Source: a virus | Taxonomy: Duplodnaviria; Caudoviricetes | DNA: 64,000 nucleotides | Virus record (IMG/VR): IMGVR_UViG_3300025389_000010 | Coordinates: 161,757-225,756 of that record | Direction: 5' to 3' (one strand) | In this document: piece after piece, positions 1-64,000 of the stretch | How the letters are laid out: each line of letters begins with the position of its first letter | Position numbering within the stretch: position 1 is the stretch's first letter | Made by a program: the position numbers and the translations under genes | The notes under the pieces: generated by a model | Databases searched by the model: none | The model's input: only the letters and a program-made list of their open reading frames with translations | What the model was told of the DNA's origin: nothing

Positions 1-211
1 ATATATCAAAAGATTTCCAATATCAAGTTTTAATTTATGGAAATTTCTTCTTTTTTTACAGTTTCAATTCCTCCGGTTAAATATAATCTTACTTTGTAGT
101 ATTCGTCGTGTTCTTCCAATATTTCAACGATTTGTCCTTTTAATAATGGTGGATGATTTTCCGTATTGACGATACCTTGTTTATAAGGTCTGTTTCTTTT
201 CACGTATATAC

Positions 212-406
212 TTACAAAGCACTTTCTAATGCTTCAGACAATATTCTTTTTAAATTGATTGATTCGTTGTGAGAATAATAACCAATTGCTCTTAATTGAG
301 CTTTAGCCCTTGCTTTTGACAAGGGCTTTTTGCTGAAGCATTTCTTTTTTCCGTATCTTTTACAGACTTTGTATCCGCCTTTTACTTTGCTTATCTTATA
401 GGGCAT
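212..406 (-). CDS. Small basic hypothetical protein, probably late/virion
   Basis: 64-aa Lys-rich ORF; TAAGTA motif just upstream of ATG; NES and ILSE motifs near the C-terminus. Confidence 0.7.
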   Translation of the reverse strand: MPYKISKVKGGYKVCKRYGKKKCFSKKPLSKARAKAQLRAIGYYSHNESINLKRILSEALESAL

Positions 407-414
407 GAAGATAC

Positions 415-624
415 TTACTCTTCATCACGATTTGATTTATTTGAAGAAATCGCCCTAGACTTTGGTGCCTTTCCAAGGAAGACAAGCTTTTCGGTTTTGA
501 ATTCCTTTACATATTCATTCCACTCGGAATCGCTCATTCCCTTGGGTCTTTTACTAAGATACTTCTTCTTGTCAAAAGCCTTAATGGTTTTTAAAATATT
601 GTTTGAGATTATTGAATGTGACAT
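415..624 (-). CDS. Hypothetical protein
   Basis: 69-aa ORF in tandem with its minus-strand neighbours. Confidence 0.6.
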   Translation of the reverse strand: MSHSIISNNILKTIKAFDKKKYLSKRPKGMSDSEWNEYVKEFKTEKLVFLGKAPKSRAISSNKSNRDEE

Positions 625-654
625 ATTGTTATATTAACAAATTTTTTTAGTTTG

Positions 655-3600
655 TCAACGAGCTTTTGTATATATCGTAGCTACGCTTGTACCAGCTGTT
701 ATTGTAACAAGATTACCAGAAGTTGTTACAGATCCACCAACTTGCCCAGCATAATACTGACCCGCTATCGTAATACTAGCTGTTCCGTTAGCTCCCGGAT
801 CATTACTGTATTTCGATGGAACATTAGTACCGGGATACAACGTGAAGGCATCACCACCTGAACCCGTACCATTACCTTGACCACTTGGACCTGATTGATT
901 ACTTGCGCCTCCGCCAGTAGCAGTATCCTTTATTACATCATTAACACTTATATTACTAGATCCTCCACCAACACCATCACTACCAAGATAATTACCAATC
1001 TGTGGGGCCGAACCACCTTGACCACCAGCACCTGCTTGTATTTTTATATAATCACCAGCACGTATTTTAAGAGAACCGCTGCTAGTTGCTCCCGCACCAC
1101 CACCATTCCCGTTTTTATAATTACCATTAAAGTCAAATTGACCTTTACCGGCACCACCACCGCCACCAATTAATGCATAATCAATATTAAAAAATACAGG
1201 TGTTAATGTTGGCGTTTGTGTTCTTGTTTGTGTTGGTGTTTGTGTTCTCGTTTGGGTTGCCGTTGGTGTCGTTAGAGGTAAAGCTGCTCCAGCACTTTGG
1301 TTATATAAATTATATAAATAAAGTTCGTATATATATTTGATTTCATCATCAGATAAACCTTTGTTATATATGATCGCCTCGTCTATAAGACCAGAAAGAT
1401 TAGTACCAATGATTGGATAAAAGAATTGAATAGGTGCAGCAACATCTTGATTATAAAATGTCGCTGTTAAAACTATCTGACCATCTAAATAAATATAAAC
1501 ATATGAACCTCTTCTAACCATAACAAGATGATGCCAAGTGTTATTTGTTATTTGTTGTGCGAAGTTACTAATGGAATTACCTCCTATAATTGCTGATAAG
1601 CTTCCACTTGAATTATATGATATTTGATAAGTATCATCACGTGTTCTAAATATTCCAGCAGAGGAGCTATTATTATAAACTTTAAACCAGAAACAAACTG
1701 AAAAATCACCAACAAAAGAAATATTATCTCTTGTTATTAAATTAGATTTAGGATCGTATGAACACGCAACTGCGTTATCACCAGTAAGTCCTGATCTTCC
1801 AGCATTAGGAACAGAATATGCTTGTAGACTATTAAGATTAGAAGAAGTAAATAATGTATAATTGCTATTTACCGAATTATACCAAGGTCCATATTGGGCA
1901 TTTTCATTAAATGTCCAATATGCCACAGCATTACTATTATCAAATATTGATACTGTTATTTTAGGTATAACCGCAAGTGATCTTGCTCCTACGTTACCAT
2001 TGCTGTTAATCTTTGAAGTGGAAACAAGATTACCTGTAATCGCATTAACAAAATACATATAATAGTTACCCGATCCATCTTTTCCTAAACCAAAAACATA
2101 AAGATCTTGAATTGTTGTTTTTGATATTTTAAAAATATTTTGATTAAACACATCAACTTTCAGATTTAGATTTGTGTCAAAAAGCATGGTTGGCGTTGAA
2201 CCGTTTATACCATAAGAATTGCTAACATCATAACATGTAACATGCCCACTGACTGTAGAACCATCAGTTCTTAATATATAAAGTCTATCACCTTTTGAAT
2301 TTAATAAAATTTTAGAATTAAAACCAGTGGCACCGGAAATTACTTTATATTTGAAAGTATATTGATTATCTTGACCGATTCTATTACCAGATTTGTTATA
2401 TTGATACAAATTACCATTATTTGAATACAACCAAATTACGTCTCTATTAGGATCAACAGCAAATGTATCTATTCCATCATCAAATGGATTAAAACCACCA
2501 AAAGAAGCAGACCAGACAAAATCCGTTGAATCTATAGGCGGTAAATAATTTCCACCACCAACGGTAGTTTTAACTTTTGTTAAACGATAATCGTTACCAA
2601 AATTAGAAAACACATATATTGCGCTTAAACTTTGACCTGATGTTGTTAAATCATTTGGATCAACAGCCATATCTTGTGGATTGTGGGACAATAAACTACC
2701 CAAAACACCAAAATTGTTACCATTAAATGTATTAGTTAATATATTGTATTCTACTATACCATTTAAATATGCGATATAAAAATATTTATAGTCTGGTGAA
2801 AATTTACATAAGCAATCATCGTAACGTTGAAAAGGATTAAAATAAGCAGGAGATATTGAAATAGTATTTGAATATAAAAGATTATAATTTGGATCAACGT
2901 TATATATTTCAATAGCACCACCTGATGAATTAACAGCATCAACTGTCACAACCCATATTTGATTTCTATCAGCATTGTATTCAAGCGTTGCAACATAATA
3001 ATTTTTATTATTATTATAATTTTTTAATGATACTAATAATGAATTTAAATTGAATTCTGTGATGTAATCATTACCTGTATTTGAACTACCATCAGGTAAA
3101 ATTGAAACAAGAGAACCTTCTAATTGTGGAACAGGTGTCGGTGTCGGAGTCTGTGTAGGAGTTTGAGATGGTGTCTGTGTTTGAGTCTGTGTACGTGTTT
3201 GAGTCTGTGTACGTGTTTGGGTCTGTGTTTGAGTCTGTGTAGGAGTTTGAGTCCGTGTCGTTGTAGGAGTTTGTGTATAAGTAGGAGTCTGAGTTTGAGT
3301 CTGAGTTTGTGTTTGAGTCTGTGTCTGTGTTTGAGTCTGTGTACGTGTTTGAGTCTGTGTACGTGTTTGAGTCTGTGTTTGAGTCTGTGTAGGTGTGTTT
3401 GATGGTACGGGTGTATTGGTTCTTGTGGGTGTTATAATCGGTACAGGAACAACGTTTGATGAATTATATATTGTTAATTTAGATGATCCTCTTAAATCGT
3501 ATCCTGAATTTACGGTTTTTATAATAGGATTTTTTACAGACGGATCAGTTGACATGTCTATGGTATAGACATGTCCATAATTTATTAAATAAGCATAATC

Positions 3601-6600
3601 AAAAACATTTGTAGTTTCTAAATTATAATATTCTGTGGATTCTGCTATTAATGGAAATGTTTTGGATTTGAAAAAATTTGATATCCCCGTTGATGGATTA
3701 TATTTGATATCAAATACGATTAATTCACATTTATAATCAGTATCAGCATTAAAACTAACAGCATATAAATAAGAATAACCACCTATTAATGAATATGTAA
3801 ATGTGCTACCATAATCATTAATCGGTATATCTGTAATTGTTGGCGTTGATGTCGTGCAATCTATTTTTGTTATTTTTTTATTACCATATATAGCTGTATT
3901 ATAAAAACCGTAGGAAACATAATATATATTATTGTTATTCAAATCTCTTATGATTTTTCCACCAGTTGATTTAAACGGTAATGTTACATATGAATTTGAA
4001 TTTGGTGTATATAAAAATACACTATTACTTGCAGAATTAAGAAAATCAAAAGAAGAACAAATTACCGTATTGTCATCATAATTAAAATTAAAATATGGTG
4101 GAGATGAACCATCTAATGTTGATGGATAATTGTAACTAATTTTATTAATATTGGCGGATGGACCAGAGATAATACTGTATGGTACATACGGTATATTATT
4201 ACTTCCGTTTGTTAAACTCCATGTGTTATCCAACACGTAAAAAGCACCGGCATTATTACCGGGTACTGCATATGCAACATATATGTATGGATGATTTTTA
4301 TCATATGGATTATATGCAATATCTAATATTTGATAATTAAATGGAAATTGAGGTGAAATTGGGTTTGTACTTGGATCAAATAAACACATTTGTCCCAAGA
4401 ATGAAAGTGTGTTTAGGTCATATATTAAAACACATGCAATAGAAATACCCGGTGTTAAAATAATAATAGTATCATTAAATATAAGATTAATAGAATTTGC
4501 TGTATTGTTTGTAAAGTTTACAGCTGCCAATATTTGTTTATTTGCTTTATGTACTGTTACAGATGTTATTTTTGGTGTAGCATCTGAATTACCTACAGTA
4601 ATAACAGGATCAATATTTATAGATCCAATTAAAGGATCTCTTCCACCACTAACACCAATACCCGATAAATTAGGATCAATTATTTTTATATTTTTATTAT
4701 CTGTATTGATAATAAATTCATCCGGTATAACAGAAATATCATTAAAAACACTTTGTATAGAAGGGACATCGCCTGTAATTTGTTTTAAATCAAAACTAAC
4801 TGAATTAATTTGACATATATTCCTAATTGTATCAGCAGATATTATATAAAAATATTTGTTATCATTTGAAATTTTTATATCAGTAACATAATTTTGAGGA
4901 GACCCACCAAAACCAGTATTAATAGGAAGAGTTTGTATTGCTATTATTGGTGGTAATATGTTTGGATTATTCGTTAATAAAGGAACTGTTGGATACCCGC
5001 TATCTGTTAAATTTAAAATTTTAAAATTTCCATTTACTAAAGCATATGCAAGTTTTAATTTTTTATCATTTGGGTCCGTATACAATAATTGTGAATGTAT
5101 TATGCGGTCTCCTCCTGTGATATCAGGATTATATGAAACTGTGTTTGATGACGTAACATTATTAATATAAATTATTCCCCCATAATAGCTTAGGAATATA
5201 TCAGTTGTATTATTGGAAAGATTACTATATATTTGAATTTTACCTCTAGTAAAACCCGAATTAGTAATACTAAATGATTTATTATAAATAAAGGAAATAT
5301 TTGAAGAAGATGACCATATTTCATATATTAAAGTAGTATTACCGGAACTTAAATTAAAATTATAATAATAAACAATTAAATTATCAAAAGCATCAACTCC
5401 CATATCTTCAAAATTATTATTACTAAAAAGAGTAGGATTCGTTTCAATCCCAGTATTACTACTACTAAATTGTAACAATGATGATTGGTCGTTTACAATA
5501 TCATATTTTATTATACCAGCAAAACCTGAATTTGTCTCAACAGCAAAATATGCAATTGTTGCTTCATTATTAAACACTATTTTTGTTATACCATAAGTTG
5601 AATTAAACCCTTGTTTAAAACTATCACCATAGACTAATTTTTTGATAAGTTCTTTTGTTCTGATGTCATATATGTTTACCTGTGCATCATACGGAAAAGT
5701 ATTAGTATTAGTTCTAAAAGCAACATACAAATATGTATTTGATGGGTCTACTGCTGAATAAAAACCATATTGTCCAACAGGAGAACCAGAAGCAGGAATT
5801 TGTTTTAAAAAAAGAGAAGGATCACCATAAGAACCAGCCTCAAAATCATTAATGTAAAAACCATTAACACTATCTACGTGTAGTAATGGTGGAATAGAAG
5901 TACTAGATGGTGTTACTGATGGTGTCTGTGTAGAAGTTTGTGTATTCGTTGGTGTTTGAGTTTGGGTGCGTGTAGGAGTTTGTGTCTGAGTTTGTGTTCG
6001 TGAAGGAGTTTGAGTTTGAGTGGATGTCTGTGTAGGAGTCTGTGTTTGTGTAGGAGTTTGAGTTTGTGTTGGTGTTTGTGTATATGTTGGCGTATTTGTT
6101 TTTGTAGGAGTTTGAGTTGAAGTTTGTGTCTGTGTAGGCGTTTGAGTGTTTGAAGGAGTTTGTGTAACTGTGGGTGTTTGTGTAACACCTGCTGTACTTG
6201 AAGCCGTATTTGTAGGAGTTTGAGTTTGTGTCTGTGTAGGAGTTTGAGTTGAAGTTTGTGTTCTGGTAGGAGTCTGTGTGTTTGAAGGAGTTTGTGTAAC
6301 TGTGGGTGTTTGTGTAATATCCGGTGTACCTGACACGGTATTCGTAGGGGTTTGCGTTTGAGTACGTGTAGGAGTTTGTGTTTGTGTTTGAGTACGTGTA
6401 GGAGTTTGAGTTGAAGTTTGTGTCTGTGTAGGGGTCTGTGTGTTTGAAGGAGTTTGTGTAACTGTGGGTGTTTGTGTAACACCTGCTGTACTTGAAGCCG
6501 TATTTGTAGGAGTTTGAGTTTGTGTTCGTGAAGGAGTTTGTGTTTGCGTTTGAGTACGTGTAGGAGTTTGAGTTGAAGTTTGTGTCTGTGTAGGAGTTTG

Positions 6601-9600
6601 AGTTGAAGTTTGTGTCTGTGTAGGGGTTTGAGTTTGAGTTTGAGTTTGAGTCTGTGTTTGAGATAAAGAAAGGGTCGGTGTAGCAGTTGGTGTCGTTAAT
6701 GGTAATTCCGCCACACTATCTCTTTGATATAAAGAAAAAACATCCACATCAGTTAAGCCAACATCCCATACGATTGCTTCGTCTATATACCCATTGAAAC
6801 TGGAACCTGAATTAGTATCATAATAAAAGAAATTAAATGTATCTGTAAAATTACTTGAAAAACCATAAGGTCCGCTAATAAGATTACCATTTAAATAAAA
6901 GTTAACGTCTGAACCGTTTCGGGTTATAACCGCTTGATACCAAACAGCTACTGATATTGGTGCCGATGTTATCACAATGTTATTAAATGCAAAATTTAAA
7001 ACACCATTTAATGCATAAATTTGAATATCACCGTTTCCAGTTTTAAATAAACCACCACTATTATGGGCATTTGAAATATAAGAATTAAACCAAAAAGAAA
7101 AAGTAAAATCACCATTTAAAGGAACTGTATCTTTTGTAGACAAAAGTGTTTTTTGATTACTTGAATTATTAAGAGTATTAAAAACAGAATTATTTATTTT
7201 TCCAACACCAGAACTATTTACTAAAACATTTGGTAGATTTACATTATCATTATATATTGTATAATCATTACTAATAGAATTATACCAAGGACCAGCATAT
7301 GTTGTTGTTTTTATAAACGGTTCGTCAAAAGTCCAGTATGCTATAACACCAGATAAAATATTTGGTAATGTTTGAGTTAAAGTTGGTGTTTGTGTTTGTG
7401 TTAGTGTATTTGTCGGTGTTGGTGTTCTGGATGTTGTACTTGTCTGCGTATTTGTGTTTGAAGGAGTCTGTGTTTGTGTGTTTGTAGGGGTCTGACTTTG
7501 AGTTTGTGTAACTGTTGGAGTTTGCGTTGCTCCCGCTGTCGGTGTTCTTGTTTGAGTCTGTGTTTGAGTTGGAGTCTGTGTGTTTGTTTGTGTAGCTGTT
7601 GGTGTTTGTGTATTTGACCTAGATGGTGTTTGTGTTTGTGTTACTGTATACGTTGGAGTTGCCGTTTGTGTTACACTTGGCGTTTGTGTGCTTTGTGCGG
7701 TACTGGTTACTGTATTTGTTGGTGTTTGTGTATATGTTTTTGTCGGTGTTTGTGTTTGTGTGGGTGAATTACTCTGTGTGTTTGTCGGCGTTGCAGTCTG
7801 TGTATTTGTCTGAGTTTGAGTAACAGATGTTGTAGGTGTTGGTGTTATTAATTCTGCTCTGGCTTTATTATACTCATATAACCATGTAATATCAGCATCA
7901 AGAAGAACTTTTTTCCAAATTATTGTTTCATCGATATAACCATAAAATCTATAACCAAATGAAAATCTTTGATTTCCCGAAAAAGTTTGATTTGAATATG
8001 AAAATTGCTTTTGACCGTTTACAAAAATACTAACATTACCATTTTGCAATGTTATTACAAGATTTTGCCAATATAATGTTGGATCTGTTGGGCTTGTTGT
8101 GAAATAATAATATTGAGGCGAAAGCGAATTATTAAAGTATATTTTTAAAGCAGGAGAAGCACCACCAACAAAAGATACATTAATGAAATTAGGTGAATTA
8201 CTAGAAGACGGATAATTTGAAATAATTGTACCACTTTGTGAAGAATCTGTTACTTTAAACCAAGTTGATATCGTACATATTGCATTAGCTAATGTATTGT
8301 CAGGACTTATTACTACTGGATCATGTGTGTCTAAATAACTTGTACCGGAAAATACAGCGGCACCGTTTCCTATTACATTTGTACCTATGAATCCTGTTGT
8401 ACTTGTAGAATCATCATACAACGGATAGTTTCCGGTTAAATCATATCTTACGCCTCTCTGTTCATCAAACGTCCAATATGCAATAATGTCTTGATAAACT
8501 TCAGCAGGATCTGATGTTGGTGTTATCGTTTGGGTTGGTGTTTGGGTTTGAGTTGGTGTTTGGGTTTGAGTTTGACTCGGAGTAGGTGTTTGCGTTTGTG
8601 TATTAGATGGTGTCGATGTTTTTGTTTGTGTCGGTGTACCGGTTTGTGTTCTAGAAGGAGTAAACGTTTGTGTCTGTGTCTGTGTCTGTGTAGGAGTTTG
8701 TGTTTGTGACGGAGTCTGCGTTTGAGTCTGTGTAGGAGTTTGAGTCTGAGTAGCAGTCTGGGTTGGAGTACCTGTTTGTGTAATAGGAGGAGTGGGCGTA
8801 TTTGTAACAGTCGATGTATTTGTTTGTGTATTTGTATTTGTAGGAGTCTGTGTTTGTGTTGTCGTCTGCGTTGACGTAACGGTATTTGTAGGAGTCTGTG
8901 TTTGAGTTTGAGTTTGTGTCTGTGTAGGAGTCTGTGTTTGAGTTTGAGTTTGAGTCTGTGTAGGAGTTTGTGTTTGTGATGGAGTCTGTGTTTGTGTCTG
9001 TGTTTGAGTTTGAGTGGGTGTGTTTGTTTGTGTAACTGCCGGTGTAGGAGTATTTGTAACAGTTGAAGTATTTGTAGGCGTGTTTGTATTTGTAGGAGTT
9101 TGCGTCTGTGTCTGTGTAGATGTTTGAGTTGCCGTAACAGTATTTGTGGGAGTCTGTGTTTGAGTTTGCGTTTGAGTCTGCGTTTGTGTTGCTGTCTGAG
9201 TCGCAGTCTGAGTAGGCGATTGCGTTGGTGTTAATGTATTTGTAGGAGTTGGTGTACTTGTTTGTGTAGGAGGAGGAGTGGGTGTACTAGTAACCGTTGC
9301 CGTGTTTGTAGGCGTATTTGTCGGTGTACCCGTAGCAGTTTGGCTAGGAGTTTGAGTGTTTGTCGGTGTACCTGTTTTTGTGGGAGTATTCGATCTAGTC
9401 GGTGTTCTTGTTTGTGTACTTGTAGGTGTTGGTGTTAATGGTGTAGTTGTTGGTGTTATGGTATTTGTCGGTGTATTTGTTGGTGTTTTTGTGGGCAACG
9501 CGATACCGTAAATATCCGTATAAACAATCGGACTTCCAAGACCTGTTACGAAATCATATCCTTTTACGCTTGGCAAAGGATTGCTTCCTGATGTTATATC

Positions 9601-10668
9601 ATTGTAATAATTGCTATAGTTATCAGCAGCAAATTTATAAAACTGTGCAAGTACACCTTGTGAGTTAAAATATAAATTACCGTATGTTGCTTTTCTTGCT
9701 AACAATGCTGCCCACTGTGGCGCACCTGCGCTAGTACCACCAACACTAATCCAACCGTTTTGATTTGTAAAAGGATCTGTAAATTTAACAGCAACATAAG
9801 CACCGGCATTATATGCAACATCGGGTACACCTCTTCCCGAATAAATGTTAAATCCCTTTTGAAAATCAGGTACTGGATTTATTTTGCTATATCCACCACC
9901 GCTATAACTCCATGCTGTTTCTACAAAAGGACCGGTATTATTATTATAATTTTGTGCATTTCCACCCGATAAGACCGTGCCACCAACGCCTATTACATAA
10001 TTTGATGATGCTGGATAATTGACTTCCTCACCGTTATCACCGGATGATGCAACGAAAACACAACCTTTGTTTTTAAAGACTGTATCATCAGTGCTACCAG
10101 AATTAAAATAAAAAATATCTTCTGGACCACCAAAACTCATTGATACGATTTTTGCACCTAATGTATCAACTGCATATTGAACAGCTGCAAATAAATTAGC
10201 TGAACTACTATCTTGTGCAACGACAACGACAATATTAGCTTTTGGTGCCATTGCGTATGCATATTGAACATCAAGTGATGTTTCAATTGCCCAATGTGTT
10301 AAATTGTCTACTTGATTAACTGGTACATTGTCCCAATCAGTTTGGCCTTGTGGATAATAAATGGTTATTGTTTTATTAGGTAATCCAAATTGAGAACAAA
10401 AATCATTAAAATCTTGTTGTAAAAACTTGCTACCGTATGCATCAATTATATAAATCGTTTGACCTTCGCCTTGTTGCTGTACCTGATCAAAACCATAATA
10501 AGAAGAAAGTTGTGAAGGTAAAAGAAATTCTCCGTTTAAACTACCAGCCATTGGTATAAACCCAATCGGCTTTGGTGGTGTGGAACCACTAAGAGCAGAA
10601 CCTTCTGTTTTTGTTAAAGGGTTATACCAATGTAAAAAAGGATTAAGATTTCCTACAACATTGCTCAT
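655..10668 (-). CDS. Giant virion/adhesin-like protein: N-terminal S53 (sedolisin/kumamolisin-like) protease, Thr/Gln/Pro-rich repeats, three LamG-like domains, probable beta-propeller regions, Gly-rich C-terminus
   Basis: S53 motifs ETSLD (Glu/Asp), SSGDNG (oxyanion Asp), GGTSAGAP (Ser) and Ca-site GYDFVTGLGSP; (TQ)n/PT tracts; three AYWTF(D/N)E-initiated LamG-like modules; TATAAGTA upstream. Confidence 0.85.
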   Translation of the reverse strand: MSNVVGNLNPFLHWYNPLTKTEGSALSGSTPPKPIGFIPMAGSLNGEFLLPSQLSSYYGFDQVQQQGEGQTIYIIDAYGSKFLQQDFNDFCSQFGLPNKTITIYYPQGQTDWDNVPVNQVDNLTHWAIETSLDVQYAYAMAPKANIVVVVAQDSSSANLFAAVQYAVDTLGAKIVSMSFGGPEDIFYFNSGSTDDTVFKNKGCVFVASSGDNGEEVNYPASSNYVIGVGGTVLSGGNAQNYNNNTGPFVETAWSYSGGGYSKINPVPDFQKGFNIYSGRGVPDVAYNAGAYVAVKFTDPFTNQNGWISVGGTSAGAPQWAALLARKATYGNLYFNSQGVLAQFYKFAADNYSNYYNDITSGSNPLPSVKGYDFVTGLGSPIVYTDIYGIALPTKTPTNTPTNTITPTTTPLTPTPTSTQTRTPTRSNTPTKTGTPTNTQTPSQTATGTPTNTPTNTATVTSTPTPPPTQTSTPTPTNTLTPTQSPTQTATQTATQTQTQTQTQTQTPTNTVTATQTSTQTQTQTPTNTNTPTNTSTVTNTPTPAVTQTNTPTQTQTQTQTQTPSQTQTPTQTQTQTQTQTPTQTQTQTQTQTPTNTVTSTQTTTQTQTPTNTNTQTNTSTVTNTPTPPITQTGTPTQTATQTQTPTQTQTQTPSQTQTPTQTQTQTQTFTPSRTQTGTPTQTKTSTPSNTQTQTPTPSQTQTQTPTQTQTPTQTITPTSDPAEVYQDIIAYWTFDEQRGVRYDLTGNYPLYDDSTSTTGFIGTNVIGNGAAVFSGTSYLDTHDPVVISPDNTLANAICTISTWFKVTDSSQSGTIISNYPSSSNSPNFINVSFVGGASPALKIYFNNSLSPQYYYFTTSPTDPTLYWQNLVITLQNGNVSIFVNGQKQFSYSNQTFSGNQRFSFGYRFYGYIDETIIWKKVLLDADITWLYEYNKARAELITPTPTTSVTQTQTNTQTATPTNTQSNSPTQTQTPTKTYTQTPTNTVTSTAQSTQTPSVTQTATPTYTVTQTQTPSRSNTQTPTATQTNTQTPTQTQTQTRTPTAGATQTPTVTQTQSQTPTNTQTQTPSNTNTQTSTTSRTPTPTNTLTQTQTPTLTQTLPNILSGVIAYWTFDEPFIKTTTYAGPWYNSISNDYTIYNDNVNLPNVLVNSSGVGKINNSVFNTLNNSSNQKTLLSTKDTVPLNGDFTFSFWFNSYISNAHNSGGLFKTGNGDIQIYALNGVLNFAFNNIVITSAPISVAVWYQAVITRNGSDVNFYLNGNLISGPYGFSSNFTDTFNFFYYDTNSGSSFNGYIDEAIVWDVGLTDVDVFSLYQRDSVAELPLTTPTATPTLSLSQTQTQTQTQTQTPTQTQTSTQTPTQTQTSTQTPTRTQTQTQTPSRTQTQTPTNTASSTAGVTQTPTVTQTPSNTQTPTQTQTSTQTPTRTQTQTQTPTRTQTQTPTNTVSGTPDITQTPTVTQTPSNTQTPTRTQTSTQTPTQTQTQTPTNTASSTAGVTQTPTVTQTPSNTQTPTQTQTSTQTPTKTNTPTYTQTPTQTQTPTQTQTPTQTSTQTQTPSRTQTQTQTPTRTQTQTPTNTQTSTQTPSVTPSSTSIPPLLHVDSVNGFYINDFEAGSYGDPSLFLKQIPASGSPVGQYGFYSAVDPSNTYLYVAFRTNTNTFPYDAQVNIYDIRTKELIKKLVYGDSFKQGFNSTYGITKIVFNNEATIAYFAVETNSGFAGIIKYDIVNDQSSLLQFSSSNTGIETNPTLFSNNNFEDMGVDAFDNLIVYYYNFNLSSGNTTLIYEIWSSSSNISFIYNKSFSITNSGFTRGKIQIYSNLSNNTTDIFLSYYGGIIYINNVTSSNTVSYNPDITGGDRIIHSQLLYTDPNDKKLKLAYALVNGNFKILNLTDSGYPTVPLLTNNPNILPPIIAIQTLPINTGFGGSPQNYVTDIKISNDNKYFYIISADTIRNICQINSVSFDLKQITGDVPSIQSVFNDISVIPDEFIINTDNKNIKIIDPNLSGIGVSGGRDPLIGSINIDPVITVGNSDATPKITSVTVHKANKQILAAVNFTNNTANSINLIFNDTIIILTPGISIACVLIYDLNTLSFLGQMCLFDPSTNPISPQFPFNYQILDIAYNPYDKNHPYIYVAYAVPGNNAGAFYVLDNTWSLTNGSNNIPYVPYSIISGPSANINKISYNYPSTLDGSSPPYFNFNYDDNTVICSSFDFLNSASNSVFLYTPNSNSYVTLPFKSTGGKIIRDLNNNNIYYVSYGFYNTAIYGNKKITKIDCTTSTPTITDIPINDYGSTFTYSLIGGYSYLYAVSFNADTDYKCELIVFDIKYNPSTGISNFFKSKTFPLIAESTEYYNLETTNVFDYAYLINYGHVYTIDMSTDPSVKNPIIKTVNSGYDLRGSSKLTIYNSSNVVPVPIITPTRTNTPVPSNTPTQTQTQTQTRTQTQTRTQTQTQTQTQTQTQTQTQTPTYTQTPTTTRTQTPTQTQTQTQTRTQTQTRTQTQTQTPSQTPTQTPTPTPVPQLEGSLVSILPDGSSNTGNDYITEFNLNSLLVSLKNYNNNKNYYVATLEYNADRNQIWVVTVDAVNSSGGAIEIYNVDPNYNLLYSNTISISPAYFNPFQRYDDCLCKFSPDYKYFYIAYLNGIVEYNILTNTFNGNNFGVLGSLLSHNPQDMAVDPNDLTTSGQSLSAIYVFSNFGNDYRLTKVKTTVGGGNYLPPIDSTDFVWSASFGGFNPFDDGIDTFAVDPNRDVIWLYSNNGNLYQYNKSGNRIGQDNQYTFKYKVISGATGFNSKILLNSKGDRLYILRTDGSTVSGHVTCYDVSNSYGINGSTPTMLFDTNLNLKVDVFNQNIFKISKTTIQDLYVFGLGKDGSGNYYMYFVNAITGNLVSTSKINSNGNVGARSLAVIPKITVSIFDNSNAVAYWTFNENAQYGPWYNSVNSNYTLFTSSNLNSLQAYSVPNAGRSGLTGDNAVACSYDPKSNLITRDNISFVGDFSVCFWFKVYNNSSSAGIFRTRDDTYQISYNSSGSLSAIIGGNSISNFAQQITNNTWHHLVMVRRGSYVYIYLDGQIVLTATFYNQDVAAPIQFFYPIIGTNLSGLIDEAIIYNKGLSDDEIKYIYELYLYNLYNQSAGAALPLTTPTATQTRTQTPTQTRTQTPTLTPVFFNIDYALIGGGGGAGKGQFDFNGNYKNGNGGGAGATSSGSLKIRAGDYIKIQAGAGGQGGSAPQIGNYLGSDGVGGGSSNISVNDVIKDTATGGGASNQSGPSGQGNGTGSGGDAFTLYPGTNVPSKYSNDPGANGTASITIAGQYYAGQVGGSVTTSGNLVTITAGTSVATIYTKAR

Positions 10669-10721
10669 TTATTATTTTATACTTATAAATGAAGTTAATT
10701 TTTCAATAAAAATGTTTTTTT

Positions 10722-11120
10722 TTAATTCGACAATCCGTTATGATTTGTTCTTTCCAAATACTTTAATCTCTCATCGAGATTATCTACTTGTTTTTGGATA
10801 CCCAACATAACTTGGTTATATGCTTTTAATTGTTCGCTATAAGAAACCTGCTGTGTTATAATTGTTTCTAATTTACCTTGTATAATTTCAAATCTTTGTT
10901 TAGCATCATTGTCTTGTCTGGTATCATTTTGTATCTGCTGTTGGACGTATTCTGCAAATTTGTCTTGTTTTACGAAATTAATAGACATCCACATGGTTAT
11001 ATATCCAATAATAACAAAAACAGCCAACATTATGGCAGGTTTCACAAGGAAATCTTTCCAAGATGTTTTTGAATCTTTATCTGGCATGTGGGTCAATGGA
11101 TCAAGAGGTAAAAGGGCCAT
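10722..11120 (-). CDS. Single-TM coiled-coil membrane protein (holin/XhlA-like, tentative)
   Basis: Start refined to MALLPLDP after a TAAATA motif; one hydrophobic helix PAIMLAVFVIIGYITMWM followed by a coiled coil. Confidence 0.55.
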   Translation of the reverse strand: MALLPLDPLTHMPDKDSKTSWKDFLVKPAIMLAVFVIIGYITMWMSINFVKQDKFAEYVQQQIQNDTRQDNDAKQRFEIIQGKLETIITQQVSYSEQLKAYNQVMLGIQKQVDNLDERLKYLERTNHNGLSN

Positions 11121-11169
11121 ATGTTTTAAATATTTATCGATCTTTACTACCCGTTTAATAAAAAAATAT

Positions 11170-11198
11170 TTGACAAGTAGACCTTCTATCATTAATAT
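11170..11198 (+). promoter_or_regulatory. sigma70-type promoter for the metallophosphoesterase
   Basis: TTGACA-17 bp-TAATAT. Confidence 0.65.
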
Positions 11199-11209
11199 AC
11201 CCGAAACAT

Positions 11210-12403
11210 ATGAACAAATACACAAACAGGGAAGAGCTTAAAGCCGAAGTTTTAAAGCTTAATTCTGAAGGCAAAACAAACTCTGAAATATCCCAATTAT
11301 TGGATATCCCTAGATCAACCGTATATGATTATATTACGGGTAGAAGAAGAGGTGTCAAGAAAACCACCATCATAGAAGAAGAGGAAACTTTTGATGATAA
11401 TGACATTCCTATTGATGTTATTACAGAAAACGAACCAGATCCTTATTATGATCCGGTAGATAACATAATGGCTGGTGTTCCATATATGAGTCCTGTTGAA
11501 TTGAGGAAAAAGAAGATTGAGGATTTCCTTAACAATAGGGAATGGAGAGCTTATACGCCACCACAGGTTACTTTTAAAGAGGAAGCTAACGAAATTGCAC
11601 TGGTTATCGGTGACATGCATTTTGGTGTCCATTGTGAAAAGACTTTGAATATCTTCTATAAGGTAGTTCAGGAAACAAAGCCATCCAAGATTATTCTTAA
11701 CGGTGACACTCTTGATCTTTTGGCTGTCAGCAAGTACACAAAAGATCCTCGTTATACACACGGTATTATGGACGAGATCAATGCATTTCATGACTTCTTG
11801 AAGATTATTCATGATATTACGGCAAATTACGGAACGGAGATTCTTGAGACCAACGGTAACCACTCTGGTAATGGTATTGAAGGTCGTTGGTGGAGATATT
11901 TCTCAACCAGCAACGAAATTAAGGAACTTCTCAATATTCCTTGGGTTGCAGAGAGCTTGAGTTACCAGAGTGTATTTCATCCTAAATGGGAATGGTCTCG
12001 CTTGAAATTAGTTGAAGCTGACAATCAAAATGCATCAATCGTAGAACTTCCCGGTGAGTTATTTGTGTTCCATAGTGATATCGCCAGAAAGAACGGTGGT
12101 ATGTCTGCTCGTGGAAACTTTGAAAAGCATGGTGTTTCTTCAATTACCAACCATACACATCGTATTGGTTCAACAATGCAGAGGGCACCGAAGTTTGGTT
12201 CCAAGAAAGAAAAGATCTATAAGAACTATGAAAATGGTTGTGCCTGTTTGCTTAACCCAACGTATGTCACAAGTGCCAACTGGCAGAATGGTTTTTCAAT
12301 CGTAAACTACAATACAAAAGAAAACATAAGCGGTGTCGAGACCGTCGAGGTTGAGGATGGCAAGGCGGTAGTTTGTTCGCTCGGCAAGACCATAACAGCG
12401 TAA
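11210..12403 (+). CDS. HTH-fused calcineurin-like metallophosphoesterase
   Basis: N-terminal HTH (SEISQLLDIPRSTVYDY); GDMHFG, LNGDTLD, GNH and HTHR metal-binding motifs. Confidence 0.85.
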   Translation: MNKYTNREELKAEVLKLNSEGKTNSEISQLLDIPRSTVYDYITGRRRGVKKTTIIEEEETFDDNDIPIDVITENEPDPYYDPVDNIMAGVPYMSPVELRKKKIEDFLNNREWRAYTPPQVTFKEEANEIALVIGDMHFGVHCEKTLNIFYKVVQETKPSKIILNGDTLDLLAVSKYTKDPRYTHGIMDEINAFHDFLKIIHDITANYGTEILETNGNHSGNGIEGRWWRYFSTSNEIKELLNIPWVAESLSYQSVFHPKWEWSRLKLVEADNQNASIVELPGELFVFHSDIARKNGGMSARGNFEKHGVSSITNHTHRIGSTMQRAPKFGSKKEKIYKNYENGCACLLNPTYVTSANWQNGFSIVNYNTKENISGVETVEVEDGKAVVCSLGKTITA

Positions 12404-12423
12404 ACGGGACAATACGCCAAATA

Positions 12424-12456
12424 AAACCCACACGGTTTCGGCTGTGTGGGTTTTTT
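12424..12456. terminator. Bidirectional intrinsic terminator
   Basis: AAAACCCACAC...GTGTGGGTTTTTT hairpin between convergent genes. Confidence 0.8.
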
Positions 12457-12883
12457 ATTTGTATTCAAAAAATCTTGCTTTATCTACTTCAAAATCATCA
12501 CCATTATCTTCAAATACTTTTTTTGTCAATAAAACCGGATCATCTTTTATACTATAATCAGCTTTCCATGAACCGGTATTATCATATATCCAAAGATTAG
12601 TACTTCCTCTTGGAAAAACATATTCTACAAAAGTATGACCATAAATATGATCATTTTTTTCACTAGGAATTTTAAACAAAGCAAAGACTATTCTTGACCA
12701 GATATTGTGTTTATCAAAGGTATCTTTAAAAATAATAGCTGATGGAAGACAAGAATTTTCCATTTTTTCTATCTGTGGTTCAGGGTTTTCCAACGGTGCT
12801 ATATCTTTGGAATTAGAAACATTGTAAGGTATGCTTATAAACATTATAAAAAGAATTAACATCAAGTATAATGTTTGTTTCAT
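12455..12883 (-). CDS. Secreted/membrane-anchored transglutaminase/papain-like protein (tentative)
   Basis: N-terminal hydrophobic segment; NSCL...GHTFV...WIYDN Cys-His-Asp spacing. Confidence 0.5.
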   Translation of the reverse strand: MKQTLYLMLILFIMFISIPYNVSNSKDIAPLENPEPQIEKMENSCLPSAIIFKDTFDKHNIWSRIVFALFKIPSEKNDHIYGHTFVEYVFPRGSTNLWIYDNTGSWKADYSIKDDPVLLTKKVFEDNGDDFEVDKARFFEYK

Positions 12884-12951
12884 ACTAATATTTATATAAT
12901 ATAAATAACATAAAAAAAGGACTAATAAATTAATATTAGCCCTTTTTAAAT

Positions 12952-13403
12952 TGGTGGAGGCGAGGGGAGTCGAACCCCTGTGTTTAATGTTGAGAAGTAT
13001 ATAATCTTCACATGTTTGGACAAACTTCGTACTTTGGTTGTCTAAAGGTAACGAGGTGTTGTCAACCTATCCATGTTTAGAGACCTACCTGTATGTGTGA
13101 TTAACGACCACATACCACCGCTTGCACTTATTTTCGAGTGTCACAAGTCCCACTCAACCTATTATGATTTACCAAAGGGATTAATAGGATTACCTTTGGT
13201 CCTTATGCTGCGAGGAGGGTCTCTTCCTCGTAACCACAGAGGAACTCTGCGGCGTTGTTGAGGATATAGTCTGCTTCAGCTAAGATAGCATCAGTATTAT
13301 CTTCTGCGTTTATTTGTTTCGATCAGCTTTTAAGGTAGCCAACTGATCAACTACCACATGCATACATAACATCTAACAATTAAGTCGAAGCCAGTACGCC
13401 CCC
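12952..13403 (-). ncRNA. ssrA: tmRNA with tag peptide AEDNTDAILAEADYILNNAAEFLCGYEEETLLAA (13203-13307)
   Basis: 5' GGGGGCG...TTCGAC and 3' GGGGTTCGACTCCCC-T-CGCCTCCACCA form an acceptor stem with G3.U70 and encoded CCA; resume context ATAAAC-GCA; tag ends LAA-stop. Confidence 0.95.
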
Positions 13404-13459
13404 AAAATTATTTATCAAAGATCTATATAAATCTTATAACAAAAATTATAAAAGTCAAC

Positions 13460-13490
13460 AAAAAACCCTCCTTATAAATAAGGAGGGCTT
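13460..13490 (-). terminator. Intrinsic terminator
   Basis: CCCTCCTTA/TAAGGAGGG hairpin with a T-tract on the minus strand. Confidence 0.75.
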
Positions 13491-13509
13491 TATGAATTTG
13501 TTGCCTGTT

Positions 13510-13749
13510 TTAGGCGAATGATATGTTTCCGCTTGAGATAATTTCAGTAGCTCTTGCTAAAACAGAGTCATTCGACCATTCACCAGCAGCGGTATATTCC
13601 TGTTCACCTTGCCAAAGGACGATTCCACGAGGAATGCCTTTGATTCTGGCTATAATCTTTTTTTCTAAAAAAAGATCTCTAACTGTTTCTACAACAATTT
13701 TATCAATTGTTATTGATTGTGAATTTTGTAGGTTTACGGTTATTGACAT
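13510..13749 (-). CDS. Small fibre-associated protein, paralog A
   Basis: 79 aa; strongly similar to 13762-14001 (VRDLF.EK.IIAR.KG.PR.IVLW.G..EY.AAG.W.NDS). Confidence 0.75.
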   Translation of the reverse strand: MSITVNLQNSQSITIDKIVVETVRDLFLEKKIIARIKGIPRGIVLWQGEQEYTAAGEWSNDSVLARATEIISSGNISFA

Positions 13750-13761
13750 AACATTTTAAAT

Positions 13762-14001
13762 TTATGCCCAAGGAATAGCCGAAAGAGAAAGAACCTGAGT
13801 AGCTTGTGCAGTAGCTGAATCATTTGTCCAGTTACCAGCAGCAGCATATTCAGTTGCACCACTCCAGAGAACGATTGGTCTTGGGAGACCTTTTACTCTG
13901 GCGATGATTGTCTTCTCTTGAAACAAATCTCTGACAGCGAGTAATTCTACTGCTGAGAGAGATACCGTCTGTTCAGGTTGTGTTACGACATTTATGCTCA
14001 T
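13762..14001 (-). CDS. Small fibre-associated protein, paralog B
   Basis: 79 aa; tandem paralog of 13510-13749. Confidence 0.75.
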   Translation of the reverse strand: MSINVVTQPEQTVSLSAVELLAVRDLFQEKTIIARVKGLPRPIVLWSGATEYAAAGNWTNDSATAQATQVLSLSAIPWA

Positions 14002-14115
14002 ATGTTTTTTAGTTGGGGGTTATGGATTCGTTGTATTCCCCACCCAACCGGATGGGGCGAATCCTTTCTTTTAATATTTATCTTTGGCTTTTACTATTTC
14101 TAGTAAATTTTAAAT

Positions 14116-14478
14116 TTAAATTGTTTTATAAGCTAAAACTGCACCGTGTGATAACTGAATAGCATATATTTGCCCATTAAGTTCAAAACCTTGTGGTAAT
14201 TCATATGCTGTTAAATTTCCAACAAAGCTATTATCAGCTGTTAATCCTGCAATTTTACAATCAGCTACTACCTTTATGGTTTGATAACTTCCTAAATATA
14301 AAGTTGCATCATCAATAAAATCAAAACCATTAGCGGTTTCGTTATTATTGACAATATAAGTCGCTTGTGCAAACAATGCTCTGTTCTGATCATTGTTGAC
14401 GGTAACCCAAGAATTATTAAACGCTACGTTTGAATTAAACGGAACTGCTGAGAGTATAGGAGATAAAGTTACAGGCAT
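14116..14478 (-). CDS. Putative structural protein
   Basis: 120 aa; TATAAGTA upstream; shares the SWVTVN motif with 16484-16765. Confidence 0.65.
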   Translation of the reverse strand: MPVTLSPILSAVPFNSNVAFNNSWVTVNNDQNRALFAQATYIVNNNETANGFDFIDDATLYLGSYQTIKVVADCKIAGLTADNSFVGNLTAYELPQGFELNGQIYAIQLSHGAVLAYKTI

Positions 14479-14499
14479 AGAATTAAAAATACTTATAGA

Positions 14500-14823
14500 T
14501 TATGATGACACTTTTGTTGGTGGAATAGAAGGTTTTGGAAATAAAGCTAATATGCTCTTTTGAATATCATCATTTGTTTTTCCCAAAAGTTCAGTAATTC
14601 TATTTTCAACATCAGTATCGGTAAATTGACCAGCTTGTGTATATGTTGGTGTTGTATTTGGACCCCATAAAAGAAGGCTTACGTTTGCTCCTTTAATAAA
14701 AGCAGTTGCTGATTTTGAATCATAAGTTATTGACCAATCAATATTGTTTAACACAATCGGTGTAATTGGTTTTCCGTTAACTGGATTAGGTGTTAATGTT
14801 ATTGGTGATGTTAATGTTATCAT
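14500..14823 (-). CDS. Small fibre-associated protein, distant paralog C
   Basis: A.IKG...LLLWG....Y..AG..TD..V..R pattern like the 13.5-14.0 kb pair; TATAAATA upstream. Confidence 0.65.
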   Translation of the reverse strand: MITLTSPITLTPNPVNGKPITPIVLNNIDWSITYDSKSATAFIKGANVSLLLWGPNTTPTYTQAGQFTDTDVENRITELLGKTNDDIQKSILALFPKPSIPPTKVSS

Positions 14824-14828
14824 ATTAA

Positions 14829-14836
14829 TATTTATA
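14829..14836 (-). promoter_or_regulatory. T4-type late promoter motif (representative copy)
   Basis: TATAAATA 5 nt before ATG. Same or variant (TATAAGTA, TAAGTA, TAAATA) motif precedes the starts at 406, 10668, 11120, 14478, 16478, 16765, 17800, 18514, 18955, 20962, 21921, 24081, 27398, 28574, 39963 and 55748. Confidence 0.75.
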
Positions 14837-16478
14837 CTTTAATAAACCAAGGAAGATTTAATATGCGTGATATAAAACCTCCTGTTGATATATTGTAATA
14901 TATCGGAGTACCCCAATTAAGAGATGAAATTGTATTTTCTAATGATGCTAACGAATTAAAATATACACCACCACCACAAACACCATTACTTCCGCTATTT
15001 TGTAATGTAGAATTATCGTAGAAATAAACATTACCGTTTATATAACCATTGCCATAATTAACATTATCATAAGAATTATTATAAAAATATGCATCACCAT
15101 AAATTGTATAATTATTACCAGAATTATCGTAAAATTTTACATTTTCGTTCACATACAATGTTAAACTATTAAGTGTAGAATTTTCATAAAATATTGCACT
15201 GTTTACATTAATTGATGGGTTTTGGTTGTATCCGGTTAATCCAGAACCGTATATGTGAATGTTTGATCCTGCATCTGGAAGATTTTGTGAACCAATTCCA
15301 ATTGGTCTTGATGTAAATGTTGTATCCGACCACCAGTTATTTAAATCATCCCATATACCAGTTGATCCACTTCCAGATACACTATCATTGAACCATTGTT
15401 CAACAACAGCAGGCCAGCCAATATATGTTACTGTACCAGTAACAATTCCACCAATTGGATATAAACCATTTCCGCTGGAATAATAAACAGTTGCATTTCC
15501 AGTAATTGTTCCGTAATTGTAAGAAGAATCAGTAAAAGATACATTTCCAGTAACATGACCATTTGATCCTAAAGAACTTTGATTATAAAAATAAAATGCA
15601 CCATTCCCGTTTGCATCAAAAACGTAACTATTAAAAACAGAAGCATCAGCACAACGACATACATGATCACCATATGTGTTTTGGGTAACATTACCATATA
15701 TTTGTGCTTCGGTAATATTTGTAGGGTGAGACGTTGCTGCCACAGTAAAAGTAGAATTTTTCCACCAATTACCCAAATCGCCCCAATCTCCATTATTATT
15801 TGCATTATTATAATACAAAACAGAAAATGGATAGCTATTACCAACACCAGCAGCATAAAGTGCCGAAACTTCGACAGAATTGAGTGCCCTGTTCCAGATT
15901 CCTATTTCATCCGCAAGACCAGTATATTCGTTATTTAAATTATTATCATTTGAACCAAAAAAACCAAGAGAAGTAAAATGTTGCGGAAATCCGTATGAAC
16001 CAACAGCACTAGAACCTATATTCGTATTATCCAAATAATATTTTGCAGACCCATCCGAATCTATCGATATTACAATATGATGCCAACTATCATCTAATAT
16101 ATTTATATTATAAAGATTACCCCAAATACTAAGTTTTGAACCACCAAACGCTTGTGTCATTCCAAAATCATAAGATGGAAACCCACCACCACTGGAATAA
16201 GTTGTAATAAAAACTTGTTGACTATCGGTTTGCGTAGAACTGGGTTTAACCCAAAAAGAAACACTAAAAGCATTAAAATCAGCAGGAAAATTTGCCTGTA
16301 AGTTTCTTGCACTACCATCAAAAATAGCACAACCACCAATCTTCCCTTGTGAGTAGAATGGAACATCACCGTTATTGGTTAATGTGCTACCGTTTGATGT
16401 GGAATCAAGAAGACTTAATCCACCACTTCCATCATTGTCAAGTTTCCAATAAGCTACAATTCCATCAAGCAATGACAT
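14832..16478 (-). CDS. LamG-domain tail fibre/adhesin with beta-helix-like repeats
   Basis: IVAYWKLD...DEIGIWNRAL LamG module followed by repeated GNV.F.D.S.NYG.I.G units and two W..L.NWW motifs. Confidence 0.75.
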   Translation of the reverse strand: MSLLDGIVAYWKLDNDGSGGLSLLDSTSNGSTLTNNGDVPFYSQGKIGGCAIFDGSARNLQANFPADFNAFSVSFWVKPSSTQTDSQQVFITTYSSGGGFPSYDFGMTQAFGGSKLSIWGNLYNINILDDSWHHIVISIDSDGSAKYYLDNTNIGSSAVGSYGFPQHFTSLGFFGSNDNNLNNEYTGLADEIGIWNRALNSVEVSALYAAGVGNSYPFSVLYYNNANNNGDWGDLGNWWKNSTFTVAATSHPTNITEAQIYGNVTQNTYGDHVCRCADASVFNSYVFDANGNGAFYFYNQSSLGSNGHVTGNVSFTDSSYNYGTITGNATVYYSSGNGLYPIGGIVTGTVTYIGWPAVVEQWFNDSVSGSGSTGIWDDLNNWWSDTTFTSRPIGIGSQNLPDAGSNIHIYGSGLTGYNQNPSINVNSAIFYENSTLNSLTLYVNENVKFYDNSGNNYTIYGDAYFYNNSYDNVNYGNGYINGNVYFYDNSTLQNSGSNGVCGGGVYFNSLASLENTISSLNWGTPIYYNISTGGFISRILNLPWFIKV

Positions 16479-16483
16479 ATTAT

Positions 16484-16765
16484 TTATACAATAGTTGTGG
16501 AGAGGTTTTGAAGATTATTACTTCCATCATATGTTATAGTAATTGTTGCAACTGTAACATTATTTAATTTTAAAGTAATATTTTGTGGTTTGTCTGTAGC
16601 AACATAATTAGTTGCTACAATTTGATCATATACTGGTAATTTCAATTGACCTAAATTTTGAACCGCTCTTGCATAAAAAGGTGCGTCACCATTGACTGTT
16701 ACCCAAGAATGATCGGCTGGTTCGTAATGAAGTTGTGCGTTTGCTGCTAATGGATCGAGTGACAT
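16484..16765 (-). CDS. Putative structural protein
   Basis: 93 aa; ATAAGTA upstream. Confidence 0.6.
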   Translation of the reverse strand: MSLDPLAANAQLHYEPADHSWVTVNGDAPFYARAVQNLGQLKLPVYDQIVATNYVATDKPQNITLKLNNVTVATITITYDGSNNLQNLSTTIV

Positions 16766-16775
16766 ATACTATTAC

Positions 16776-16919
16776 TTATCTTTTAAATATACTTAATAAC
16801 CTTTGCCAGAAACTTTTTTTCTTAAGCAAAAGAGGTCTTTTGGTTGGCGTTGGTTCTTCCTCTTCATACCTAAAATCTCTATAAACTCTGCTCGTTGTAT
16901 AATTTACTTTATTTTTCAT
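16776..16919 (-). CDS. Small basic peptide (47 aa, not in the ORF track)
   Basis: MKNKVNYTTSRVYRDFRYEEEEPTPTKRPLLLKKKSFWQRLLSIFKR; fills the gap and overlaps the upstream stop. Confidence 0.5.
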   Translation of the reverse strand: MKNKVNYTTSRVYRDFRYEEEEPTPTKRPLLLKKKSFWQRLLSIFKR

Positions 16920-17800
16920 ACTCTATAATTTATATCATTGTTTCTATTCACTACTGTAGATTTTTTTGGAAATTCATCTTTAATGTATTCATTTGAATTA
17001 ACTAATGCAGATTCTTCAGAATTTTCCACTTTAGTTAATTCCTTTTTAAAACCGTCGAATTCGACGGGTTTACGTTCTATTAAAGAATTATAAGCTAAAA
17101 CTAATGCAACTGCCAAAGGATCAAATACTAAAACAATAGCAAGCGTAAACCATTTAACAATTGTGTCCATGTCAACACCAAAAGCTTTAGCAACATATTT
17201 AAGCGTTCCAATGTCAACTTCTTTCGATCCTTCAATCTTCTCTTGGATTGTGTCCTGATTAACTCGAAATAGTTCATTTGTAAGTTCATCAATTCTAGCT
17301 CTTGTTGAACTGATTTCTTCGCCTGATCTTCTAATATCATCATATACTGGTCGAGCCGATTTCGATGACATCTGTTGTAACCTTTTCTCTTGCGATTTCC
17401 TTGCTTCATTTAAAGTATTTATTCTTTCGTTAAGTTGTTTTATTTCAGTATTTAAGAATTCCTTCTTGGAATTCAATGCTTCTTGTTTGGTGTCTGTAAG
17501 TTCAACTTTAACATGACTCTGTTGATAAGCACCTGTTAAAAATCCAAAAATACCAAGAGATGTTATACCCATTAAAACAACAACGGCTATTGTTAAATAC
17601 AATTTAAGTAACCAACCGGTTGTTTTCCAGTATCTATGTAGAAAAGAAGCTGCTACTAATTTTCCCACTTCAAGTCCACCTGCCATTACACAAACGGCAA
17701 TATATCGAGCAGCATAAAGTGTTGCCAAACCTTGTACCGAAAAGAATGCTGCACAACCAGCAACTATCAAAGCTACGATTCCAACTAAAGCAGTAAACAT
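16916..17800 (-). CDS. Multi-TM coiled-coil membrane protein (conserved phage hypothetical)
   Basis: Three N-terminal TM helices, a long coiled coil and a C-terminal TM with FDPLAV. Confidence 0.7.
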   Translation of the reverse strand: MFTALVGIVALIVAGCAAFFSVQGLATLYAARYIAVCVMAGGLEVGKLVAASFLHRYWKTTGWLLKLYLTIAVVVLMGITSLGIFGFLTGAYQQSHVKVELTDTKQEALNSKKEFLNTEIKQLNERINTLNEARKSQEKRLQQMSSKSARPVYDDIRRSGEEISSTRARIDELTNELFRVNQDTIQEKIEGSKEVDIGTLKYVAKAFGVDMDTIVKWFTLAIVLVFDPLAVALVLAYNSLIERKPVEFDGFKKELTKVENSEESALVNSNEYIKDEFPKKSTVVNRNNDINYRV

Positions 17801-17863
17801 ATCTAATACTTACTGTTTATAAATATCTGATACAAAAGTATTATCCAAAGTACCATCAACACA

Positions 17864-18514
17864 TTAATTATAAGATATAAAGGTAGCAAAAACTGTTTTA
17901 TTTGCACTACTAGCTTTAATTGCTACTTCGCTAGTATTACCAACCAATTTAAGATCTACAGATGTGTTATTATCAATCGGTAAACCTATTGTTTTAGAAG
18001 CATTTTTAATATACATGGTGTCACCTGTATTATTTAAAATTGTTATTTCGTTAGCTGGATTTGAAGGAAGAGTTGTATATGTTGATGAATTAATAGCAGC
18101 ACTCAATACATCCCAATTTGTAACAGTTGTGGATTGGAGATTATTTACAAAAACATTTAATGCACTGTTAGTTATTATTGCATAATTTCCTGAAGGATCA
18201 CCAATAGTAAAACTATCATGTTGAGAATCTAAATCTTGAGTCAGAACCCTTAATGCACCTTGTCCAACACCAACAGAAACAACATTTGCATTTAAACCAG
18301 TATCTGGATCTGCTATATTGAAATCACCTATTGCAACGTGATCAGCAGAAAGACTTATTACCAAATCATTTAGATTTGTTATATAAGAAGCTCTTGCCGT
18401 TATTGGTCTACCAGCATTGCTATCGACTACAATTAATTCACTATCATACTGAGAGGTTGAACGTAAAGGTAGGGCTGAAAGATTGTTCGTTAATGCATAG
18501 TTAGACATTAACAA
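17864..18514 (-). CDS. Putative structural protein
   Basis: 216-aa beta-rich ORF; ATAAGTA upstream. Confidence 0.65.
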   Translation of the reverse strand: MLMSNYALTNNLSALPLRSTSQYDSELIVVDSNAGRPITARASYITNLNDLVISLSADHVAIGDFNIADPDTGLNANVVSVGVGQGALRVLTQDLDSQHDSFTIGDPSGNYAIITNSALNVFVNNLQSTTVTNWDVLSAAINSSTYTTLPSNPANEITILNNTGDTMYIKNASKTIGLPIDNNTSVDLKLVGNTSEVAIKASSANKTVFATFISYN

Positions 18515-18528
18515 TACTTATTTCTTTT

Positions 18529-18732
18529 TTATTTTTTTTTCAAATCTATTTGATATATACCAGTTTTAGCACTACCATAGTTTACTATAGTTCCTGTATA
18601 TCTTTCGTTATCGTAATTAAACCTTATCATATCACCCTCTTCTAATACCAAATCAGGGTGTGTGGTGTTATAATCTCCCAAATCAATATAAAAAATATTA
18701 TTTTCTTTATTTATAAAGTCTTCTATTTTCAT
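18529..18732 (-). CDS. Hypothetical protein (SH3-like, tentative)
   Basis: 67 aa; L.EGD.I...RYTGTIV pattern. Confidence 0.55.
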   Translation of the reverse strand: MKIEDFINKENNIFYIDLGDYNTTHPDLVLEEGDMIRFNYDNERYTGTIVNYGSAKTGIYQIDLKKK

Positions 18733-18896
18733 GCAAATATCGAATCAAAGGGTTTTTCTATTACCATTAACACCTTTTCCAAGGCATGTTTATGCTTTTT
18801 TAGTTCTTCTATTTTTTTAGTTGCTTCCATAAGCTTATCTATTTCAATATCTATCTCATCCGAGATGTCTTTTATCTGTTGTTGTATTTCTTCCAT
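18729..18896 (-). CDS. Small coiled-coil protein (55 aa, not in the ORF track)
   Basis: MEEIQQQIKDISDEIDIEIDKLMEATKKIEELKKHK...; ATGA overlap with the next gene. Confidence 0.55.
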   Translation of the reverse strand: MEEIQQQIKDISDEIDIEIDKLMEATKKIEELKKHKHALEKVLMVIEKPFDSIFA

Positions 18897-18954
18897 TTTA
18901 TTTATTTTTTATATTTATTCAATACTTTTTGCATTTTATTTATAAGTAGTCATA

Positions 18955-19641
18955 ATGGATTCTTTAAATGACAAGATATGGGGCAAAGATGGCAAAATTA
19001 TACCCATCGTTAGAGACAAGTTGCTCAAACTCGCACATAAGATCATAAATGAGGTTGAAACAAAGGTAAAGGTTAAACATATCTATTTTACAGGCTCACT
19101 TGCTGGTTATAATTGGACACCAATGAGTGATATTGATGTTCATATTATTGTTGATATTCTTGAAAATCATACGGATAAAACTTTGAGTGATTATTTCGAT
19201 CTTATATGCAAAATGTTTAATAGTCAACATTTTATTTTTATAAAAGGTTATAAGGTTGAAGTTAACATGAAAGAAAAAGAAGGATATGTTGAAGGTAAAG
19301 CAATATATGATTTATTAAAAGACAAATGGGTTGTTAAACCGACATCCAATAAAAGAAGTTTAAACGATCCCGATGTAATGGAACTTACAAAAAAATACGA
19401 AAAAAGAATAGACAAAATAATTGACCATAGAGGAAGTATTGATGATGCAGTTGATTTAAAACAAGAAATAAAAGATTTAAGAACAACCGGACTCAAGCAC
19501 GGTGGAGAATATTCAATCGGCAATCTTGTTTTTAAGAATCTCAGAAATTCCGAATACATTGCAAAACTTTTCAATTACAAAAACAAATTGGAAGACCAAG
19601 AACTTTCATTAGAAAAACTTTGTGTCAGTACTTCTTGGTAA
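18955..19641 (+). CDS. Pol-beta superfamily nucleotidyltransferase
   Basis: YFTGS...SDIDVHI motif (GS plus DxD), with a later acidic residue in YKVEV. Confidence 0.8.
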   Translation: MDSLNDKIWGKDGKIIPIVRDKLLKLAHKIINEVETKVKVKHIYFTGSLAGYNWTPMSDIDVHIIVDILENHTDKTLSDYFDLICKMFNSQHFIFIKGYKVEVNMKEKEGYVEGKAIYDLLKDKWVVKPTSNKRSLNDPDVMELTKKYEKRIDKIIDHRGSIDDAVDLKQEIKDLRTTGLKHGGEYSIGNLVFKNLRNSEYIAKLFNYKNKLEDQELSLEKLCVSTSW

Positions 19642-19750
19642 TTTTATTTTTGTTTTTAACAAACCCATCTACCTTACCTGAAGGTTTAGGGAAATTCTCA
19701 ACAAACTTTTTCATATCTGTTGGTCTTGGTTTTGATCCTTTTCCTGCCAT
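19625..19750 (-). CDS. Small phage peptide (41 aa, not in the ORF track)
   Basis: MAGKGSKPRPTDMKKFVENF...; GKGSKPRP is a recurrent start in small phage proteins. Confidence 0.55.
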   Translation of the reverse strand: MAGKGSKPRPTDMKKFVENFPKPSGKVDGFVKNKNKITKKY

Positions 19751-19921
19751 AATATTATTCCAAATTAGAAGCTGTCTTAACGCAAAGCAAACGAAGCTTT
19801 CCTATCAGATTATGAACTTTATTGAACAGAAAACTATTTTCCGCTGATTCCAAAGACAATAGCCACCTTTCAAATTTGATTGTCATTAACGAAAATTCAA
19901 TCAAGAGCTTAGTTACGATTT

Positions 19922-20254
19922 TCATTTTTTCTTTGTTGTTTTCTTTTTTGTTGTTTTCTTTTTGGGTTTTGGTGGAGCAATTATAGCATCAAGTTCTTCT
20001 TTTGTAAACTTAAATCCTGTTGATTGTACATTATAAATGTCCAGAATTGAAAGTCCTTCTTCTGCCAAGAAGTTGATTCTGTTCTTCACACATTCTTGGT
20101 TATAAACAGTTATAGGCTCATTTGCAATTTTCTGCAACTCTAAAAAGATATTTTCCAATTCATTTTCAGAACCATTGTAATAATCATAATACACAGGTTC
20201 CGGATTAAAAGATCCACAATTGAAGAAATCTCTGATTTTTTGAAGAATGCTCAT
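19922..20254 (-). CDS. Hypothetical protein with a Lys-rich tail
   Basis: 110 aa; TTGACA-16-TAAATT-6 nt-ATG promoter upstream. Confidence 0.65.
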   Translation of the reverse strand: MSILQKIRDFFNCGSFNPEPVYYDYYNGSENELENIFLELQKIANEPITVYNQECVKNRINFLAEEGLSILDIYNVQSTGFKFTKEELDAIIAPPKPKKKTTKKKTTKKK

Positions 20255-20284
20255 GTAAACAATTTAACTTGTTTTTTTAATTTG

Positions 20285-20962
20285 TCAAGCAATTGGATTT
20301 TTTCTACCACCAAATGCTCCTCCGTGTTGGGCAAGAGCAAAGGCGGGTGGCATTAAAGATCTTGGTGTTTCGGGATCTTTTTGTTTTAAAATATGTTCGA
20401 TGAGCTTTGCAAGTTCATCATTTACAATTTGATGGACAGCAATATCTTTTTCTTGATTTTGAATAATTTTATTGATTGTTGCTCTAATTTCTTCGTGTTT
20501 TAAAAGAAATTTGATATTTTCTTCCTTTTGTTTTTTATCTAAATTCTTATAATAATTTTCTAATCTAGATTTAACAGCTTCACCAGCTTTACCGATACCA
20601 GCAACAGCAGCTGTTATAATCGCAGGTGTTATCCAAAACATTATTTTGTCATGAAAACTTTCTGGACCACTTGTTGTAGTAAACGCATGCCACATTTCTT
20701 GAAAGCCCATGAATACTGTTTTTAATGCATCAGATACAGTACCAAAATCCAAAGCTTCTTTTATTTTACTATATTTCCCGCAATCGCATTTGTCTACTGG
20801 TCTGTGACATTCATCACACATATCGGTATGATCGTTGCAATTACACTCTTCTTCTCCGCCACATTCGCATTCATGTGATTCCGTTTCCTCTGTTTCTTCA
20901 TTGAGATGAACCATGCGATAAGCTTCTTCTAGGCTGATTTGTTCTTTTGAGTTTGAGTACAT
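20285..20962 (-). CDS. Hypothetical protein with a Cys/His-rich segment, probably virion-associated
   Basis: Leader EQISLEEAY...LNE; HECECGGEEECNCNDHTDMCDECH segment. Confidence 0.65.
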   Translation of the reverse strand: MYSNSKEQISLEEAYRMVHLNEETEETESHECECGGEEECNCNDHTDMCDECHRPVDKCDCGKYSKIKEALDFGTVSDALKTVFMGFQEMWHAFTTTSGPESFHDKIMFWITPAIITAAVAGIGKAGEAVKSRLENYYKNLDKKQKEENIKFLLKHEEIRATINKIIQNQEKDIAVHQIVNDELAKLIEHILKQKDPETPRSLMPPAFALAQHGGAFGGRKNPIA

Positions 20963-20984
20963 ATATTAATTACTTACTTGTGTT

Positions 20985-21215
20985 TTATTTCAGATTCAAT
21001 ACTTTATTTAAATCGTTTGCCAGCTTCATGGCAGATGCAATACTGAGATTGATTAAAATGCCTTCAAAAGATATTTGAATGGTGGTGTCTTCATTGACTT
21101 CACCAGTTTCGTCAAATATCTCTTTGATGGTAAAATGTTTGATTACAAGATTTAATTTCTTTTTTCTTGCTTTTTCATTTTCTTTTACCCTCATTCTTTT
21201 ATTATAGTTTACCAT
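20985..21215 (-). CDS. Hypothetical protein
   Basis: 76-aa ORF in the operon. Confidence 0.6.
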   Translation of the reverse strand: MVNYNKRMRVKENEKARKKKLNLVIKHFTIKEIFDETGEVNEDTTIQISFEGILINLSIASAMKLANDLNKVLNLK

Positions 21216-21252
21216 TCTATAATACTTATGAGGTTAAATATACGTAATATTA

Positions 21253-21864
21253 TTAAATACGGTTTTTAGTAAACATATCTGCAAATATATCTGCTACGTC
21301 AATGTCAGCTTGAATTGATTCCTTTTCTTTCTCGTCTTGTGTTTCTTCCTTTTTCTTTTTAAGTTCATCTGATTTATCAATAAGATTATCAACGGTTTTT
21401 CTTTTATTTAATCCATCTATTGTATTATTAAAAAACTCTTCTGATTTATCATAATTTTCATTTATATTAAGATTTTTTAAGTTAAACCTTTTGGTATTCA
21501 ACACCTTCCATATTGGTTTAAATGTTCCATTAGAATAAATTCTTTGAACACATACAATATTTTCACCGGATTCGTTTGTAAAAATTCCAGCAAAAATAAG
21601 TGTAGGTCTGGCATCGGTTGTTGGTTGATTTGTATTTAAGTAACTTGTATTTTCTATTATTGCTTCTTTTAGTGTCAACGTTGAAGCTAATTTAGGATTA
21701 AGATCCGTTGTTTGTGATAACTGTTGCTGTACATCATTTAGAAGAATTTTTTTATTTTCATCATTTGAGTTATCAACAGGGAAATACCATTCAAAAAATT
21801 TTAATCCATCTAAAGTTTGTTCTGATATTTCTATCTTTGATTTTTGGTCTATTACAATTTTCAT
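21253..21864 (-). CDS. Hypothetical protein
   Basis: 203-aa ORF. Confidence 0.65.
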   Translation of the reverse strand: MKIVIDQKSKIEISEQTLDGLKFFEWYFPVDNSNDENKKILLNDVQQQLSQTTDLNPKLASTLTLKEAIIENTSYLNTNQPTTDARPTLIFAGIFTNESGENIVCVQRIYSNGTFKPIWKVLNTKRFNLKNLNINENYDKSEEFFNNTIDGLNKRKTVDNLIDKSDELKKKKEETQDEKEKESIQADIDVADIFADMFTKNRI

Positions 21865-21920
21865 TTTTAATATTTACAACGAGTTGATATTAAGTGTATA
21901 AATATAAATATAAATATATC

Positions 21921-22784
21921 ATGCGATTTAACAGAGATCAACAAAAATTAATGGCATTATACGAATCTGTTTATTCTATAATAAAAGAAGAAGACGATAA
22001 ACATAAAAAAGGTGAAGCTGGTATGTCACCAAAGCTACAAGATGCTTTCTATACAAAACTTCACAAAGCAAAGGATGTGGTTTTAGCACTTGATCCTTAT
22101 GCTTATGGTATTTTAAATCAATTAACCGTAAAACCAACCTTTACTGTTGAAACAATGGCTGTTAATCTTAATAAACAAATTTTCATAAATCCAAGGTATA
22201 TGTTAGAAGAATTATCTGTATACCAAACAGCTGCTGTTCTTATACATGAAACAATGCACTATTCGTTAAACAGTTTTCACAGAATGGGCATAAGAGATTT
22301 GGAACTTTGGAATATAGCTACTGATTATTTTATCAACATGTATATACATAGAGATTTTCAACATATTAGAGTTAGATTACCAAAAGGTGTCATGATGCCG
22401 TCAAAAGTTGGTGACAGGTATATAATAAAAAAATACAAAAATCTTAATATAAACGGGATAGATACATCTAATGGATTAGATATAACAAATCTTACAGCTG
22501 AAGCATTGTATGAAATATTTGAAACATTAAGAGAAAGAGGTGAAAAAACAGAAGAACTAAAAGAAGATGAAGAAAAACAAAAAAAGGTATCTCAACATAA
22601 CCCCAAACCAAAAGGTCAACCTAAACCATTAGAAGTTGGTAAAGTGATAAGAGATACAAAAACTGGAGAATACGGTATTGTAACAAGTATTGATGAAAAA
22701 ACAGGCGAGTTTACATATAAAGAAATTAGTAAAAAAGAAGCATACGAAAAAGCAAAAAATGCAAACCCAAGAGTAAACTATTAA
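21921..22784 (+). CDS. DUF2201_N-like zincin metallopeptidase
   Basis: VETMAVN...AAVLIHETMHY (HExxH)...WNIATDYFIN; start refined to the ATG after the TATAAATA repeats. Confidence 0.8.
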   Translation: MRFNRDQQKLMALYESVYSIIKEEDDKHKKGEAGMSPKLQDAFYTKLHKAKDVVLALDPYAYGILNQLTVKPTFTVETMAVNLNKQIFINPRYMLEELSVYQTAAVLIHETMHYSLNSFHRMGIRDLELWNIATDYFINMYIHRDFQHIRVRLPKGVMMPSKVGDRYIIKKYKNLNINGIDTSNGLDITNLTAEALYEIFETLRERGEKTEELKEDEEKQKKVSQHNPKPKGQPKPLEVGKVIRDTKTGEYGIVTSIDEKTGEFTYKEISKKEAYEKAKNANPRVNY

Positions 22785-22787
22785 AAT

Positions 22788-24050
22788 ATGAAAAAACAAA
22801 AAATCAAATACGCTAAAATCATAGAATATAAACCACCACAAGGCGGTGGAGGCGGTGGTGGGGGTCCACAACCACCACCTGAACCAGAACCAGAAAATGT
22901 TGAAACCTTTAGTGATGATGAAAAGGATAAACAAAATGGTAATGATCAAGAACAAGAAGGTGACGAACAAGATCAAAAAGGTAAAGGTGGTAAAAGCGGT
23001 AAAGGTCGCAAAGATGAAAATGATCTTGATGAAGATAATGAAGATTTTGAAGGATCTGCCGAAGATGAAGACGGAGAATCCGAAGGTGATGATTTTGGCG
23101 ACAACAAACAAAAAGGTAAAGGTGGACAAGAAGAAGATGATGATGATGACGATTTAACAGAAAAAACAGGAAACGGTGAACATGATTTAGATGATGAAAC
23201 CCAAAAGGAATTAAATGATCTTGATGATAGTACACCGAAAACATATCAAGATACAGATGGTGGCGAAGAAGGTGGCGAAGAAGGTGGCTATCCCGGCAAT
23301 CCTGTAGATTTTATAGAAGCTGAAAATTTTAAAAGACAACACGAAAACTCTGGAAAAAGAGGAATAGGTAAATCATCATTTTATGATAAAGTAAAAAAAA
23401 TAGATGCGAGTAATTCAAATGTTGCATGGAGAACACTTTTGCGCAATTTTTTTGGTACAAAATTAATAAGAGAATTAGATCCCGGAAAAATGAAAATAAG
23501 AGATGCTGTTTCCATGAGACAGATTAATCCGGGATATACAATACATGAAAATCAAAACCCTGAAATATTAGTACTGGTTGATACATCTGGTTCAGTTTCA
23601 GAAAATTCTTTAAGAACATTCATGTGTGAGATCGTCAATATTGCATTTAAATCAAAGAAAACACCATTACTTAGAATATTATTTTTTGATGATATAGTTA
23701 ACCAAGATTTAACAATTGACGTTTTAAAAACAAAACAAGATGAAATGTTAAGAATAATGAATAACTTACAAACAACCCGTGATGGAACAACAATACAATG
23801 TGTTAAAAAATATTTGGAAGATCCAGAGAAAAATAAAAAAAATTATAAGCAAGATAAAAATAAAAAATACGAAGGACTTATAATTTTTACGGATGGTTGT
23901 TTAGGAGATGATCTTAGAATGGATCAATTACCAAAACATAAAAACATGTTAAACTTTATTATTCAAGATAAGAAAGGTTATAATTGCTTAAATCCTCTAA
24001 AAAAATTAAACCCATCAAATACACATTTATTACCATTCATTATAAAATAA
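22788..24050 (+). CDS. vWA-domain protein (DUF2201 C-terminal type) with an acidic low-complexity N-region
   Basis: LVDTSGSVS (MIDAS DxSxS), GTT and IIFTDG motifs. Confidence 0.8.
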   Translation: MKKQKIKYAKIIEYKPPQGGGGGGGGPQPPPEPEPENVETFSDDEKDKQNGNDQEQEGDEQDQKGKGGKSGKGRKDENDLDEDNEDFEGSAEDEDGESEGDDFGDNKQKGKGGQEEDDDDDDLTEKTGNGEHDLDDETQKELNDLDDSTPKTYQDTDGGEEGGEEGGYPGNPVDFIEAENFKRQHENSGKRGIGKSSFYDKVKKIDASNSNVAWRTLLRNFFGTKLIRELDPGKMKIRDAVSMRQINPGYTIHENQNPEILVLVDTSGSVSENSLRTFMCEIVNIAFKSKKTPLLRILFFDDIVNQDLTIDVLKTKQDEMLRIMNNLQTTRDGTTIQCVKKYLEDPEKNKKNYKQDKNKKYEGLIIFTDGCLGDDLRMDQLPKHKNMLNFIIQDKKGYNCLNPLKKLNPSNTHLLPFIIK

Positions 24051-24080
24051 ATTGTAAGTATAAAGGATAAATATTAAAAA

Positions 24081-25868
24081 ATGAATTCCAGAGACGATAA
24101 AAATTTAAAAAAAATTTATGCTTCTATTATAAACGAAGCGATAAAAAAACCCGCCGCATCTGAGTCTGAACATGAATGGACAAGCAAAGAAACACCATCA
24201 GCACCAAAATCTTCTGCACCTTCTATAGATACTAAAAAAACATTTGGTAGTCTCAAAGGTGATTTGGATGCAATTAATTCTGTTTTTTCTGATTTAGATA
24301 AACAAGAAACAAAATCTGGTTTCCGTATTCCGGAAGTAAAGTTACCACAGGCTTCACTTTCAAAACATATGAATGCTGGTATTGGGAATTTTAAAAGATA
24401 TAAGAAGGGTGAATTACCACAGTGGGGAAGAAGACAAGTTGAAAGATTAACAGAATTGGCATACAAATATAAAAAATCTTTCATGATATATGGTGAAGCC
24501 GGTATTGGTAAAAGTGATATTGTAAGAGAGCAGTGTGAAAAAATAGCAAAAAAAATAGGAAAAAGATTTGTTGATTGGGGTAAAATGAACGATCAACAAA
24601 GAGATGTTATTATTCAAAATCCAGAACATTTTTTTGTTGTGATGGAATTTAACATGAGTGAACAGGCAGATACCACTGATATTAAAGGTACACCAAAATT
24701 TGAACTCTCTGCAACCGAAAAAGATAAAACTTATTCCGTATGGGTTCCATCACAACAGGTTGATTTCTTAAGACAAGAAAATGCAGATGGTGTATTATTC
24801 TTGGACGAAGTTCTTCATAGGTCATTTGCAAAACCTTTATTGTTTAAACTTCTTAGAGAACGTCAAATGGGAACCATGCCCATTTCTAAAAAATTAGGAA
24901 TAGTAGCTGCTGGTAATACAGCAGAGTATGGTGATTATGAAGAAGTTGAAGCACTACATAAACCAGTCAGAACAAGATTTTCATTAGGTGTTGGTATACT
25001 TGTTGCAAATCCTAGAGAATGGGCAGATTGGGCAGCATCAAAAGGAATAGATCCTGTTGTTATTGGATTTGCTTTGTCAGAACCAGCAAAGACATTTTTA
25101 ATACAACCTGATCCGAATTTATCACCAGACGAAGAGTCAAAAGTTCCCGGTTATAAACCTATAGAAGATAGAATCGGAAAAAGTCCCGGTTATCCAAGCC
25201 CAAGATCAATTGTCGATTTTTCAGCAGAATATGCAATAATGTCAAATTTATTAGATGAATATGAAAAAACCGGTGATAGTTCTATTCTGGATAGTCCAGA
25301 ATTCAGAGGATATTCCGGTAAAGACTTTTTTAAAGATGCAGTTTGGGATTCAGCAGCAGCACATTGCGGAGCTACATGGGCAGATGAATTTATAACTTAT
25401 CTTAAAACGTGGGGTCTCATAGATTTAAAAACATTGATGGCGGATAAAAATTTACATAAAACTATAAAAACCAATAAAGATAATGAATTTACATCTTCAA
25501 AATTATCACAAATTGGTCTTAAGTTGGGAGCAATTGCAAGACAAGTTATAGATGATATTAATTCTGGAAAAATAAAAGAAGCACACGATGATGCTGTTTT
25601 TCTTACTAAAGCAATTCATCATATATTCATATCGGTGTTTAAGGCAGGACATAATGAACATGCAAAAAATACGTGGCAATTTGTTATCAATTCAATGAAA
25701 TCATCAATTGAAGAAGAAACACAAATGAATTCAAATACTATTAGTAGATTAATTATGGAATATATGAAAGGATTAAAAGATGATGAAAAAATAGAATTTG
25801 CAACAGCATTTAAAGGACAAAAATCAATAACCATAGATCAAAATGATCTTTTCAAAAGCTTCAAATAA
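24081..25868 (+). CDS. MoxR-type AAA+ ATPase
   Basis: Walker A GEAGIGKS, Walker B VLFLDE, sensor AAGN, RTRF arginine finger and PSPRS; adjacent to the vWA gene. Confidence 0.8.
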   Translation: MNSRDDKNLKKIYASIINEAIKKPAASESEHEWTSKETPSAPKSSAPSIDTKKTFGSLKGDLDAINSVFSDLDKQETKSGFRIPEVKLPQASLSKHMNAGIGNFKRYKKGELPQWGRRQVERLTELAYKYKKSFMIYGEAGIGKSDIVREQCEKIAKKIGKRFVDWGKMNDQQRDVIIQNPEHFFVVMEFNMSEQADTTDIKGTPKFELSATEKDKTYSVWVPSQQVDFLRQENADGVLFLDEVLHRSFAKPLLFKLLRERQMGTMPISKKLGIVAAGNTAEYGDYEEVEALHKPVRTRFSLGVGILVANPREWADWAASKGIDPVVIGFALSEPAKTFLIQPDPNLSPDEESKVPGYKPIEDRIGKSPGYPSPRSIVDFSAEYAIMSNLLDEYEKTGDSSILDSPEFRGYSGKDFFKDAVWDSAAAHCGATWADEFITYLKTWGLIDLKTLMADKNLHKTIKTNKDNEFTSSKLSQIGLKLGAIARQVIDDINSGKIKEAHDDAVFLTKAIHHIFISVFKAGHNEHAKNTWQFVINSMKSSIEEETQMNSNTISRLIMEYMKGLKDDEKIEFATAFKGQKSITIDQNDLFKSFK

Positions 25869-25873
25869 TAACA

Positions 25874-26362
25874 ATGAAAAATAACAAAAATCAAATATTA
25901 AAAAAACTCGCAGATAGGTATGTCTATGAAAAAGACAGACTTACAAACGAAGAATATAATATGCTTGCTGAATCCAGTTTCTACAAGCACATTCTTTATC
26001 CAAGAACAAGTGTTTTTGATACACTTGTGGAAACAGCAATAGTTGATGATGCTCAGTTAAATACTAAGTTTTCCGAACATGAACACGATGGTACATCAAA
26101 CCCACTTGATGCAGATAGAGAGAAAGTCAGAAAACTTATACAAGACGGTATAGAAGTTGAATTTCCCGGTCTTAATCCACATTCAAAAGAATATCCAGAT
26201 GAAGAATCTGTAAATGTAGATGATTTAAAAGAGTTTATAGCAAGATGGGCATATTTACATATTCATCATAAATTAACCTTATCAAAAATACATAGTATAT
26301 TATCTCGTAATGATACCGTAGAACATATCATGCACGATTTATTCTCAACAGCTGGTATATAA
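25874..26362 (+). CDS. Hypothetical protein
   Basis: 162-aa ORF in the operon. Confidence 0.65.
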   Translation: MKNNKNQILKKLADRYVYEKDRLTNEEYNMLAESSFYKHILYPRTSVFDTLVETAIVDDAQLNTKFSEHEHDGTSNPLDADREKVRKLIQDGIEVEFPGLNPHSKEYPDEESVNVDDLKEFIARWAYLHIHHKLTLSKIHSILSRNDTVEHIMHDLFSTAGI

Positions 26363-26363
26363 A

Positions 26364-27185
26364 ATGGAAAAGGAATTTGATAAAAACTATCATTTTAAAA
26401 TTGTTCTAAAAACACTAATCGAACATTTCAATGAAATGGTAGAGGATGATAACGGATTTGAAAGGTTTTATGTAGATCCGGAGTTTATTAAAATGCGTTA
26501 TGTCAATGACCATATTGATCAAAACGATAGAAAATTAATCGATTCAATAAAAGACCCAAAAGAAAAAAATAAGCTCATCAAAGATTATGTAAAAGCAAAG
26601 TATTTCGGTAGATACATATCACACCTTCATAATGTAAAAATAAGAATAACCCAATCAGGACATTTACAGATTCATACAGAAAATGATATCGGAGTTATAC
26701 ATATTGGTAACAAACTTGCATTTGATCATTTACCGGTAATAATAGATTCTTTTACAGGCGGTGGAACACTTGATGTTTCCAGTAATGAATTAAAATCACT
26801 TGTCAATTTACCCAAAGAAGTAATGGGCAACTTTGATTGTTCCCATAATGAACTAACAACACTAGAAGGTGGCCCTACTATAGTAGCGGGTGATTATAAT
26901 TGTGCAGATAACCCATTACAAAACTTAAATGGTGTACCGCAAAAAATAAATGGTAAATTCACTTGCAGTTTAGACCCTGAAGCAATAGGTTGGGACCAAA
27001 TACCAATGGCAAAAGAATATCATCTTGCAACATCCAGCGGTAAAATATATTCAAACGATGATATTAAAAAAAATATAGGTCGTGCAAAAAGAACAAATTC
27101 AATCAAGGCAAGTGCGGAATCCGGTACAGACGTAGATAAAGACTTTGCAAGTACATTTGCAGATTACATGAGTAAGGTAACCTAA
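26364..27185 (+). CDS. Leucine-rich-repeat-like phage protein
   Basis: Repeats G.(L/F)DVSSNELKSL..LP / GNFDCSHNELTTLEGGP / GDYNCADNPLQNL.G.P. Confidence 0.7.
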   Translation: MEKEFDKNYHFKIVLKTLIEHFNEMVEDDNGFERFYVDPEFIKMRYVNDHIDQNDRKLIDSIKDPKEKNKLIKDYVKAKYFGRYISHLHNVKIRITQSGHLQIHTENDIGVIHIGNKLAFDHLPVIIDSFTGGGTLDVSSNELKSLVNLPKEVMGNFDCSHNELTTLEGGPTIVAGDYNCADNPLQNLNGVPQKINGKFTCSLDPEAIGWDQIPMAKEYHLATSSGKIYSNDDIKKNIGRAKRTNSIKASAESGTDVDKDFASTFADYMSKVT

Positions 27186-27340
27186 AAGTCTTCCTTTGAC
27201 AAAACAACAGTACTATAAGGAAAACAACATCCTGCTCCAACCGTATAATACCATCTTCCACCATAATTGGGCTTATAATACTTAATATCCCTGCAAGTAC
27301 AACCGGACAACATTACCAAACAGACAAAAAATTTTTTCAT
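27182..27340 (-). CDS. Small lipoprotein (52 aa, not in the ORF track)
   Basis: MKKFFVCLVMLSG-C lipobox signal peptide. Confidence 0.5.
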   Translation of the reverse strand: MKKFFVCLVMLSGCTCRDIKYYKPNYGGRWYYTVGAGCCFPYSTVVLSKEDF

Positions 27341-27397
27341 ATATCCATTATAGGATATTTCAAAAACCTAACAGTATCAAGATAAATATATTATAAC

Positions 27398-27700
27398 ATG
27401 AAAAACAAAGATCAAATTATATTAGAACATTTATATAGTGAAATGTTAGATTCCCATGACGAGTTAGATTCCCATGATGAAAAAGATTTTTTAGCTGATA
27501 AACATAATTTATTACAAAAATTAAGAGAATATTTTGCTATAATGAAAAATGAACATATAGAAAAAAATATAAAATTTATAGAAGATCTTGGTGAACTTTG
27601 TTGCAAAAATAATCCAGATGACCCTGCGGGTAAAGAAATAAAATCATTAGTACGTAGCATGAAAGCAATGTATAAACTTAAAAACGATTATCATCAATAA
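27398..27700 (+). CDS. Hypothetical protein, probably virion-associated
   Basis: Leader MKNKDQIILEHLY; ATAAATA upstream. Confidence 0.65.
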   Translation: MKNKDQIILEHLYSEMLDSHDELDSHDEKDFLADKHNLLQKLREYFAIMKNEHIEKNIKFIEDLGELCCKNNPDDPAGKEIKSLVRSMKAMYKLKNDYHQ

Positions 27701-27707
27701 GATATAA

Positions 27708-28574
27708 TCACATTACGAATATCTTCCCAATTGCACTTGCTATCAGATCTTCTATGGCATAACGTATGGAAGACTCGTAATCTTCTATAAGCTGTTGAAT
27801 ATCATCACTTTCATCCGTAGAACGTCTTTTATATGGACCCTGCGGATGACCCCATGCATATCGAAGTGCCAACATATTGGGTAAATCACGGTTAAACCTT
27901 ACAGTTCCTGTTATTATATACTGGGCAATAACTTCATTGGTAAACTCCGCATCGTTTCTTAAATTCTTATCCCTTGCAGATTTAAATGTGCCAAGAGCAT
28001 GGGCAACCTCAAGTTTTATCTTATCCTTGCGCCTATCATATTGCCCATAATTTTGCTTTACATTGGAACCGTAAATCTTATCCGCTATCTTTGATATAAG
28101 TTGTTGAACATTGCCTTCCACCAATTTATACGGTGTCATGGAATTATATTTCATATAATCCTTTGATTTTCTCAAGGCATGACCAAATCTATGAGCCAAA
28201 GTCCATGCAGTAGCAGGAACCTTTTCGCTTCCTTTGTTATTAGTATAAATTATGGTTATATTATCAGGATTAAAGTCAATATCTAATTTAAGATTATCCT
28301 TTACCCATTGTTCCGATACCTCCCCAACTTCTGTATGTTTCCATCCTTCCTTCGTAGAAACCAAATACATATCAACATCTTCCGGTAATTTACTCCAAAG
28401 ATTCTTAATCTTTTCCACACCGGAAGGAGAAGTCACAATACCTCTACTAGCCTTGTCCCAACCCCTTGGTTTATCCTTTGGTTCCCATTCTCCTATTCTC
28501 TCAAATGTATTTATAGGAGCCTCTTTTATTAATTTATAGGTTTCTCCCAATAAAAACTGATCTTTATCTCGCAT
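27708..28574 (-). CDS. Hypothetical protein, probably virion-associated
   Basis: Leader MRDKDQFLLGETYKLIKE; TATAAATA upstream; contains HRFGH. Confidence 0.7.
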   Translation of the reverse strand: MRDKDQFLLGETYKLIKEAPINTFERIGEWEPKDKPRGWDKASRGIVTSPSGVEKIKNLWSKLPEDVDMYLVSTKEGWKHTEVGEVSEQWVKDNLKLDIDFNPDNITIIYTNNKGSEKVPATAWTLAHRFGHALRKSKDYMKYNSMTPYKLVEGNVQQLISKIADKIYGSNVKQNYGQYDRRKDKIKLEVAHALGTFKSARDKNLRNDAEFTNEVIAQYIITGTVRFNRDLPNMLALRYAWGHPQGPYKRRSTDESDDIQQLIEDYESSIRYAIEDLIASAIGKIFVM

Positions 28575-28627
28575 TAATATATTTATACATTGACAATAAT
28601 ATATTACATGATAATATAAGCAAAACT

Positions 28628-29146
28628 ATGAACGAAGAAATCTGGAAAGACATATCAGGATATGAAGAAAAATATCAAGTATCCTCTCAAGGCAGAGTAA
28701 GAAGCTATAAGAAGTTTTCAAATTCCTATAAAATATTAAAGCCATATTATGTTAATGGATACCCCAAAATTATCCTAAGTCTCAATAATACCGTTAAGAA
28801 ATACAGAATACACAGGCTAATAGCAGAGGCATTTATTCCAAATCCTCACAATAAACCCTGTGTAAACCATATAAACGGTATCAAAGACGATAACAGAATG
28901 GAAAACCTAGAATGGGTAACATATTCTGAAAATATGAAACACGCCTTTAAAACCGGCCTTTTTATTCCCAAAACAGGCATAGAAAACAAAAAGTCCAAAA
29001 GATTATTAGTCTTTAAAGACGGAAACCACATAGCCACCCTTTATGGCTTAAAAGAACAAAAGGAATTCGGACTAAATGCCTGTAACATTTACCAATGTCT
29101 TAAAGGTATTATAAAGCAACATAAGGGATATACTTTTAAGAGATAG
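28628..29146 (+). mobile_element. NUMOD4-HNH homing endonuclease
   Basis: EIWKDI.GYE..YQVSS.GRVRS (NUMOD4); HRLIAEAFIPNP...VNHING.K.DNR..NLEW (HNH); TTGACA-16-TAATAT promoter at 28590-28617. Confidence 0.9.
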
Positions 29147-29212
29147 GTATACGCCCCCTTATATAGAAGGTATACCCCATACCCCACCCCTATATAGGGG
29201 GGCACTGCCCCC
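29147..29212. repeat. Cluster of short GC-clamped palindromes at the compositional boundary
   Basis: GGTATAC twice, CCTT-ATATAG-AAGG and the perfect CCCCTATATAGGGG (29187-29200). Confidence 0.6.
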
Positions 29213-29219
29213 AAACAAA

Positions 29220-29291
29220 CTTTGTTTTACAAATCGCCTAATAGCAAATTTTTGCAGATGGGGTCTGTTTTTACACTTTGTTTTACAAATC
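29220..29291. repeat. Two half-sites of the GATTTGTAAAACAAAG element
   Basis: CTTTGTTTTACAAATC at 29220-29235 and 29276-29291. Confidence 0.9.
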
Positions 29292-29324
29292 ACTCGATTT
29301 TTTTCCGACCCTGTGCAAAAAAAA

Positions 29325-29348
29325 ACCCGATCCATTTCTGGATCGGGT
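29325..29348 (-). terminator. Intrinsic terminator after the RHH gene
   Basis: ACCCGATCCA-GAAA-TGGATCGGGT followed by a T-tract on the minus strand. Confidence 0.85.
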
Positions 29349-29369
29349 CTTGTGTGAGGTGCTTCTGGC

Positions 29370-29588
29370 TTATGCCTTTGCCTTGGCCTTGGGCTTGGAA
29401 GCCTTGGGCTTCTCGGCAGGTGCAGGGGTGGCCTTGCTCTGGACATACTGACGGAGGACATGGACGATGAGCTTGGACAGGGTGACATCGAACATCTCGC
29501 CTTTGGCGATCTCTTCGAGGCTGGCCTTGAGTTCGTCCTCGCAACGGAAGGTGACCATTGAGGACTTCTGCTTGATTGTGGCTGACAT
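29370..29588 (-). CDS. Ribbon-helix-helix (CopG/Arc/MetJ-type) DNA-binding protein with a Lys/Ala/Pro tail
   Basis: MVTFRCEDELKASLEEIAKG...LSKLIVHVLRQYV fits the RHH strand-helix-helix pattern; alternative start at 29654. Confidence 0.75.
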   Translation of the reverse strand: MSATIKQKSSMVTFRCEDELKASLEEIAKGEMFDVTLSKLIVHVLRQYVQSKATPAPAEKPKASKPKAKAKA

Positions 29589-29660
29589 GGGCGTTTGTGT
29601 TTTTGGGTTACGGCAAGCGTGACCGGCGTTGTGCTGGTGCGTTCCGATTGCCATATTGAA

Positions 29661-29689
29661 AGACTAGTCTCGTGCCTTTCGTTGGTCAA
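29661..29689 (-). promoter_or_regulatory. sigma70-type promoter of the RHH gene
   Basis: TTGACC-17-TAGTCT preceded by A-tracts. Confidence 0.7.
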
Positions 29690-29800
29690 CGACTATTTTC
29701 GTTGCCCTTCACTTTTTTTCTAGGGTGCAAAGTCGGTGTGTGAAACGGGGTTGTATTTTTACAGGGTGTGGCATTACCGCAGAGGTTGGTTTTCAGGAAC

Positions 29801-29842
29801 GATTTGTAAAACAAAGAATGTTCAAACTTTGTTTTACAAATC
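29801..29842. repeat. 42-bp palindromic element, copy 1
   Basis: GATTTGTAAAACAAAG-AATGTTCAAA-CTTTGTTTTACAAATC. Confidence 0.95.
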
Positions 29843-29908
29843 GAAACCGGGCGGAGGGTCTGTGTTTCCCGGTTTCCCGGTTTGAGTCTTGACATCGAAG
29901 CAAAAGAA

Positions 29909-29938
29909 AATCCCCATCACCTTTCGATGATGGGGATT
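29909..29938 (-). terminator. GAAA-loop terminator of the repeated family
   Basis: AATCCCCATCA..GAAA..TGATGGGGATT plus T-tract. Confidence 0.8.
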
Positions 29939-29962
29939 ACCCGTTTGCCTTTTCTCTTCTGC

Positions 29963-30247
29963 CTATTCCTTCTCGTTCATCTCTCTCTGCATGAAGTTTA
30001 GAATATCCTCCATCCGGTCGGCGGCTTGGTTAGGGCAGTTCCGAACAAGGAAGCGACGGACTCGGCTGGCTACTTGATTGCCTCGGCCCATGATATTCTC
30101 TGACTTGAATTTCTTTTTGGGCTTGCCTTCGATGATGATCTCTAGGTCGGCTTGGTCAGGGCAACCTATGCCTTTCCACAGGGTGAGACTGACTGACCAT
30201 TGACCGGAGCAAAGGGCACGAACGGAGGATTGGGTGTATCGGTTCAT
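29963..30247 (-). CDS. Hypothetical early protein
   Basis: 94 aa; overlapping stop/start chain. Confidence 0.65.
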   Translation of the reverse strand: MNRYTQSSVRALCSGQWSVSLTLWKGIGCPDQADLEIIIEGKPKKKFKSENIMGRGNQVASRVRRFLVRNCPNQAADRMEDILNFMQREMNEKE

Positions 30248-30444
30248 AGGTAGGAACGGAGGATGTTGGCGATGATCTTTGTGTGCTGTGCCCTGCCGTG
30301 GGCTTTCATGTAGCTTTCGGTGTAGATGCCGATATCGGCTTTGTTAAGGTCGGAGAGTTTGATTGTGACTTCGTCCCTGTAGGCTGAAAGGGCTTTTATT
30401 AAAACGATGATGTCGTTTCGGGTTAGAGGAACATGGGACTTCAT
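30244..30444 (-). CDS. Hypothetical early protein
   Basis: 66 aa; ATGA overlap. Confidence 0.6.
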   Translation of the reverse strand: MKSHVPLTRNDIIVLIKALSAYRDEVTIKLSDLNKADIGIYTESYMKAHGRAQHTKIIANILRSYL

Positions 30445-30626
30445 AGCGTGTAGTATTTCGGGGAGCGGTCTTCCAGCATTCCTACTAGGAGGAGTGCTTT
30501 CTGTGCGGTGGCGACACGCTTGTTGCCAAGCTGGACGCTACCATCGGCGTATGCTGTGACATCCATCCTGTATCCCTTCTTGAGAAGGAGATTCCAAATG
30601 GCTTCTAGGTTTTGTTTTTGGCTCAT
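30441..30626 (-). CDS. Hypothetical early protein
   Basis: Start refined to MSQKQNLE, downstream of the TTGACC box at 30677-30682. Confidence 0.6.
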   Translation of the reverse strand: MSQKQNLEAIWNLLLKKGYRMDVTAYADGSVQLGNKRVATAQKALLLVGMLEDRSPKYYTL

Positions 30627-30709
30627 GGGATCTGCTGGTTGAAGCATTGGGATAAAAATATCACCGGCAAATCGTGGGTCAATACTTTTTTCTGATTTTT
30701 TTTGGGCCT

Positions 30710-30841
30710 CGCCGGTCGTCGATTTGTAAAACAAAGTTTGGTGGTTGGTTGTACTACATCGTTGGTTCGCCGGTCGAAGATGGGCTTTCGCCGGTCGTCG
30801 ATTTGTAAAACAAAGTTTTGTTCAATTTTGTTTTACAAATC
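30710..30841. repeat. Half-site (30721-30736) and full 42-bp palindrome (30800-30841), with three CGCCGGTCG repeats
   Basis: Read directly; the spacer is again 10 bp. Confidence 0.9.
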
Positions 30842-30894
30842 GGTGCGGGTTAGACCGGCGTGTAATACCTTGCCTTGCGTGTAGTACAAAAAAA

Positions 30895-30938
30895 TACAAT
30901 ACAATACAATACCTTATCTGATATTGTATTGTATTGTA
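30895..30938. repeat. 44-bp TACAA-repeat palindrome
   Basis: TACAATACAATACAATA-CCTTATCTGA-TATTGTATTGTATTGTA. Confidence 0.9.
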
Positions 30939-30960
30939 TGGAGTCGTACTCTTTGTATTA

Positions 30961-31605
30961 CTAGTGCTTACGATAGCTTATGGAGTAGATTTCGGGATTC
31001 CAACAAGCTCGGCAATCTTTGCACTCATTGTTCTGTTGTGGGGCAGGGCAGGTGAATGATGACTTGGACACACCGCTTGTGGGCAATCCTAGCCTTTCGG
31101 CTATGGCATCGGGTGCAGGGCCGTCAATCATGAGGGCAGAGAGACGGATCGTCAGGTTCTTTGGCTTCTCATAGGTTGCCATGTATTGTTCAACCATTGC
31201 ATATTCCCTAGTCGGAAGCCAAAAGGTGATGTGGGGCAGATTCTTTGCAATCTCGGCAATCTTTGCAAGGTGATCGACACTCTGGATGTCTCCACTATCA
31301 TGCCAGCGAAAGAATCCGCTTTTCTCCTTTCGGTTGATAAGCCATGTGAGAACGGATGTCCACCTATCACTCTGTAGTGATGCGAAACGCTGTTGCATTG
31401 CGTCACGGGTCGTCTTAAAAACATAGCGTCCCTTCATTGCATAGCAAACGGAACACACAGAGCCTTTGATGTTTCTCATCTTTTGCCCTATCTTGCAATA
31501 GACGGCAGGGATGGAATATCCGTGGCATGGCATCTTTGACGGATTGGACAAAGAGCCAACGATTGATTTTGCGATTTTGATTGTGAGTTTGGGTGTGGTA
31601 GTCAT
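30961..31605 (-). CDS. GP88-like phage protein (Cys cluster, radical-SAM-like)
   Basis: SKMPC..YSIPA..C..G......GSVCS.CYA.KGRY...FFRWHDSGD...WLPTRE; start refined to MTTTPK. Confidence 0.75.
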   Translation of the reverse strand: MTTTPKLTIKIAKSIVGSLSNPSKMPCHGYSIPAVYCKIGQKMRNIKGSVCSVCYAMKGRYVFKTTRDAMQQRFASLQSDRWTSVLTWLINRKEKSGFFRWHDSGDIQSVDHLAKIAEIAKNLPHITFWLPTREYAMVEQYMATYEKPKNLTIRLSALMIDGPAPDAIAERLGLPTSGVSKSSFTCPAPQQNNECKDCRACWNPEIYSISYRKH

Positions 31606-31693
31606 GGGACTTGAAGCATCGGATAGATCAAAAGGGATTGCAAGAACTATTTTCAACTTTTTTTTCGGTTGACTTTTCTTCGATTCGAGCATC

Positions 31694-31778
31694 GATTTGT
31701 AAAACAAAGAATGTTCAAACTTTGTTTTACAAATCGTTCCTGATTATCTCGATGGTTTCAAACTTTGTTTTACAAATC
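31694..31778. repeat. Full 42-bp palindrome (31694-31735) plus half-site (31763-31778) in a local tandem duplication
   Basis: Read directly. Confidence 0.9.
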
Positions 31779-31830
31779 GTCCCTGATTTTCTCGATGGTG
31801 GTGTTTCGTTGTTGGGTATGAAAACAAAAA

Positions 31831-31854
31831 ACCCACCACCTTTCGGTGATGGGT
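31831..31854 (-). terminator. GAAA-loop terminator
   Basis: ACCCATCACC-GAAA-GGTGGTGGGT plus T-tract. Confidence 0.8.
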
Positions 31855-31878
31855 CTTTGTCGGGGGGATTGGGGGAGT

Positions 31879-32094
31879 CTATGATCTCAAGTATGCGATA
31901 TCTTTGGCATGATACAGGGTCAGGGCATCTTCTTCTGTCAATCCGATAAACTCATAGGGATCGAAAAAGATTTCATCGGGATAGTATGTGAAGAGAACTT
32001 TGATAGATCCATCCTCAAAGGTCGCAATGACTTGGGGCATGGGATCAAAGGGATTCTCTGGCATCTTGGTGATCTTGCACTCAACGATTTTCAT
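31879..32094 (-). CDS. Conserved hypothetical protein
   Basis: MPQVIATFEDGS...YYPDEI.F...EFIGLT; start refined. Confidence 0.65.
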   Translation of the reverse strand: MKIVECKITKMPENPFDPMPQVIATFEDGSIKVLFTYYPDEIFFDPYEFIGLTEEDALTLYHAKDIAYLRS

Positions 32095-32176
32095 GGTATT
32101 TGATTTGTTGGGGATGCCTCCTGTCACTCACTCAAGTGACAGGAGGACTTTCCCATTGCCTTTCTCTACTACCTAC

Positions 32177-32719
32177 TCAAATGATTTCGATGTGGTCGCC
32201 TTTGGCAACGATGCCAGCGATGTGGGATGGGTCAAGTTTGAACTGGGCAAACTTGCTTCTCTTGAAGTTGCAAGCCTTTTCAATGTCCTTCTTGGCAAGG
32301 GTCAGGGGGCGAGAGTTGACAGGTGCTTTCGTAACCTTTGCGGGTTCGATGGTCTGCTTGTCGTGGACATATCCGTAGATGTAGATTTCGCCAGTTTCGG
32401 TATGCTGTTTGATGCCCTTGCCGATATTTTCAAAAGTCTCCTTCTGCGTGTAGGAGGAAGAGACTCCTTCTGTCAGGGTTTCGTTAAGGCTTTGGAGCAT
32501 TTCGTCCTTGGCTTGAATCTCTAGGTCATTCTTGGGGACATACGCCTCTAGGGTCTTCTTGTCATCGGCAACGGCAGAACGATAGTCAATGCCGAAGTTG
32601 ATGACATACTTGGAAGTCTCCTGCGTTCCCTTGGTCGTGTAGAGGAAGGAAACAAAGGTGCAACCATTCTCGGTCGCCTCACGGAGTTGATCGACTGCCT
32701 TGATCTTGATGTTTTGCAT
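32177..32719 (-). CDS. Hypothetical early protein
   Basis: Start refined to MQNIKIK after an AC-rich leader; promoter TTGACC-16-TAATCT at 32767-32794. Confidence 0.7.
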   Translation of the reverse strand: MQNIKIKAVDQLREATENGCTFVSFLYTTKGTQETSKYVINFGIDYRSAVADDKKTLEAYVPKNDLEIQAKDEMLQSLNETLTEGVSSSYTQKETFENIGKGIKQHTETGEIYIYGYVHDKQTIEPAKVTKAPVNSRPLTLAKKDIEKACNFKRSKFAQFKLDPSHIAGIVAKGDHIEII

Positions 32720-32854
32720 AGTAGGATTTGGTTTGGTTTTGGGTTGATGTCTTATCGACAAGGAAGAGATTACCACAACCACGCCACAGGTCAATGGGTT
32801 TTTTTCATTTTTTTTCTACTCTGAAAACCGAGCCACCGGCGTTCTTACGGTGAC

Positions 32855-32896
32855 GATTTGTAAAACAAAGTTTGAACATTCTTTGTTTTACAAATC
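32855..32896. repeat. 42-bp palindromic element with the spacer in reverse orientation
   Basis: GATTTGTAAAACAAAG-TTTGAACATT-CTTTGTTTTACAAATC. Confidence 0.95.
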
Positions 32897-32942
32897 ATGC
32901 CCGTGCAAATAATAAAAAATTCGCTTGACATCCAGAAAATGA

Positions 32943-32976
32943 AAAACCCCACCACCCTTTCGGATGATGGGGTTTT
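32943..32976 (-). terminator. GAAA-loop terminator, identical to 44025-44058
   Basis: AAAACCCCACCACCCTTTCGGATGATGGGGTTT. Confidence 0.85.
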
Positions 32977-32998
32977 CCCAGTTTCCCTTTCTTCTACC

Positions 32999-33478
32999 TT
33001 ACACAAATGCTAGTCCAAGGGTCTTCATCTTGAAGCTCTCAATCTCGTCCCTAATCGCCATCCTCTGACGGAACAGGGCCATCTCTTCTTTTTGGAGAGC
33101 TTCCAGCTTGGCTTTCTTTTCAGCCTCAAACTCTGCCACCTTCTCCAGCTTCTTGAAGCGGTCAAAGAGGTTACGGCACTTCTGGATTGCCTTCACCTTT
33201 TCGGAATCGGTGACAAGGTTGGGATAATCGCCAGAAATTTGACGACCAGCAAGGATATGCTCGACAGCACTCTCCATGTTCTCAAAATAGCACTTGCCCA
33301 CTCCGTAGACATCGGACTCCGTTGTGAACTTTCCAGTTCGTATGAAGGTGTGATAATTGCTCCTACGATAGATCAACTCCCATCCTTTTGCTTCGATCTC
33401 GACAGGGCATACTCGCAGTTCGGTGATCCAGTTAAAAATCTGGACTCCGTATGACTTGAACTTCGGCGGTGTTTTCAT
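32999..33478 (-). CDS. Hypothetical early protein
   Basis: Start refined to MKTPPKF after an AC-rich leader. Confidence 0.65.
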   Translation of the reverse strand: MKTPPKFKSYGVQIFNWITELRVCPVEIEAKGWELIYRRSNYHTFIRTGKFTTESDVYGVGKCYFENMESAVEHILAGRQISGDYPNLVTDSEKVKAIQKCRNLFDRFKKLEKVAEFEAEKKAKLEALQKEEMALFRQRMAIRDEIESFKMKTLGLAFV

Positions 33479-33516
33479 TGTGTGTGTGTGTTGGTGTTTG
33501 GGTTTTGGGTTGGTTC

Positions 33517-33708
33517 TCACTTCTGCATAGTGTCGCAGTAGACTTGAAAGGACAGGTTGCCCTTCAAGTAACCACTTATGGCTACGCATTGGTGAATCGG
33601 ATAGCCAAGATCCTCGGCTAGAGTCATGAGTTTCCAGTATGAAAACTTTTTGGCAAGCCTTTTCGCATCGGTCAGGTTGCCGTTCATGAGATTTTCGATA
33701 GCGTTCAT
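33517..33708 (-). CDS. Hypothetical early protein
   Basis: Start refined to MNAIENL; promoter TTGCAT-16-TAGCTT ending at 33773. Confidence 0.6.
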   Translation of the reverse strand: MNAIENLMNGNLTDAKRLAKKFSYWKLMTLAEDLGYPIHQCVAISGYLKGNLSFQVYCDTMQK

Positions 33709-33811
33709 TGTATGATAGATAGTGTGGGTTGGGTGTGCGGGTATGAAGCTATCAACAAAAATCGGGTATGCAAGAACTTTTTTCAACTTTTTTTGGGCCT
33801 CCGAATTCCCC

Positions 33812-33922
33812 GATTTGTAAAACAAAGTTTTGTCCTACAATATCTTATCCTACAATGTTTTCATGCCTTCGCCCGGTGACGATTTGTAAAACAAAGTTTG
33901 GTTTAATATTGTTTTACAAATC
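33812..33922. repeat. Half-site (33812-33827) and full palindrome (33881-33922)
   Basis: Read directly; the right arm starts TATTGT. Confidence 0.9.
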
Positions 33923-33924
33923 GA

Positions 33925-34810
33925 CTACCGTTGAGCCGTGCGTATTACCTTGCAATACTTACAATGCAATATAAGACAATACATTACAATACCTTCACTT
34001 ATAAGACAATACAATATAACGAATTGTATCGTAATATCCTACAACTTTTTACTTTACAATTCCTTTGAAATCTACTTGGGAATCATTTCTTTCAATTCCT
34101 TTGAAAGATTCCCCTACAATCATTCCCCAATACCTTCCCAATATCCCTGTATCTGTATTGGTAATACCCTTGGGCAATATCCCTTTGGCCCTTCGGGGCC
34201 AATATGTATTGCCAATTCCCTTGCCCAAACCTTTGTCCCTACTATTGCCTCGTGCCTATCAATACATTCCCAATTTATTTCCAATATCTTCCCAATACTA
34301 TTTCCAATACATTGTCAATACATTTATTTCTTTATATTTTATTGTATTGCCTTGACTTTTGTCTTCCTTATGATCCTTGTATCGTTATGTCTTTTCGTAT
34401 CGTCATGCACACAATCCCCCCAATCTTGTTGTGAGGTAGCACCCTGTTGCAATTTTACACGGTGTTGCATTAAAACAGAGTTTGCCATTGTCAATACATT
34501 GTATTTTTATAGGTAAAACATTGCCCTATAATACCATACCTTGTATTCGCTATGATCTTGGTAGCACATTTTAATACATTGTCAATACTTTTCTTACAAA
34601 AAATTACATTGTAAAGTGAGTGTAATAAGAATATCTTACCAATGTTTGTTACAATGTTTGCCACAATGTAATAAGAATATCTTCCCAATGTTTGTTACAA
34701 TGTAATAAGAATCTCTTCCCAATGTTTGCCACAATGTAATAAGAATATCTTACCAATGTTTGCCTCAATCTCTTCTCAATGTTTGCCACAATGTAGCAAG
34801 AATCTATTTC
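33925..34810. repeat. Non-coding CAAT-rich block with 34-bp tandem repeats (candidate origin/iteron region)
   Basis: TGTAATAAGAATATCTT(A/C)CCAATGTTTG(TT/CC)ACAA at 34621, 34667, 34701 and 34735, plus a degenerate copy; G-poor plus strand; no credible ORF. Confidence 0.7.
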
Positions 34811-35337
34811 CAATTAAATCTTATGTAGTCTTTTATTGTATTGCTATTTCCTACTCTGTAAATATATTTGATACGCTTCAAGGGTTTGTTGAATCCCATG
34901 TCATAGATGGTTCCGTTGACTACTGCAAAGGCATGATCTCTGGTTACTGCTATGTATCTTCCCCTGTAATAGTCCATGAGCATTGCCCTTATTGTGAGTC
35001 CTTTCTTTGGGAGTATGTATTGGATCTGGTATCCTTCTGTCTTTATTAGGGTTTCCACTATCTTGTGTGTCCAGAATCCTTCGTTGTCTTTCCTTCCTGC
35101 TTGCCTTGCATAATCATGTGCTTTCTTGTATGGTAGTCTTAATGCTACTGCTATTGCCATGACTGTGCAGTTGTTGGTGTCTATGATCCTGTCCTTTGAT
35201 GCTCCTCCGTCTGTTATTATCGTTTTGGCCTTTATGAAACTTTCGTGTGCTTTCAAGAGAAGAGTTCCTTTATGGTTAGAATTAAGCATCCTACATAGTA
35301 TTGTAGTAGTGGTTGTTCTCTTACAATGCAGAACCAT
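34804..35337 (-). CDS. Conserved phage protein with papain-like Cys-His-Asp spacing (tentative)
   Basis: NNCTVMAIAVA...DHAFAVVNG.IYD. Confidence 0.55.
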   Translation of the reverse strand: MVLHCKRTTTTTILCRMLNSNHKGTLLLKAHESFIKAKTIITDGGASKDRIIDTNNCTVMAIAVALRLPYKKAHDYARQAGRKDNEGFWTHKIVETLIKTEGYQIQYILPKKGLTIRAMLMDYYRGRYIAVTRDHAFAVVNGTIYDMGFNKPLKRIKYIYRVGNSNTIKDYIRFNWK

Positions 35338-35681
35338 TCACCGTTTGGAGCCTTGTTCATTATCATTCCGTTCTTGAAGCGTAGGTAGATTTCTGATTCC
35401 TCGTTACAGGTTGGGCAGATTCCTTTCCTTATGACATTGACTCCTTTATTGCCATAGGTTGCATTGACTTCTAGGTTTGTGGGTATTGGTAGTCCTTGGT
35501 TTTCGCAGTTATCGTTTATGCAGGATATGGGTTCCTCTTCAAAGTCTTTTCTCATTTCGTCTTCATCGTATGTAGTCTCATGTTGTGATATATCATACAA
35601 TTCGTGCATCCTTTCCTCTGTTAATACCCTGTAATGGGTTGTAAAAAATACTCTTAATGCGGTAAATGGATCTATTCTCAT
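35253..35681 (-). CDS. Zn-ribbon protein
   Basis: CINDNC...CPTC. Confidence 0.6.
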   Translation of the reverse strand: MRIDPFTALRVFFTTHYRVLTEERMHELYDISQHETTYDEDEMRKDFEEEPISCINDNCENQGLPIPTNLEVNATYGNKGVNVIRKGICPTCNEESEIYLRFKNGMIMNKAPNGEWFCIVREQPLLQYYVGCLILTIKELFS

Positions 35682-35827
35682 GGTGTATAACCTGTTATTT
35701 TGTTGTAATTCCTTATTTTACTCTGTTAGCCTATAATTTTTCTTGTATTTTTATAGTATTTTTTCTCCATTTTGCCCCACTTTGGCCCACTTTTTGAAAC
35801 TTTTTCTTATATTTTTGGGCATTTTTA

Positions 35828-36058
35828 TCAGGGATATTGATGAATAATCTTGTCATTCATCATCTGTAATATGGAATACTTTGTAAGTTTTTTCCTACCT
35901 GCATTTCTTTGTTGCTGGTATTGTTGGTCGAGTGCTTCCCTTGCTTCTTCCAGAGTATCGAAATAGTAGAGTTGTGTATCCTCATCGACCTTGTTGCCGA
36001 AATAGGTATTTGTCCATTTTCCTCTGCTCCACCATTGGATATGATACAATGTTTTCAT
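35828..36058 (-). CDS. Hypothetical protein
   Basis: Start refined to MKTLYHIQ (ATGA overlap). Confidence 0.6.
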   Translation of the reverse strand: MKTLYHIQWWSRGKWTNTYFGNKVDEDTQLYYFDTLEEAREALDQQYQQQRNAGRKKLTKYSILQMMNDKIIHQYP

Positions 36059-36645
36059 ACCAGTTCTGGATGATCTTTCTTGGTCTTGGTATAGTCTGAC
36101 CACACTTGTAGGTCAAGTTTGGCGGGTGTCATGCCTCTGTTTTCTGCTTCCATCAGGAACCATCTTTCGATTTCGGGGTAGCGTTTCTTGCTTGGGGTTG
36201 CCTTTGGGACATCGTATCCAAGGAACTTCATCCACTTCAAAATATGGGTATCAAGGACTGCTACCTTGGTGTTGGGTCTGGAATGAAGGACAAAGAATCT
36301 TGCTGTCTTGCTTCCTATTCCAGAGATGCTTTCCAGTTCTTCTATGGTAACAGTCTTGAGTCTTCCCTTGAACTGAAGGATCTCCTTGAAGGCATGACCG
36401 ATCCTCTTATATTGTCCTAACTTGAACTCTCTCATGTGGATCTCTAGCCAATTATTCTTGATGAGAAATTCAAGATGATCGAAAGGCTTGCCTATCTGTT
36501 CCCACATACAACGCTTGAGAAACTCGTCGAGCTTCTTTGCCTGTTGCTCTGCTCCCTTTCCTGCCACAAGGATAGCGAACATTAGGAACTCTTCCAACTC
36601 CTCCTCTGTCCTGTTGAAGTTGGTGATGGTCTTTGGGGTTATCAT
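36055..36645 (-). CDS. HhH-GPD superfamily DNA N-glycosylase/lyase (Ogg/EndoIII-like)
   Basis: HhH motif LESISGIGSKTARFF with catalytic Lys, followed by VLDTHI with catalytic Asp. Confidence 0.8.
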   Translation of the reverse strand: MITPKTITNFNRTEEELEEFLMFAILVAGKGAEQQAKKLDEFLKRCMWEQIGKPFDHLEFLIKNNWLEIHMREFKLGQYKRIGHAFKEILQFKGRLKTVTIEELESISGIGSKTARFFVLHSRPNTKVAVLDTHILKWMKFLGYDVPKATPSKKRYPEIERWFLMEAENRGMTPAKLDLQVWSDYTKTKKDHPELV

Positions 36646-36656
36646 TGTATTACTTC

Positions 36657-36809
36657 TTAATTCCTTGTTTCTTGTTGTTCTTTAAGTTCTTGCCACAAGG
36701 ATTGTATGATCCTGTTGGCAGTAACAAGCATCTCTTGGGCATCCTGCTGTGCCTCTGGATATTTGTCAATTAGGGTTCTGTATGCGTTTTGTAGTGCAGG
36801 AGTATTCAT
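36657..36809 (-). CDS. Hypothetical protein
   Basis: Start refined to MNTPALQ. Confidence 0.5.
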   Translation of the reverse strand: MNTPALQNAYRTLIDKYPEAQQDAQEMLVTANRIIQSLWQELKEQQETRN

Positions 36810-36943
36810 TAGAAGAGATGGATGAAGTAGTTGATAGTGGTAGCGATTAGCATGATGACACAAACCAGCATCATAAATGCAAGGAAGGCAATCAAGGGTA
36901 AAAGTGCTTCAGCTTCGATTTCAATTTTCATTGTAGGATATTT

Positions 36944-37252
36944 TTATACATAGTCGATTTGACAACCAGTAGCTTCCCATTCGATGTTGTTGGTGTCAAA
37001 CCAATTTTTGATGTCTCTCTGGATTTGTAGCTTGCGTTTGTCCTTCAGTTTGCCTTCTGTCCATTCTCTCATACCGTCTGCATTAAAGACTCTCCACGAT
37101 ACTTGGTTTTCACCTATTGCCTTACGATATTTAACTTCGCACCACATGGGTTTATCCTCATAGGTGAACTCATGTGTCGTGTCAATGAACTCATATCCAT
37201 TGCCGATACATCTGTGATCGGTCTTTTTGGCAATTAGCCTTAATTCATTCAT
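36944..37252 (-). CDS. Hypothetical protein
   Basis: 102 aa in an overlapping chain. Confidence 0.6.
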   Translation of the reverse strand: MNELRLIAKKTDHRCIGNGYEFIDTTHEFTYEDKPMWCEVKYRKAIGENQVSWRVFNADGMREWTEGKLKDKRKLQIQRDIKNWFDTNNIEWEATGCQIDYV

Positions 37253-37515
37253 GGTAAGGGTAGGTTTTCGCAGTCTATCTTGATAATACGATATTTTACA
37301 TTGGAATACGATGCTTTCATCTGTTTGCTGATATTTGCCAGATCGTTATGTCTTTGTATTGCATTCTTGTATTCCTCTATAATGTTCTTGTAGTCACCAG
37401 AGTCCATGATGTTCTTCCAATCCCTCATCCTCGGTGTCTTAAATTGAAGGACATAGAAGTGCGAGTCTCCGTTCTGGTTGGAGTGCCATTCGTATATTCC
37501 GTTTGTAACGATCAT
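37249..37515 (-). CDS. Hypothetical protein
   Basis: Start refined to MIVTNG. Confidence 0.55.
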   Translation of the reverse strand: MIVTNGIYEWHSNQNGDSHFYVLQFKTPRMRDWKNIMDSGDYKNIIEEYKNAIQRHNDLANISKQMKASYSNVKYRIIKIDCENLPLP

Positions 37516-37703
37516 TGGTTTTCGTCCTCTGGATGGTTGTCCCTGCAATACTCTGCAATACCGGCATCGTATCCCATCTTGTATTGTGCATAGTTATACA
37601 CATCCATTTCGTTACTCCAAGGATTGTCTTCTACTCCTTGCTCATACGCATCGACGAATCCCCTGCAATAACCGATATTTCTCGGATTAGGTTGTAATGT
37701 CAT
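37512..37703 (-). CDS. Hypothetical protein (Rmf/CrpP-like pattern, tentative)
   Basis: GYCRGFVDAYEQG...NPW...Y..GYDAG. Confidence 0.55.
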   Translation of the reverse strand: MTLQPNPRNIGYCRGFVDAYEQGVEDNPWSNEMDVYNYAQYKMGYDAGIAEYCRDNHPEDENQ

Positions 37704-37918
37704 TGTAAGTCCTTATTGTCCTTGATCTTACGCACAACTGGTTGAAGGTTGTGCATGATTGTCTGAAGGTGTTCGCTAGTCTCTTCGATGGATTCGGTTA
37801 GTTCCTCGTCCTCTGGATTGGTTGATCCTTTGCATTGCCACAGGATACTCTCCGCATCCTTGATGGCATTATACATTGACCAGAATGTGTGTTCGGTGAT
37901 GGTGACTTTGGGTTCCAT
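37700..37918 (-). CDS. Hypothetical protein
   Basis: 72 aa; TTGACT-17-CATAAT upstream. Confidence 0.6.
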   Translation of the reverse strand: MEPKVTITEHTFWSMYNAIKDAESILWQCKGSTNPEDEELTESIEETSEHLQTIMHNLQPVVRKIKDNKDLQ

Positions 37919-37961
37919 GTTGCCGATTATGGTTTAGGGTTTGCTTGGAGTCAATAGGTTT

Positions 37962-38339
37962 TTACCACCAAGAGTCATAATACACTTTCCTACCTTGACT
38001 GATCTCATACATTGCAGTTGCAATGAAGTGAAGATCCTGCTTTTGGGATTCTTCGTCAGGAGGATTGTTGCCAAAGAAAAACCCTGTGGTCTTTGGTAAG
38101 TCATTGGTTAATATAGCTTTCTGAAGATTTGCAAGATCCTCCATTGTAAGAAGGAGTGGGATACAGTTAAACGACTGCTCCTTGCCTCCCTTCTGACGAT
38201 AGAGTTTCTCCATCCAACCATGTAGGTCATGGTGTTTCCTCCAATACTGGATCTCTTTACGATCTGCTCCCTTGCGGATCTTGAACTTCGATAGCCCATC
38301 CTTCTTGGCTACCGAATAAGTATACATATCGAGTCCCAT
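37962..38339 (-). CDS. Conserved phage hypothetical protein
   Basis: MGLDMY...YWRKH..LHGWM...FFFG...VYYDSWW family pattern. Confidence 0.75.
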   Translation of the reverse strand: MGLDMYTYSVAKKDGLSKFKIRKGADRKEIQYWRKHHDLHGWMEKLYRQKGGKEQSFNCIPLLLTMEDLANLQKAILTNDLPKTTGFFFGNNPPDEESQKQDLHFIATAMYEISQGRKVYYDSWW

Positions 38340-38343
38340 ATTA

Positions 38344-38616
38344 TTATTCCTTGATGCCGTTGTCTTTCAATGTCTGTGCAAACTGCTCTTCTGATGCCTT
38401 CTTGCACTCGGAATAGTCCTTGAAAGGAGAACGAGCATAGGAACTTGTGTCCTCCCAATGGAACGATACTCTTGCCCAATTATCTGCCTCGAAAAAAGCC
38501 GCACGATGCACAACACACTCATGTTGCCATACAAGGCAGGTTATCGTATTGGTTAAGACAACTACCAGCAATGCCAGTAGCGTTATTACAATGTTGTTTT
38601 TGGTTTGGTCTGTCAT
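38344..38616 (-). CDS. Membrane-anchored hypothetical protein
   Basis: N-terminal TM helix. Confidence 0.55.
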   Translation of the reverse strand: MTDQTKNNIVITLLALLVVVLTNTITCLVWQHECVVHRAAFFEADNWARVSFHWEDTSSYARSPFKDYSECKKASEEQFAQTLKDNGIKE

Positions 38617-38635
38617 TGTTTTGCTTGGTTTTGGC

Positions 38636-39040
38636 TTATCCATAAATTACTTCTCCAAAGAGACAACATTGTAAGTAGACATCTGATGTCTCGGCATCGT
38701 CGTTTTCATTAAGGAAGTTTGCCATGTGGTATGGGTAATCGCTTGCCATAACCTGTAATCCCTTTGCCATACTCTCTAGGTTCAGAGTATAGGTCTTGCC
38801 CTTCTCATAGTTTGGAACGCTAATGATTAAAGCCCCACCTTTGTTTGTAGGATAAGATAGATGACGAAACTCCCTGTCATCCTTCTCGGTATTGTCAAAG
38901 TTTTCGGGCTTTACAAACTCGTCGATCTGATACCAGTAGTTCGATCCTCCTTCAAATGCTCCACACAGGAGATCGGACAGTCTATTGATTGTCACATCCT
39001 GCCTGTATCCTATCGTTGCCGGTTTCATTGTCTTGGTCAT
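38636..39040 (-). CDS. Conserved phage hypothetical protein
   Basis: YW...DAETSDVYLQCCLFGEVIYG C-terminus. Confidence 0.7.
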   Translation of the reverse strand: MTKTMKPATIGYRQDVTINRLSDLLCGAFEGGSNYWYQIDEFVKPENFDNTEKDDREFRHLSYPTNKGGALIISVPNYEKGKTYTLNLESMAKGLQVMASDYPYHMANFLNENDDAETSDVYLQCCLFGEVIYG

Positions 39041-39366
39041 TTTGGGTGTTGGTGTTGGTTGGAAAATTGTTCCCTGCTCCTCCGTCGAGGACTATCTTCG
39101 CTAAAAGATTCGGCGTTGCAATCGCACAGGGATTATTCGTAGACAGATTCCCCTGTCTACACGGGAGTTGCTCTCTGCCTTTTGCTCCGACTTGAGACGG
39201 ATTGGAAGCATCTTTTCTTCCAAGTAGCATTTCAACTATTGAGGATCTTATAGATTTTTGTGGTCAGGTCAATACTTTTTTTATGGTATGTCATCGTCAT
39301 CGTTTGCCCAATGAACCAGAAGGATTATCACTATCCAGAGAATGAGCAGGATGTCAAGGATGATCG

Positions 39367-39606
39367 TCATTTCACATGGAGGACATATTGCCCTCTAATG
39401 TAGATCGTATTGCCATGAATTGCACAATCATTCAGGTCATCCATGAAGACCGTGCAGTATTTTCCACTTACAATGATGTCATCGTCATCTTCGATCTCCT
39501 TGTTGATGAAGTCGATGTTGAGGTTGTATGAGTCAGAGGCATGGAATCCCTCGACCTTTTTTGCATTTTTCAGCAAGTCTAGTGCTATTAGTGCGTTTTT
39601 TGTCAT
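39367..39606 (-). CDS. Hypothetical protein
   Basis: Start refined to MTKNAL. Confidence 0.55.
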   Translation of the reverse strand: MTKNALIALDLLKNAKKVEGFHASDSYNLNIDFINKEIEDDDDIIVSGKYCTVFMDDLNDCAIHGNTIYIRGQYVLHVK

Positions 39607-39929
39607 AGTGTTACATTCTCCCACATTGAAATTAAAGGTTCGTCATTGTTAGAAATAAAATCGTTAATCATCTGAATTACCCGTCTCTTCTGCTTGTCCT
39701 TGGTTTCCACGCTAAAAGTCTGCGTGTTGCATCCCTTGAAATACAAGTGTTCCCTGCTATTGGTGTCTTTGTATTTCCTCTTGGAGATGATAACGGATCT
39801 GAACCTGTTATACATATTTGCATCTCCGTTGAAATCTTGGAGATCAAACACAATCTTCCACTCGGTGTAGATACACTCCCACTCGGTTCCGATTGCGGCT
39901 CGACTAATTTTTTTGTCAAGAATTTTCAC
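39603..39929 (-). CDS. Hypothetical protein
   Basis: 108-aa ORF. Confidence 0.55.
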   Translation of the reverse strand: MKILDKKISRAAIGTEWECIYTEWKIVFDLQDFNGDANMYNRFRSVIISKRKYKDTNSREHLYFKGCNTQTFSVETKDKQKRRVIQMINDFISNNDEPLISMWENVTL

Positions 39930-39962
39930 TATTTTGTTAGCTTAATTTGTAAGTATTGTTGT

Positions 39963-40442
39963 ATGAAAATTTGTGCTATATGTCAATCCCAAATTCCATC
40001 ATGGGTTGTAATTGATGGTAAAAGAAAAAACCTTCAACGGAGAAAGTATTGTTTAACTTGTTCACCTTTTGGCTTACATAATACTGCAAAGTTAAATGTT
40101 CCATTGGAGATTAGAGGTAGGGGCAGGATAAGAAAAAAGGGTGACACATATAAATATCAAAAGGAAAGAGGATTGAAAAGAAAAACCAAACTTGTAAAAT
40201 TATATGGTGGATGTTGTAAAATATGTGGTTACAAAAAGAATCTCGGTGTATTACAATTTCATCATAGAGATCCTAAAGAAAAGATAAGTCAATTAGATGT
40301 TCGTATAATAACAAATAGGACATGGCAATTTTGCCTTGATGAAGCAAAGAAGTGTGATTTGCTTTGTGCTAATTGTCATGCGGAGCATCATTATCCAGAA
40401 TTAAGTAAGTGGGCCGGGTCGGAGTCGAACCGACAGTCTTGA
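39963..40442 (+). mobile_element. HNH homing endonuclease with Zn fingers, antisense insertion next to a tRNA
   Basis: CAIC...CLTC; GGCCKICGY...LQFHH.DP..K...CDLLCANCH; AT-rich; TAAGTA before the ATG at 39963. Confidence 0.8.
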
Positions 40443-40483
40443 CCGTTATGAGCAGTATGTTTTAACCCTTAAACTACCAGCCC
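40410..40483 (-). tRNA. tRNA with CAT anticodon, probably Ile2 (lysidine type), otherwise Met; CCA not encoded
   Basis: Cloverleaf GGGCTGG/CCGGCCC-A, loop CT-CAT-AA, T-loop TTCGACT; C4-G69 and G68 resemble Ile2. Confidence 0.8.
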
Positions 40484-40516
40484 TTACTTAAATTTGTTAG
40501 TTGATGTTAGACTTTG

Positions 40517-40699
40517 TTAAGCCTTTTCGATACCCTCCAACAAGGTAAAGGTCTTGAGGTGTTTGACGGCATCACCCATTGCAGAGTCGAGAGTGATGAA
40601 CATTCCCTGCTCTTGCGTGTTGCCATCCTCATCGTCGTAACGATAAGCGTATCCTGCCTCTTTGTAATAAACCAGTTGGAGTGTTGGTATGTGTTTCAT
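40517..40699 (-). CDS. Hypothetical protein
   Basis: 60-aa ORF. Confidence 0.55.
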   Translation of the reverse strand: MKHIPTLQLVYYKEAGYAYRYDDEDGNTQEQGMFITLDSAMGDAVKHLKTFTLLEGIEKA

Positions 40700-40705
40700 T
40701 GTATG

Positions 40706-40918
40706 TTAGATAATGGTTGATTCCATGTCGATATTGGTATGGATCATAAGTTCCTCAATATCGTCAATGAATGAGTCCCTTGCCTCGACCCAATTTTCAA
40801 TGTCTTGCTCTGTTGCACCTTCCTTGTTCTTCTGAACAAAGGCGAGGAGCATATCGTTAAGAGAGTCTTTAAGACCGTTCTTGATTTCGTCTATCATTTG
40901 TGCGGATGCTGTTTTCAT
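40706..40918 (-). CDS. Hypothetical protein
   Basis: 70 aa; TTGACA-17-TAGAAT promoter at 40930-40958. Confidence 0.65.
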   Translation of the reverse strand: MKTASAQMIDEIKNGLKDSLNDMLLAFVQKNKEGATEQDIENWVEARDSFIDDIEELMIHTNIDMESTII

Positions 40919-40932
40919 GTTGGAATATAATT

Positions 40933-41205
40933 CTAGCCGATCTTTGCAGGAATGTCAATAGGCAATTCACAATAATTTTCGTGTTGCCAATTATGCAATG
41001 CCCTACCAAGTGCGATCCTGTTGCCAAGTTTGCGATTCGGATGATCCTTGTCGTGGCAGACTGCAATGCCCTTTGAGGTATTACCTACCCTGTCTGTCAA
41101 GAAGATTTCGGTGTGGTATTGCGAGTTGTGACAAACGAATACTTTCCAACCTTGTTTGCGGAGTTGTTCGATTGTCAGATGTTTGATGTCTGGTTTGTTG
41201 TGCAT
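40933..41205 (-). CDS. Conserved phage hypothetical protein
   Basis: G.AVCH.KD...RKLG..IALGRA pattern. Confidence 0.6.
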   Translation of the reverse strand: MHNKPDIKHLTIEQLRKQGWKVFVCHNSQYHTEIFLTDRVGNTSKGIAVCHDKDHPNRKLGNRIALGRALHNWQHENYCELPIDIPAKIG

Positions 41206-41209
41206 TGTA

Positions 41210-41428
41210 TTATCTCTCCTTGCTTAACAATTCGTTCTTGATGTCCTGCTGAAGTTCCTCCAAGTCCTTTAAGATTTCAGATGCCTCATCTAGTAATTCC
41301 TTGATCGACTCGTCCTCGACATCGAACTCGTCAAGGACGGCATCGAGATCGGAGAGGAGTGTTCCTTCTGCGACTCCACACCATTCGAGGAGTTGTCTGG
41401 TTGTTGTTTTTTCTGTTGGGGTTTGCAT
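41210..41428 (-). CDS. Acidic hypothetical protein
   Basis: 72-aa ORF. Confidence 0.55.
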   Translation of the reverse strand: MQTPTEKTTTRQLLEWCGVAEGTLLSDLDAVLDEFDVEDESIKELLDEASEILKDLEELQQDIKNELLSKER

Positions 41429-41633
41429 AATTTGTAAATCGGTCTATGTGGTATGAATGTTCTCATTGAAGGACAAGTTCATTCTCTGTCATATAAGCGA
41501 ATTGATCCTGTGGGTGTGCCTTGAAGGTTCCGATTGTTCCGACTTCTTCTGACACAAAGAACCAGATGCCTTCGATCAGAACAGCAGGACGACCCATCTT
41601 CATTTTGACTTGTGTATGTGCTTGTATCATATA

Positions 41634-42254
41634 TCAATCCTCCTCTTCCTCGTTATCTTCCATCATTTGATAGTAGTTGTCAAGATCCAAGTCGTAGTAA
41701 AGATCACTACCCTCTGGAATCTCATCCATGTCCTCATAGCAGTTGTCTTGCTCACCATCGGGGCCGACGATGTATTCACCTGCAAACATATATCCTTCAT
41801 CGAAATATGTCATGCGAAGTGTTTCGCCGGTCAACTTTGCAAGCTCTCGTATGACTGCAATCGGTGGACTCCATGCCGTCTGGAAACTTATGTCACCAAA
41901 GTCCTCGACATTGTTGATGCTATCGTCCTCCAATGTCCAACAACTGTATGCGTTCCACTTGGTGTCCCATTTGTCAACACTCCAATCATACCAGTTCTTG
42001 TAACCATAGTCCTTCAAGTTCTGCTCTTGTAAGAGGTCGTGTTCCTTCTGCCTTGCGTCTATCTCCTCCTTGGTTTTCGGTTCGGTGATCTTCTCTATCG
42101 TAGATTCTAGGGTAGTCTTGTAGATTCCCTCTGGCATAGGGATTATCTTGTTGAAGTCAATACTCTTGCCATCATCTGTAAGATAAGGCTTGATGACTTC
42201 TCCGATATTCTTTCCGCTAGTGCAGGAAAGACTGTTTGTGCAATGATTAGGCAT
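41634..42254 (-). CDS. DUF1281/YubB ferredoxin-like fold protein
   Basis: MPNHCTN...DFNKIIPMP...WYDW...WDTKWNA...F.TAWSPP...YFDEG. Confidence 0.8.
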   Translation of the reverse strand: MPNHCTNSLSCTSGKNIGEVIKPYLTDDGKSIDFNKIIPMPEGIYKTTLESTIEKITEPKTKEEIDARQKEHDLLQEQNLKDYGYKNWYDWSVDKWDTKWNAYSCWTLEDDSINNVEDFGDISFQTAWSPPIAVIRELAKLTGETLRMTYFDEGYMFAGEYIVGPDGEQDNCYEDMDEIPEGSDLYYDLDLDNYYQMMEDNEEEED

Positions 42255-42460
42255 TGTATTATGTTGTTTGTTTTGGTGTTGGGGTTAATCTCTTACCAGA
42301 AACAGATGTCCTTGGTCAAGCACATCATTGGTTTCTTCCTCGGAAAATTCCGTTCTGGTTATGGGGTAGTATTCCTCATCCTCGGCATCGTAGATCGTGA
42401 TGGTATCCTCCAACCGATCCTTGGGCATGGAGTAAAGAATGTTGAGTAATTCAGCGTATG

Positions 42461-42670
42461 TCATTTGTCAAATGGTGTGGAGTAAGACCAAGAAGGTTCT
42501 GCTTTTACCTTGAAGAACATTCCGATCAACGGAAGGTTCGGGTGAGTTTGGAGTTTGACCCTGTAATCGGCATAAGCCCACAGGAATGATGCAACGAATC
42601 CCATCGCTAGGATGATGTTGACTCTGGTTGTGTATCTTCTGGATCTGATTATTGTTCTTGCTGATTTCAT
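42461..42670 (-). CDS. Small membrane protein
   Basis: One TM helix. Confidence 0.5.
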   Translation of the reverse strand: MKSARTIIRSRRYTTRVNIILAMGFVASFLWAYADYRVKLQTHPNLPLIGMFFKVKAEPSWSYSTPFDK

Positions 42671-42892
42671 AGTGGGCCGAATTTATTGTAGTAACAAATG
42701 ATTACAAAGAGTAACAGGAAAGTGAGTAAGGTCATGTGGTTGTAATACGATATTGATTCTTCAATCCTGCCATTGTATCCCAAAGGGTGAAGGTGTCAAT
42801 CCTATTCTGTGCTTCTTTTTGGGAATCGGACTGAACATTGTTGATGCTCACCCACTTCTTCAACGATGTGTTAAAGTATTCGACAATGTATT

Positions 42893-43114
42893 TCATTCGA
42901 TTTCGTAAATGTGAGTGCTGGTCGTTGTCTGCTTGATGCGATAGAAGTTGGAGATGTGAACTCCTGCTTCGTTGTCTGGATCGTTGCGATAGAGGTGTCT
43001 TGCTCCTTCTTCTGCATCCTCTCTGTTCTCATAAGTCAGGGAATATCTGTCAGACCACTTCCTACGATTATAGACTTCGATAGTGAAGACGGTTTGTGTC
43101 TCGGTGTTAGTCAT
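42893..43114 (-). CDS. Hypothetical protein
   Basis: Start refined to MTNTET. Confidence 0.55.
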   Translation of the reverse strand: MTNTETQTVFTIEVYNRRKWSDRYSLTYENREDAEEGARHLYRNDPDNEAGVHISNFYRIKQTTTSTHIYEIE

Positions 43115-43370
43115 GGTAAATGTGTGCCGTGATCTCGTTGGCTTGCGTGTCGAATGTGATCCTAGTAGCAAACCCTCTCATAATGCAATGAGGTTGTTTC
43201 TTCTGTGCATGACTCTCAATATAGGGAACCTTGATCTTGACATGGTTGACCATGTGGCAAGCACCTTCCCAATGCACGGTCATGACATTACGACCCTGCT
43301 TCCTTGCCTCTGCCTTGTTGTAGTGGTAGAAGAATCTCTTGGGTTTGACTGCAATGATATTGTTTTTCAT
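43107..43370 (-). CDS. Conserved phage hypothetical protein
   Basis: FFYHYNK...MTVHW.G.CH...QP.C.MRG; start refined to MKNNII. Confidence 0.6.
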   Translation of the reverse strand: MKNNIIAVKPKRFFYHYNKAEARKQGRNVMTVHWEGACHMVNHVKIKVPYIESHAQKKQPHCIMRGFATRITFDTQANEITAHIYHD

Positions 43371-43374
43371 TGTA

Positions 43375-43578
43375 TTATTCCTCGTAGGGGATGTCACTTG
43401 CAATTTCATACACATTCCACAGGTCTTTGTTGAGAGTGTGAGAATACTCAAGCGGTTCGTCGGGTGTGCCAGTAGTGGCATACTTGTTCTCGGCAATTTC
43501 GATTGCCTCTTCGGGACTCTCTGCCTCGACATACATCGTGGCATAATGAACTTCAGGGATGCTTACGCTATATTTCAT
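43375..43578 (-). CDS. DpnD/PcfM-like small protein
   Basis: MKYSV.I.E......VEAES.EEA.E.AE. Confidence 0.6.
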   Translation of the reverse strand: MKYSVSIPEVHYATMYVEAESPEEAIEIAENKYATTGTPDEPLEYSHTLNKDLWNVYEIASDIPYEE

Positions 43579-43865
43579 TTTGCTTTGGTTGGTTTGGTTA
43601 TGGAGACTTTAGCTTTGCAGAGATCCTTGCTCTGGTCAATCGTTTTTTTCTCTTTTGCGATTCTTTTTTTTCTACGAGTGATAGCCTTGGAAACTTCCTT
43701 TATGATGTCGGGTTTGAGATAACTGTCATTGCTTGTATCAATATGTGTGTCAAGAGGATTGCCACTCATTGTAGTATAATCGGTTACATAGATTTTGGCC
43801 TTGTCATGCTTCATGATATAGACCTCCCTTATGATAATGTCCTTCGTGTATTGCAGGATTCTCAT
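43575..43865 (-). CDS. Hypothetical protein
   Basis: 96 aa; TTGCAT-16-TACGAT-6 nt-ATG. Confidence 0.6.
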   Translation of the reverse strand: MRILQYTKDIIIREVYIMKHDKAKIYVTDYTTMSGNPLDTHIDTSNDSYLKPDIIKEVSKAITRRKKRIAKEKKTIDQSKDLCKAKVSITKPTKAK

Positions 43866-43945
43866 ACCCTGATCGTATCATCATCGTGTATGGATGCAAC
43901 AACTTTTTTTGAAAACATTGTAATACGCCTCCGTTGCCGGGTGAC

Positions 43946-43987
43946 GATTTGTAAAACAAAGTTTTAATATTCTTTGTTTTACAAATA
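43946..43987. repeat. 42-bp palindromic element
   Basis: GATTTGTAAAACAAAG-TTTTAATATT-CTTTGTTTTACAAATA. Confidence 0.9.
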
Positions 43988-44024
43988 TCGCAGCGGGAAG
44001 GTTCGGTGGTCGGATCTGAAAACG

Positions 44025-44058
44025 AAAAACCCCACCACCCTTTCGGATGATGGGGTTT
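44025..44058 (-). terminator. GAAA-loop terminator after the tRNA cluster
   Basis: Identical to the hairpin at 32943-32976. Confidence 0.85.
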
Positions 44059-44104
44059 CCCATGAACAGGATCTTACTTCATGTAAGACCCTTACCAACA
44101 AAGT

Positions 44105-44180
44105 TGGTGGGATCGTCGGGACTCGAACCCGAAACCAATTCGTTAAAAGCGAACTGCTCTACCGATTGAGCTACGATCCC
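44105..44180 (-). tRNA. trnK: tRNA-Lys(UUU)
   Basis: 76-nt cloverleaf, loop CT-TTT-AA, encoded CCA. Confidence 0.95.
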
Positions 44181-44207
44181 TAAAGTCATTTTTGTTTCGT
44201 TGATTGT

Positions 44208-44282
44208 TGGTGCATCCAGTAGGAATCGAACCTACATATAGGCTTTAGAAGAGCCTTGTCCTATCCGTTGAACGATGGATGC
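44208..44282 (-). tRNA. trnR: tRNA-Arg(UCU)
   Basis: 75-nt cloverleaf, loop CT-TCT-AA, encoded CCA. Confidence 0.95.
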
Positions 44283-44293
44283 TTTATTAAGGT

Positions 44294-44388
44294 TGGAAGT
44301 GGCGGAGGGAATCGAACCCTCGCTAATCCCACATCTAGGGAAGTTATAGGTATAAACTATATCGTGCTTCCAATTACACTACGCCACC
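44294..44388 (-). tRNA. Atypical long-variable-arm tRNA with UAU anticodon (nominal Ile; identity uncertain)
   Basis: 95 nt; acceptor GGTGGCG/CGCCACT-T-CCA; stem TATAG/CTATA around TT-TAT-AC; about 23-nt variable region with a TCCC/GGGA stem; T-loop TTCGATT. Confidence 0.75.
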
Positions 44389-44397
44389 TTGTAAGTT

Positions 44398-45717
44398 TTA
44401 GTCCTCCTTGGTTTGAGTTGCCTTCTTGAAGAAGTTCCTCAAGGCATTAAGGACAGTCGTTGTATCCTGCTTCTTCTTGATGAAGCGACCCTTCTCGTCC
44501 CTGACATTGTGATATGCCGTGGGTGTCGGTGTAGGCTTGCTGGTGTTCTGGTTTTCGTGGCAACCACATTGACCTCCGCAACATCCATCGTTGCCCTTAT
44601 TGCCTACCTCATCTTCCTCGGTGTAGGTGTATCCACACTTCTTGTCGAGGTAGTCGGTCAAGGTTGGTTCCTCATTCGTGGTCTTGCCAGCACATCCTCC
44701 TCCGTAGCAACCAGAGTATTCATCGTCGTAGCAGTTATCACAAAGGTCGTCACCATTGCCGTTGTAGTTCTCGTTATTGAGTTCCAACTTGCAGGAACAG
44801 CAATTACCAAGTCCTTCATCGTCATCGTCATCCTTGCACAGATAGCAAAGATTATCTCCGTTGCCATCATAGGTTTTTTTGTTCAAGAATCCTCCACAAT
44901 TATCGCAGGTATCATCGTTGTCATTGTCCTCATACTCTCCACCATCGGAGGAGTAGAGATCAGAGTCGAACCCATTCTCTCCACGATCCAGTTTGCTCCT
45001 CCAATCGTCGGTGTATTCAGCAACAACCTCATAGCGACAGGTGCGACCCTTGGTGTTGTTGTAGTCGGCAGGGATCGCCACAACATCCTTGGGATTGATC
45101 TTAACAATCATCGTATGACCTCCGCTTGAATCCCTGAAGTGAGGGAGGTATGCAATCGAACAGAAGTGCAGACCATAGGAGCAAGTGCGATCCTTGTCCT
45201 CATCGACACGATTGCGAGGCATCTCACAGACCTTGCCAACGGAGTTGTCGAACTTCCCACTATGAATGTCCTTGTAATCTGCCTTGACATTCTTGTAGGC
45301 AAGGAAGCAACCATCCTCGGTGATCGGGAGTTCCCCAACCTCAAGGAAGTCGTAGAGTTCATCTACTGCTCTCTTGGAAGGATTCTGCATGAGGTTCTCC
45401 AAGAACTTCACAAGAGGCTCAAACGGAAGATCCTGCTGAACAAAGCTAATGATCCTCTTGGTGAGAGTATTATGGAGTTCTTCATCGTTATACACAAGGA
45501 TGCCGTCCTTAATGGAAATACCATGTGAGAGGTAGGCATTGAGTTGACGAGAGACATCGACATACTCCACGAACTTGTGCCAGAATCCGTTCTTCACGGC
45601 ATCCAGCAGGATGTGGTAGTTGGGATGGTCGGTGTCAATCGCATAGGACTGACCGTTGACAAATGCGGCGATCTTTCCAGATCCCGTAATTGTGACTGCG
45701 TTGTTGGTGGTGTTCAT
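44398..45717 (-). CDS. rIIB: RIIB-like protein with a Cys-rich acidic C-terminal extension
   Basis: PITEDGCFLAYK...MPRNRVD...CSYGLH...KINPKDVVAIP.DY...KGR.CRYEVV; follows rIIA. Confidence 0.85.
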   Translation of the reverse strand: MNTTNNAVTITGSGKIAAFVNGQSYAIDTDHPNYHILLDAVKNGFWHKFVEYVDVSRQLNAYLSHGISIKDGILVYNDEELHNTLTKRIISFVQQDLPFEPLVKFLENLMQNPSKRAVDELYDFLEVGELPITEDGCFLAYKNVKADYKDIHSGKFDNSVGKVCEMPRNRVDEDKDRTCSYGLHFCSIAYLPHFRDSSGGHTMIVKINPKDVVAIPADYNNTKGRTCRYEVVAEYTDDWRSKLDRGENGFDSDLYSSDGGEYEDNDNDDTCDNCGGFLNKKTYDGNGDNLCYLCKDDDDDEGLGNCCSCKLELNNENYNGNGDDLCDNCYDDEYSGCYGGGCAGKTTNEEPTLTDYLDKKCGYTYTEEDEVGNKGNDGCCGGQCGCHENQNTSKPTPTPTAYHNVRDEKGRFIKKKQDTTTVLNALRNFFKKATQTKED

Positions 45718-45727
45718 AGCGTTAATG

Positions 45728-45755
45728 ATCTTATCAGGGTTTTGCTCGGTGTCAA
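45728..45755 (-). promoter_or_regulatory. sigma70-type promoter of rIIB
   Basis: TTGACA-16-TAAGAT. Confidence 0.7.
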
Positions 45756-45770
45756 TACGATTTCTTTGTA

Positions 45771-47795
45771 TTACTTGAGATTTTCTACAAGCAGGAGAAC
45801 TTCGTCAATCGACCAGTTATAGGTTCCAATCCTTGACAAGAGCAAGGAGATTGCCTTGTTAGACCCTGCATACTTGATCGGTGTGTTGGAACGAAACGAG
45901 TGACCCTCAAAGAGCAAATGGTCAATACTCCGATACTTGTAATACTTATCCATGCACTCGTTGACCTTGTTGACAAAGACCTTGAACTCGTTGTCCTTGG
46001 CAAGTGACATGAACTTGCTGTGCTTTACAATGTTCTGAATTGTCGATTGGTTGTAGTGATAGCAAGTTGCAAGACCTTCTTTGTCAATGTCGATCTTGAT
46101 GTTGTCGTTGATCCATTTGATAAAATCAACACAAGTGGCAGGAAGGTTCTTGACATTGTTCTCGGAAACCATGACCACATCCTTTTCGGTAAGTTCCATG
46201 AACTGCATGACCCGATACAGGTCACTCTTGTTGGCAATAAACTTTTGCAGACCCTTGATCGGGAAGTTGATGTCGTAGTTTTCCTTGGGTTTGACAAGGT
46301 AAAACTTTGGAGTCTGTGCATCGAATACCTCGGCATCCCAACCCTTCTTGTCGAGATCACCAAGATAATAAAGGTTGAACTGACCCTTGACCCTTTGCGT
46401 GGTCGTGGTCGTGCGACCCTTGCGTGATGCAGGGATGGGTTTGGGCAGACTGCTCACAGGCAGGAATGATTCCTTGGGGAACCCATTGGCAATCATCTTG
46501 TCGTATGCCTTACTTGAGAATACACAAATCTTGGTGTCCTCGTTAGACCTGACATGATGCCTGACACGAGAGATGCCACCCTTGATGTCATCATGGTAAT
46601 ACCATGTGATATTACGACCCATCTGGACATTGTGACTCTCGTTGATCTTGGTTCTGTAATACGAAGGCTTGCTGTATGTAATGCAAGGTATGGGATCGTC
46701 GGAAATGTGGTTGACCACATTAGCCTTGATGATCTCCCTGATGAAACCGTATGGATCGGAAATGTCCATGCCCTTCCACATGAGTTTGTCGATCTTCATA
46801 CCTTGTATGAAAGCGAACTGGTTGTGCAGGGTATAGACCATGTGCAAGGCATCGTAGATGTTTGTCTTCTCGGCAAGCATCTCGGTCAACCTCTTCTTGA
46901 AGTCCTCTTGAACCATTGCCAACTTGTCGTTGAGTGCCTTGATGGTTGCAGGACAATATGAGATAGACTCACGACTTGGAGTGAAATCAATCTCACCCAT
47001 CTTGAAGTGCAGGACAAGGTTTGCTTTGTAAAGCATATCCCGATACTTGCCGTCGAGCTTATAGGAGTTAATGGGATAGTTGACTCCTCCCATGATGGCA
47101 AAGCTACCATTCCAATCCTTCTTGCTATCGGCATAGCTTTCCCATCCATCGCCCTTGAACATGGGTGATTCAATGTTCCACTCGATCTTACCTCCCGTGA
47201 TGGTAGGCTTAACAGAGAAGAAACGAAATGCCTTGAAGGTTGCCGTCTTGAAGTCCTCAAAGTCACTTGCCTTGACAGGGATCTTGATGGCAACTCCGTT
47301 CTCCTCGGTCGTGTTCTCGGTAGATACCAGAGCAATGGCAGGAGTGTTGTGTTGGTTGAAGAAGGCATTGTATGTCCTCTTCACACCCTCATGGATACTC
47401 GTCACGGTGAAGGCATCGGTGTAGCAGAAAGGAGACTTGCTACCAAGACCAAGGCATCCAACTTGGTCATCGGTGTTGGTCTTTGTGCTTTCAAAGTATG
47501 TCGCATAGATATTGTAGATGTTCTCATGCGAGATGCCGGTTCCGTAGTCTTGAATGGTGATCCAAGGCTCAAGTGTATTGGGCAGATGAATGTGGAAGGG
47601 ACGATCCTTCTTACCAGATGCAACCATGCTATCGCTTGCATTGCATCCCAACTCACGCACGATGGCGAGAGGCTTATCGGAGTAGAGGTCAGAAAGAATC
47701 TGAAAAGCCTTGCGGCTTGACTTCATCTTGAACTCGTTCTCCTGTGTCACTTGTCCGATCTGCTCGACTGTGTTGGTGTTCTCTATCAGTTTCAT
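45771..47795 (-). CDS. rIIA: RIIA-like protein (GHKL ATPase N-terminus)
   Basis: LYSDK..AIVREL..NA.DS, IQDYGTGIS, STK...DQVGCLGLGSKSPF. Confidence 0.85.
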   Translation of the reverse strand: MKLIENTNTVEQIGQVTQENEFKMKSSRKAFQILSDLYSDKPLAIVRELGCNASDSMVASGKKDRPFHIHLPNTLEPWITIQDYGTGISHENIYNIYATYFESTKTNTDDQVGCLGLGSKSPFCYTDAFTVTSIHEGVKRTYNAFFNQHNTPAIALVSTENTTEENGVAIKIPVKASDFEDFKTATFKAFRFFSVKPTITGGKIEWNIESPMFKGDGWESYADSKKDWNGSFAIMGGVNYPINSYKLDGKYRDMLYKANLVLHFKMGEIDFTPSRESISYCPATIKALNDKLAMVQEDFKKRLTEMLAEKTNIYDALHMVYTLHNQFAFIQGMKIDKLMWKGMDISDPYGFIREIIKANVVNHISDDPIPCITYSKPSYYRTKINESHNVQMGRNITWYYHDDIKGGISRVRHHVRSNEDTKICVFSSKAYDKMIANGFPKESFLPVSSLPKPIPASRKGRTTTTTQRVKGQFNLYYLGDLDKKGWDAEVFDAQTPKFYLVKPKENYDINFPIKGLQKFIANKSDLYRVMQFMELTEKDVVMVSENNVKNLPATCVDFIKWINDNIKIDIDKEGLATCYHYNQSTIQNIVKHSKFMSLAKDNEFKVFVNKVNECMDKYYKYRSIDHLLFEGHSFRSNTPIKYAGSNKAISLLLSRIGTYNWSIDEVLLLVENLK

Positions 47796-47837
47796 GGGTG
47801 TTGGTGTTTATGGGTTGGTGTCGTATTGACAAGGGAC

Positions 47838-47865
47838 AATCTATACGATGGATCACCCGTGTCAA
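47838..47865 (-). promoter_or_regulatory. sigma70-type promoter of rIIA
   Basis: TTGACA-16-TAGATT with upstream A-tracts. Confidence 0.7.
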
Positions 47866-47927
47866 AACTTTTTTCGGTGTCCGAAACTTTTTTTATTTTT
47901 CCGTTGACAAGATACTTTGTATGATAG

Positions 47928-48003
47928 TGGTAGATGTGGTGAGACTCGAACTCACACTTGACGGATTTTAAGTCCGTTGCCTCTGCCGTTGGGCTACACA
48001 TCC
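47928..48003 (-). tRNA. trnL: tRNA-Leu(UAA) with a short variable loop
   Basis: 76 nt; loop CT-TAA-AA; 5-nt variable loop; A73; encoded CCA. Confidence 0.9.
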
Positions 48004-48021
48004 ATACTATGTAAAACTTAT

Positions 48022-48198
48022 TTACTCGTTGTCGTCATATTCTCCATCACTCTCGTCTCTCTCAAAACGAGAAGCATAAAGACCTTCATGCCTTCTGGCA
48101 TACAAGATACTCTCTTGCCATTCCTGTTCATCGAAATCATCCATGACTCTTGTGCATCCGTATCTGTCATCATCTAGGTTGAACGAGTATGTATTCAT
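48022..48198 (-). CDS. Small acidic protein (58 aa, not in the ORF track)
   Basis: MNTYSFNLDDDRYGC... Confidence 0.5.
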   Translation of the reverse strand: MNTYSFNLDDDRYGCTRVMDDFDEQEWQESILYARRHEGLYASRFERDESDGEYDDNE

Positions 48199-48223
48199 GT
48201 TTATATGGGGATATTATACGAAA

Positions 48224-48418
48224 TTATTGTTCGGTCAAGCACTTTTTGATGTATGCCTTCAAAATAGGAACTGCTCTCATGTGCTTATGGAAGATATATG
48301 AGTCTTTACCGTTAGGGTGAAGGACAATGTATTTGTTCTTTCTAATGAGAACACGCAGTCCTGCTCTCTGTGCGTTCTTGATCTCGGCATCGAACTCCTT
48401 GCAATGGTGGTTAGGCAT
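48224..48418 (-). CDS. Small basic protein (HicA-like dsRBD fold possible)
   Basis: G..V.IRKNKYIVLHPNG....FH pattern. Confidence 0.4.
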   Translation of the reverse strand: MPNHHCKEFDAEIKNAQRAGLRVLIRKNKYIVLHPNGKDSYIFHKHMRAVPILKAYIKKCLTEQ

Positions 48419-48550
48419 AGGTGTAGGTTGGTTAGGTATGGGTTGAGGAACATGAGACTAGCAGAAGCAGGAATCCGATCAAGCAAATTTTTCATGCACA
48501 ACAATGTTTTTTTTGTTGTTCTTTGTAATACGCCCCCGTCGCCGGGTGAC

Positions 48551-48592
48551 GATTTGTAAAACAAAGTTTTGTTTAATTTTGTATTACAATAC
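48551..48592. repeat. Degenerate 42-bp palindromic element, last copy
   Basis: GATTTGTAAAACAAAG-TTTTGTTTAA-TTTTGTATTACAATAC. Confidence 0.85.
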
Positions 48593-48681
48593 AATACATT
48601 ACAATATTTTATATTATATTGTATTGTTTTATAATGTAATACTTTATATTGTTTTATAATGTATTACCTTAACTAATAAAG

Positions 48682-48718
48682 AAACTCCCAATGAAACTTG
48701 ACATTCCATTGGGAGTTT
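48682..48718 (-). terminator. 12-bp hairpin, probable terminator, with a plus-strand TTGACA in its loop
   Basis: AAACTCCCAATG/CATTGGGAGTTT; TTGACA(48698)-17-TATTAT(48721). Confidence 0.6.
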
Positions 48719-48744
48719 AGTATTATCCTAACTTTACGATGATC

Positions 48745-48993
48745 TTACTTACTTCTGCGACAAGCGAAGCGACCCTTCTTGTCACGAAGATTGTGGAACT
48801 TGGGCATCAGGCGAACCATACTACCATTGGCATCGAATCCCTTGAAGCTATAACGATCAAAGTTGATCGTCTTCTCAAGAACCTGCATCTTAATTACACG
48901 AGGAGTATTGCGATTGCAAAGACCATTGGTGATCTTATTGAGGCTATACTTGATCTCGTTCATCGTGTTGTTGTCGGTGGTGTTGTTTTTCAT
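48745..48993 (-). CDS. Small basic hypothetical protein
   Basis: 82 aa; ends HNLRDKKGRF. Confidence 0.6.
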   Translation of the reverse strand: MKNNTTDNNTMNEIKYSLNKITNGLCNRNTPRVIKMQVLEKTINFDRYSFKGFDANGSMVRLMPKFHNLRDKKGRFACRRSK

Positions 48994-49594
48994 AACTCCA
49001 CTACTCTAGTCTTTAATGATGCCGGTGTCAAAATAAAATTTCTCCAACAGAGTAAAAAAGTTGTTTTCCGCCCACCCTCATACACACATCAACGCTACAC
49101 TATGCTGTATTTTAACATAGTGCGTCATTACGGCACACTTTACTCTGGTAGACACTATTGCCCCGCATTTCCTTGACTTTTGGAAACATTTCTGGTAATG
49201 TTATATTCATGATTAAGTTGTTAGGTGACAGGATTTCAACAACAAAAGCAACCAATGATGCACAATTAACAACAACCACAAGCAATGTTGTACAATATAT
49301 TGTATAACAATAACAAACAAATTATAACATATCAATACATTGTAAATACTTAAAATACAACAACATACAATATTGAGCATTGTCAAACATGTAAACTATT
49401 TGACTACAATGTTTTACAAAAAAACCTATAAGTTTTTTTGTTTTGAATGAATATAAAAAATAATTATATTTTAGATATAAATATAAGAACTAAAATAAAT
49501 TATAAAAACAAAAAGTTTTTATTTGTCCCAAATATACATGGATATAAACCATGTGAGAAACATACCTGAAACATTTATGAAAGCAAAAATTAAA

Positions 49595-49792
49595 TCATTC
49601 ATCCTTAACTTTTTCCTTTTCGGCTACTTCTTTTAACTCGTCATGAAGTGATCTTATTTTGTCCTTCAAGTCGATAATCTGTACCTTGAAGCTATTCGTG
49701 ATTAAAACAATTTTACTAGTTTTTCTAATAAGCTTGTTTAACTTAGTTTCAAGAACTCTTATTTCATTAACTATTTCAATTTTCGATCTCAC
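49595..49792 (-). CDS. Coiled-coil hypothetical protein
   Basis: 65-aa heptad pattern. Confidence 0.55.
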   Translation of the reverse strand: MRSKIEIVNEIRVLETKLNKLIRKTSKIVLITNSFKVQIIDLKDKIRSLHDELKEVAEKEKVKDE

Positions 49793-49885
49793 TATTTAAT
49801 ACTTATCAATTCTAAAGTTATATTAAATAATGTGATAACTAGTGTGGTAATGCCACACCATGTTGTATTTTTACAAAGTGTTGTA

Positions 49886-52800
49886 TTAAATCGGCATCAA
49901 TTTTTCTCTTTGTAATGAAGGGGTGATTTTCTGTGTAAAATCACCGATACTAATAGATATTGGAATATCATCACTATGATCATTACCATAAAATTGATCT
50001 AAAAACGATTCTAAAGTTTTAGGGTTTTTATTTAAACTATATCTGGATGTAACCAAATAAAATAAATCATATGCTAAGATGTATCCACTATACCCATTGA
50101 CATCTCTTTCGGAAGAAGGTATTTTTATTTTTCCATTTATTATATTGTTAATCACACTTTTACGTTCTTCTTTATTATTTACTTTTATTTCTTTTACAGT
50201 TTTATTATCATTTATACTATAAACACACAAATAAAGAGGATATGAACTAGAATTTTTAACATCATTAAAAGATTTTTTGTAATTTAAAGTTTCAATATTA
50301 AAAACTTTAACCCACTTTAAAAATTCATTACAAGCATTTATATATTGCTGAATTGTTTCAAAACCAAAAATTTTAATTTCTTTATTTATTTTATGTATTT
50401 CAGAACCATAAAAAGTTACATTTTCAATATAATTTACACTACTCTCTATTACTCTAGTTAGTGCTACTATATCTATATTAGAATAATTTTCAATTGGGTA
50501 ATTGTATCCATCAGCTTTAAGTTTTCCTAAAAATTTAGCAACCCAAGGATAATTCTTTTTAACTTCTTTTATAAACAATTTATTAGTTATTGTATTTGTT
50601 GTAGGTTGTTTATAAAAAAAATCAGGTCTAATTTCATCATCATATATGTACATTCTATTCTTTTTAGAATCATATGCACCGAAAAGATTATGTCTGCTTT
50701 GTAAAATCTTATTATTGAAAGTTACAACACTTTCCGATAATACCGATTCTGTTAAATTTTTATTATCAATGTTTTTATATTGTTCCGGTGTTAATTGAGC
50801 AATATCATTTATTGTTTCTTTAAAATTTTCGGGAAATGGAGAGTTATCAATTGATACATATAACATACCATATTTTGTTTTTATATTTTTAAATCTACCA
50901 TATGTTGGTTTAGCGTTATAACTATAAAAATAAATTTTATTTAAATATTCACATTCATCATTATTTTGTTTTTCAAACATTTTTAATGTTTTATTTAAAA
51001 ATGTTAACATATGTTCAATATTTTTTATTTTTTCAACATACCAAATTGTTCCATATTGATTACCGTAAGCTTCACGGCATGATGATGTTACTGATGCATA
51101 TAAAGGATAATTTGAATCATTAAATATAGTATGTGAATAATGTCTATCAAAAATATTTCTAAAATCTTTTAAAAGTTTTAAAACTTTTTCTGACAATCCC
51201 GGTTGATTATATTCTTCATCAAGCCATTTATTATCAGCCCTAATTTGCAATACTGCTGAATCCATCTCTTCTATATATGGAAATTGTTTTTTAATATATT
51301 CTTTAAAATATTTTTTAAAATATTTTATACCCATATTGTTTTTGGCTGGTTTGTTTGGGTTTGTTAAAATTAGATCAAGAAAATTACCAGTATAATAACT
51401 AATATTTTTAATAAGTTCTTGTAATTTTTCTTGATTAGAATCTTCCGATACTAATTCTTCTTTACTTTCCGATATTGCATAATATGCTAATTCACCAGAT
51501 TTAATATGTTTTTCAACATCATAAAATTCATTTGTTTGCCAATAAAAATCCTTTGCGTCTAATGAACTTCTACTGGTAACGACAAAGGAATAATAATATC
51601 CGGGGTTTCCTATTTGTTCATCGTAATCAATATCTGCAAAAACATCGCTTTTTGGAATTTCTACTCTTGTTTTACCGGTTTCGATATTTTTAATTTTGGT
51701 CTTTAATTCTTCTGGATTATTTACTTTTACTTTTAATACAACTTTGTAGTCATTTAAACTTACAACATTTAAATACAATGGATAATTTTCTTTGTTATTT
51801 ATATCTTCATTAAATGAATCATTTATTATAGTTTTTTCAAGGCTTATTAACCAATTTTGAAAAGATATAAATTGTGACAAAGCATTTTCTTTTGTTTTAA
51901 ATCCAAAAACATTAAGATATTTCTTCAAATTAGCTTCATCGGCAGGATCTGTATATTTCGTATTATTTTCATGAAAATTTTTAACATAATATATGCTACT
52001 ATCAACATCTCTTTTTGTAGCATCTATTAAATTTAAAATCTGAGAATGTTCTATTGTAACATAATCAAAAATATCTTTCCAACTTCTATCGTAATCATAA
52101 TTTTTAGCATGTGACACTAAAGATTGTCTATTTTTCATAAACAATGCATTTGAAATAAGTTTTTTAGCCCAAGGGTATTTTTCATCAACTTCATGTTTAA
52201 TGATATTGCTATATTTTATAAAATTTATTTTTGTTTTGTATCCGTAGCTGATAGGAAATATTGAATTATGATTGAAGAAAAACTGATTTGTCTTATTATT
52301 ATAAACTGCCGTGACTTTACTTCCTCTTTCACCTTTTTCGCTCCAAACAAAAGGTATAATTGCTTCCGATAATATATTTTTAATATCTTCTGTGTCAATA
52401 GAACCTTTATCTATTATATCACTTAAAGCTTTTTTTAGAAGATTTATTTCTTTTACATATTCTGCATAACTTTCTTTACTCGCTGATTTAATCGATGCTT
52501 TTGCATTTTTTATAAATCTTTTATCTTGATTAACATAATCTAAGTTACCTTTTACCATTACATCAAAATTTATATATATGCTTTCTATTTCTTTTAAAAA
52601 TTCACTGTTATCACTAAATGTTTTCTGTAATTGTTCAATATTTTGTTTATTTTTAAGATTTTTAACTGCATTGATATATTGATCGTAATTTTCTATCAGT
52701 TTATGATAATATATAGTTTGATGTGCTCCATAATTTACAATAGCCCTAAGAACCACGGGATATGACCATGAACTTTCTAAATTTGTTTTATCGGTTTCCT

Positions 52801-55387
52801 TAAAAGATTTCCAAATAATATCATATAATTTTTTAAAAATAGGATATTCACCATAATGTTGCAATCCATCGAAAACAGATAAAATTTGATGTATTTGGTT
52901 TAAAGTATTTTCTTGGTTGTAATTTTTATCACTTACAATATTACCATTTACATCTTTCAATACATTTTTAAATCTATTAAATAAATTTTTTATTGATTGA
53001 ACAATCGCACCTGCATTTGGATCATTTGGAAATCTATCCTTTTCAAAAAATTTAGCTTCTATTTTTGAACACAAACTCAAGAACTTTTTATAATCTTTAA
53101 TAGTATAATTTGCATTGATCTTATCAGCAATCTCAACACGTATTGGTTTTAAATATCTTCCTTCTAAGTTATCTGCAAATTTTTGAGACTCGTTTATACT
53201 TTGATTATTGCCATATAATTCATCTTCAATGAATTTTTTAAAAACATCTGAAAAATGTGAGTTAAATGAAGATTTCTTAGAAGAAGTTATTTTTAAAACT
53301 GTTATCCTTTCTATGGACCATTTTGCTTTTATTTTTTCCAAAAAACTTAAATCGTGTAATATATCGTAAAGTTTTTTGTAATATTGTTTGTTTTTTATTA
53401 AAATAAAAGAATCATATGCGTTTCCTCTTATATCAAATAATGCAAACCGAGCATAAAATGGATAAATGGCATCATTTCTAGCTGTTAAGAAAAACTTATT
53501 TTTTAAAAAAATAAATATTTTATTGAGATAATCTTTTGCTTTAATATAATATTTTTCTTTGTTTACATCAAAAGAATTTAATCCGGGGTTTAAATAAAAA
53601 TTAATATAATGAAACATATATTGAAGTTGAAAAATATTTTCTAATTTTTCATTTTCTTGTTCTTTAAGATGTTTTGTAAAATTTTTATAAAAAAGTGGAT
53701 ATTTTTTATTAACCAAATTTTTTGTAATTGTATTTATTTTGTTTAAATAAATCTTATTATCTTTTAACGTATGTCCAATTGAATGAAGATTAGAATTTTC
53801 TATATTTTTATCTAAGACGTAATCCATATAATCATCATCAAAATCTACTTTTATAACCGGATTACTTACGCTCTCATTTATTGGTTTTTTAATATCTAAT
53901 ATAAATTCAAGTATATCTTCACATGATCTAAAAAATTTTAAATGATTAATATCATCTTTAGGTATAAAATCTATAAAAGATTTTACCCATTTATATTGTT
54001 TATTTATTTCAGAATAAGGTTTTGCTGCTCTATTTGAAGTATCTGATAATTTGTGTATAAAACTTATTTTTGCATCTATTTTATATTCATCATCATTAAG
54101 TCGAGTGTAAAAATACACTTCATCGATATATTCTTTTAATTTGTTTTTATTGTTTACTTTAACATGAAATTCAAAATTTCTGCTATAATCTTGTAAAGAC
54201 ACAAGCATATATAATGGATAATTGTTATTGTTATCTAATGATAAAGGGTTTTGTTCTTTTTCAACTTCAGATAAATAATTTTTAAAAGCATGAATTTCTT
54301 TGTATTTTTTATCATCAATTGATTCTATATCAAGAGTAAAAGGATACCCATCAATATAAAAATTTATTGTTTTTTCTCCTAAAAACCTTGCTTTATTTAT
54401 ATAATCTATAAAATAATTTAAAGTGTTTATCGCATTATAATTATTTTTTTTATATAGACTTTTTAAAATACCATATACTGGCATTTTATTTTTATTAAAA
54501 TATTTTACAATAAGCCAAAAGAGAAGTTTTTGTATATGTGGAGTATAACCCTGTTTAGTATATATTTCAGGGTAAACATAAAAACCACTATAATAATCAA
54601 ATTTTTTTTGTGAAAGATATGATGTAAGGTCATCTTTTTTTTCTAACGAATCATCGTCATCATCACGAGATTCTTTTACTATACTATTTGAATTTAAATT
54701 TTCGTTAAATTTTATATCTCTAACTCTTTCTCTTAGAAAAAGATTTTTATAATGTGTGTCTTTTTTATGTTCAAAAACTATTTCTATTTTATCGATATCT
54801 TTTGTAGGATAACCTTTTTTGTATATTTTTATATTATCGGCAATATTTTTTACTTTTGAAAAAAGTTCATTTCTATTCATTACTTTTAATGAACCCAAAT
54901 ATACAATCGTCCTGTCTTTTTTTATGATATAAAGAGAAGCATATACTGGATAAACACCTTTATCCTGTAAACTATTAAAAGTACGAAATTTTAAATTACC
55001 TTGTATATTATCATAAAATGTTTTTATTTTTATTTTTAGATTATGATTAAAAGAAATTGAAGAAGGAACTGATGTAAATGGAGATGAAATATTACCTAAA
55101 AAATATTCAACCGAAACATTTGGATTATTTTTTAAATAAATTTGAAAATTTTTTAATATTTCCTTATATTCTCTATCACTAAAATATTCTTTTATTTTTT
55201 GAATTAAAAATTTATCAAATGCTAAATATTTTCTTTTGCTATGAATATCATTCATATCATTTTCTACAAAAGATTGAATTTCAATTGATGACTTTTTTTT
55301 ATAAAATTCTCTTAATTTAAGAAAATCTATATAAAATTTATTTTCACTTATGGTATGTAATGCATCTTCAAGCTCATCATCGGTCAT
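49886..55387 (-). CDS. 1833-aa modular protein with seven YP(L/V/F)(Y/V) repeat modules; putative virion polyprotein
   Basis: Seven YP motifs, each followed by a (K/L)(V/I)xN motif; modules 5 and 7 align over more than 200 aa; linkers contain VKES, INES, INES, LSE, ISE and LTES/LSES. Confidence 0.75.
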   Translation of the reverse strand: MTDDELEDALHTISENKFYIDFLKLREFYKKKSSIEIQSFVENDMNDIHSKRKYLAFDKFLIQKIKEYFSDREYKEILKNFQIYLKNNPNVSVEYFLGNISSPFTSVPSSISFNHNLKIKIKTFYDNIQGNLKFRTFNSLQDKGVYPVYASLYIIKKDRTIVYLGSLKVMNRNELFSKVKNIADNIKIYKKGYPTKDIDKIEIVFEHKKDTHYKNLFLRERVRDIKFNENLNSNSIVKESRDDDDDSLEKKDDLTSYLSQKKFDYYSGFYVYPEIYTKQGYTPHIQKLLFWLIVKYFNKNKMPVYGILKSLYKKNNYNAINTLNYFIDYINKARFLGEKTINFYIDGYPFTLDIESIDDKKYKEIHAFKNYLSEVEKEQNPLSLDNNNNYPLYMLVSLQDYSRNFEFHVKVNNKNKLKEYIDEVYFYTRLNDDEYKIDAKISFIHKLSDTSNRAAKPYSEINKQYKWVKSFIDFIPKDDINHLKFFRSCEDILEFILDIKKPINESVSNPVIKVDFDDDYMDYVLDKNIENSNLHSIGHTLKDNKIYLNKINTITKNLVNKKYPLFYKNFTKHLKEQENEKLENIFQLQYMFHYINFYLNPGLNSFDVNKEKYYIKAKDYLNKIFIFLKNKFFLTARNDAIYPFYARFALFDIRGNAYDSFILIKNKQYYKKLYDILHDLSFLEKIKAKWSIERITVLKITSSKKSSFNSHFSDVFKKFIEDELYGNNQSINESQKFADNLEGRYLKPIRVEIADKINANYTIKDYKKFLSLCSKIEAKFFEKDRFPNDPNAGAIVQSIKNLFNRFKNVLKDVNGNIVSDKNYNQENTLNQIHQILSVFDGLQHYGEYPIFKKLYDIIWKSFKETDKTNLESSWSYPVVLRAIVNYGAHQTIYYHKLIENYDQYINAVKNLKNKQNIEQLQKTFSDNSEFLKEIESIYINFDVMVKGNLDYVNQDKRFIKNAKASIKSASKESYAEYVKEINLLKKALSDIIDKGSIDTEDIKNILSEAIIPFVWSEKGERGSKVTAVYNNKTNQFFFNHNSIFPISYGYKTKINFIKYSNIIKHEVDEKYPWAKKLISNALFMKNRQSLVSHAKNYDYDRSWKDIFDYVTIEHSQILNLIDATKRDVDSSIYYVKNFHENNTKYTDPADEANLKKYLNVFGFKTKENALSQFISFQNWLISLEKTIINDSFNEDINNKENYPLYLNVVSLNDYKVVLKVKVNNPEELKTKIKNIETGKTRVEIPKSDVFADIDYDEQIGNPGYYYSFVVTSRSSLDAKDFYWQTNEFYDVEKHIKSGELAYYAISESKEELVSEDSNQEKLQELIKNISYYTGNFLDLILTNPNKPAKNNMGIKYFKKYFKEYIKKQFPYIEEMDSAVLQIRADNKWLDEEYNQPGLSEKVLKLLKDFRNIFDRHYSHTIFNDSNYPLYASVTSSCREAYGNQYGTIWYVEKIKNIEHMLTFLNKTLKMFEKQNNDECEYLNKIYFYSYNAKPTYGRFKNIKTKYGMLYVSIDNSPFPENFKETINDIAQLTPEQYKNIDNKNLTESVLSESVVTFNNKILQSRHNLFGAYDSKKNRMYIYDDEIRPDFFYKQPTTNTITNKLFIKEVKKNYPWVAKFLGKLKADGYNYPIENYSNIDIVALTRVIESSVNYIENVTFYGSEIHKINKEIKIFGFETIQQYINACNEFLKWVKVFNIETLNYKKSFNDVKNSSSYPLYLCVYSINDNKTVKEIKVNNKEERKSVINNIINGKIKIPSSERDVNGYSGYILAYDLFYLVTSRYSLNKNPKTLESFLDQFYGNDHSDDIPISISIGDFTQKITPSLQREKLMPI

Positions 55388-55391
55388 ACTA

Positions 55392-55748
55392 TTACATGAG
55401 TTTTAATTCTTTAAGTCTTTCTTTTAAAATAGGTTGTGTTGTTTCTACAAAAGTTTTGGAATGAATAGTATCTTCTATTTTTGCATTGGTTTCAACTTTT
55501 TTGAAAAAGTTTATAAAATCTTTTTTATTAGATACATAGAAACTATTTTTTATAAGGTTTATAACAGCATCAACACCAGCATAAGGGTTTTTTTTAAGTT
55601 TTCTACCAATTAACCTATTTGCTCTCTTATAAAACATATTCATTGAAAGTTTAGGTGCGCCTTCCAATGGTTCTGCTTCTATGTATTCGTCAAATTCAAC
55701 AACCATATCATATGCTTCTGCTAATAATTCTAAATCTTTATCTTTCAT
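55392..55748 (-). CDS. Hypothetical protein, probably virion-associated
   Basis: Leader MKDKDLELLAEAY; ATAAATA upstream. Confidence 0.65.
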   Translation of the reverse strand: MKDKDLELLAEAYDMVVEFDEYIEAEPLEGAPKLSMNMFYKRANRLIGRKLKKNPYAGVDAVINLIKNSFYVSNKKDFINFFKKVETNAKIEDTIHSKTFVETTQPILKERLKELKLM

Positions 55749-55756
55749 ATTAATAT

Positions 55757-56650
55757 TTATCTAAGTGTGTAATGCTTTGGATCAGTATAAAGTCTTCTAT
55801 ATGCTACTTCAGGGTTTTCACCAAGAGTAATTTTACCATTTCTCTTTTCATTTAAGAAATTAAGATATTCACCGATTCTTAATGATATTCTAAGTTGTTC
55901 TGGTGTAAGATCTGCTTTGATTCTTACGTTTGATAAAGCAAGAGGTTTTGGCTTTTGCTTATCTTGAAATCTATCTGTTGTAAATAATGCACCTTTTGGT
56001 ATAAAACCATTTTGATCAACTTTTAAAGCTGTTCTATATGGTTTTTTATCTACACCCCACCAATAAACAACATCTTTTTCTCTTTCTCTATCTATTGGTG
56101 TATCTTGTCTTCTCCTAAATGATTTCCAAGGTTTGCCCAAATGTGTATAAATTTTTTCATAAAGTCTAGCTAACTCTTTGTTACCACCAGATTGACCAAA
56201 TTGAAAAATATCAAGATATACTATTTTTTCATGACTATTATCAGATGGTAAATAAAAAGGTTTACCGTTTTTATCAACTTTTCCTTTTTTTGCAGGATCT
56301 CTAAACCGGTGTGTCGGTGTAACCCCACCATGTCTTGTATCTTCAAGAATTCTTTTTAATATCTGATTTGCTGATAATGTAACTTCTTTACCTTGAGTTT
56401 TTACAGTATATTTCTTCTTGAAATTTGAAATTTCAAGAATTTTAAATATTATATTAGCAGCAGTACTATCATTTGGATTTTTCTTAATCTTATCTAAGTT
56501 ATTACCTAAAATTTTTGTTACACCTTTTGGGTCTCTTTCAATATCCAAAGCACCTTGACCACCCTTTGCAAAATAAGCTCCAGTTTCAAAAAGTGTGTAT
56601 GCTTCATCTTTTCCTTCTACTAAGTATTTATATAAGATATCAAATTTCAT
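55757..56650 (-). CDS. Hypothetical protein, probably virion-associated
   Basis: Leader MKFDILYKYLVEG; TAAATA upstream. Confidence 0.65.
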   Translation of the reverse strand: MKFDILYKYLVEGKDEAYTLFETGAYFAKGGQGALDIERDPKGVTKILGNNLDKIKKNPNDSTAANIIFKILEISNFKKKYTVKTQGKEVTLSANQILKRILEDTRHGGVTPTHRFRDPAKKGKVDKNGKPFYLPSDNSHEKIVYLDIFQFGQSGGNKELARLYEKIYTHLGKPWKSFRRRQDTPIDREREKDVVYWWGVDKKPYRTALKVDQNGFIPKGALFTTDRFQDKQKPKPLALSNVRIKADLTPEQLRISLRIGEYLNFLNEKRNGKITLGENPEVAYRRLYTDPKHYTLR

Positions 56651-56681
56651 TTTCTTATATATTTACTTTAGTTTTTTAAAA

Positions 56682-56933
56682 TTAATGTATAAAAGTTGGG
56701 GTTTTTGGTCCAACATATGCCCCTTCCATATTAAAGGAAAAGAATTCGTCGGCTTCTTCCATAGTCATACCATCCTTCATTAACTTCTGAAGTATTGCAT
56801 CTACGGAATAAGCAACACTATGACCATGTCCAAAGTTAAAAGCCAAACCGGATATGCAATCGTCATATCCATCCATGAACATAAGTTCTTCTTCTAGTTC
56901 TTCTGCCCACTCTACGATTTGTTCTTTTGTCAT
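56682..56933 (-). CDS. Conserved phage hypothetical protein
   Basis: DGYDDCI.G...AYS...GM..EEA.EFF.FN..GAYVG..TP.F. Confidence 0.7.
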   Translation of the reverse strand: MTKEQIVEWAEELEEELMFMDGYDDCISGLAFNFGHGHSVAYSVDAILQKLMKDGMTMEEADEFFSFNMEGAYVGPKTPTFIH

Positions 56934-57114
56934 ATTATTTAATTGTTTTCATAACGTAACACCACATGACTTGAATAACATTTGCCATTGTATTCAAATT
57001 CATAAACATCCTGACCAAAAAGATCTTCACTGATGTTTACAAATATGGTTTTAGAAACGGGTATCCATTCCTGTTCAACCATGACATGTGGTGTTTTTTC
57101 CATTATTTTATAAC

Positions 57115-57471
57115 TTAATTCTCCACATCAAAGTTTACCTTAAAACCGCCGGTCTTGCGATACTCATCGTTCTTCTCTCCACTCTGGAACCAAGAAGTCT
57201 CTCCCTTCTCACAGGAATTGGCATACTCTGTCCACTTGACATTATCTACCATCTTGTCGAGTTCATCTGCCATATCACTATCAAGATCATAAGGGATACC
57301 ATCCCAGCGACAATTATTAATAAACCCTTGGATATACTTCAAAAACTCCTCTTCAGAATCTCCTGTATAAGGATTATCCTCTAGGTTTTTAAATGCCTCT
57401 GGATCAAGTTCTGCAACCTCGGTTGCTTGCCACAGGGTTATCTCTTCGACTTTGCGTATTTGGTATTTCAT
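57115..57471 (-). CDS. Hypothetical protein
   Basis: 118 aa; TTGACA-17-TAGAAT upstream. Confidence 0.65.
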   Translation of the reverse strand: MKYQIRKVEEITLWQATEVAELDPEAFKNLEDNPYTGDSEEEFLKYIQGFINNCRWDGIPYDLDSDMADELDKMVDNVKWTEYANSCEKGETSWFQSGEKNDEYRKTGGFKVNFDVEN

Positions 57472-57512
57472 AATTGAAAGTATATTCTATTAGATAATTG
57501 ATAATATGTCAA

Positions 57513-57839
57513 TCAAGATTCAACGAAAAAGATTCCAGCAAGAACAAGAATAATACCTATCATTTGATTTAGATTCAAATGTTCCGCAAAGATATATCTA
57601 CTGGCAACAGCTACCATGAGAACATTGACTGCGATGAATACAACCAAACCCTTGGTGAGTTCATGGTACTTTAAAGATATGGCCCAACAACCAGAACCTA
57701 GAATGTAAATGATATAACCCAAATGCCTATATATTTCTTTATTAACAACTGTGGCATATCTAAATGCCACATCACCAACACTTTCCAAAAAAGTTCCAAG
57801 AACAATAAAGATCCAAAATAGTATATATTGTTTGTTCAT
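57513..57839 (-). CDS. SMR/DMT-family small membrane transporter
   Basis: 108 aa, four TM helices, Glu in TM1 (FLESVG), C-terminal GIILVLAG. Confidence 0.7.
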   Translation of the reverse strand: MNKQYILFWIFIVLGTFLESVGDVAFRYATVVNKEIYRHLGYIIYILGSGCWAISLKYHELTKGLVVFIAVNVLMVAVASRYIFAEHLNLNQMIGIILVLAGIFFVES

Positions 57840-58150
57840 ATTTTTGTAACACCTTCTCCGACAAAAATATAAAAATAATCATTCTTTTCTTCTTTAATAC
57901 ACCTAATCATATTCTTAGGAAGGATTTCAATTACATTAAAAGATGAACAATCTCTCTGAACAATATCTCCTTTTAGGATTTGTTTACCTACTTTATCGTA
58001 TGCTTCTACTTTCATAAATATGTCATTAAGTTTTTAATCAATCTATAACCTACATAAATACCAAGAAGCAATATAAACCCAAACAAAACTAAATCTGGAT
58101 CACAATTATGTGCTACGCAAAACCTATCATATGGTTCCATGTTCATATTT

Positions 58151-58309
58151 TTACCAGTGTCGAATTACACCTGCTATTATAAAGAAGTTTGTAATAATGT
58201 AAACTAAAACAATTAATGTACGGATAAAAGCAATCGTATCTGCTTCTTTATTATGTCTACCGGCTTTGTCACCCAAAGCTTTTGCCCATAATCTCCAAAT
58301 ATTGTTCAT
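58151..58309 (-). CDS. Small conserved T4-like phage membrane protein (52 aa, not in the ORF track)
   Basis: WRLWAKALG.KA...EAD.IA.IRT...ITNFFIIAGVIRHW. Confidence 0.7.
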   Translation of the reverse strand: MNNIWRLWAKALGDKAGRHNKEADTIAFIRTLIVLVYIITNFFIIAGVIRHW

Positions 58310-58611
58310 TACTTTATGATAGGTTTATTCGTTCCAAGATCTTCTGCTACATAAGGACAGTGCATCTTGATATTTCTTTCAGAAGGATATTCCTTAAAGG
58401 TTACATAACTATCAGTGCCCCAAGGATATCCCGTTGAATAATAAACCTGTTGAACTTGACCATAAACATCAAGTCTTTGAATCTTATAGTAATGGGTTGG
58501 ATCAGATTCTGCTATACATCCTCCAATAAACAATGGTATAAGAGTAATACCAAACATGCAAAGCACAACTGACCATCCAAACAAAAATGTTTTAAATTTA
58601 TTATTCACCAA
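58309..58611 (-). CDS. Membrane-anchored hypothetical protein
   Basis: N-terminal TM helix. Confidence 0.6.
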   Translation of the reverse strand: MVNNKFKTFLFGWSVVLCMFGITLIPLFIGGCIAESDPTHYYKIQRLDVYGQVQQVYYSTGYPWGTDSYVTFKEYPSERNIKMHCPYVAEDLGTNKPIIK

Positions 58612-58787
58612 ATTAATAGGTAGAAGTTTTAGCGGCTGTGAACAACCGACTTGCCTACAACGCTCTTACCATCAGATACTTTTGTAGTATGATGAGCACA
58701 TCCGTTTAAACAAGTGATTGCGATAGCGATTAAGATTATATTTTTCATATAAAAATATATTATCATAGGAATAATACTTTTCAAGTA

Positions 58788-59039
58788 TTATTTCTTTTTC
58801 TTCCAGCTTATTTTCTTTGAACCTTTTTTAAGTCTTTTCCTACTATTACACATGGACATGGTAGGACGGCATGCGGGATATCCTTTACGCTTCTCACCTT
58901 CTTGTCTACCACAAGGTTTGCCTGTTTTACAATCTACCCAACCCTTTCCATGATTACGGGAAAACCACCCGTGAAGACCTTGCTTCTTTTCCTTCTCGAA
59001 TCCTTCCAGTAAAACATTTACAAGGGTATCAAATTTCAT
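58788..59039 (-). CDS. Small Cys-containing basic virion-like protein
   Basis: Leader MKFDTLVNVLLEG; L..WF...WVDC..G.PCGR...YPACRP, as in small T4-like/cyanophage proteins. Confidence 0.7.
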   Translation of the reverse strand: MKFDTLVNVLLEGFEKEKKQGLHGWFSRNHGKGWVDCKTGKPCGRQEGEKRKGYPACRPTMSMCNSRKRLKKGSKKISWKKKK

Positions 59040-59197
59040 TTCTTTTTCCAGATTTTATCTTGACGACACTTTACAACGGCACCCGATTTATATGCCGATG
59101 TTTTCTTACCATAAACACTGTCTGCTTTACGAAGACAACGATCACGTTTTACTTTCTTTTCTGAAAGTATTTGCATTACAGCTACATCAAATTTCAT
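59036..59197 (-). CDS. Small basic virion-like protein (53 aa, not in the ORF track)
   Basis: MKFDVAVMQILSE...DRC..K...Y...SAYKSGAVVKCR; ATGA overlap. Confidence 0.7.
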   Translation of the reverse strand: MKFDVAVMQILSEKKVKRDRCLRKADSVYGKKTSAYKSGAVVKCRQDKIWKKK

Positions 59198-59238
59198 AAT
59201 ACTACTTACATTTTTAAGTAATATTTTATATTAAATTA

Positions 59239-59457
59239 TTAACCGTACCATTCTCTATCTGGCAAAGATTCTGCACTCACTTTACAATCTGGTCCTTTAT
59301 ATGGAACATAAGGAATGTCTTTTCCAAAATGAGGATCAATATTTGGAGGTGCTGGAACAGTTGGAAGAGTTCTCCAAATGTTTTGATTCTTTATAATCTC
59401 TTCATTCTGCTTTACAATCATTTCAAGCAGTTCAATAATCTTTTCTTCTTTCTTCAT
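59239..59457 (-). CDS. Hypothetical protein
   Basis: Start refined to MKKEEK. Confidence 0.5.
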   Translation of the reverse strand: MKKEEKIIELLEMIVKQNEEIIKNQNIWRTLPTVPAPPNIDPHFGKDIPYVPYKGPDCKVSAESLPDREWYG

Positions 59458-59458
59458 A

Positions 59459-59764
59459 TTAATCTCTAGGATCAGTCCAACTCTGAACAAGGTAAGGTGT
59501 ATTGAGAATCATTTCAACAAAAGCTTTTCCTTTTTCAGTGAGTGTGAGTTGATCAGCATCAGAATCATGTTCAGCAAATCTTACTAAGATATGATCTTTT
59601 AGTAATTGACTAGCAGCATCATATTCTGCCTTATTCCATCTGTTGATCATATACCTTGGCATATAGTGAGCTTTGAGTAGAATTTCAATCTTTAATGGAC
59701 TGTGTAGGTTTCTTGTGATCATATTAGTCTTTGTTGAAGTCATTAAAGATAGCTTTCCATTCAT
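59459..59764 (-). CDS. Hypothetical protein (winged-helix-like, tentative)
   Basis: L...LT.KG..F pattern; start uncertain. Confidence 0.5.
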   Translation of the reverse strand: MNGKLSLMTSTKTNMITRNLHSPLKIEILLKAHYMPRYMINRWNKAEYDAASQLLKDHILVRFAEHDSDADQLTLTEKGKAFVEMILNTPYLVQSWTDPRD

Positions 59765-60029
59765 TTAGGATATACTCTCTAATTGGATTGTCTTGGTACA
59801 TTACATCTATATCTTTTACAATTCTATCAAAGCTCTTTACTAATTGCTCTCCTCTTTTCTTATAGAGATTTGCAACATCCTCCCAATCAATATATTCATT
59901 TGGTACTGAAATGACCATATCTTTATTACAATGAACACAAGTGCAATGAACTCTCTGACCTATAACAGAAGCAAACTCTAAAGTGTCTTCATTGAGAAAT
60001 GGATTAGCAAAGATTGTTTTATGTTTCAT
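59724..60029 (-). CDS. Hypothetical protein
   Basis: CxCxxC motif. Confidence 0.55.
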   Translation of the reverse strand: MKHKTIFANPFLNEDTLEFASVIGQRVHCTCVHCNKDMVISVPNEYIDWEDVANLYKKRGEQLVKSFDRIVKDIDVMYQDNPIREYILNEWKAIFNDFNKD

Positions 60030-60030
60030 A

Positions 60031-60309
60031 TTATTTTACAGCCTTCTCTGTTGTCTCATTATAAGCAAATTTTTCCATCTGCTTAATATATCTCAAAGCT
60101 GTCTGATGTCTAGTCTCATTTTCAAAACAACTAGAAACATTAAAAAGTAACTCATGGTAAAGCTCGGAAAGTTTTTCATACTTCTTTCTATTAACAACAC
60201 CATCAAATGCTTCTACATTATGCATCTCCATCCAAATGTATAGGACTTTAGCAGCAGCAATGATCTCTGGTGGAACGTCTGTTACTGGTAGATAGATGTC
60301 ATTGTTCAT
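60031..60309 (-). CDS. Hypothetical protein
   Basis: 92 aa in the operon. Confidence 0.55.
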   Translation of the reverse strand: MNNDIYLPVTDVPPEIIAAAKVLYIWMEMHNVEAFDGVVNRKKYEKLSELYHELLFNVSSCFENETRHQTALRYIKQMEKFAYNETTEKAVK

Positions 60310-60310
60310 A

Positions 60311-60688
60311 TTAAACTACTGCTGATTGTTGTACTTCAAATCCTGTATCATAATCTTGTATAATAGTTGTAATCTGATTCTTATAATAATTCAAATTATA
60401 TACAACATCTTCAAAGTATCTAATAGGATTTTGGGTTTCATTTTTATTGAAATTTACTTTAAACATAGGCCAAGGAAGAGGTCCATTGTGATTAACAGCA
60501 TCTGTAATTGCATCAACTCCATCCTTGTCTGTTTGAAGCAAAGCATAACAAGCTAATAGATCCTTCTGTTCAATAGGTAACTTTCTTAGTTGTTCCTTTA
60601 CTGGATAGTTGGTTACATTCTCAACAAGAGACATTCTAATAGAGTTATTCTTTAACAACTCTACATTTACATTCTTTGGTGTTTTCAT
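60311..60688 (-). CDS. Hypothetical protein
   Basis: 125 aa in the operon. Confidence 0.6.
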   Translation of the reverse strand: MKTPKNVNVELLKNNSIRMSLVENVTNYPVKEQLRKLPIEQKDLLACYALLQTDKDGVDAITDAVNHNGPLPWPMFKVNFNKNETQNPIRYFEDVVYNLNYYKNQITTIIQDYDTGFEVQQSAVV

Positions 60689-60689
60689 A

Positions 60690-61079
60690 TTATTTCAAAA
60701 GTTCTGGGTTCTCAAAAATATTGCCAATCACTTCAATCGATTGTTTAACCCAATTCTCACAGCCAATACTGAAACCAGCAAATCTGTCACTGTAGACAAC
60801 ACTTGCTTTTATTTCATCCCAATGATTGTAATCTGTATCTTTATACAAACCTTCTACAATATCTCCTTCATAGATCTCTTTTCCATTCTTATCTTTCATT
60901 CCAGTATATTGCTGAACAGTAATGTTTCTAATACCAGATACAAGAACATCTCCACCTTCCTTTTGTCTTTCATGGCAATAGACAGTACCATTCCAACAAA
61001 TATGTGGATCAGCATTAGAATCTTCAATGAACTTTTTTAGATCATGATCCCAAACTCTGAATTTGATTTCTCTTTGCAT
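60690..61079 (-). CDS. yopX: YopX-family phage protein
   Basis: REIKFRVWD...QQYTGMKDKNGKEIYEGDIV...EVIGNIFENPELL. Confidence 0.9.
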   Translation of the reverse strand: MQREIKFRVWDHDLKKFIEDSNADPHICWNGTVYCHERQKEGGDVLVSGIRNITVQQYTGMKDKNGKEIYEGDIVEGLYKDTDYNHWDEIKASVVYSDRFAGFSIGCENWVKQSIEVIGNIFENPELLK

Positions 61080-61497
61080 ATTTCTCCTTTGTTCTATCAA
61101 AAGCATTATTATACACTACCTCAATAGGATTACCATCACATCCTAGATACTTTCCATTCTCATCAAAGAGCTTATGGAACTCATCAATGATCATCTCATT
61201 AAGATAAACATCCCTTGCATAAACTTTGCCATATTTACAATCATGTTTCCAAAGAGAATTCTCTACACTACAGCATCCTTCCTCTCCACAGCTCTCACAA
61301 ACTGGACAATAAGGGCTTTCATAAGAGCTCTCTTCAATGTCAATGCCATCTTCTTCAAAGACATCAACAATTCTTGTATTTTGTTCTGGATAATGTTCCT
61401 TAATAGCCTTTTCAGCATCTTCATATGAATTATACTCAATACCATCTATAAAGCTCCAGAAATTACTAAAGTATCTTTGAATTCTATAATGCTTCAT
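61042..61497 (-). CDS. Hypothetical protein with a Cys cluster
   Basis: CPVCESCGEEGCC. Confidence 0.6.
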   Translation of the reverse strand: MKHYRIQRYFSNFWSFIDGIEYNSYEDAEKAIKEHYPEQNTRIVDVFEEDGIDIEESSYESPYCPVCESCGEEGCCSVENSLWKHDCKYGKVYARDVYLNEMIIDEFHKLFDENGKYLGCDGNPIEVVYNNAFDRTKEKYAKRNQIQSLGS

Positions 61498-61768
61498 ATT
61501 ACTTTGAATATTTGCCTAATGCATAGCCTAGAAAATAAGCAAACAAAACAGACATTAAAACTGCTATATTGTGATCTAGTGTTATGTTCATATCAATTAA
61601 AATAATTCTGTGCTCCAAACAAACTATACACCCAATGATAATATGGTGTAAAAAACTTTACAAGCCAAAATACTGCACCAAAGATAAATGGAACAACTAA
61701 AGCAATCATTACAAAGATTGCAATTGCATTTATTGCTACTAATAGATTTTCAATTGTCTTTGTGTTCA

Positions 61769-62338
61769 TTAGTGCTTAATAATATACCAAACTACTCCCA
61801 AGTCAAATATAAACAATCCAAGAACCATAATATGTAGAGCAATGAGAAGAGTTCTGATTTTTGGAATAATAATATATTCAATATGATTGATCTCAGCAAA
61901 TCTATTGTGATTCTGCTTATTAAGTTCCTCAATCTTCTTTCCTTGTTCAAAGGTAAGATTGATTGTACTATGCAAAGTCTCTCTTGTCTCAGTAATGTTA
62001 TTAGTATTCTGCTCAATATCATATTCAGCATGTTTCTTAAATGCTCTAAAATCATCCTTTAACTTACCTATACTTTCATCTGTAGCATTTTGCGAATGTA
62101 CAATACTAGTTGCCAAAGTCTGAAGTGACTCTTCTAGTCCTTCTACATTTCTTTGAGGAATAGAAGCGGCGGTAATAGTACCCATCCAACCATTACCAAT
62201 AGTCTTCATTTCTTTTTCACAAAATTCACAATAGTTTGGAATTAAGTTTACTGGATATTCAAGAACATCATCACACTCGACCAATGCAATAAAATCTCTG
62301 TGACATTCGGCACATTCTGTACTGATTTCTTTTTTCAT
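61769..62338 (-). CDS. Zn-ribbon, coiled-coil, C-terminal TM protein
   Basis: CAEC...CEFC; heptads; hydrophobic tail. Confidence 0.6.
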   Translation of the reverse strand: MKKEISTECAECHRDFIALVECDDVLEYPVNLIPNYCEFCEKEMKTIGNGWMGTITAASIPQRNVEGLEESLQTLATSIVHSQNATDESIGKLKDDFRAFKKHAEYDIEQNTNNITETRETLHSTINLTFEQGKKIEELNKQNHNRFAEINHIEYIIIPKIRTLLIALHIMVLGLFIFDLGVVWYIIKH

Positions 62339-62577
62339 TTAAATAAGTTTTAAGATTGGATGGTCAATGAAATCATTAATATCATTCTCATATTTTTCAC
62401 TAATAGTAAGAATAGCATTTACCATCTCTTGCCATTGTTTACAGTCGGCAGACGCATCAAGAATACCAAGAATCTTTTGTGCTACTTCTTCAGCTTTAAT
62501 TGTGTTTTGATCTTTCATATTATTGATTTTTTATTATTAGTTAAAGTGTCGCTTTAACTAAAGCAGATAATTCAATA

Positions 62578-63234
62578 TTACCAACCCTCCTCTTTCTTTC
62601 TTGGTGCTGTTACCCATACACCAATGTTTTTATACCATTCAGATGGATCATCAGGAAGTCGATAACCAAGTTCATATTTGTCACCTTTAGGTAAAGATTT
62701 CCATTTCTTATCAATAAGATCATAACATTCTTGATACTTCTTTTCTTCAAACCATTTTTCAAGTTTTTCTTGTAAACTACTTGGAGCTTTGAAGAACTTT
62801 CTAGTACTAAATCCTTCCACAACTGGATTAGGAACATCTGAATAAGCTCCCCAAGTAGTATCAAAGTCTCGACCAGATCCAGCATATCCATCGTTTCTCT
62901 CATATGCCATATACTGTCTAAGAGTCTTCCAGATCATATAGGCTTCCTCTCCACCAAAACCATACTGACCAACTCCCCATGCGGCATTAGGAGAACCAAG
63001 ATCTTTGAAATATACCTTTCTGATCATAGCCTCAATGTCCTTATTGTCATTGAAGTGATCGTAGTTCTCATCCTTGAGCATTTTGGTTTGCTTATCAGCA
63101 TAACACTCATCAAGTGCCATAGTGATCTGACCGCTACGCATCCTCATAAAAATCTCCAGAGAACGACACAATACTGGCAAATGTCTTTCATCGAAAGTAA
63201 CAGTTACTTTCTTATGTTCTTTTTTCTTAGGCAT
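62578..63234 (-). CDS. Hypothetical protein
   Basis: 218 aa; TTGAAG-17-TAGACT-6 nt-ATG. Confidence 0.7.
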   Translation of the reverse strand: MPKKKEHKKVTVTFDERHLPVLCRSLEIFMRMRSGQITMALDECYADKQTKMLKDENYDHFNDNKDIEAMIRKVYFKDLGSPNAAWGVGQYGFGGEEAYMIWKTLRQYMAYERNDGYAGSGRDFDTTWGAYSDVPNPVVEGFSTRKFFKAPSSLQEKLEKWFEEKKYQECYDLIDKKWKSLPKGDKYELGYRLPDDPSEWYKNIGVWVTAPRKKEEGW

Positions 63235-63265
63235 GGTTGTAGTCTATATGAATCTTTAGGACACT

Positions 63266-63445
63266 TCAAGATAAAAATGCAATCTGTGTTGCAGATCCAA
63301 TATGTCCAAGCTTGATATTCATTTTATCTTTGAGAATATTTTTAGCTGTTTTAATATCTGGTGCTAACACTAGGATTGCTCCGATATTTGTTCTGCTACC
63401 CAACCAACCATTTCCATATTTTAACTTGAATAGCTTATTTTTCAT
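63266..63445 (-). CDS. Small hypothetical protein (59 aa, not in the ORF track)
   Basis: MKNKLFKLKYGNGW...; starts at the cassette ATG. Confidence 0.55.
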   Translation of the reverse strand: MKNKLFKLKYGNGWLGSRTNIGAILVLAPDIKTAKNILKDKMNIKLGHIGSATQIAFLS

Positions 63446-63476
63446 AATCTTATTCTATATGCTCTAGGAGGAGGTG

Positions 63477-63695
63477 TCAAGCTCTTTTATAACCAGCTTT
63501 TTCTATAATTAGATTTAACTTTGCAACAGCTAGTTTTGATTCTTTACACCAATTCTGATTGATTTCATCACTCATAGTATCTGCCAAAGTAATGGCTTCA
63601 TTTAAAAGCTTTTCTAGCTCTTGGTTCTCTTTGTAAAGCCTTTCATATTGCTCTGGAGAAATGTAATAATAATGTTCTTTTACTTCTTCATTCAT
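63477..63695 (-). CDS. Small coiled-coil protein
   Basis: 72 aa; starts at the cassette ATG. Confidence 0.65.
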   Translation of the reverse strand: MNEEVKEHYYYISPEQYERLYKENQELEKLLNEAITLADTMSDEINQNWCKESKLAVAKLNLIIEKAGYKRA

Positions 63696-63713
63696 AATCT
63701 TATTCTATATGCT

Positions 63714-63893
63714 TTAGGAGGAGGTGTCAAACCCAATTAAAGGATCAAGAGCTTTTAATTGATCAAACAGTTCATTAAACCTAATTGATATAGTTTCATC
63801 TTTTGCAGTAAAGGGTTCTAATGTTTCAGCAAATTCATATGCAATGTTTAATGCAGCATTTAATTTTTCTTTGAGAATATCTTCTTCATTCAT
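63714..63893 (-). CDS. Small hypothetical protein (59 aa, not in the ORF track)
   Basis: MNEEDILKEKL...; stop codon lies inside the next cassette. Confidence 0.55.
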   Translation of the reverse strand: MNEEDILKEKLNAALNIAYEFAETLEPFTAKDETISIRFNELFDQLKALDPLIGFDTSS

Positions 63894-64000
63894 AATCTTA
63901 TTCTATATGCTTTAAGAGGAGGTGTCAAGAAGTTAATTTGCAAAGAGTAGCATTAATAATAGCATCAGCAATCTTTTCAGCAGCTTCTGTGTTTGGATAC

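Follow-up and report, generated by a model that had tools for sequence, protein, structure and literature searches.

A T4-like phage tmRNA encodes a conserved 34-residue tag that resembles an ordinary degron carrying an inserted, predicted acidic helix

Introduction

The peptide tags encoded by tmRNAs are textbook short degrons. The E. coli tag, (A)ANDENYALAA, is bipartite, and in SspB-type bipartite tags the N-terminal residues bind the adaptor whereas the C-terminal LAA is recognized by ClpX. Tag ends of the ALAA type serve both ClpXP and ClpAP, with SspB contacting the N-terminal part of the tag (PMC3985003). A tag of 27 residues from Mycoplasma has been called unusually long and is directed to Lon (PMC8403727).

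Phages carry tmRNA genes as well. They have been found in the mycobacteriophage Bxz1 group and in Bacillus phage G (PMC4131195), in huge phages surveyed with ARAGORN (PMC7162821), and, again by ARAGORN, in 402 of 18,146 phage genomes, where those of aquatic phages are mostly two-piece RNAs, among them the tmRNAs of Melnitz and the pelagimyophages (PMC9004378). These tmRNAs have been proposed to sustain hijacked translation or to serve in amino acid recycling (PMC4131195, PMC7162821, PMC9004378). An extended, conserved tag is not described in these three studies, and our literature searches found no paper on long conserved tags of phage tmRNAs.

Here we analyze a tmRNA gene which, like the known phage examples (PMC4131195, PMC7162821, PMC9004378), resides on a large phage. 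With E. coli-type SsrA it shares an acceptor stem with a G3-U pair, the T-arm, the CCA end, pseudoknot PK1, the GCA resume codon, a tag that ends in LAA followed by TAA, and further covarying helices. Its tag has the polar, acidic start and the hydrophobic LAA end of a standard tag. The RNA is, however, 452 nt long compared with ~320-385 nt for a standard tmRNA, and the tag comprises 34 codons rather than ~8-14. Further differences from the E. coli type are a predicted amphipathic helix of ~23 residues inserted in the tag, the location of the gene on a lytic-type, T4-like phage without SmpB, and the failure of ARAGORN to see the RNA. The phage tag resembles the long Mycoplasma tags in that residues far from the C terminus are thought to carry recognition (PMC8403727, PMC3985003). 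The Mycoplasma tags, in contrast, end in AFA and accompany the loss of ClpXP, whereas the phage tag keeps LLAA as its most constrained part; the two have no sequence similarity, and the phage tag is phage-borne.

Results

The window that we analyzed, a stretch of 64,000 nucleotides, corresponds to bases 161757-225756 of a 225,756-bp IMG/VR record that CheckV rates as 100% complete. The major capsid protein is of the T4 type (Pfam Gp23, E 1.3e-90) and only 33-35% identical to those of the nearest cultured phages, the T4-like cyanophages, which places the phage in a deep, uncultured T4-like lineage. Rfam cmscan locates a complete, one-piece tmRNA of 452 nt in the window (RF00023, 93.3 bits compared with a gathering cut-off of 47 bits, E 4.7e-35, model positions 1-374 of 374; Table 1). 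This full-length match within a T4-like phage genome bears out the initial annotation of the locus as a phage tmRNA; the strand had not been given there and is minus according to cmscan. In this window the gene is isolated, with a terminator-like hairpin on each side and no tRNA closer than ~27 kb; in most sister phages (L046, L019, L058, L063, L041, and L067) the tmRNA lies within a tRNA cluster, with tRNAs 4-27 nt away. Neighboring genes encode an HTH plus metallophosphoesterase protein (11210-12403, plus strand) and a 548-residue protein with a LamG/ConA-like domain (14832-16478, minus strand); none of the four small ORFs that lie between 13510 and 14823 matches Pfam or PHROG.

Table 1. Features of the tmRNA locus (window coordinates)
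Feature	Position	Strand	Evidence
Intrinsic-terminator-like hairpin directly after the CCA end	12914..12947	-	14-pair stem and T-run
Complete one-piece tmRNA	12952..13403	-	RF00023, 93.3 bits; sole tmRNA in the 225,756-bp record
T-arm, 3' acceptor strand, discriminator A, and encoded CCA	12952..12978	-	Identical 27-mer in 59 viral contigs
Stop codon TAA of the tag frame	13203..13205	-	Each of the 34 distinct complete sister ORFs ends in TAA
Tag reading frame, 34 sense codons	13206..13307	-	Translation; pN/pS 0.27 in frame (20 sister ORFs)
Resume codon GCA	13305..13307	-	Aligned to the Rfam consensus resume codon; U at -5, A at -4; coding signal begins there
Pseudoknot PK1 (RNA positions 49-83), two interleaved stems	13321..13355	-	Both stems covary
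5' half of the tRNA-like domain: acceptor strand GGGGGCG with G3, then D-loop analogue	13385..13403	-	Acceptor pairs invariant and G3-U kept in 7/7 relatives
Conserved leader TCTTTGATAAATAATTTT abutting G1, with T4-late-promoter-like ATAAATA at 13409-13415	13404..13421	-	TCTTT[GAC]A in 28/30 and ATAAATA in 15/30 leaders
Sigma-70-like TTGACT (13458-13453), 16-nt spacer, TAAGAT (13436-13431)	13431..13458	-	9/12 match, chance-level count
Terminator-like hairpin and T-run, ends upstream ORF 13510-13749	13460..13487	-	9-bp G+C-rich stem, 4-nt loop, six T; read from sequence, unlisted by consensus scan

The tRNA-like domain contains a 7-bp acceptor stem with G-U at pair 3 in seven of seven relatives, and its T-arm and CCA end are invariant. 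A G3-U70 pair is the identity element for alanine. Both PK1 stems have changed on the two sides, helix 4 in three of five pairs and helix 5 in five of six. Over the whole proposed structure, which covers the acceptor stem, helix 2, both PK1 stems, three further helices, and the T-arm, 94.3% of the cells pair in seven diverged relatives, compared with 38-55% in a control in which the 3' partners were slid by 1-3 columns. Changes on both sides affect 32 of the 55 pairs, and none of 500 shuffles reaches the observed values. The structure of the tmRNA is under selection, far beyond chance, and the RNA has every sequence and structure feature of a one-piece tmRNA; the tag, usually short, is here 34 codons long. 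The 27 nt at the 3' end recur in 59 viral contigs, ~27 of which hold full tmRNAs of 403-453 nt; the remaining contigs, which have no recognizable 5' end, are probably att-site fragments.

Translation of the tag frame from GCA (13307-13305) to TAA (13205-13203) returns, letter for letter, the 34-residue peptide proposed initially, about three to four times the usual length. A shorter tag would result if translation resumed at a downstream codon, as that annotation had allowed for: several in-frame GCN codons follow the first GCA, and ARAGORN chooses a later start for one distant relative (L027). The Rfam resume codon, however, aligns with the first GCA, and the peptide encoded by codons 1-7 is near-invariant (T, S, or I at codon 5 is the exception) with synonymous-only variation at four codons. 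In addition, U at -5 and A at -4 correspond to the positions of U85 and A86 in E. coli tmRNA (PMC2481249). Because codons 1-7 differ almost only at third positions among 20 sister sequences, we assign the start of translation to the first GCA and regard resumption further downstream as extremely improbable.

The frame closes with LLAA followed by TAA, retaining the LAA-type degron end that had been noted, and the peptide is acidic as described, with a net charge of -9. AlphaFold2, run on a nine-sequence alignment, predicts helices at residues 5-17 and 19-33 (pLDDT ~90 over residues 1-20 and 78 overall), in agreement with the helical character suggested before. Hydrophobic residues cluster within ~140 degrees of the helical wheel, and the 18-residue hydrophobic moment is modest (muH 0.39, shuffle p ~0.05 for this tag). 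We find a self-similarity peak at an offset of 14 residues (mean BLOSUM62 +0.30 versus -0.3 to -1.4 at other offsets), with p<0.05 in 24 of 31 tags and p=0.11 for this tag; such an offset would fit a heptad periodicity, an old 42-nt duplication, or both.

Judged from its sequence, the tag looks like an ordinary bipartite tag, consisting of an AEDNxDA start and an LLAA end (~11 residues when joined), that has been split by an insert. The AEDNxDA start is invariant across the sister tags, and LLAA terminates 21 of the 31 distinct tags, the others being xLAA-like. The insert is predicted to form an amphipathic helix that is conserved and acidic, spans ~23 residues, and has a 7/14-residue period. 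Profile searches with the tag returned no useful match in the PDB (best E 1.5) and a score below the useful range in the ESM Atlas (0.88). A T4 capsid-targeting leader and a prohead-protease site were considered as matches to the tag and rejected, because the key residues are not spaced as such a match would require.

Five sister phages of 185-225 kb (L015, L019, L041, L053, and L058), whose capsid proteins are 68-71% identical to that of this phage, have tmRNA tags of 34-35 codons. A search with an explicit IUPAC pattern, composed of the tag start and a D-A-[IL]-L-A core, recovered 35 more copies from metagenome contigs. Sister phages and metagenome contigs yield 34 distinct complete frames of 31-34 codons, all ending in TAA. 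For the 20 distinct frames with 34 codons, the pooled pN/pS is 0.27 in the tag frame versus 1.29 and 1.86 in the other two; by segment, it is lowest in the last four codons (0.09), followed by codons 1-23 (0.23) and codons 24-30 (0.40). Sixteen positions keep their residue throughout, although the codons vary. RNA hairpins within the tag region are short and weakly supported, and thus RNA structure does not explain the conservation of the tag. On the evidence of these alignments the long tag is a trait of a T4-like phage clade and is selected as a peptide. Since the clade keeps it as a peptide, the long tag probably has a role beyond marking proteins for destruction.

The tightly held tag length (31-34) and the lower constraint on codons 24-30, the least constrained segment, would also suit an insert that is a passive spacer with no specific partner. 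Such a spacer could bring the degron clear of the exit tunnel, whose length is ~34 residues, or of a folded domain, or the lengthening could act at the RNA level. A spacer would not, however, preserve 16 invariant residues, a hydrophobic face, and the strong constraint over codons 1-23; moreover, RNA pairing inside the frame is weak, and the wrong frames are free of constraint. We therefore consider a passive spacer quite unlikely and favor an insert that docks to a partner, as developed under "Discussion."

Tags of 30-35 residues with the D-A-[IL]-L-A core also occur in phage-type DNA that has no match to a T4-type capsid protein, for example in L006 (158 kb, with terminal repeats) and L063 (200 kb). 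In group C (L044:1059-9603, L006, L027, and others) the tags have 30-31 residues and the RNA ~405 nt. The group C tmRNA is flanked by genes for a UvsX-like recombinase and an HNH endonuclease; DnaB, primase, and a split PolIII-alpha follow downstream, and the module also contains an exonuclease. Its position inside a phage replication module makes this tmRNA phage-borne. One carrier is classed as a provirus, and we had considered a host gene beside a prophage; the replication module and the L006 record rule this out. A 436-kb phage record (L026:1981-2341) holds a 361-nt tmRNA with the same acceptor ends and an ordinary 10-residue tag, and the long tag is thus not tied to this tRNA-like domain.

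Among 50,697 GenBank phages, searched by blastn and tblastn, neither tag type was found, and matches to the RNA are confined to at most its last 33 nt. ARAGORN reports five tRNAs in the window and misses the tmRNA; overall, it fails on seven of the 12 tmRNAs that we extracted (this gene and six relatives). As ARAGORN is blind to this RNA, the published surveys (PMC4131195, PMC7162821, PMC9004378), which used ARAGORN or older tools, probably missed the clade.

The tag pattern matches 49 phage or metagenome copies and two places in 185,579 species genomes (one genome per species). One of the two (L066) is a chance match without a tmRNA. The other (L067, = G001:C248, 1-1407) is a contig of 1,407 bp that was binned into a MAG from Lake Lanier, a GTDB species representative. 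This contig has the tRNA-tmRNA-tRNA layout of phage L046, a PHROG-family neighbor, and a GC content of 36% compared with 46-48% for the rest of the MAG, and is read here as a mis-binned phage fragment on these grounds. The T-loop of its tmRNA is unusual, with GGCAGTT replacing TTCGACT. A tag profile detected nothing else in 400 genomes of the same phylum. Of 151 genomes from this phylum, 129 contain a tmRNA over the cut-off; the chromosomal tmRNAs measure 317-385 nt, and 30 translated tags, all from this one phylum, have 7-13 residues, mostly 8-9 (e.g. ANDNYALAA and GNDYALAA). BLAST of the whole phage RNA against the bacterial tmRNAs of the phylum aligns only the last 30 nt.

These results bear on the possibility, raised with the initial annotation, that bacteria of the host lineage carry the same tag, the phage having simply copied a host ssrA with nothing phage-specific about it. 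Acquisition of host tmRNAs by phages is on record (PMC9004378), and the tRNA-like ends together with AUAAAC before the resume codon are also present in bacterial tmRNAs such as L111, the tag of which has eight residues. The sharing of one core by the long tags of unrelated phages could also reflect several captures from one bacterial group. Against inheritance stand the single real copy in all of the species genomes, which sits on a phage-like contig, the profile search of 400 genomes, the ordinary size of the RNAs and tags in the sampled phylum, and the restriction of similarity to the 3' end. With a narrow pattern and sampling of one phylum, no bacterium with the tag was found, and we judge inheritance from the host lineage very unlikely. 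Taken as a pointer to the host lineage, as had been suggested, the tag gave no indication of the host. In one MAG (G131; loci L145 and L146), a resident tmRNA of 347 nt with a tag of 7 residues is accompanied by an extra 452-nt tmRNA with a different, 30-residue tag. The extra copy (L145, = G131:C91:3417-3868) is located on a 6.5-kb contig of 68% GC without PHROG matches and may belong to another long-tag mobile tmRNA family.

The complete phage genome encodes no detectable SmpB, SspB, ClpP, Clp/Hsp100 ATPase, or Lon; control genomes gave a match each time. Without its own SmpB, the phage must obtain SmpB, AlaRS, and EF-Tu from the host, and all known partners of the RNA and the tag must thus be host proteins. 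No known adaptor that the extra residues might recruit or block, as suggested initially, is encoded by the phage. Provision of SmpB by the host is the situation of many phage tmRNAs; it is the system that requires SmpB, whereas the RNA gene as such does not.

That the phage encodes no protease and strongly conserves a docking-type helix could also indicate that the tag is not mainly a degradation signal. It might instead be a decoy that jams host proteases or adaptors and protects phage proteins, or confer another fate such as sequestration; as a precedent, a phage tmRNA reduced to the tRNA-like domain has been proposed to titrate SmpB (PMC4131195). The LLAA end, in contrast, is the most constrained part of the tag, as expected if ClpX-type recognition still matters. 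We consider a tag that mainly serves purposes other than degradation unlikely.

Upstream of the tmRNA, dual promoters had been proposed. Of these, the sigma-70-like pair is present, with a match of 9/12, and occurs at chance level (six such matches in the sequence versus 4.3 +/- 2.2 in shuffles); TAAGAT recurs at varying distance in L058 and L041. The late motif fares better: ATAAATA lies 5 nt before G1 and is kept in half of the distinct leaders (15/30), always 4-7 nt (mode 5) before G1. The most conserved leader element is TCTTT[GAC]A, found in 28 of 30 distinct leaders and persisting where a tRNA directly precedes the tmRNA (L046 and L067). It falls outside the T4 late consensus and could alternatively be a processing signal. 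The leader word has one more copy in the genome, within a coding region, which probably arose by chance. Bacteroidetes-type promoter motifs were also considered and rejected, as they would put the start within the RNA; the ribosome-binding site of gp23 is AGGAGG. Flanked by a terminator-like hairpin on either side, the tmRNA is, as far as the sequence can tell, a unit of its own.

Discussion

The tmRNA described here is a real phage gene, and its long, predicted helical, acidic tag is selected as a peptide and, as far as we have sampled, does not occur in bacteria; any binding partner of the helix and the mode of transcription are matters that we infer. A 34-residue tag that is under purifying selection in a clade of large aquatic phages, absent from the bacteria tested, and composed of an ordinary tag plus a helix argues for an extra function that phages have conferred on trans-translation.

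Our working model, to which we give about an even chance of being right, is a functional phage tmRNA whose ordinary tag carries an inserted docking helix. Charged with alanine, the RNA would enter stalled ribosomes as in established trans-translation; translation would resume at GCA (13307), and the nascent chain would gain Ala plus 34 residues. The insert, in our best guess, would provide an added docking surface by which tagged chains are tethered to an unfoldase, protease, or adaptor of the host, or to a phage protein that has escaped recognition. The phage might thereby dictate how rescue products formed during infection are captured and cleared, faster than host-tagged chains or by another route, and their clearance would free ribosomes and recycle amino acids.

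More tentatively, and with doubts that outweigh our confidence, the scheme may extend to several unrelated groups of uncultured phages, which would use a tmRNA to attach a conserved docking helix with the D-A-[IL]-L-A core, in addition to the degron, to every chain rescued in the course of infection. The products of stalled translation, host as well as phage, would go to a partner of the phage's choosing: they might enter another protease route, act as a decoy by saturating proteolysis in the host, or be passed to a phage protein.

If correct, this wider scheme would give phages a new, additional means of controlling protein quality control in the host, one hidden from ARAGORN-based annotation. 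Surveys based on this program undercount phage tmRNAs. The conserved tag is a peptide that can be tested directly.

A T4-type late promoter has TATAAATA at -10, no -35 element, and a box ending ~5-6 nt before the start. At the tmRNA, 5 nt separate the end of GATAAATA from G1, and TATAAATA occurs 24 times in the window, an enrichment over the 9.1 occurrences expected. The spacing of ATAAATA as in T4, together with this enrichment, makes it plausible that a late promoter directs initiation to the mature 5' end of the tmRNA or to a position next to it; late transcription could then begin there directly. Further copies of TATAAATA on the minus strand (12889-12896, 14829-14836, 16481-16488, and others) are often at gene junctions, ~5 nt before the next ATG, an arrangement that would leave late mRNAs with a very short leader or none; the copy at 14829-14836 overlaps the upstream stop codon.

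Follow-up and report, generated by a model that had tools for sequence, protein, structure and literature searches.

The AT-rich, 225,756-bp genome of an uncultured T4-like phage contains a compact block of genes that is far richer in GC than its surroundings and that carries tRNA genes of its own. What keeps this block compositionally apart, and what are its tRNAs for? The window analysed here is a 64,000-nt stretch of this genome (positions 161,757 to 225,756 of record IMGVR_UViG_3300025389_000010), and the block, hereafter the island, was delimited by GC and GC3 to window positions 29150..48700 (19,551 nt), with about 44 minus-strand ORFs, five tRNA genes and one plus-strand HNH endonuclease gene. 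Its GC content is 43.1%, versus 30.9% for the remaining genome, and 13 of its 19 1-kb intervals reach a GC of at least 42%, versus 2 of 206 outside. A sequence-only reading had placed the flanks at 17–37% GC, in agreement with what we find (median 28%, interquartile range 23–35%), and the island at 47–52%, which is somewhat high (median 60-nt line 43%, interquartile range 38–48%). The shift is synonymous: third codon positions carry nearly all of the difference (GC3 of 0.54 in the island versus 0.19 in the bulk genome; per-gene medians of 0.50 inside and 0.20 outside, Mann-Whitney p = 3e-25), while GC1 and GC2 shift by only about 0.03. The left edge is sharp and adjoins an HNH/NUMOD4 endonuclease gene (28628..29146, plus strand; PHROG 59, E = 1.5e-48; Pfam NUMOD4 and HNH_3), and at the right edge lies an AT-rich (17% GC) divergent control region (48595..48738) with promoter matches on both strands.

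The minus strand holds 44 of the 45 island ORFs, which bears out the expectation of a module almost confined to one strand; the sole exception is an AT-rich HNH endonuclease gene (39747..40442, plus strand; GC3 0.27; PHROG 2255, E = 3e-32). Most ORFs are shorter than 150 aa, family matches are few and function is mostly unassigned. Homologues of rIIA (45771..47795, minus strand; 674 aa; GC3 0.62; PHROG 612, E = 1.9e-119) and rIIB (44398..45717, minus strand; 439 aa; GC3 0.59; PHROG 609, E = 1.1e-80), whose GC3 values are among the highest in the island, stand at its head, as in the early or hyperplastic region of T4-type phages. The rIIA homologues found in metagenomes share 44–94% identity, and the matched N-terminal part of rIIB is 65–71% identical to that of five relatives. 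The remaining assignments, all on the minus strand, are a GP88-family protein (30961..31707; 248 aa; Pfam PF17338, E = 1.4e-28), an Ogg/HhH-like glycosylase (36055..36645; 196 aa; Pfam PF22175, E = 3.6e-7; PHROG 11575, E = 1e-50) and a DUF1281_C-containing protein (41634..42254; 206 aa; Pfam PF18406, E = 5.6e-7).

Sigma70 consensus matches number 50, against 39.3 ± 5.3 in shuffles, and 11 of the 16 that score at least 10/12 lie on the minus (gene) strand, so the proposed sigma70 promoters stand as a modest enrichment. A stringent match within 120 nt upstream occurs at 6 of the 45 ORFs. The consensus scan places rIIA (TTGACA-16-TAGATT, 47838..47865, minus strand) and rIIB (TTGACA-16-TAAGAT with a TG, 45728..45755, minus strand) among these six. 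Terminator-like hairpins number 24, versus 17.2 ± 4.4 expected, and four of the best five lie inside the block on the gene strand. No T4-type late motif was found upstream of island ORFs, where chance alone predicts only about 1.5 in the island. By analogy with T4, the block genes are probably early and transcribed by the host RNA polymerase. A repeat scan further revealed a 14-nt half-site, TTTGTAAAACAAAG, in 16 copies mostly paired as 42–44-bp dyads (29220..48553); all copies lie in the island and extend to both of its edges, and none was found elsewhere in the 226 kb or in the relatives. One-strand runs of small non-essential genes with sigma70-like promoters, stem-loop terminators and a content that varies strongly among relatives are also typical of the hyperplastic regions of T4-type phages with their PeSL cassettes (Arbiol et al., 2010, PMC2839356). 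The abstract of that study does not speak of a distinct base composition, and the cassettes here differ in carrying a lineage-specific dyad and in their modest promoter enrichment.

The synonymous shift falls most heavily on four codons. Family shares in the island and elsewhere are 0.37 versus 0.79 for AAA, 0.29 versus 0.71 for AGA, 0.07 versus 0.47 for TTA and 0.18 versus 0.43 for ATA, and in rIIA and rIIB together they fall to 0.10, 0.06, 0.00 and 0.04, respectively. Summed, the four account for 62 per 1000 codons in the island and 152 elsewhere (15% of bulk codons), the enrichment in the flanks that the sequence-only reading had predicted. In a principal component analysis of relative synonymous codon usage, they have the four strongest loadings, all negative, on the first component (28% of variance), and five of the next six codons (TCA, ACA, GGT, GAA and AAT) are read by other phage tRNAs; the phage tRNAs are thus cognate to codons enriched in bulk and late genes.

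Five tRNA genes, all on the minus strand and called concordantly by ARAGORN and Infernal, lie in the island, in agreement with earlier expectation, and four of them read exactly these codons: UAA (reads UUA; 47928..48003; 76 nt with a short variable arm; Infernal 62 bits), UAU (reads AUA; 44294..44388; 95 nt with a long variable arm, a form kept in four relatives), Arg(UCU) (reads AGA; 44208..44282) and Lys(UUU) (reads AAA; 44105..44180). The fifth, with anticodon CAU (40409..40483), had been listed as one of two candidate AUA readers and is a candidate for either elongator Met or Ile2 (lysidine); it is not initiator-like, since G1 and C72 are paired. tRNA(UAA) stands after a TTGACC-16-TAATAT promoter match and a 51-aa ORF. 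The rIIB stop codon is followed after 9 nt by tRNA(UAU), then tRNA-Arg(UCU), tRNA-Lys(UUU) and a hairpin with a T-run (44018..44061, minus strand), with no terminator between rIIB and the tRNAs, an architecture which implies that the three tRNAs would be co-transcribed with rIIB. This closing terminator, read directly from the sequence, belongs to repeat family D10, which has three copies; the scan scored two of them as terminator-like. A further 12 tRNA genes closely precede the window, in DNA of the usual AT-rich composition, and the island tRNAs complement them, CAU being the sole duplicate. We also considered whether the unusual tRNAs signal a reassignment of AUA or UUA, which orthologue alignments reject: ATA aligns with I (39.5%), L (16.9%) and V (16.8%), resembling ATT and ATC, and TTA aligns with L (61%), as do TTG and CTT.

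The same layout recurs in relatives. Between 100 and 123 reciprocal-best orthologues are common to this genome and each of four relatives, with a median amino-acid identity of 44–54% (46–61% among the four themselves), so low that silent sites must be saturated. Each of the four nonetheless has a GC3-rich island of 15–24 kb starting at rIIA (GC3 0.40–0.50 versus 0.17–0.20), and a GC step of at least 5 points occurs at rIIA in 16 of 20 clade contigs; no such step was seen in the more distant rII-bearing phages examined. Furthermore, tRNA genes that lie a few kb or less from rIIA/rIIB, surveyed at about 20 loci of the clade, nearly always belong to one set, namely Leu(UAA), Arg(UCU), Lys(UUU), Ile(UAU) and CAU. 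The suggestion that such modules carry only tRNAs for A-ending codons does not hold as a rule, since tRNA-Cys(GCA) and tRNA-Asn(GUU) occur in relatives. The GC3 of rIIA is 0.56–0.62 in four lineages and 0.39 in a fifth, the relative with only six tRNAs (lacking UAA, UCU and UUU), which has the weakest island. Because related phages keep it, the GC-rich layout is a maintained trait. The gene content is far less stable: only 3–6 of about 44 island ORFs have a reciprocal-best orthologue in each relative, versus 94–119 genes outside, although the small-ORF homologues found in relatives are mostly GC3-rich too.

These comparisons bear directly on two ways in which the block could be extraneous. The abrupt compositional edges might suggest an assembly chimera of two genomes, a reading we consider next to impossible: the rIIA-anchored step is present in independently assembled contigs, two of the four relative genomes are closed by terminal repeats, and orthologues from both island flanks share the same relative contigs, so the mis-assembly raised by the sequence-only reading can be dismissed. 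Alternatively, the block or its cassettes may have been acquired from phages or bacteria of higher GC, either in a single old import or through early cassettes that keep circulating in a GC-rich pool. The atypical composition, the presence of homing endonuclease genes both within the island and at its left edge, and the rapid turnover of small ORFs with GC3-rich homologues would fit such an origin, which we find very doubtful. The island is not patchily distributed (it occupies the same place in all four whole-genome relatives and in 16 of 20 contigs), and its composition has not decayed toward that of the recipient: the vertically inherited rIIA and rIIB keep a high GC3 across five lineages with saturated silent sites, whereas the composition of an old import would by now have drifted to that of its AT-rich surroundings. 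The complementarity of the two tRNA sets, the half-site spanning the island from edge to edge and unique to it, and the fact that genes outside the island also shun the four codons likewise argue against foreign origin. A one-off import is largely refuted already.

The non-island genes that shun the four codons are informative in their own right. Those for the major capsid protein (GC3 0.40), a gp32-like SSB and a Ro60-like protein do so while keeping T-rich four-fold sites, and the capsid orthologues of all four relatives behave likewise, a sign that the host translates these codons poorly. The same avoidance indicates that late translation does not simply favour these codons. Hence, the proposal that the island tRNAs serve AT-rich structural genes applies to bulk and very large virion genes and not to structural genes in general. 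Codon use does track promoter class, with 62 of the four codons per 1000 in the island, 108 in other genes behind sigma70-like promoters and 154 in late-motif genes (GC3 0.54, 0.29 and 0.19, respectively). This much of the suggested temporal switch in codon usage is upheld; the capsid and a second small-gene block (about 40 genes; genome 217.5–225.7 kb plus 1–7 kb) speak against the rest, the latter having ordinary GC3 (0.22–0.31) despite TTGACA-type promoters denser than those of the island.

Together, these observations lead us to view the block as the native rIIA-rIIB-led accessory region of the phage, and on balance its dialect most likely arises from selection tied to expression on unmodified host machinery, a reading in which we place moderate confidence. 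The island is a set of small, fast-turnover accessory genes written in a second codon dialect, with G/C-rich silent sites and nearly without TTA, AGA, ATA and AAA, which is actively maintained and no fading trace of a gene transfer. Its messages would have to be translated at a time when phage tRNAs are not yet present, by a presumably GC-richer host that is slow at the four codons. Since the cognate tRNAs lie inside the transcription units of the block, they would build up as a side effect of making the first transcripts and could then serve the AT-rich remainder.

Translational optimisation, however, does not explain a second component, the general rise of G+C at silent sites and in non-coding DNA. 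The codon adaptation index against the highly expressed genes of the phage itself is 0.54 for the island, 0.56 for the bulk and 0.62 for the second block, so the island is no nearer than bulk genes to the high-expression codon set, and its codon choices within classes exceed a GC3-preserving null weakly (z = 2.4). At four-fold sites the island prefers C and tolerates G, CTA, CGA and AGG, whereas in highly expressed genes T is the preferred base and G is shunned. Non-coding GC is 0.387 in the island, 0.311 in the second block and 0.236 in the remainder, so part of the shift is not translational; likewise, homologues of the in-island HNH gene sit outside the islands of relatives at a GC3 of 0.10–0.11, which, together with the non-coding enrichment, points to a regional component.

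The composition of the island might instead reflect selection on the nucleic acid itself, if DNA or RNA that is expressed first has to avoid an AT-rich appearance and codon effects are a side product; escape from silencers of AT-rich DNA or from AU-preferring nucleases, or less spurious binding of host polymerase, are possible reasons. We regard this as unlikely. It would account for non-coding DNA that is 8–15 points GC-richer than elsewhere, for the rise of G-ending four-fold codons that highly expressed genes shun, for the unraised adaptation index, for island edges that match transcription-unit limits and for the somewhat raised GC of the opposite-strand HNH gene. Yet third codon positions show a GC rise 3–4 times that of spacers, TTA and AGA are shunned even among AT-ending codons alone, as they are by highly expressed genes, and the sense strand favours C over G. 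Moreover, a 1.2-kb ORF-poor block with 34-bp tandem repeats (33590..34810; GC 0.27–0.37; repeat and ORF scan) and the dyad elements remain AT-rich within the island, the second sigma70-type block is AT-rich, and any silencer or nuclease remains hypothetical. A regional neutral process strikes us as quite improbable; in this view the hyperplastic region is a recombination hot spot, where gene conversion or repair biased to GC, or else some local bias in mutation, pushes up the G+C of all weakly constrained sites. The raised non-coding GC and the fast gene turnover are compatible with it, as are the dispersed repeats and terminator-promoter cassettes, which resemble the recombining PeSL cassettes of T4-type phages (PMC2839356). 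It would not predict the marked preference for C over G or the fact that TTA and AGA in particular are shunned, the AT-rich HNH gene and non-coding block persist within the island, and the second cassette block shows little enrichment. We also know of no demonstration of GC-biased conversion in phages, which counts against this process.

The block takes to an extreme a strategy already known from phages and does not amount to a system of a new kind. T4's own tRNA set includes tRNAs for UUA, AGA and AUA, as does that of this T4-type phage. Synonymous codon use also differs between early-type and late-type genes in both, T4 codon usage having been linked to expression time (Cowe and Sharp, 1991, cited in PMC3152331; comparative study PMC5683454). 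Unlike in T4, the contrast here is a compact block with a GC3 of 0.54 versus 0.19 rather than a statistical tendency, the early timing is presumed, the rII transcription units contain the tRNAs that read the four discriminating codons, and the layout is kept across a clade without a cultured member. The low-GC T4-like cyanomyoviruses are reported to adapt to GC-rich hosts by combining an AT-rich genome with tRNAs of AT-rich anticodons (Limor-Waisberg et al., 2011, PMC3152331), and our phage similarly has mostly U34 tRNAs that match its own codons. That study contrasts whole genomes, podoviruses matching the host and myoviruses bringing tRNAs, whereas here both strategies occur in one genome, split by region, and the sole lead to the host is a tmRNA that weakly resembles those of Verrucomicrobiota. 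Other phage genomes also have non-random GC3 landscapes, lambda with its two halves being one example (Lucks et al., 2008, PMC2266997); there, heterogeneity is likewise block-scale and host adaptation tracks the structural genes (compare the GC3 of our capsid gene); the extreme block here is instead an early-type accessory region and not a high-expression dialect. For Shigella phage Sf14, phage tRNAs have been proposed, also by computational inference, to aid mainly late-gene translation (PMC12482277); that study had a known host for which to compute tRNA adaptation indices, and its abstract does not mention a GC-rich early block.

Time-dependent codon usage is an old idea, and the value of this case lies in its strength and conservation, not in a new principle. 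The GC3 step at rIIA may serve as a compositional marker for the early region of uncultured T4-like phages, and a clue for host prediction lies in the composition of the island and the number of tRNAs, both of which are expected to follow host GC. The island is also a natural system in which to separate translational from nucleic-acid-level selection on silent sites. We raise tentatively, as a rather unlikely extension, that the arrangement acts as a translational timer: if the host is GC-richer, translation of the AT-rich remainder would be inefficient until the tRNAs of the first rII transcripts build up, a logic akin to that of other phages in which recoded stop codons delay the late genes. 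Codon dialect and tRNA placement would then constitute a post-transcriptional early-to-late switch, conserved across a clade of uncultured jumbo phages. If the explanation favoured here is true, one large phage genome combines two solutions to codon mismatch with its host: the first-expressed genes would be written to need no phage tRNAs, the remainder would rely on imported tRNAs, and the tRNA genes would be placed for delivery by the first transcripts.

The record spans 225,756 bp at a CheckV completeness of 100%, the window being its final 64 kb, and the whole genome has 32.0% GC and 17 tRNA genes, 12 of them clustered at genome 154.6-161.7 kb just ahead of the window and five within a GC-rich island at window 29150-48700. 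Family searches found rIIA, rIIB, a T4-type major head protein and a gp32-like SSB, in agreement with a T4-like phage. Against 50,697 phage records, megablast with the island and its left flank gave zero matches and tblastn returned only distant rIIA homologues, none reaching 60% identity, with the top rIIA matches at ~30-41% identity over part of the protein only. Given the empty megablast and an rIIA at best ~41% identical, no cultured phage among these records appears to be close.

The island (19,551 nt) has 43.1% GC compared with 30.9% for the remaining genome, and GC reaches at least 42% in 13 of 19 1-kb windows inside it and in 2 of 206 outside. The GC-rich block of the sequence-only reading is real, although the 47-52% GC given for it was somewhat high (the median of 60-nt lines is 43%). 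Codon-weighted GC3 (G+C at third codon positions) reaches 0.54 inside the island versus 0.19 outside it; gene by gene the medians are 0.50 versus 0.20 (Mann-Whitney p = 3e-25), and every other 5-kb bin along the whole genome stays at or below 0.32. GC1 and GC2 shift by ~0.03; the GC excess of the island is synonymous. In the direction of transcription, the island starts at an AT-rich divergent control region (~48.6-48.7 kb), is headed by rIIA (45771-47795) and rIIB (44398-45717), and ends abruptly beside an HNH/NUMOD4 endonuclease gene (28628-29146). Its other genes are ~40 small ORFs with few family matches (GP88-like, Ogg/HhH-like, DUF1281_C and a weak Arc-like match at 29370-29654); gene calls combine longest ORFs with GC3 periodicity, and short ORFs are approximate. 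Nearly all genes lie on the minus strand (44 of 45 island ORFs), as had been read from the sequence, and the sigma70 promoters ascribed to them amount to a modest enrichment (50 matches versus 39.3 +/- 5.3), with 11 of the top 16 sigma70-type matches on the gene strand, including those upstream of rIIA and rIIB. An AT-rich HNH endonuclease gene inside the island is on the plus strand; its GC3 is 0.27, compared with 0.10-0.11 in homologues outside the islands of related phages.

A 14-nt half-site, TTTGTAAAACAAAG, occurs in 16 copies between 29,220 and 48,553, mostly paired into 42-44-bp dyads, with zero copies in the rest of the 226 kb and zero in the relatives. Since the half-site is confined to the island and spans it approximately edge to edge, the block also looks like a single regulatory unit, and the dyads look like a putative operator for a lineage-specific regulator. 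Mid-island, an AT-richer, ORF-poor stretch of 1.2 kb carries a 34-bp unit in six tandem copies (34606-34844), a possible origin or further array for protein binding. An intergenic gap holds a type-P1 twister-like match on the gene strand (39167-39236, minus), full-length but sub-threshold (43.7 bits versus a gathering score of 67.2; E = 7.8e-7 over 21 kb), in which CUC and GAG replace the consensus CCC and GGG, as could reflect compensated pairing; a search of three relatives' islands gave no counterpart.

Metagenomic rIIA homologues form a graded series from 94% to ~45% identity (including 94%, 73% and 72%); a single-protein scan of IMG/VR gave no matches, and an alignment-based scan gave 34 loci. 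Of 20 clade loci that are covered on both sides and have rIIA identity of at least 42%, GC climbs by 5 or more points where rIIA begins in 16, and no such step is present in rII-bearing phages below 40% identity. The same step in the relatives' loci rejects an assembly chimera. We compared four whole related genomes, two of them closed by direct terminal repeats. Each shares 100-123 reciprocal-best orthologues with the present phage at a median identity of 44-54%, and the relatives stand just as far apart among themselves (46-61%); at such distances all comparisons involve saturated silent sites. Every relative has a single island from rIIA on, with GC3 of 0.40-0.50 versus 0.17-0.20 elsewhere. 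This persistence argues against a recent import, and had the block been imported just once, into the common ancestor, its composition would since have decayed to background. Furthermore, rIIA and rIIB, which are vertically inherited, have GC3 among the island's top values. Gene content is far less constant, only 3-6 of the ~44 island ORFs having orthologues in any single relative, but homologues, where present, are mostly GC3-rich too. Because island and rest differ after silent-site saturation, the two compartments have distinct equilibria, with some force presently active.

ARAGORN and Infernal concur on the five island tRNAs, with anticodons UAA, UAU, UCU, UUU and CAU. The four codons read by the first four are depleted in the island relative to the rest, in line with the enrichment that the sequence-only reading had expected of the flanks (codon fractions: TTA 0.07 versus 0.47, AGA 0.29 versus 0.71, ATA 0.18 versus 0.43, AAA 0.37 versus 0.79), and are rarer still in rIIA plus rIIB (TTA 0.00, AGA 0.06, ATA 0.04, AAA 0.10). 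Jointly they make up 15.2% of codons outside the island; in the relatives they number 65-84 per 1000 inside the islands and 155-167 outside. In a principal component analysis of relative synonymous codon usage over 181 genes, the strongest negative loadings on axis 1 (28% of variance) are those of TTA, AGA, ATA and AAA, exactly the codons of the island tRNAs, and five of the six next axis-1 codons (TCA, ACA, GGT, GAA, AAT) are served by other phage tRNAs.

The tRNAs are also tied to the rII genes by position. A gap of 9 nt separates the rIIB stop from tRNA(UAU), behind which come tRNA-Arg(UCU) and tRNA-Lys(UUU) in turn, and the first terminator after rIIB, a hairpin plus T-run at 44018-44061, lies beyond all three; tRNA(UAA), preceded by a promoter match and a 51-codon ORF, is a short way upstream of the rIIA promoter. 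At ~20 clade loci, the tRNAs located within a few kb of rIIA/rIIB, either directly behind rIIB or shortly before rIIA, are with few exceptions of the types Leu(UAA), Arg(UCU), Lys(UUU), Ile(UAU) or CAU, and the association is old. The proposal that only tRNAs for A-ending codons are carried does not hold as a strict rule, since Asn(GUU), Cys(GCA) and Thr(UGU) occur occasionally in these loci, but the core set is conserved. The relative with six tRNAs, none of them for UUA, AGA or AAA, has the weakest island among the whole relatives, a single case consistent with a smaller host mismatch.

Two of the island tRNAs are of unusual form. The UAU tRNA (44294-44388, minus) is of a long-arm type (91-95 nt), its variable arm being extended and its discriminator base other than A, and the long-arm form is kept in all four relatives. 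The UAA tRNA (47928-48003, minus), like that of the relative G005 (190100-190175), measures 76 nt and has only a short variable arm, whereas the homologous tRNA-Leu(UAA) genes of the relatives G001 (36105-36188) and G002 (32636-32722) are 84-87 nt with the usual long arm; it looks like a Leu-type tRNA that has lost its class II arm. Reassignment of ATA or TTA was rejected over 296 orthologue alignments, in which ATA sits opposite Ile, Leu and Val about as often as ATT and ATC do, and TTA sits opposite Leu as do TTG and CTT, so that the standard meaning holds. Initiator tRNAs of bacteria have a mismatch at position 1:72. This position is paired in the island CAU tRNA, as in the relatives' island CAU tRNAs, so that it is not initiator-like; it may be either an elongator Met or a lysidine-type Ile2 tRNA, and the second AUA candidate of the sequence-only reading is thus plausible. 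The CAU tRNA of the main cluster (genome 161671-161746) has an A x C mismatch at 1:72, and those of the main clusters in G001 and G005 have U x U.

What disfavors the four codons can be judged from genes outside the island. The highest GC3 there is found in the genes for the major capsid protein, the gp32-like SSB and a Ro60-like protein, which avoid AAA, ATA and TTA and use AGA below the bulk level; their four-fold sites are T-rich as in the remaining genome. Composition cannot explain this pairing of codon avoidance with T-rich four-fold sites and translational selection can, which suggests that the four codons are genuinely poor ones, and the capsid orthologues behave alike in all four relatives. 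A 145-aa gene (48739-49176, plus) that diverges from the right edge of the island behind an 11/12 sigma70 consensus match, with no family match, shows the avoidance of the four codons that is typical of highly expressed genes, at only a moderate GC3 of 0.38. The temporal codon switch of the sequence-only reading is upheld insofar as, among non-island genes, the four codons number 108 per 1000 behind a sigma70-like promoter and 154 behind a T4-type late motif; codon usage thus tracks promoter class genome-wide, with the island as its extreme. The late motif, TATAAATA, was used solely by its position upstream of genes, raw counts being uninformative (its genome-wide count equals an estimated chance expectation from composition).

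Three results limit this account, which is right in part. First, a second early-type block of ~40 small minus-strand ORFs (genome 217.5-225.7 kb plus 1-7 kb, that is, window 55.7-64 kb and the record start) has the genome's densest sigma70-type promoters (16 strict TTGACA-N16-18-TANNNT matches) and yet is AT-rich like the bulk, with GC3 of 0.22-0.31 and intermediate codon usage (AAA 0.60, TTA 0.27, ATA 0.24). Second, that the island is simply highly expressed is rejected by the CAI, which, with the capsid, SSB and Ro60-like genes as reference, has medians of 0.54 in the island, 0.56 in the bulk and 0.62 in the other small-gene block; against a GC3-preserving null the island is better only weakly (z = 2.4). 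At four-fold sites the island favors C and tolerates G, whereas the reference genes favor T and avoid G, and CTA, CGA and AGG are also used in the island, whose codon dialect is distinct from the phage's high-expression dialect. Third, non-coding DNA is GC-richer in the island (0.387) than in the second small-gene block (0.311) or the remaining genome (0.236), these 'spacer' values being approximate, and the in-island HNH gene exceeds in GC3 its homologues outside the relatives' islands. Our reading is that two signals are overlaid, a codon-specific avoidance that translation explains best and a block-wide G+C rise that, with the spacers as a guide, may make up a quarter to a third of the effect. 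The rise may reflect selection acting directly on the nucleic acid, DNA or RNA, through escape from factors aimed at AT-rich sequence; biased repair, if the region is prone to recombination; or small ORFs left unrecognised within the 'spacers'.

For the host, the bilin-phage paper holds no information on this clade (PMC11480375). The phage's tmRNA (12952-13403, minus; Rfam RF00023, 93 bits, full-length), with a long insertion in its tag region, has a 5' 20-mer present in many phyla; among bacteria with the same 20-mer, the best overall matches are Verrucomicrobiota with genomes of 53-59% GC, a likeness that may serve as a lead only.

AT-rich T4-like cyanomyoviruses carry AT-anticodon tRNAs into GC-rich hosts, an 'adaptation' strategy, whereas podoviruses match their host (PMC3152331). 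Block-scale GC3 heterogeneity is known in phage genomes (PMC2266997), as are hyperplastic cassette regions in T4-type phages (PMC2839356), and for Sf14 phage tRNAs are argued to act late (PMC12482277). The present case adds the size of the contrast and its persistence across a clade whose silent sites are saturated, the exact match of the embedded tRNAs to the discriminating codons, an architecture that would co-transcribe these tRNAs with the rII genes, and a G+C rise that appears in part non-translational.

Follow-up and report, generated by a model that had tools for sequence, protein, structure and literature searches.

The rIIA early module of a large uncultured T4-like phage (a 225,756-bp record carrying Gp23 capsid, rIIA and rIIB) contains a dispersed family of 16-nt arms, GATTTGTAAAACAAAG, which, judged by sequence comparison, is this phage's own version of a clade-wide but lineage-specific upstream element found in the rIIA early module only. 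In a sister phage the arms occupy equivalent positions, and every copy shows one and the same two-letter change, which makes the binding site of a phage-specific regulator the most likely identity of the arm. On balance, we lean towards the arms being DNA operators that a phage-encoded, sequence-specific factor would read, and through which a set of small accessory early cassettes would be co-regulated. The direct observations behind this reading are the anatomy of the element, its conservation pattern, the concerted switch between sister phages, and the homologous elements found across the clade.

The window analyzed here is a 64,000-nt stretch of the record, and all coordinates refer to it (Table 1). 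The arm gave 18 matches at two or fewer mismatches against 0.27 expected, a number that none of 100 shuffles reached; 15 of these are exact, two have one mismatch, and one has two. The original prediction had counted 19 arms, and all but the last stand: the 19th (48577–48592) is degenerate, with four mismatches, so that in the palindrome at 48551 only the promoter-side arm is exact. The proposed organization into seven 42-bp palindromes (16-10-16) and five single arms was recovered at the same coordinates, and confinement to one interval held when the whole 225,756-bp record was scanned, all 17 matches at one mismatch or fewer falling within 29220–48566. The spacer, described earlier as variable and inverting at constant length, is 10 bp in every palindrome and occurs in both orientations, with TTTGAACATT present at 29801 and 31694 in direct orientation and as its reverse complement at 32855. 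All eight loci are intergenic, although the module is 72% coding (P ~4e-5). Within the 226-kb genome the arms are confined to the rIIA module, a region of higher GC, and 10 of the 12 sites lie in its 4.7-kb ORFan-rich end (29.2–33.9 kb); the element is missing from the rIIA promoter, from most of 34–43 kb, and from many early promoters of the module, which makes the claim that it marks the transcription units there an overstatement. A suggested role in DNA entry or partition found no support. The arms group into flank subfamilies, suggesting copy-and-paste spread.

Table 1. Coordinates of the palindromes, single arms and neighbouring features in the window.
Feature	Positions	Strand	Remarks
Palindrome, perfect 16-10-16	29801..29842	.	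Upstream of the RHH-like gene promoter; promoter-side arm 29801-29816
Palindrome	30800..30841	.	Distal arm with 1 mismatch
Palindrome, perfect	31694..31735	.	Same as 29801 including spacer; upstream of the GP88-like gene promoter
Palindrome, perfect	32855..32896	.	Spacer in the opposite orientation to 29801 and 31694
Palindrome	33881..33922	.	Distal arm with 2 mismatches; same deviation in sister phage
Palindrome	43946..43987	.	Distal arm with 1 mismatch; after the tRNA cluster and its terminator
Palindrome	48551..48592	.	Exact promoter-side arm and degenerate distal arm; first element of the module
Single arm, distal type	29220..29235	-	After the module's last terminator; promoter absent downstream
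Single arm, distal type	29276..29291	-	After the module's last terminator
Single arm, promoter-side	30721..30736	+	38 nt from -35 box; within a 79-nt segment missing in sister phage
Single arm, distal type	31763..31778	-	Product of a 43-nt tandem duplication missing in sister phage
Single arm, promoter-side	33812..33827	+	38 nt from -35 box; kept in sister phage
RHH-like gene, 72 aa	29370..29588	-	Module's last gene; candidate cognate binder
Predicted sigma70-type promoter TTGACC-17-TAGTCT	29661..29689	-	RHH-like gene; both hexamers same in sister phage
Predicted promoter TTGACC, 16 nt, TATTTT	30655..30682	-	A-tract precedes
Predicted promoter TTGCAA ... GATGCT	31615..31643	-	GP88-like gene; A-tract precedes
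Predicted promoter TTGACC-16-TAATCT	32767..32794	-	A-tract precedes; sister phage keeps hexamers, spacer changed
Predicted promoter TTGCAT ... TAGCTT	33746..33773	-	A-tract precedes
Predicted promoter TTGCAT-16-TACGAT	43872..43899	-	A-tract precedes
Intrinsic terminator	32941..32978	-	Upstream of palindrome 32855
Intrinsic terminators (terminator scan)	29322-29351, 29909-29938, 30894-30939, 31827-31858, 44025-44058, 48682-48718		Layout as 32941..32978
GC-rich box GTCACC(C/G)GGC(G/A)A	43931..43945	-	Adjoins promoter-side arm; also 33869-33880, 48536-48550

Promoter-side arms lie upstream of predicted sigma70-type -35 boxes, which are preceded by an A-tract, and six of the seven palindromes have a predicted promoter downstream (TTGACC or TTGCAx as -35, a 16–17-nt spacer and a -10 box). 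The gaps from arm to -35 box are 38, 38, 46, 46, 50, 60 and 111 nt, in agreement with the range of about 40–110 bp given originally, and the two shortest belong to the single arms at 30721 and 33812. Downstream of the two module-end arms (29220 and 29276) a promoter is absent, and a generic promoter scan returned 51 hits against 40 ± 6 in shuffles, which is not an enrichment. The leaders are CA-rich. Seven strong minus-strand hairpins with T-runs, located 40–90 nt upstream of the elements, are intrinsic terminators. The palindromes themselves were rejected as intrinsic terminators: GTCACC, GACGACC or GTTCCTGA comes after their AT-rich stems, and the terminator scan omits them. The GC-rich motif said to abut the arms takes the form GTCACC(C/G)GGC and was seen at 33881, 43946 and 48551, and in part at 32855.

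A search of related phages, proposed along with the original prediction, recovered the same sites in the sister phage, which is represented by eight contigs of ~86–92% identity. Every arm compared (13/13), single arms included, carries an identical two-base change from TT to AC; the orthologue of the 29801 palindrome likewise has the switched core. The remaining arm positions are 97% identical (177/182) against 78% in the flanks (495/631; p = 3e-11), while the palindrome spacers are only 44% identical (22/50; p = 4e-7) yet 10 bp long throughout. Arm-to-promoter distances are kept and promoter hexamers conserved, with promoter spacers varying; the 79-nt and 43-nt indels that distinguish the two phages sit at arms. 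A mismatch that breaks pairing in the distal arm of 33881 is uncompensated and common to both phages, and the inner dyad TTTGT-N3-ACAAA (given originally as TTGT-N3-ACAA) is present in the arms here and broken in the sister phage. The concerted switch, together with this pattern of arm and spacer conservation, is what a trans factor recognizing a specific sequence would produce and does not suit a hairpin that is obliged to pair, in line with the earlier preference for a protein operator of fixed geometry and free spacer over an RNA hairpin.

Relatives found through rIIA each have their own heavily over-represented 8–12-mer with the core xTCTTACx, occurring as single copies or, in several lineages, as outward-facing inverted pairs between terminator and promoter. 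These elements are oriented toward the gene and usually end 21–23 nt upstream of the -35 box, which places their centre near -62; the arms described here, at 38–111 nt, lie farther away. Distance modes of 10–12, 21–23 and 30–35 nt were found, and the pooled distances (n = 55) gave Rayleigh p values of 0.24 at 10.5 bp and 0.02 at 11.5–12 bp for helical phasing. A 210-kb relative has 31 copies, of which 29 fall in the rIIA module. Close relatives from the same lakes differ in the core (TT, AC or TC), with others further out in the clade, and the genes of 29.3–33.7 kb are mostly missing from relatives. At the 43946 locus, a relative with 92–94% identical flanks has different filler instead of the palindrome.

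A gene for a ribbon-helix-helix (RHH)-like protein may encode the local binder of the arms, although it is a weak candidate. Four independent weak signals hint at RHH families: the protein matches Pfam RHH_1 with E = 0.017, which falls short of the cut-off, a six-frame search gives 0.0056, its best PDB match is a CopG-family protein (E = 0.78), and its Atlas features give RHH families at 0.88–0.90. Its AF2 model has two helices (pLDDT 63), and a Foldseek search returned zero matches. Between the two phages, the only changes in the folded part fall in the N-terminal head, at residues 5 and 7; the residues of the predicted beta-strand are the same, and 9 of the 14 nucleotide differences in the gene lie within its first 33 nt (p = 1e-4). 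The substitutions I5T and Q7N accompany the TT-to-AC arm switch in one pair of lineages. Five wider relatives that have such elements are missing the gene.

In the proposed mechanism, each palindrome would consist of two operator sites placed back to back, with the 10-bp spacer between them uncontacted. The gene-facing arm would form part of a host-type sigma70 promoter, upstream of its -35 box and of the A-tract, an UP-like element, and a factor bound there could act on RNA polymerase from upstream, in the manner of class I activators or phi29 p4. The outward-facing arm, which follows the terminator of the previous cassette, may help to insulate adjacent units. Shut-off is slightly preferred here to activation, since such rapid divergence of the sites between close relatives is reminiscent of immunity-type specificity.

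Among alternative explanations, one that is possible, though doubtful as the main account, holds that the arms are recombination linkers of the promoter-early stem-loop (PeSL) type—that is, short homologies for the swap, duplication or deletion of self-contained cassettes by the highly recombinogenic T4-type replication and recombination machinery, with the copies kept alike by gene conversion and no dedicated binder. The order terminator, repeat, AT-rich tract and sigma70 promoter matches that of PeSLs (PMC2839356, PMC4122927), 10 of the 12 sites stand amid ORFan genes missing from relatives, both duplication indels relative to the sister phage start or stop at arms, the arms form flank subfamilies, and the genome contains a second repeated promoter cassette, of 29 nt. 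However, 16 nt is short for homologous exchange, the arms are more constrained than adjacent promoter-proximal DNA, recombination alone needs no fixed spacer length such as both phages keep, and several relatives have a lone 8–10-mer at the preferred distance from the -35 box. The operator and linker readings are compatible with each other. As a counterpoint to the operator reading, ectopic gene conversion limited to the arms could keep the copies alike without a binder.

It is unlikely that the element acts through structure, whether as an RNA hairpin in read-through transcripts (for processing or back-up termination) or, in DNA, as a cruciform or a single-strand hairpin. Perfect 16-bp stems are stable as DNA (-13.4 kcal/mol, z -6.2 for the 29801 palindrome), the two-base switch is compensatory inside each palindrome, and hypervariable, inverting 10-nt loops are the expected product of template switching at hairpins; yet the single arms underwent the same switch, the copies within a genome are uniform in sequence and their stems do not drift separately, the 33881 mismatches went uncompensated in both phages and 48551 hardly folds, in several relatives every copy is single and faces the gene, and the stem is not followed by a T-run at sites that already come after good intrinsic terminators. 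Targets of a site-specific nuclease or recombinase, serving cassette mobilisation or marker exclusion among co-infecting relatives, with each lineage's sites altered to escape the other's enzyme, are distinctly improbable. Inverted arms around a central spacer do look like recombinase core sites, 29801 and 31694 have an identical spacer in direct orientation, three arm variants among close relatives indicate fast diversification, and an HNH/NUMOD4 endonuclease gene (28628–29146) adjoins the two terminal arms where the sister sequence diverges. Against this, profiles for tyrosine and serine recombinases (PF00589, PF00239) had zero matches in the genome and the spacer is shared only by 29801 and 31694, unlike those of lox- or FRT-type partners, so that a recombinase core site was rejected; furthermore, homing endonucleases usually have one target rather than twelve, and the tie to promoters and the preferred -35 distance in relatives would be left unexplained. 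Least probable is that the arms bind a global regulator or a nucleoid protein of the host, borrowed for phage early promoters. Such promoters have to work ahead of any phage protein synthesis, and the core TTACA(A/T) resembles common -35-like and response-regulator half-sites, but close relatives from the same lakes have different cores, and 16–20 nt invariant per genome far exceeds the degenerate site of a host factor.

The operator reading can be set beside several described systems. In phi29, protein p4 binds inverted repeats, spaced by ~15 bp, that lie upstream of the A3, A2b and A2c promoters, contacts the alpha C-terminal domain of RNA polymerase, and activates or represses according to core promoter strength. 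Multiple palindromic sites within one control region, a spacer that is proposed to be uncontacted here, and a position well upstream of host-type promoters in a lytic phage are shared, whereas the phi29 sites are few and clustered rather than dispersed and their arm sequences are unrelated. Class I activators such as CRP use dyad sites centred near -61.5, -71.5, -82.5 and -92.5; the relatives' element has a comparable centre and further distance modes, but the arms are not CRP-like and the pooled distances are not significantly phased at 10.5 bp. Heteroimmunity, in which temperate phages differ in operator/repressor specificity type, likewise involves several sites per genome that share one sequence and differ between close relatives; here, however, the phage is lytic and T4-like, the sites stand upstream of promoters instead of overlapping them, and their scatter across 19 kb, with flanks that are conserved, speaks against an exchange as a single module. 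In N4-type hairpin promoters, a virion RNA polymerase recognizes a conserved 5–7-bp stem with a 3-nt loop. Such a promoter was rejected, the 5-bp stem and 3-nt loop of the arm (-1.8 kcal/mol) being broken by the sister switch, as was a virion RNA polymerase identity for a 3337-aa protein, which has lectin-like domains.

The MotA box of T4 middle promoters reads (a/t)3TGCTTtA (PMC1524935), and the arm holds TTTGTTTTA, one letter from TTTGCTTTA, in what would likewise be a T4-like phage element read by a phage factor. That box is centred at -30 and replaces the -35 box, whereas the arm lies elsewhere and has an ordinary -35 box further on; a MotA-dependent middle promoter was rejected, TAnnnT being absent 11–13 bp downstream of every arm, and a profile search of the genome for the MotA C-terminal domain and AsiA (PF09158, PF09010) gave zero matches at E up to 1. 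The element, which the original prediction did not recognise from any described system, does have precedents: the layout is that of a PeSL cassette, and relatives carry homologous elements of other sequence. PeSLs are known from the T4-type phages RB49/phi1, T4/PST and KVP40/nt-1, where, in each unit, a stem-loop terminator and an AT-rich tract lead up to a sigma70-like early promoter, with a Shine-Dalgarno motif and start codon at the unit's 3' end, and where they mark hyperplastic regions near ORFans and indels and recombine between copies to give mini-circles and deletions (PMC2839356, PMC4122927). The cassettes described here are also small, self-contained early units of a T4-like phage with a terminator, an AT-rich tract and a (predicted) sigma70-like promoter, and they are lineage-specific repeats in an ORFan-rich location with indels between close relatives at the repeats. 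They differ in leaders that are CA-rich and in which a GGAG-type Shine-Dalgarno motif was not found, in the extra, separate AT-rich 42-bp palindrome between terminator and AT-rich tract, and in the concerted change of the copies between sister phages. Among described systems, the PeSL promoter/terminator cassette comes closest, with the addition of a putative operator.

The family of palindromic elements proved to be real: GATTTGTAAAACAAAG has 18 matches at ≤2 mismatches against 0.27 expected, and the seven palindromes of 16-10-16 nt (two 16-nt arms around a 10-bp spacer) and five single arms of the original prediction were all recovered, counting one degenerate arm. No copy had been noticed outside 29220-48592, and this held, with zero further copies in the remaining 206 kb of the genome. 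All eight loci lie between genes, in a block with 72% coding sequence (P ~4e-5), and 10 of the 12 sites are concentrated at one end of the module, in 4.7 kb populated mostly by ORFan genes. The prediction overreached in taking the element to mark the early transcription units throughout, as the rIIA promoter and most of the 34-43 kb stretch are without a copy.

Features of the window and of related contigs (window positions unless marked otherwise)
Feature	Position	Strand	Remark
Palindromes	29801, 30800, 31694, 32855, 33881, 43946, 48551		degenerate arm at 48577-48592
Single arms	29220, 29276, 30721, 31763, 33812		
RHH-like gene	29370-29588	-	72 aa; last in module
rIIA	45771-47795		
rIIB	44398-45717		
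HNH/NUMOD4 homing-endonuclease gene	28628-29146	+	just outside module boundary, adjoining two terminal arms; sister-phage sequence departs from ours exactly here
TACAATAC/GTATTGTA repeats	30894-30939, 33940-34060, 48580-48670		adjoin three palindromes
Hairpin (GGTCTTAC, 5-6 nt, GTAAGATCC)	44060-44095	-	directly after tRNA-Lys; conserved at L067 5105-5235 and L160 655-785
tRNA, called Ile	44294-44388	-	95 nt; anticodon UAU; much longer than adjacent tRNAs
tmRNA gene, full-length	12952-13403	-	Rfam RF00023, 93 bits; no ARAGORN call
Giant gene	49886-55387	-	
Giant gene	655-10668	-	
29-nt promoter-like unit, nine copies	63452-63928; genome 73-2520	-	at the two record ends

Along minus-strand transcription, an intrinsic terminator is followed after 40-90 nt by the element, behind which a GC-rich box often comes (GTCACC(C/G)GGC or CGACCGGCGA). 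Next are an A-tract and a predicted promoter, which has TTGACC, TTGCAT or TTGCAA as its -35 box, together with a -10 box. The gene-facing arm, on the promoter side, lies 38, 38, 46, 46, 50, 60 and 111 nt from the -35 box; arms 29220 and 29276 lie past the final terminator, with no promoter downstream. The TACAATAC/GTATTGTA repeats resemble the motif TGTATTACA of the lineage of L077, a relative, and those at 30894-30939 fold into a 20-bp hairpin which, with its T-run, serves to terminate the GP88-like gene, whose promoter lies downstream of palindrome 31694.

This distant T4-like myovirus has a Gp23-type capsid gene (~35% identical to cyanomyovirus counterparts), and its 225,756-bp record, of which the window is the final 64 kb, is rated complete by CheckV. 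Genomic G+C is ~30%, against 40-46% in the early module at 28.6-48.7 kb, a block of small minus-strand genes and five tRNAs. A chimeric assembly was rejected as the source of this jump because every relative fetched has the same low-to-high step at the rIIA module; the step is thus not an assembly artefact. Early genes at 29-48 kb, for example rIIA, have CA-rich leaders that are devoid of a Shine-Dalgarno motif and conserved across the clade, which may be a hint about the host. Of the two giant genes, one has a G+C content of 23% and a 1833-aa product that matches no family, and the product of the other (3337 aa) contains concanavalin/laminin-G-like domains. The 29-nt unit at the record ends consists of TTGACA, an invariant CT-rich 17-nt spacer and TAGAAT, and is also carried by a relative (L063); in each copy an ATG lies just 6 nt past the -10 box, which suggests that the small genes behind it are leaderless or near-leaderless.

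A sister population, reached via the RHH-like protein (a candidate binder) and two neighbouring proteins, comprises eight contigs (L151-L159) at ~86-92% DNA identity to our phage, with element sites at identical places. In all 13 sister arms CTTTGACTTACAAATC stands in place of our CTTTGTTTTACAAATC, so that the two switch positions (TT in our phage, AC in the sister) differ in 26 of 26 cases, and single arms have switched just as palindromic ones have. Elsewhere in the arms the two phages agree at 177 of 182 positions, compared with 495 of 631 in the 60-nt flanks (p = 3e-11). Their spacers agree at just 22 of 50 positions (p = 4e-7) but measure 10 nt throughout. The promoter hexamers and the distance from arm to promoter are preserved, and the distal arm of palindrome 33881, which faces away from the promoter, has the identical pairing-breaking deviation in both phages. 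For a putative cis element, such comparative evidence of function (arms kept, spacer length fixed, a concerted two-base switch) is unusually clean.

These arms are constrained and alike within each genome, the spacer is fixed in length and free in sequence, and unpaired positions are tolerated, all of which point to recognition of the arms as double-stranded DNA by a putative sequence-specific trans factor. This factor is probably phage-encoded, since close relatives differ, and the fact that the element precedes the UP-like tract of host-type promoters suggests that RNA polymerase is acted on from the upstream side. The spread of the switch may have been aided by gene conversion among arms, which is compatible with the view of promoter-early stem-loop (PeSL) cassettes as recombining regulatory cassettes (PMC2839356, PMC4122927).

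Four independent weak ribbon-helix-helix signals were obtained for the RHH-like protein, and Pfam scans of 40 island proteins returned zero DNA-binding families besides the weak RHH signal; a single-sequence structure model was of low confidence, and a Foldseek search with it was uninformative. In favour of it as binder, the first 59 residues of our protein differ from those in four sister contigs solely by I5T and Q7N, both located in the N-terminal head, and the first 33 nt of the gene carry 9 of the 14 nucleotide differences within its first 177 nt (p = 1e-4). Against it, these changes together with the arm switch constitute a single evolutionary event, and the predicted strand residues are identical. 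We would give roughly one chance in three to the RHH-like protein being the binder in our lineage. Its candidacy as a clade-wide factor is weakened by its lack of any homologue in five wider relatives, which themselves have such elements, and by the recovery of only one cluster among 5.8 billion proteins.

The exact palindrome pattern had zero matches in viral or metagenome contigs, the single arm occurred once each in 53 viral contigs (chance level), a Megablast search of phage records with the island gave zero matches, and rIIA as a lone query found nothing in viral contigs. Through homologues of rIIA, contigs of an entire clade of uncultured phages were reached, in which each lineage has its own strongly over-represented 8-12-mer with a common core (AGGTCTTACA, TTTGTCTTACAA, GTCTTACGCA, ATCTTACAA, ATCTTACGGA, TGTATTACA and more distant forms); the version of our phage is TTTGTTTTACAAATC. 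Some lineages have single copies, all gene-facing, and others have outward-facing inverted pairs with a terminator on one side and an A/T tract and -35 box on the other, the start-to-start distance between arms being lineage-specific (14, 20 or ~30 nt; 19 in ours). In a 210-kb relative, 29 of 31 motif copies lie inside the rIIA module, and in a third close relative, whose rIIA is 94% identical, other filler with another core variant occupies the place of palindrome 43946. The 8-mer most commonly lies 21-23 nt from the -35 box, with further modes at 10-12 and 30-35 nt; helical phasing of the two is suggestive only, a pooled Rayleigh test for a 10.5-bp period being non-significant (p = 0.24).

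The first two small genes of the module (window 48224-48993 against L067 546-1093) share only 56% and 71% identity with their counterparts in the relative L067, despite 94% identity in rIIA, and the intergenic DNA around palindrome 48551 is unalignable; together these observations suggest a mosaic joint where the module starts. In the L067/L160 lineage, the 5' arm of the hairpin behind tRNA-Lys recurs inverted past the terminator.

Several familiar identities were considered for the element. A pure recombination linker, a hairpin function, a nuclease or recombinase target and a host regulator were weighed as rival readings and judged less likely than an operator. A MotA box, an N4-type hairpin promoter and a lox-like recombination site were each rejected on their defining traits, as was the arm as an intrinsic terminator; MotA and AsiA were not found in the genome, and neither tyrosine nor serine recombinases were found. 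The arm as the -35 box of its own promoter was likewise rejected, for want of a -10 box 16-18 nt downstream. Cyanobacterial HLR1/RpaB-type sites are direct repeats at 10-bp spacing, and this identity was rejected because no such repeat is present.

As to the role of a phage-encoded factor reading the arms, we lean slightly towards a shut-off or immunity-like function in view of the fast diversification, and activation is equally compatible with the geometry. We think it unlikely that lytic T4-like phages of this freshwater clade possess an immunity-like specificity system, in which a small regulator encoded by the phage (here the RHH-like protein, with residues 5 and 7 of its reading head altered) and dispersed early-cassette operators would change specificity jointly and fast, so that each lineage would control no early accessory genes but its own and could either silence or disregard those of co-infecting relatives. 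If the binding is true, PeSL-type cassettes would carry a dedicated, fast-evolving operator layer, with a bearing on phage-phage competition, the exchange of anti-defence cassettes and the construction of non-cross-reacting sets of regulatory parts. The timing and insulation of early accessory genes in large lytic phages without MotA/AsiA are poorly known, and a natural experiment is at hand, with TT and AC arms to be set against I5/Q7 and T5/N7 proteins and a candidate binder that is testable.

The element is undescribed in the literature searched, where motif-string searches returned only primers and unrelated matches. New here are the lineage-specific variants, which form a series across the clade, and the clean switch that all copies show in concert from one sister phage to the other. 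The closest described kind is the PeSL cassette.

Follow-up and report, generated by a model that had tools for sequence, protein, structure and literature searches.

The reading of AUA apart from AUG has so far been solved by lysidine, agmatidine and related cytidine derivatives or by an adapted IleRS. The unadapted synthetase reads G34 or L34 together with A35 and U36, and lactic acid bacteria are among the organisms that possess a TilS-independent class I tRNA-Ile(UAU). Other such tRNAs are tRNA-Ile2 of Mycoplasma mobile (PMC3575796) and a Bacillus subtilis suppressor (PMC3919564), in which a genomically encoded UAU in a canonical loop reads AUA as isoleucine without lysidine. The IleRS of E. 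coli charges tRNA-Ile(UAU) inefficiently owing to the stacking of Trp905 against the wobble base; UAU is recognized again when this residue is replaced by Arg, as in M. mobile (PMC3575796).

The anticodon UAU is also found in tRNAs with a long extra arm. In allo-tRNAs the acceptor and T stems are by definition arranged 8/4 or 9/3 and a tetraloop closes a long D stem; these tRNAs are regarded as serine acceptors or as inactive (PMC5389517). Nematode nev-tRNA-Ile(UAU) likewise combines a long arm with UAU (PMC3333845, PMC4300185). A different kind of precedent is offered by the E. coli thrS operator, where ThrRS binds a copy of an anticodon arm outside of its normal position (reviewed in PMC9976931). 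The locus described here shares features with each of these systems. It encodes a phage tRNA(UAU) that carries, next to its decoding arm, a second hairpin with the loop sequence GAU.

Gene, genomic setting and anatomy of the tRNA(UAU)

The window, which is the whole stretch of 64,000 nucleotides that was analyzed, forms the final 64 kb of a phage record of 225,756 bp rated as complete by CheckV (IMG/VR). The phage is T4-like with a 226-kb genome of 32% G+C, and no phage isolate has a large terminase more than 34% identical to its own. ARAGORN called 17 tRNAs genome-wide and five within the window. Among these five is the 95-nt tRNA(UAU), which spans 44294-44388 of the minus strand and has its anticodon at position 35. 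The preliminary description of this DNA had proposed a tRNA finder and covariance models as checks on this gene, and both ARAGORN and Rfam call a tRNA here; the match to RF00005 scores 49.6 bits (gathering score 29, E 1.8e-8, model positions 1-71) and places a 20-nt insertion in the variable region. The gene opens a cluster of three tRNAs located downstream of a 439-aa open reading frame of no assigned family. It is followed on the same strand, after 11 nt, by tRNA-Arg(UCU) at 44208-44282 and then by tRNA-Lys(UUU) at 44105-44180 (minus strand), both called by ARAGORN and Rfam. A scan for promoters and terminators gave a count of sites not above that in shuffled sequence.

The window is uneven in composition. 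A stretch of 20 kb, from 28000 to 48000, has 41-47% G+C in comparison to 23-37% in the rest of the genome and contains all five tRNAs of the window along with many small open reading frames. The most A+T-rich part (23-28% G+C) holds an open reading frame of 1833 aa (49886-55387, minus strand) for which no convincing Pfam match was obtained.

The anatomy of the tRNA(UAU) was read from the sequence and agrees with what had been noticed before: the loop UU-UAU-AC within a 5-bp stem, an extra region of 23 nt, U73 and an encoded CCA. The acceptor stem comprises 7 bp including a G1-U72 pair. The D arm has a 4-bp stem and an 8-nt loop (AAUUGGAA, including G18G19). The T arm, GAGGG-UUCGAUU-CCCUC, has a 5-bp stem and is followed by the discriminator U73 (44297) and the encoded CCA (44294-44296), both placed by ARAGORN and Rfam. 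Tested against the sequence, the acceptor/T arrangement is 7/5, and both the D loop and the T loop are canonical; an 8/4 reading was rejected, as its eighth acceptor pair would set U8 opposite C. The decoding arm, here arm X, occupies 44345-44361 on the minus strand and consists of the stem UAUAG/CUAUA and the loop UUUAUAC with U33, A37 and the anticodon UAU at 44352-44354. Between the D stem and arm X lies the linker G-A (44362-44363), two bases where ordinary tRNAs have one, which bears out the extra base reported earlier for this position.

The 23-nt extra region is composed of three unpaired bases, a hairpin UCCC-UAGAUGU-GGGA and five unpaired bases. In a register-based parse the hairpin, here arm Y, lies at 44327-44341 (minus strand) with the stem UCCC/GGGA and the 7-nt loop UAGAUGU, and GAU in the center of this loop falls on 44333-44335. 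The five unpaired bases UUAGC (44322-44326) separate arm Y from the T stem and match a class I variable loop in length. GAU is the anticodon of the major tRNA-Ile. This hairpin with its central GAU and its five trailing bases was absent from the preliminary description, which had assigned the tRNA to class II by its long variable arm. The 23-nt region stands, whereas an arm of the Leu, Ser or Tyr type does not, given the 4-bp hairpin, the 7-nt GAU loop and the 5-nt linker. The layout is most simply described as that of a class I tRNA-Ile body with two putative anticodon arms in tandem.

For the comparison with class II tRNAs, 74 further long tRNAs, of the types Leu, Ser and Tyr plus a few of other kinds, were drawn from the viral contigs that carry the family. 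Their extra arms carry 4-nt loops in 46 of 74 cases and 3' linkers of 1-3 nt in 64 of 74. A centered GAU occurs in none of these 74 controls, nor in any of 28 long control tRNAs on the bacterial loci. Class II membership (Leu, Ser, Tyr) was rejected on account of the 7-nt GAU loop, the 5-nt linker and the combination of UAU with U73, in place of G73 (Ser) or A73 (Leu, Tyr). An intron-containing tRNA, be it with a group I intron or with another insert that could be spliced, was rejected as well: the insert, some 20 nt long, is not part of the anticodon loop and forms a conserved, covarying hairpin, and Rfam recognizes only a tRNA. The idea that the extra segment might be spliced out thus finds no support.

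Other unusual tRNAs were encountered on these sequences. The window contains, at 47928-48003 on the minus strand, a 76-nt tRNA with the anticodon UAA for the leucine codon UUA that is devoid of a long variable arm. To our knowledge, bacterial tRNA-Leu always belongs to class II. On the fetched loci, mostly viral, short tRNAs (<80 nt) with Leu anticodons account for 25 of 63 distinct sequences with UAA, 18 of 27 with CAA and 17 of 28 with UAG, and many of them have the D arm UAGYCCAACGGCAGAGRCA in common; on the same loci none of 28 Tyr tRNAs and two of 77 Ser tRNAs are short. As judged by codon exchange, TTA behaves as a leucine codon in the phage with the short tRNA(UAA). Phage tRNAs of 84-87 nt with a short extra arm were found at L018, L013 (record G004), L051, L077 and L089; their anticodons are CAU, GUU (Asn) and UUG (Gln), their D arms are Leu-like, and their extra loops hold no copy of an anticodon.

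A family of two-arm tRNAs in phages and bacteria

The preliminary description had pointed to homologs in related phages as a further check, and these exist. A search with the 439-aa neighbor protein led to eight related viral loci, and the related records G001, G002 and G003 carry a tRNA(UAU) of 94-95 nt with the same five-arm layout. The copies in G001 and L091 match that in the window except for one loop base and for compensatory changes, which lie in the acceptor and T stems. In G002 and G003 most stem positions are changed and every helix is kept. The presence of the gene in three related records, with differences confined to compensatory stem changes or loops, confirms that the tRNA(UAU) gene at 44294-44388 is real and more than a chance match. 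Folding of the single sequence did not recover arm X, the stem of which is nearly all A-U (z-score -1.8), and the structure given here is based on comparative evidence instead.

A pattern scan of IMG/VR yielded 65 contigs. Two further scans were anchored in the D arm: with the UAU loop fixed and the second-arm loop free, 50 contigs were obtained, and with neither loop fixed 45, all within the set of 50. UAU occupied the first arm in all 45 contigs of the latter scan. In the D-arm-anchored scans the second-arm loop followed YNGAUNN with a single exception, a further member that reads GAC. The patterns behind most of the family sample prescribe parts of the loops; the D-arm-anchored scans, which are free of this bias, cover one subfamily. 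A further 52 loci came from prokaryotes, scanned at one genome for each species; they include tRNA arrays of Pyrinomonadaceae as well as loci from Marinobacter, Microbulbifer, Ruegeria and others. The carriers thus comprise unrelated phages as well as bacterial chromosomes, and 106 distinct sequences from about 90 viral contigs and the 52 bacterial loci were aligned. Exact matches to 38 nt of the window tRNA were not found in the viral contigs, no family member turned up when the region and one typical member were compared by blastn with 50,697 phage isolates, and a search for a class I ancestor by the D arm of the window tRNA returned a single short tRNA, an unrelated tRNA-Trp. A full-text literature search retrieved no paper that describes an extra arm with GAU in a tRNA(UAU). 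The two-arm tRNAs(UAU) with a GAU loop are a widespread family for which we found no published name.

At the loci L002 (5672-5830) and L005 (7673-7830), a tRNA(CAU) of 75-78 nt lies just upstream of tRNA-Arg(UCU) and downstream of the homolog of the 439-aa protein, in the slot that the two-arm tRNA(UAU) has in the window. If this tRNA(CAU) is a lysidine-type tRNA-Ile2, two AUA decoders would have replaced each other at one site.

In the alignment of 106 sequences the stem of arm Y is paired to 94.6%, and all four pairs are changed on both sides. One of these pairs is GC in 47 sequences, CG in 45, AU in 7 and UA in 7, and unpaired in none. RNAalifold predicted arms X and Y independently from this alignment. 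Across the family arm Y is a stem of 3-5 bp closed by a 7-nt loop in which GAU takes positions 3-5. The unpaired stretch between arm Y and the T stem, for which 4-6 bases define the family, measures 5-6 nt in all but one of 59 viral members; the window copy with its UUAGC fits on both counts. In bacterial members arm Y is followed by AGGUU or AGGUC, which resembles the variable loop of an ordinary tRNA-Ile. The loop of arm Y reads G-A-U in 105 of the 106 members, the exception being GAC. Its position 1 is always a pyrimidine, position 2 is A in 101 of 105 (in part a product of the search patterns), position 6, which corresponds to position 37, varies freely, and position 7 is A in 83 of 105. 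U33 and A37 never occur together in arm Y. Arm X, by contrast, has U33 and A37 in every member, with the loop consensus YUUAUAN in 106 of 106.

The linker between the D stem and arm X (44362-44363 in the window) covaries with the two bases directly behind arm Y (44325-44326) in the subfamily with the D arm GUGUAAYUGGAAGCAC: CG is coupled to CG after arm Y in 38 sequences and GA to UU in 11, a pattern that amounts to one or two independent switches. These bases may form a 2-bp helix that closes the junction bearing both arms.

The discriminator is A73 in 95 of 106 members and U73 in nine, the window copy included. A relaxed discriminator as a family trait was given no weight, since bases other than A73 (11 of 106, compared with one of 64 in class I tRNA(UAU)) are restricted to one or two clades. 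Nor does G1-U72 mark the family, a wobble pair common across many types of phage tRNA. Its share on the fetched viral and bacterial loci reaches 82-89% for Glu, 44-59% for Leu, 38% for Val and 35% for Ile(UAU) tRNAs, and it is absent from Thr, Pro, Ala, Asn, His, Asp and Cys tRNAs and from most Ser and Gly tRNAs.

Codon use and the meaning of AUA

ATA makes up about 40-42% of the isoleucine codons of the phage, or 34 per 1000 codons in open reading frames of at least 200 aa. AGA accounts for 68% of the arginine and AAA for 77% of the lysine codons, and the favored codons TTA, AGA and AAA match the neighboring tRNAs with the anticodons UAA, UCU and UUU.

The preliminary description had considered that the tRNA inserts serine or leucine at AUA. 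The meaning of the codon was assessed by its exchanges. Two related genomes were fetched whole, and reciprocal-best orthologs (98, 41 and 30 pairs) were aligned codon by codon. In the 98 pairs shared by the phage and G003, ATA stands opposite codons for isoleucine in 55% of cases, valine in 14%, leucine in 12% and serine in 2.6%, and ATT opposite the same amino acids in 60%, 13%, 12.5% and 0.3%. In all six genome-to-genome directions among the three genomes, 51-58% of the ATA codons face isoleucine codons, and the profile of valine, leucine and serine is like that of ATT and ATC. The profile of ATA differs from that of TTA (chi-square p 6e-79) and from that of TCA (p 7e-131). An alignment of the DNA polymerase with 118 homologs (52-80% identity) likewise shows ATA exchanging as isoleucine. 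The test is valid even though both phages carry the tRNA, because true leucine or serine sites would mostly be written with ordinary leucine or serine codons in relatives.

A small excess of serine at ATA appears in the comparison of the phage with G003 (14 of 527 codons versus four of 932 for ATT and ATC, p 0.00065). It was not seen in the other five comparisons, which include the reverse direction and two other genome pairs, and was rejected as a sign of recoding, being confined to one genome pair and unreplicated. Since ATA exchanges with isoleucine, valine and leucine as ATT does, with a profile unlike those of TTA and TCA, recoding of AUA to serine or leucine is rejected. As codon exchange indicates, the tRNA almost certainly reads AUA as isoleucine rather than serine or leucine. 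Programs that find tRNAs report genes of this type as unusual members of class II, so that recoding is easily claimed in error; codon exchange offers a check on such claims that requires sequences only.

Charging, alternative roles and relation to known systems

We consider that the gene probably encodes a working phage tRNA that supplies the decoding of AUA as isoleucine independently of TilS, with charging by IleRS. In this model arm X, with UAU, U33 and A37, would read the codon AUA, and the genomically encoded U34 would make lysidine, and with it TilS, dispensable. The phage genome contains no IleRS-family synthetase and no TilS-type enzyme. The latter fits the earlier suggestion that the tRNA evades a dependence on TilS, and the lack of a synthetase implies that host enzymes must charge the tRNA(UAU). 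Among five sampled bacteria with a family member, TilS is present in four, where the tRNA would hence be an extra AUA decoder and not the only one. The equivalent of Trp905 is kept in all five, an observation of low weight as Trp is the default state. Given the poor charging of UAU by the E. coli IleRS and the Trp retained in the carriers, the GAU hairpin is a plausible route to a charged UAU tRNA. The host IleRS would use the GAU loop of arm Y as an identity handle, so that identity and decoding would reside on separate arms, and a swapping of the arm that stacks under the D stem is conceivable as a working mode. As U33 and A37 never occur together in arm Y, it would be a recognition copy rather than a decoding loop.

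That arm Y presents GAU to the host IleRS as a charging handle is put forward tentatively, and four points keep this step below an even chance. Plain class I tRNA(UAU) was present in 70 of the first 119 viral matches, which argues against arm Y as a general need. In E. coli A73 is a determinant for IleRS, and t6A37 adds to recognition; the U73 of the window copy, in a family that mostly has A73, and the variable position 37 of arm Y both count against this step. Finally, arm Y would have to swing or to swap its stacking in order to reach the anticodon-binding domain of IleRS. A natural tRNA that splits identity (GAU arm to IleRS) from decoding (UAU arm to AUA) is, on balance, a possible but somewhat doubtful description of this family.

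Arm Y may instead be kept for another partner or purpose, with isoleucine still carried by virtue of UAU and the tRNA body. Fold stability, the discrimination of AUA from AUG with an unmodified U34, or a shield or bait for a nuclease or toxin directed at tRNA-Ile(GAU) come into question, and we regard such roles as rather unlikely. The common occurrence in viral contigs of class I tRNA(UAU) without arm Y indicates that hosts evidently use bare UAU, arm Y nearly always lacks U33 and varies at position 37, and a fidelity device would be useful given that, on ribosomes of E. coli, AUG is misread by the tRNA-Ile(UAU) of M. mobile (PMC3575796). A structural or ribosomal role, however, leaves unexplained why G-A-U is retained at the anticodon positions in 105 of 106 members while stem, flanks and body vary, no nuclease partner co-occurs, and the family is spread over unrelated phages and bacterial chromosomes. 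The decoy and the evasion of an anticodon nuclease proposed in the preliminary description may hold but gained no support. A reversal of the arms, with arm Y as the true anticodon arm for AUC and AUU and arm X as an accessory, or decoding by both through alternative stacking, would account for the class I register in which arm Y and the next five nucleotides run into the T arm, and for the tRNA-Ile-like AGGUU or AGGUC after arm Y in bacteria. It is very improbable nonetheless, as position 33 of arm Y is mostly A and permits no U-turn, U33 and A37 are joined in arm X alone, and the special need of the phage is ATA.

Charging by SerRS or LeuRS, through the long arm and U73, would lead to serine or leucine at AUA as recoding or deliberate mistranslation. 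LeuRS and TyrRS require A73, and most family members have A73 and not G or U; their arm geometry and loop are moreover unlike those of the 74 Leu-, Ser- and Tyr-type and other long tRNAs. Mischarging at a codon used 34 times per 1000 would harm nearly every protein, and isoleucine is the main partner of ATA in six of six genome comparisons. The serine excess of the one comparison speaks for this explanation and was not repeated in the other five. Further arguments in its favor come from other tRNAs, namely the leucylation in vitro of nematode nev-tRNA(UAU) (PMC3333845, PMC4300185) and the view of Mukai et al. (PMC5389517) that a long arm with G73 or U73 is a sign of serine identity in allo-tRNAs. 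Taken together, we give serine or leucine charging hardly any credence. Improbable, too, is a gene without translational use, be it a regulatory RNA, an element linked to a toxin-antitoxin system, a selfish tRNA-like RNA or a decaying gene. Members from Acidobacteria (Pyrinomonadaceae) do lie in dense tRNA arrays, and Mukai et al. (PMC5389517) report that the tested allo-tRNA(UAU) variants were inactive in E. coli and suggest non-translational roles. Against this stand the canonical D and T loops, the 7/5 arrangement, the perfect anticodon loop and the encoded CCA, the compensatory changes in every stem among close relatives, and the clustering with tRNA-Arg and tRNA-Lys, which fits the codon use of the phage.

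If charging through arm Y holds true, a spare copy of an accepted anticodon would constitute a further, structurally new solution to the reading of AUA and the first natural case of a synthetase identity moved onto an extra arm. Phages and mobile elements could then bring an AUA decoder that needs no TilS into hosts with an IleRS that refuses UAU, which would be of interest to tRNA evolution and to the engineering of orthogonal tRNAs.

With the class II tRNAs (Leu, Ser, Tyr and Sec) the window tRNA has in common a fifth helix between the anticodon and T arms. In the class II controls the arm mostly ends in a 4-nt loop without a set sequence, and 1-3 nt lead on to the T stem; the window tRNA contrasts with them in its extra base after the D stem, its 7-nt GAU loop and the 5 nt ahead of its T stem. 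The class I tRNA-Ile(UAU), which shares with it the encoded UAU in a canonical loop, has four arms and relies on a UAU-adapted IleRS (Arg865 in M. mobile); the window tRNA has a fifth arm with GAU and U73, and the sampled carriers of the family keep the unadapted Trp. To allo-tRNA(UAU) (PMC5389517) it is similar in the long extra arm, UAU, U73 and the occurrence of both in Acidobacteria. It differs in its 7/5 arrangement, its 4-bp D stem and its 8-nt loop with G18G19, and no mention of a GAU loop was found in the passages on allo-tRNAs that were consulted. A kinship with allo-tRNAs, which had been raised along with a parallel to nev-tRNA, is contradicted by the 7/5 arrangement and the normal D arm. 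The parallel to nev-tRNA-Ile(UAU) fails as well. That tRNA has a eukaryotic Leu-type body and is leucylated in vitro, whereas ATA behaves as an isoleucine codon in the phage and the extra arm is a different structure. A likeness to arm Y in function may lie in the thrS operator, where the mimic resides in an mRNA leader and regulates translation; the copy in arm Y would lie within a tRNA and serve its charging, and the resemblance is one of analogy only.
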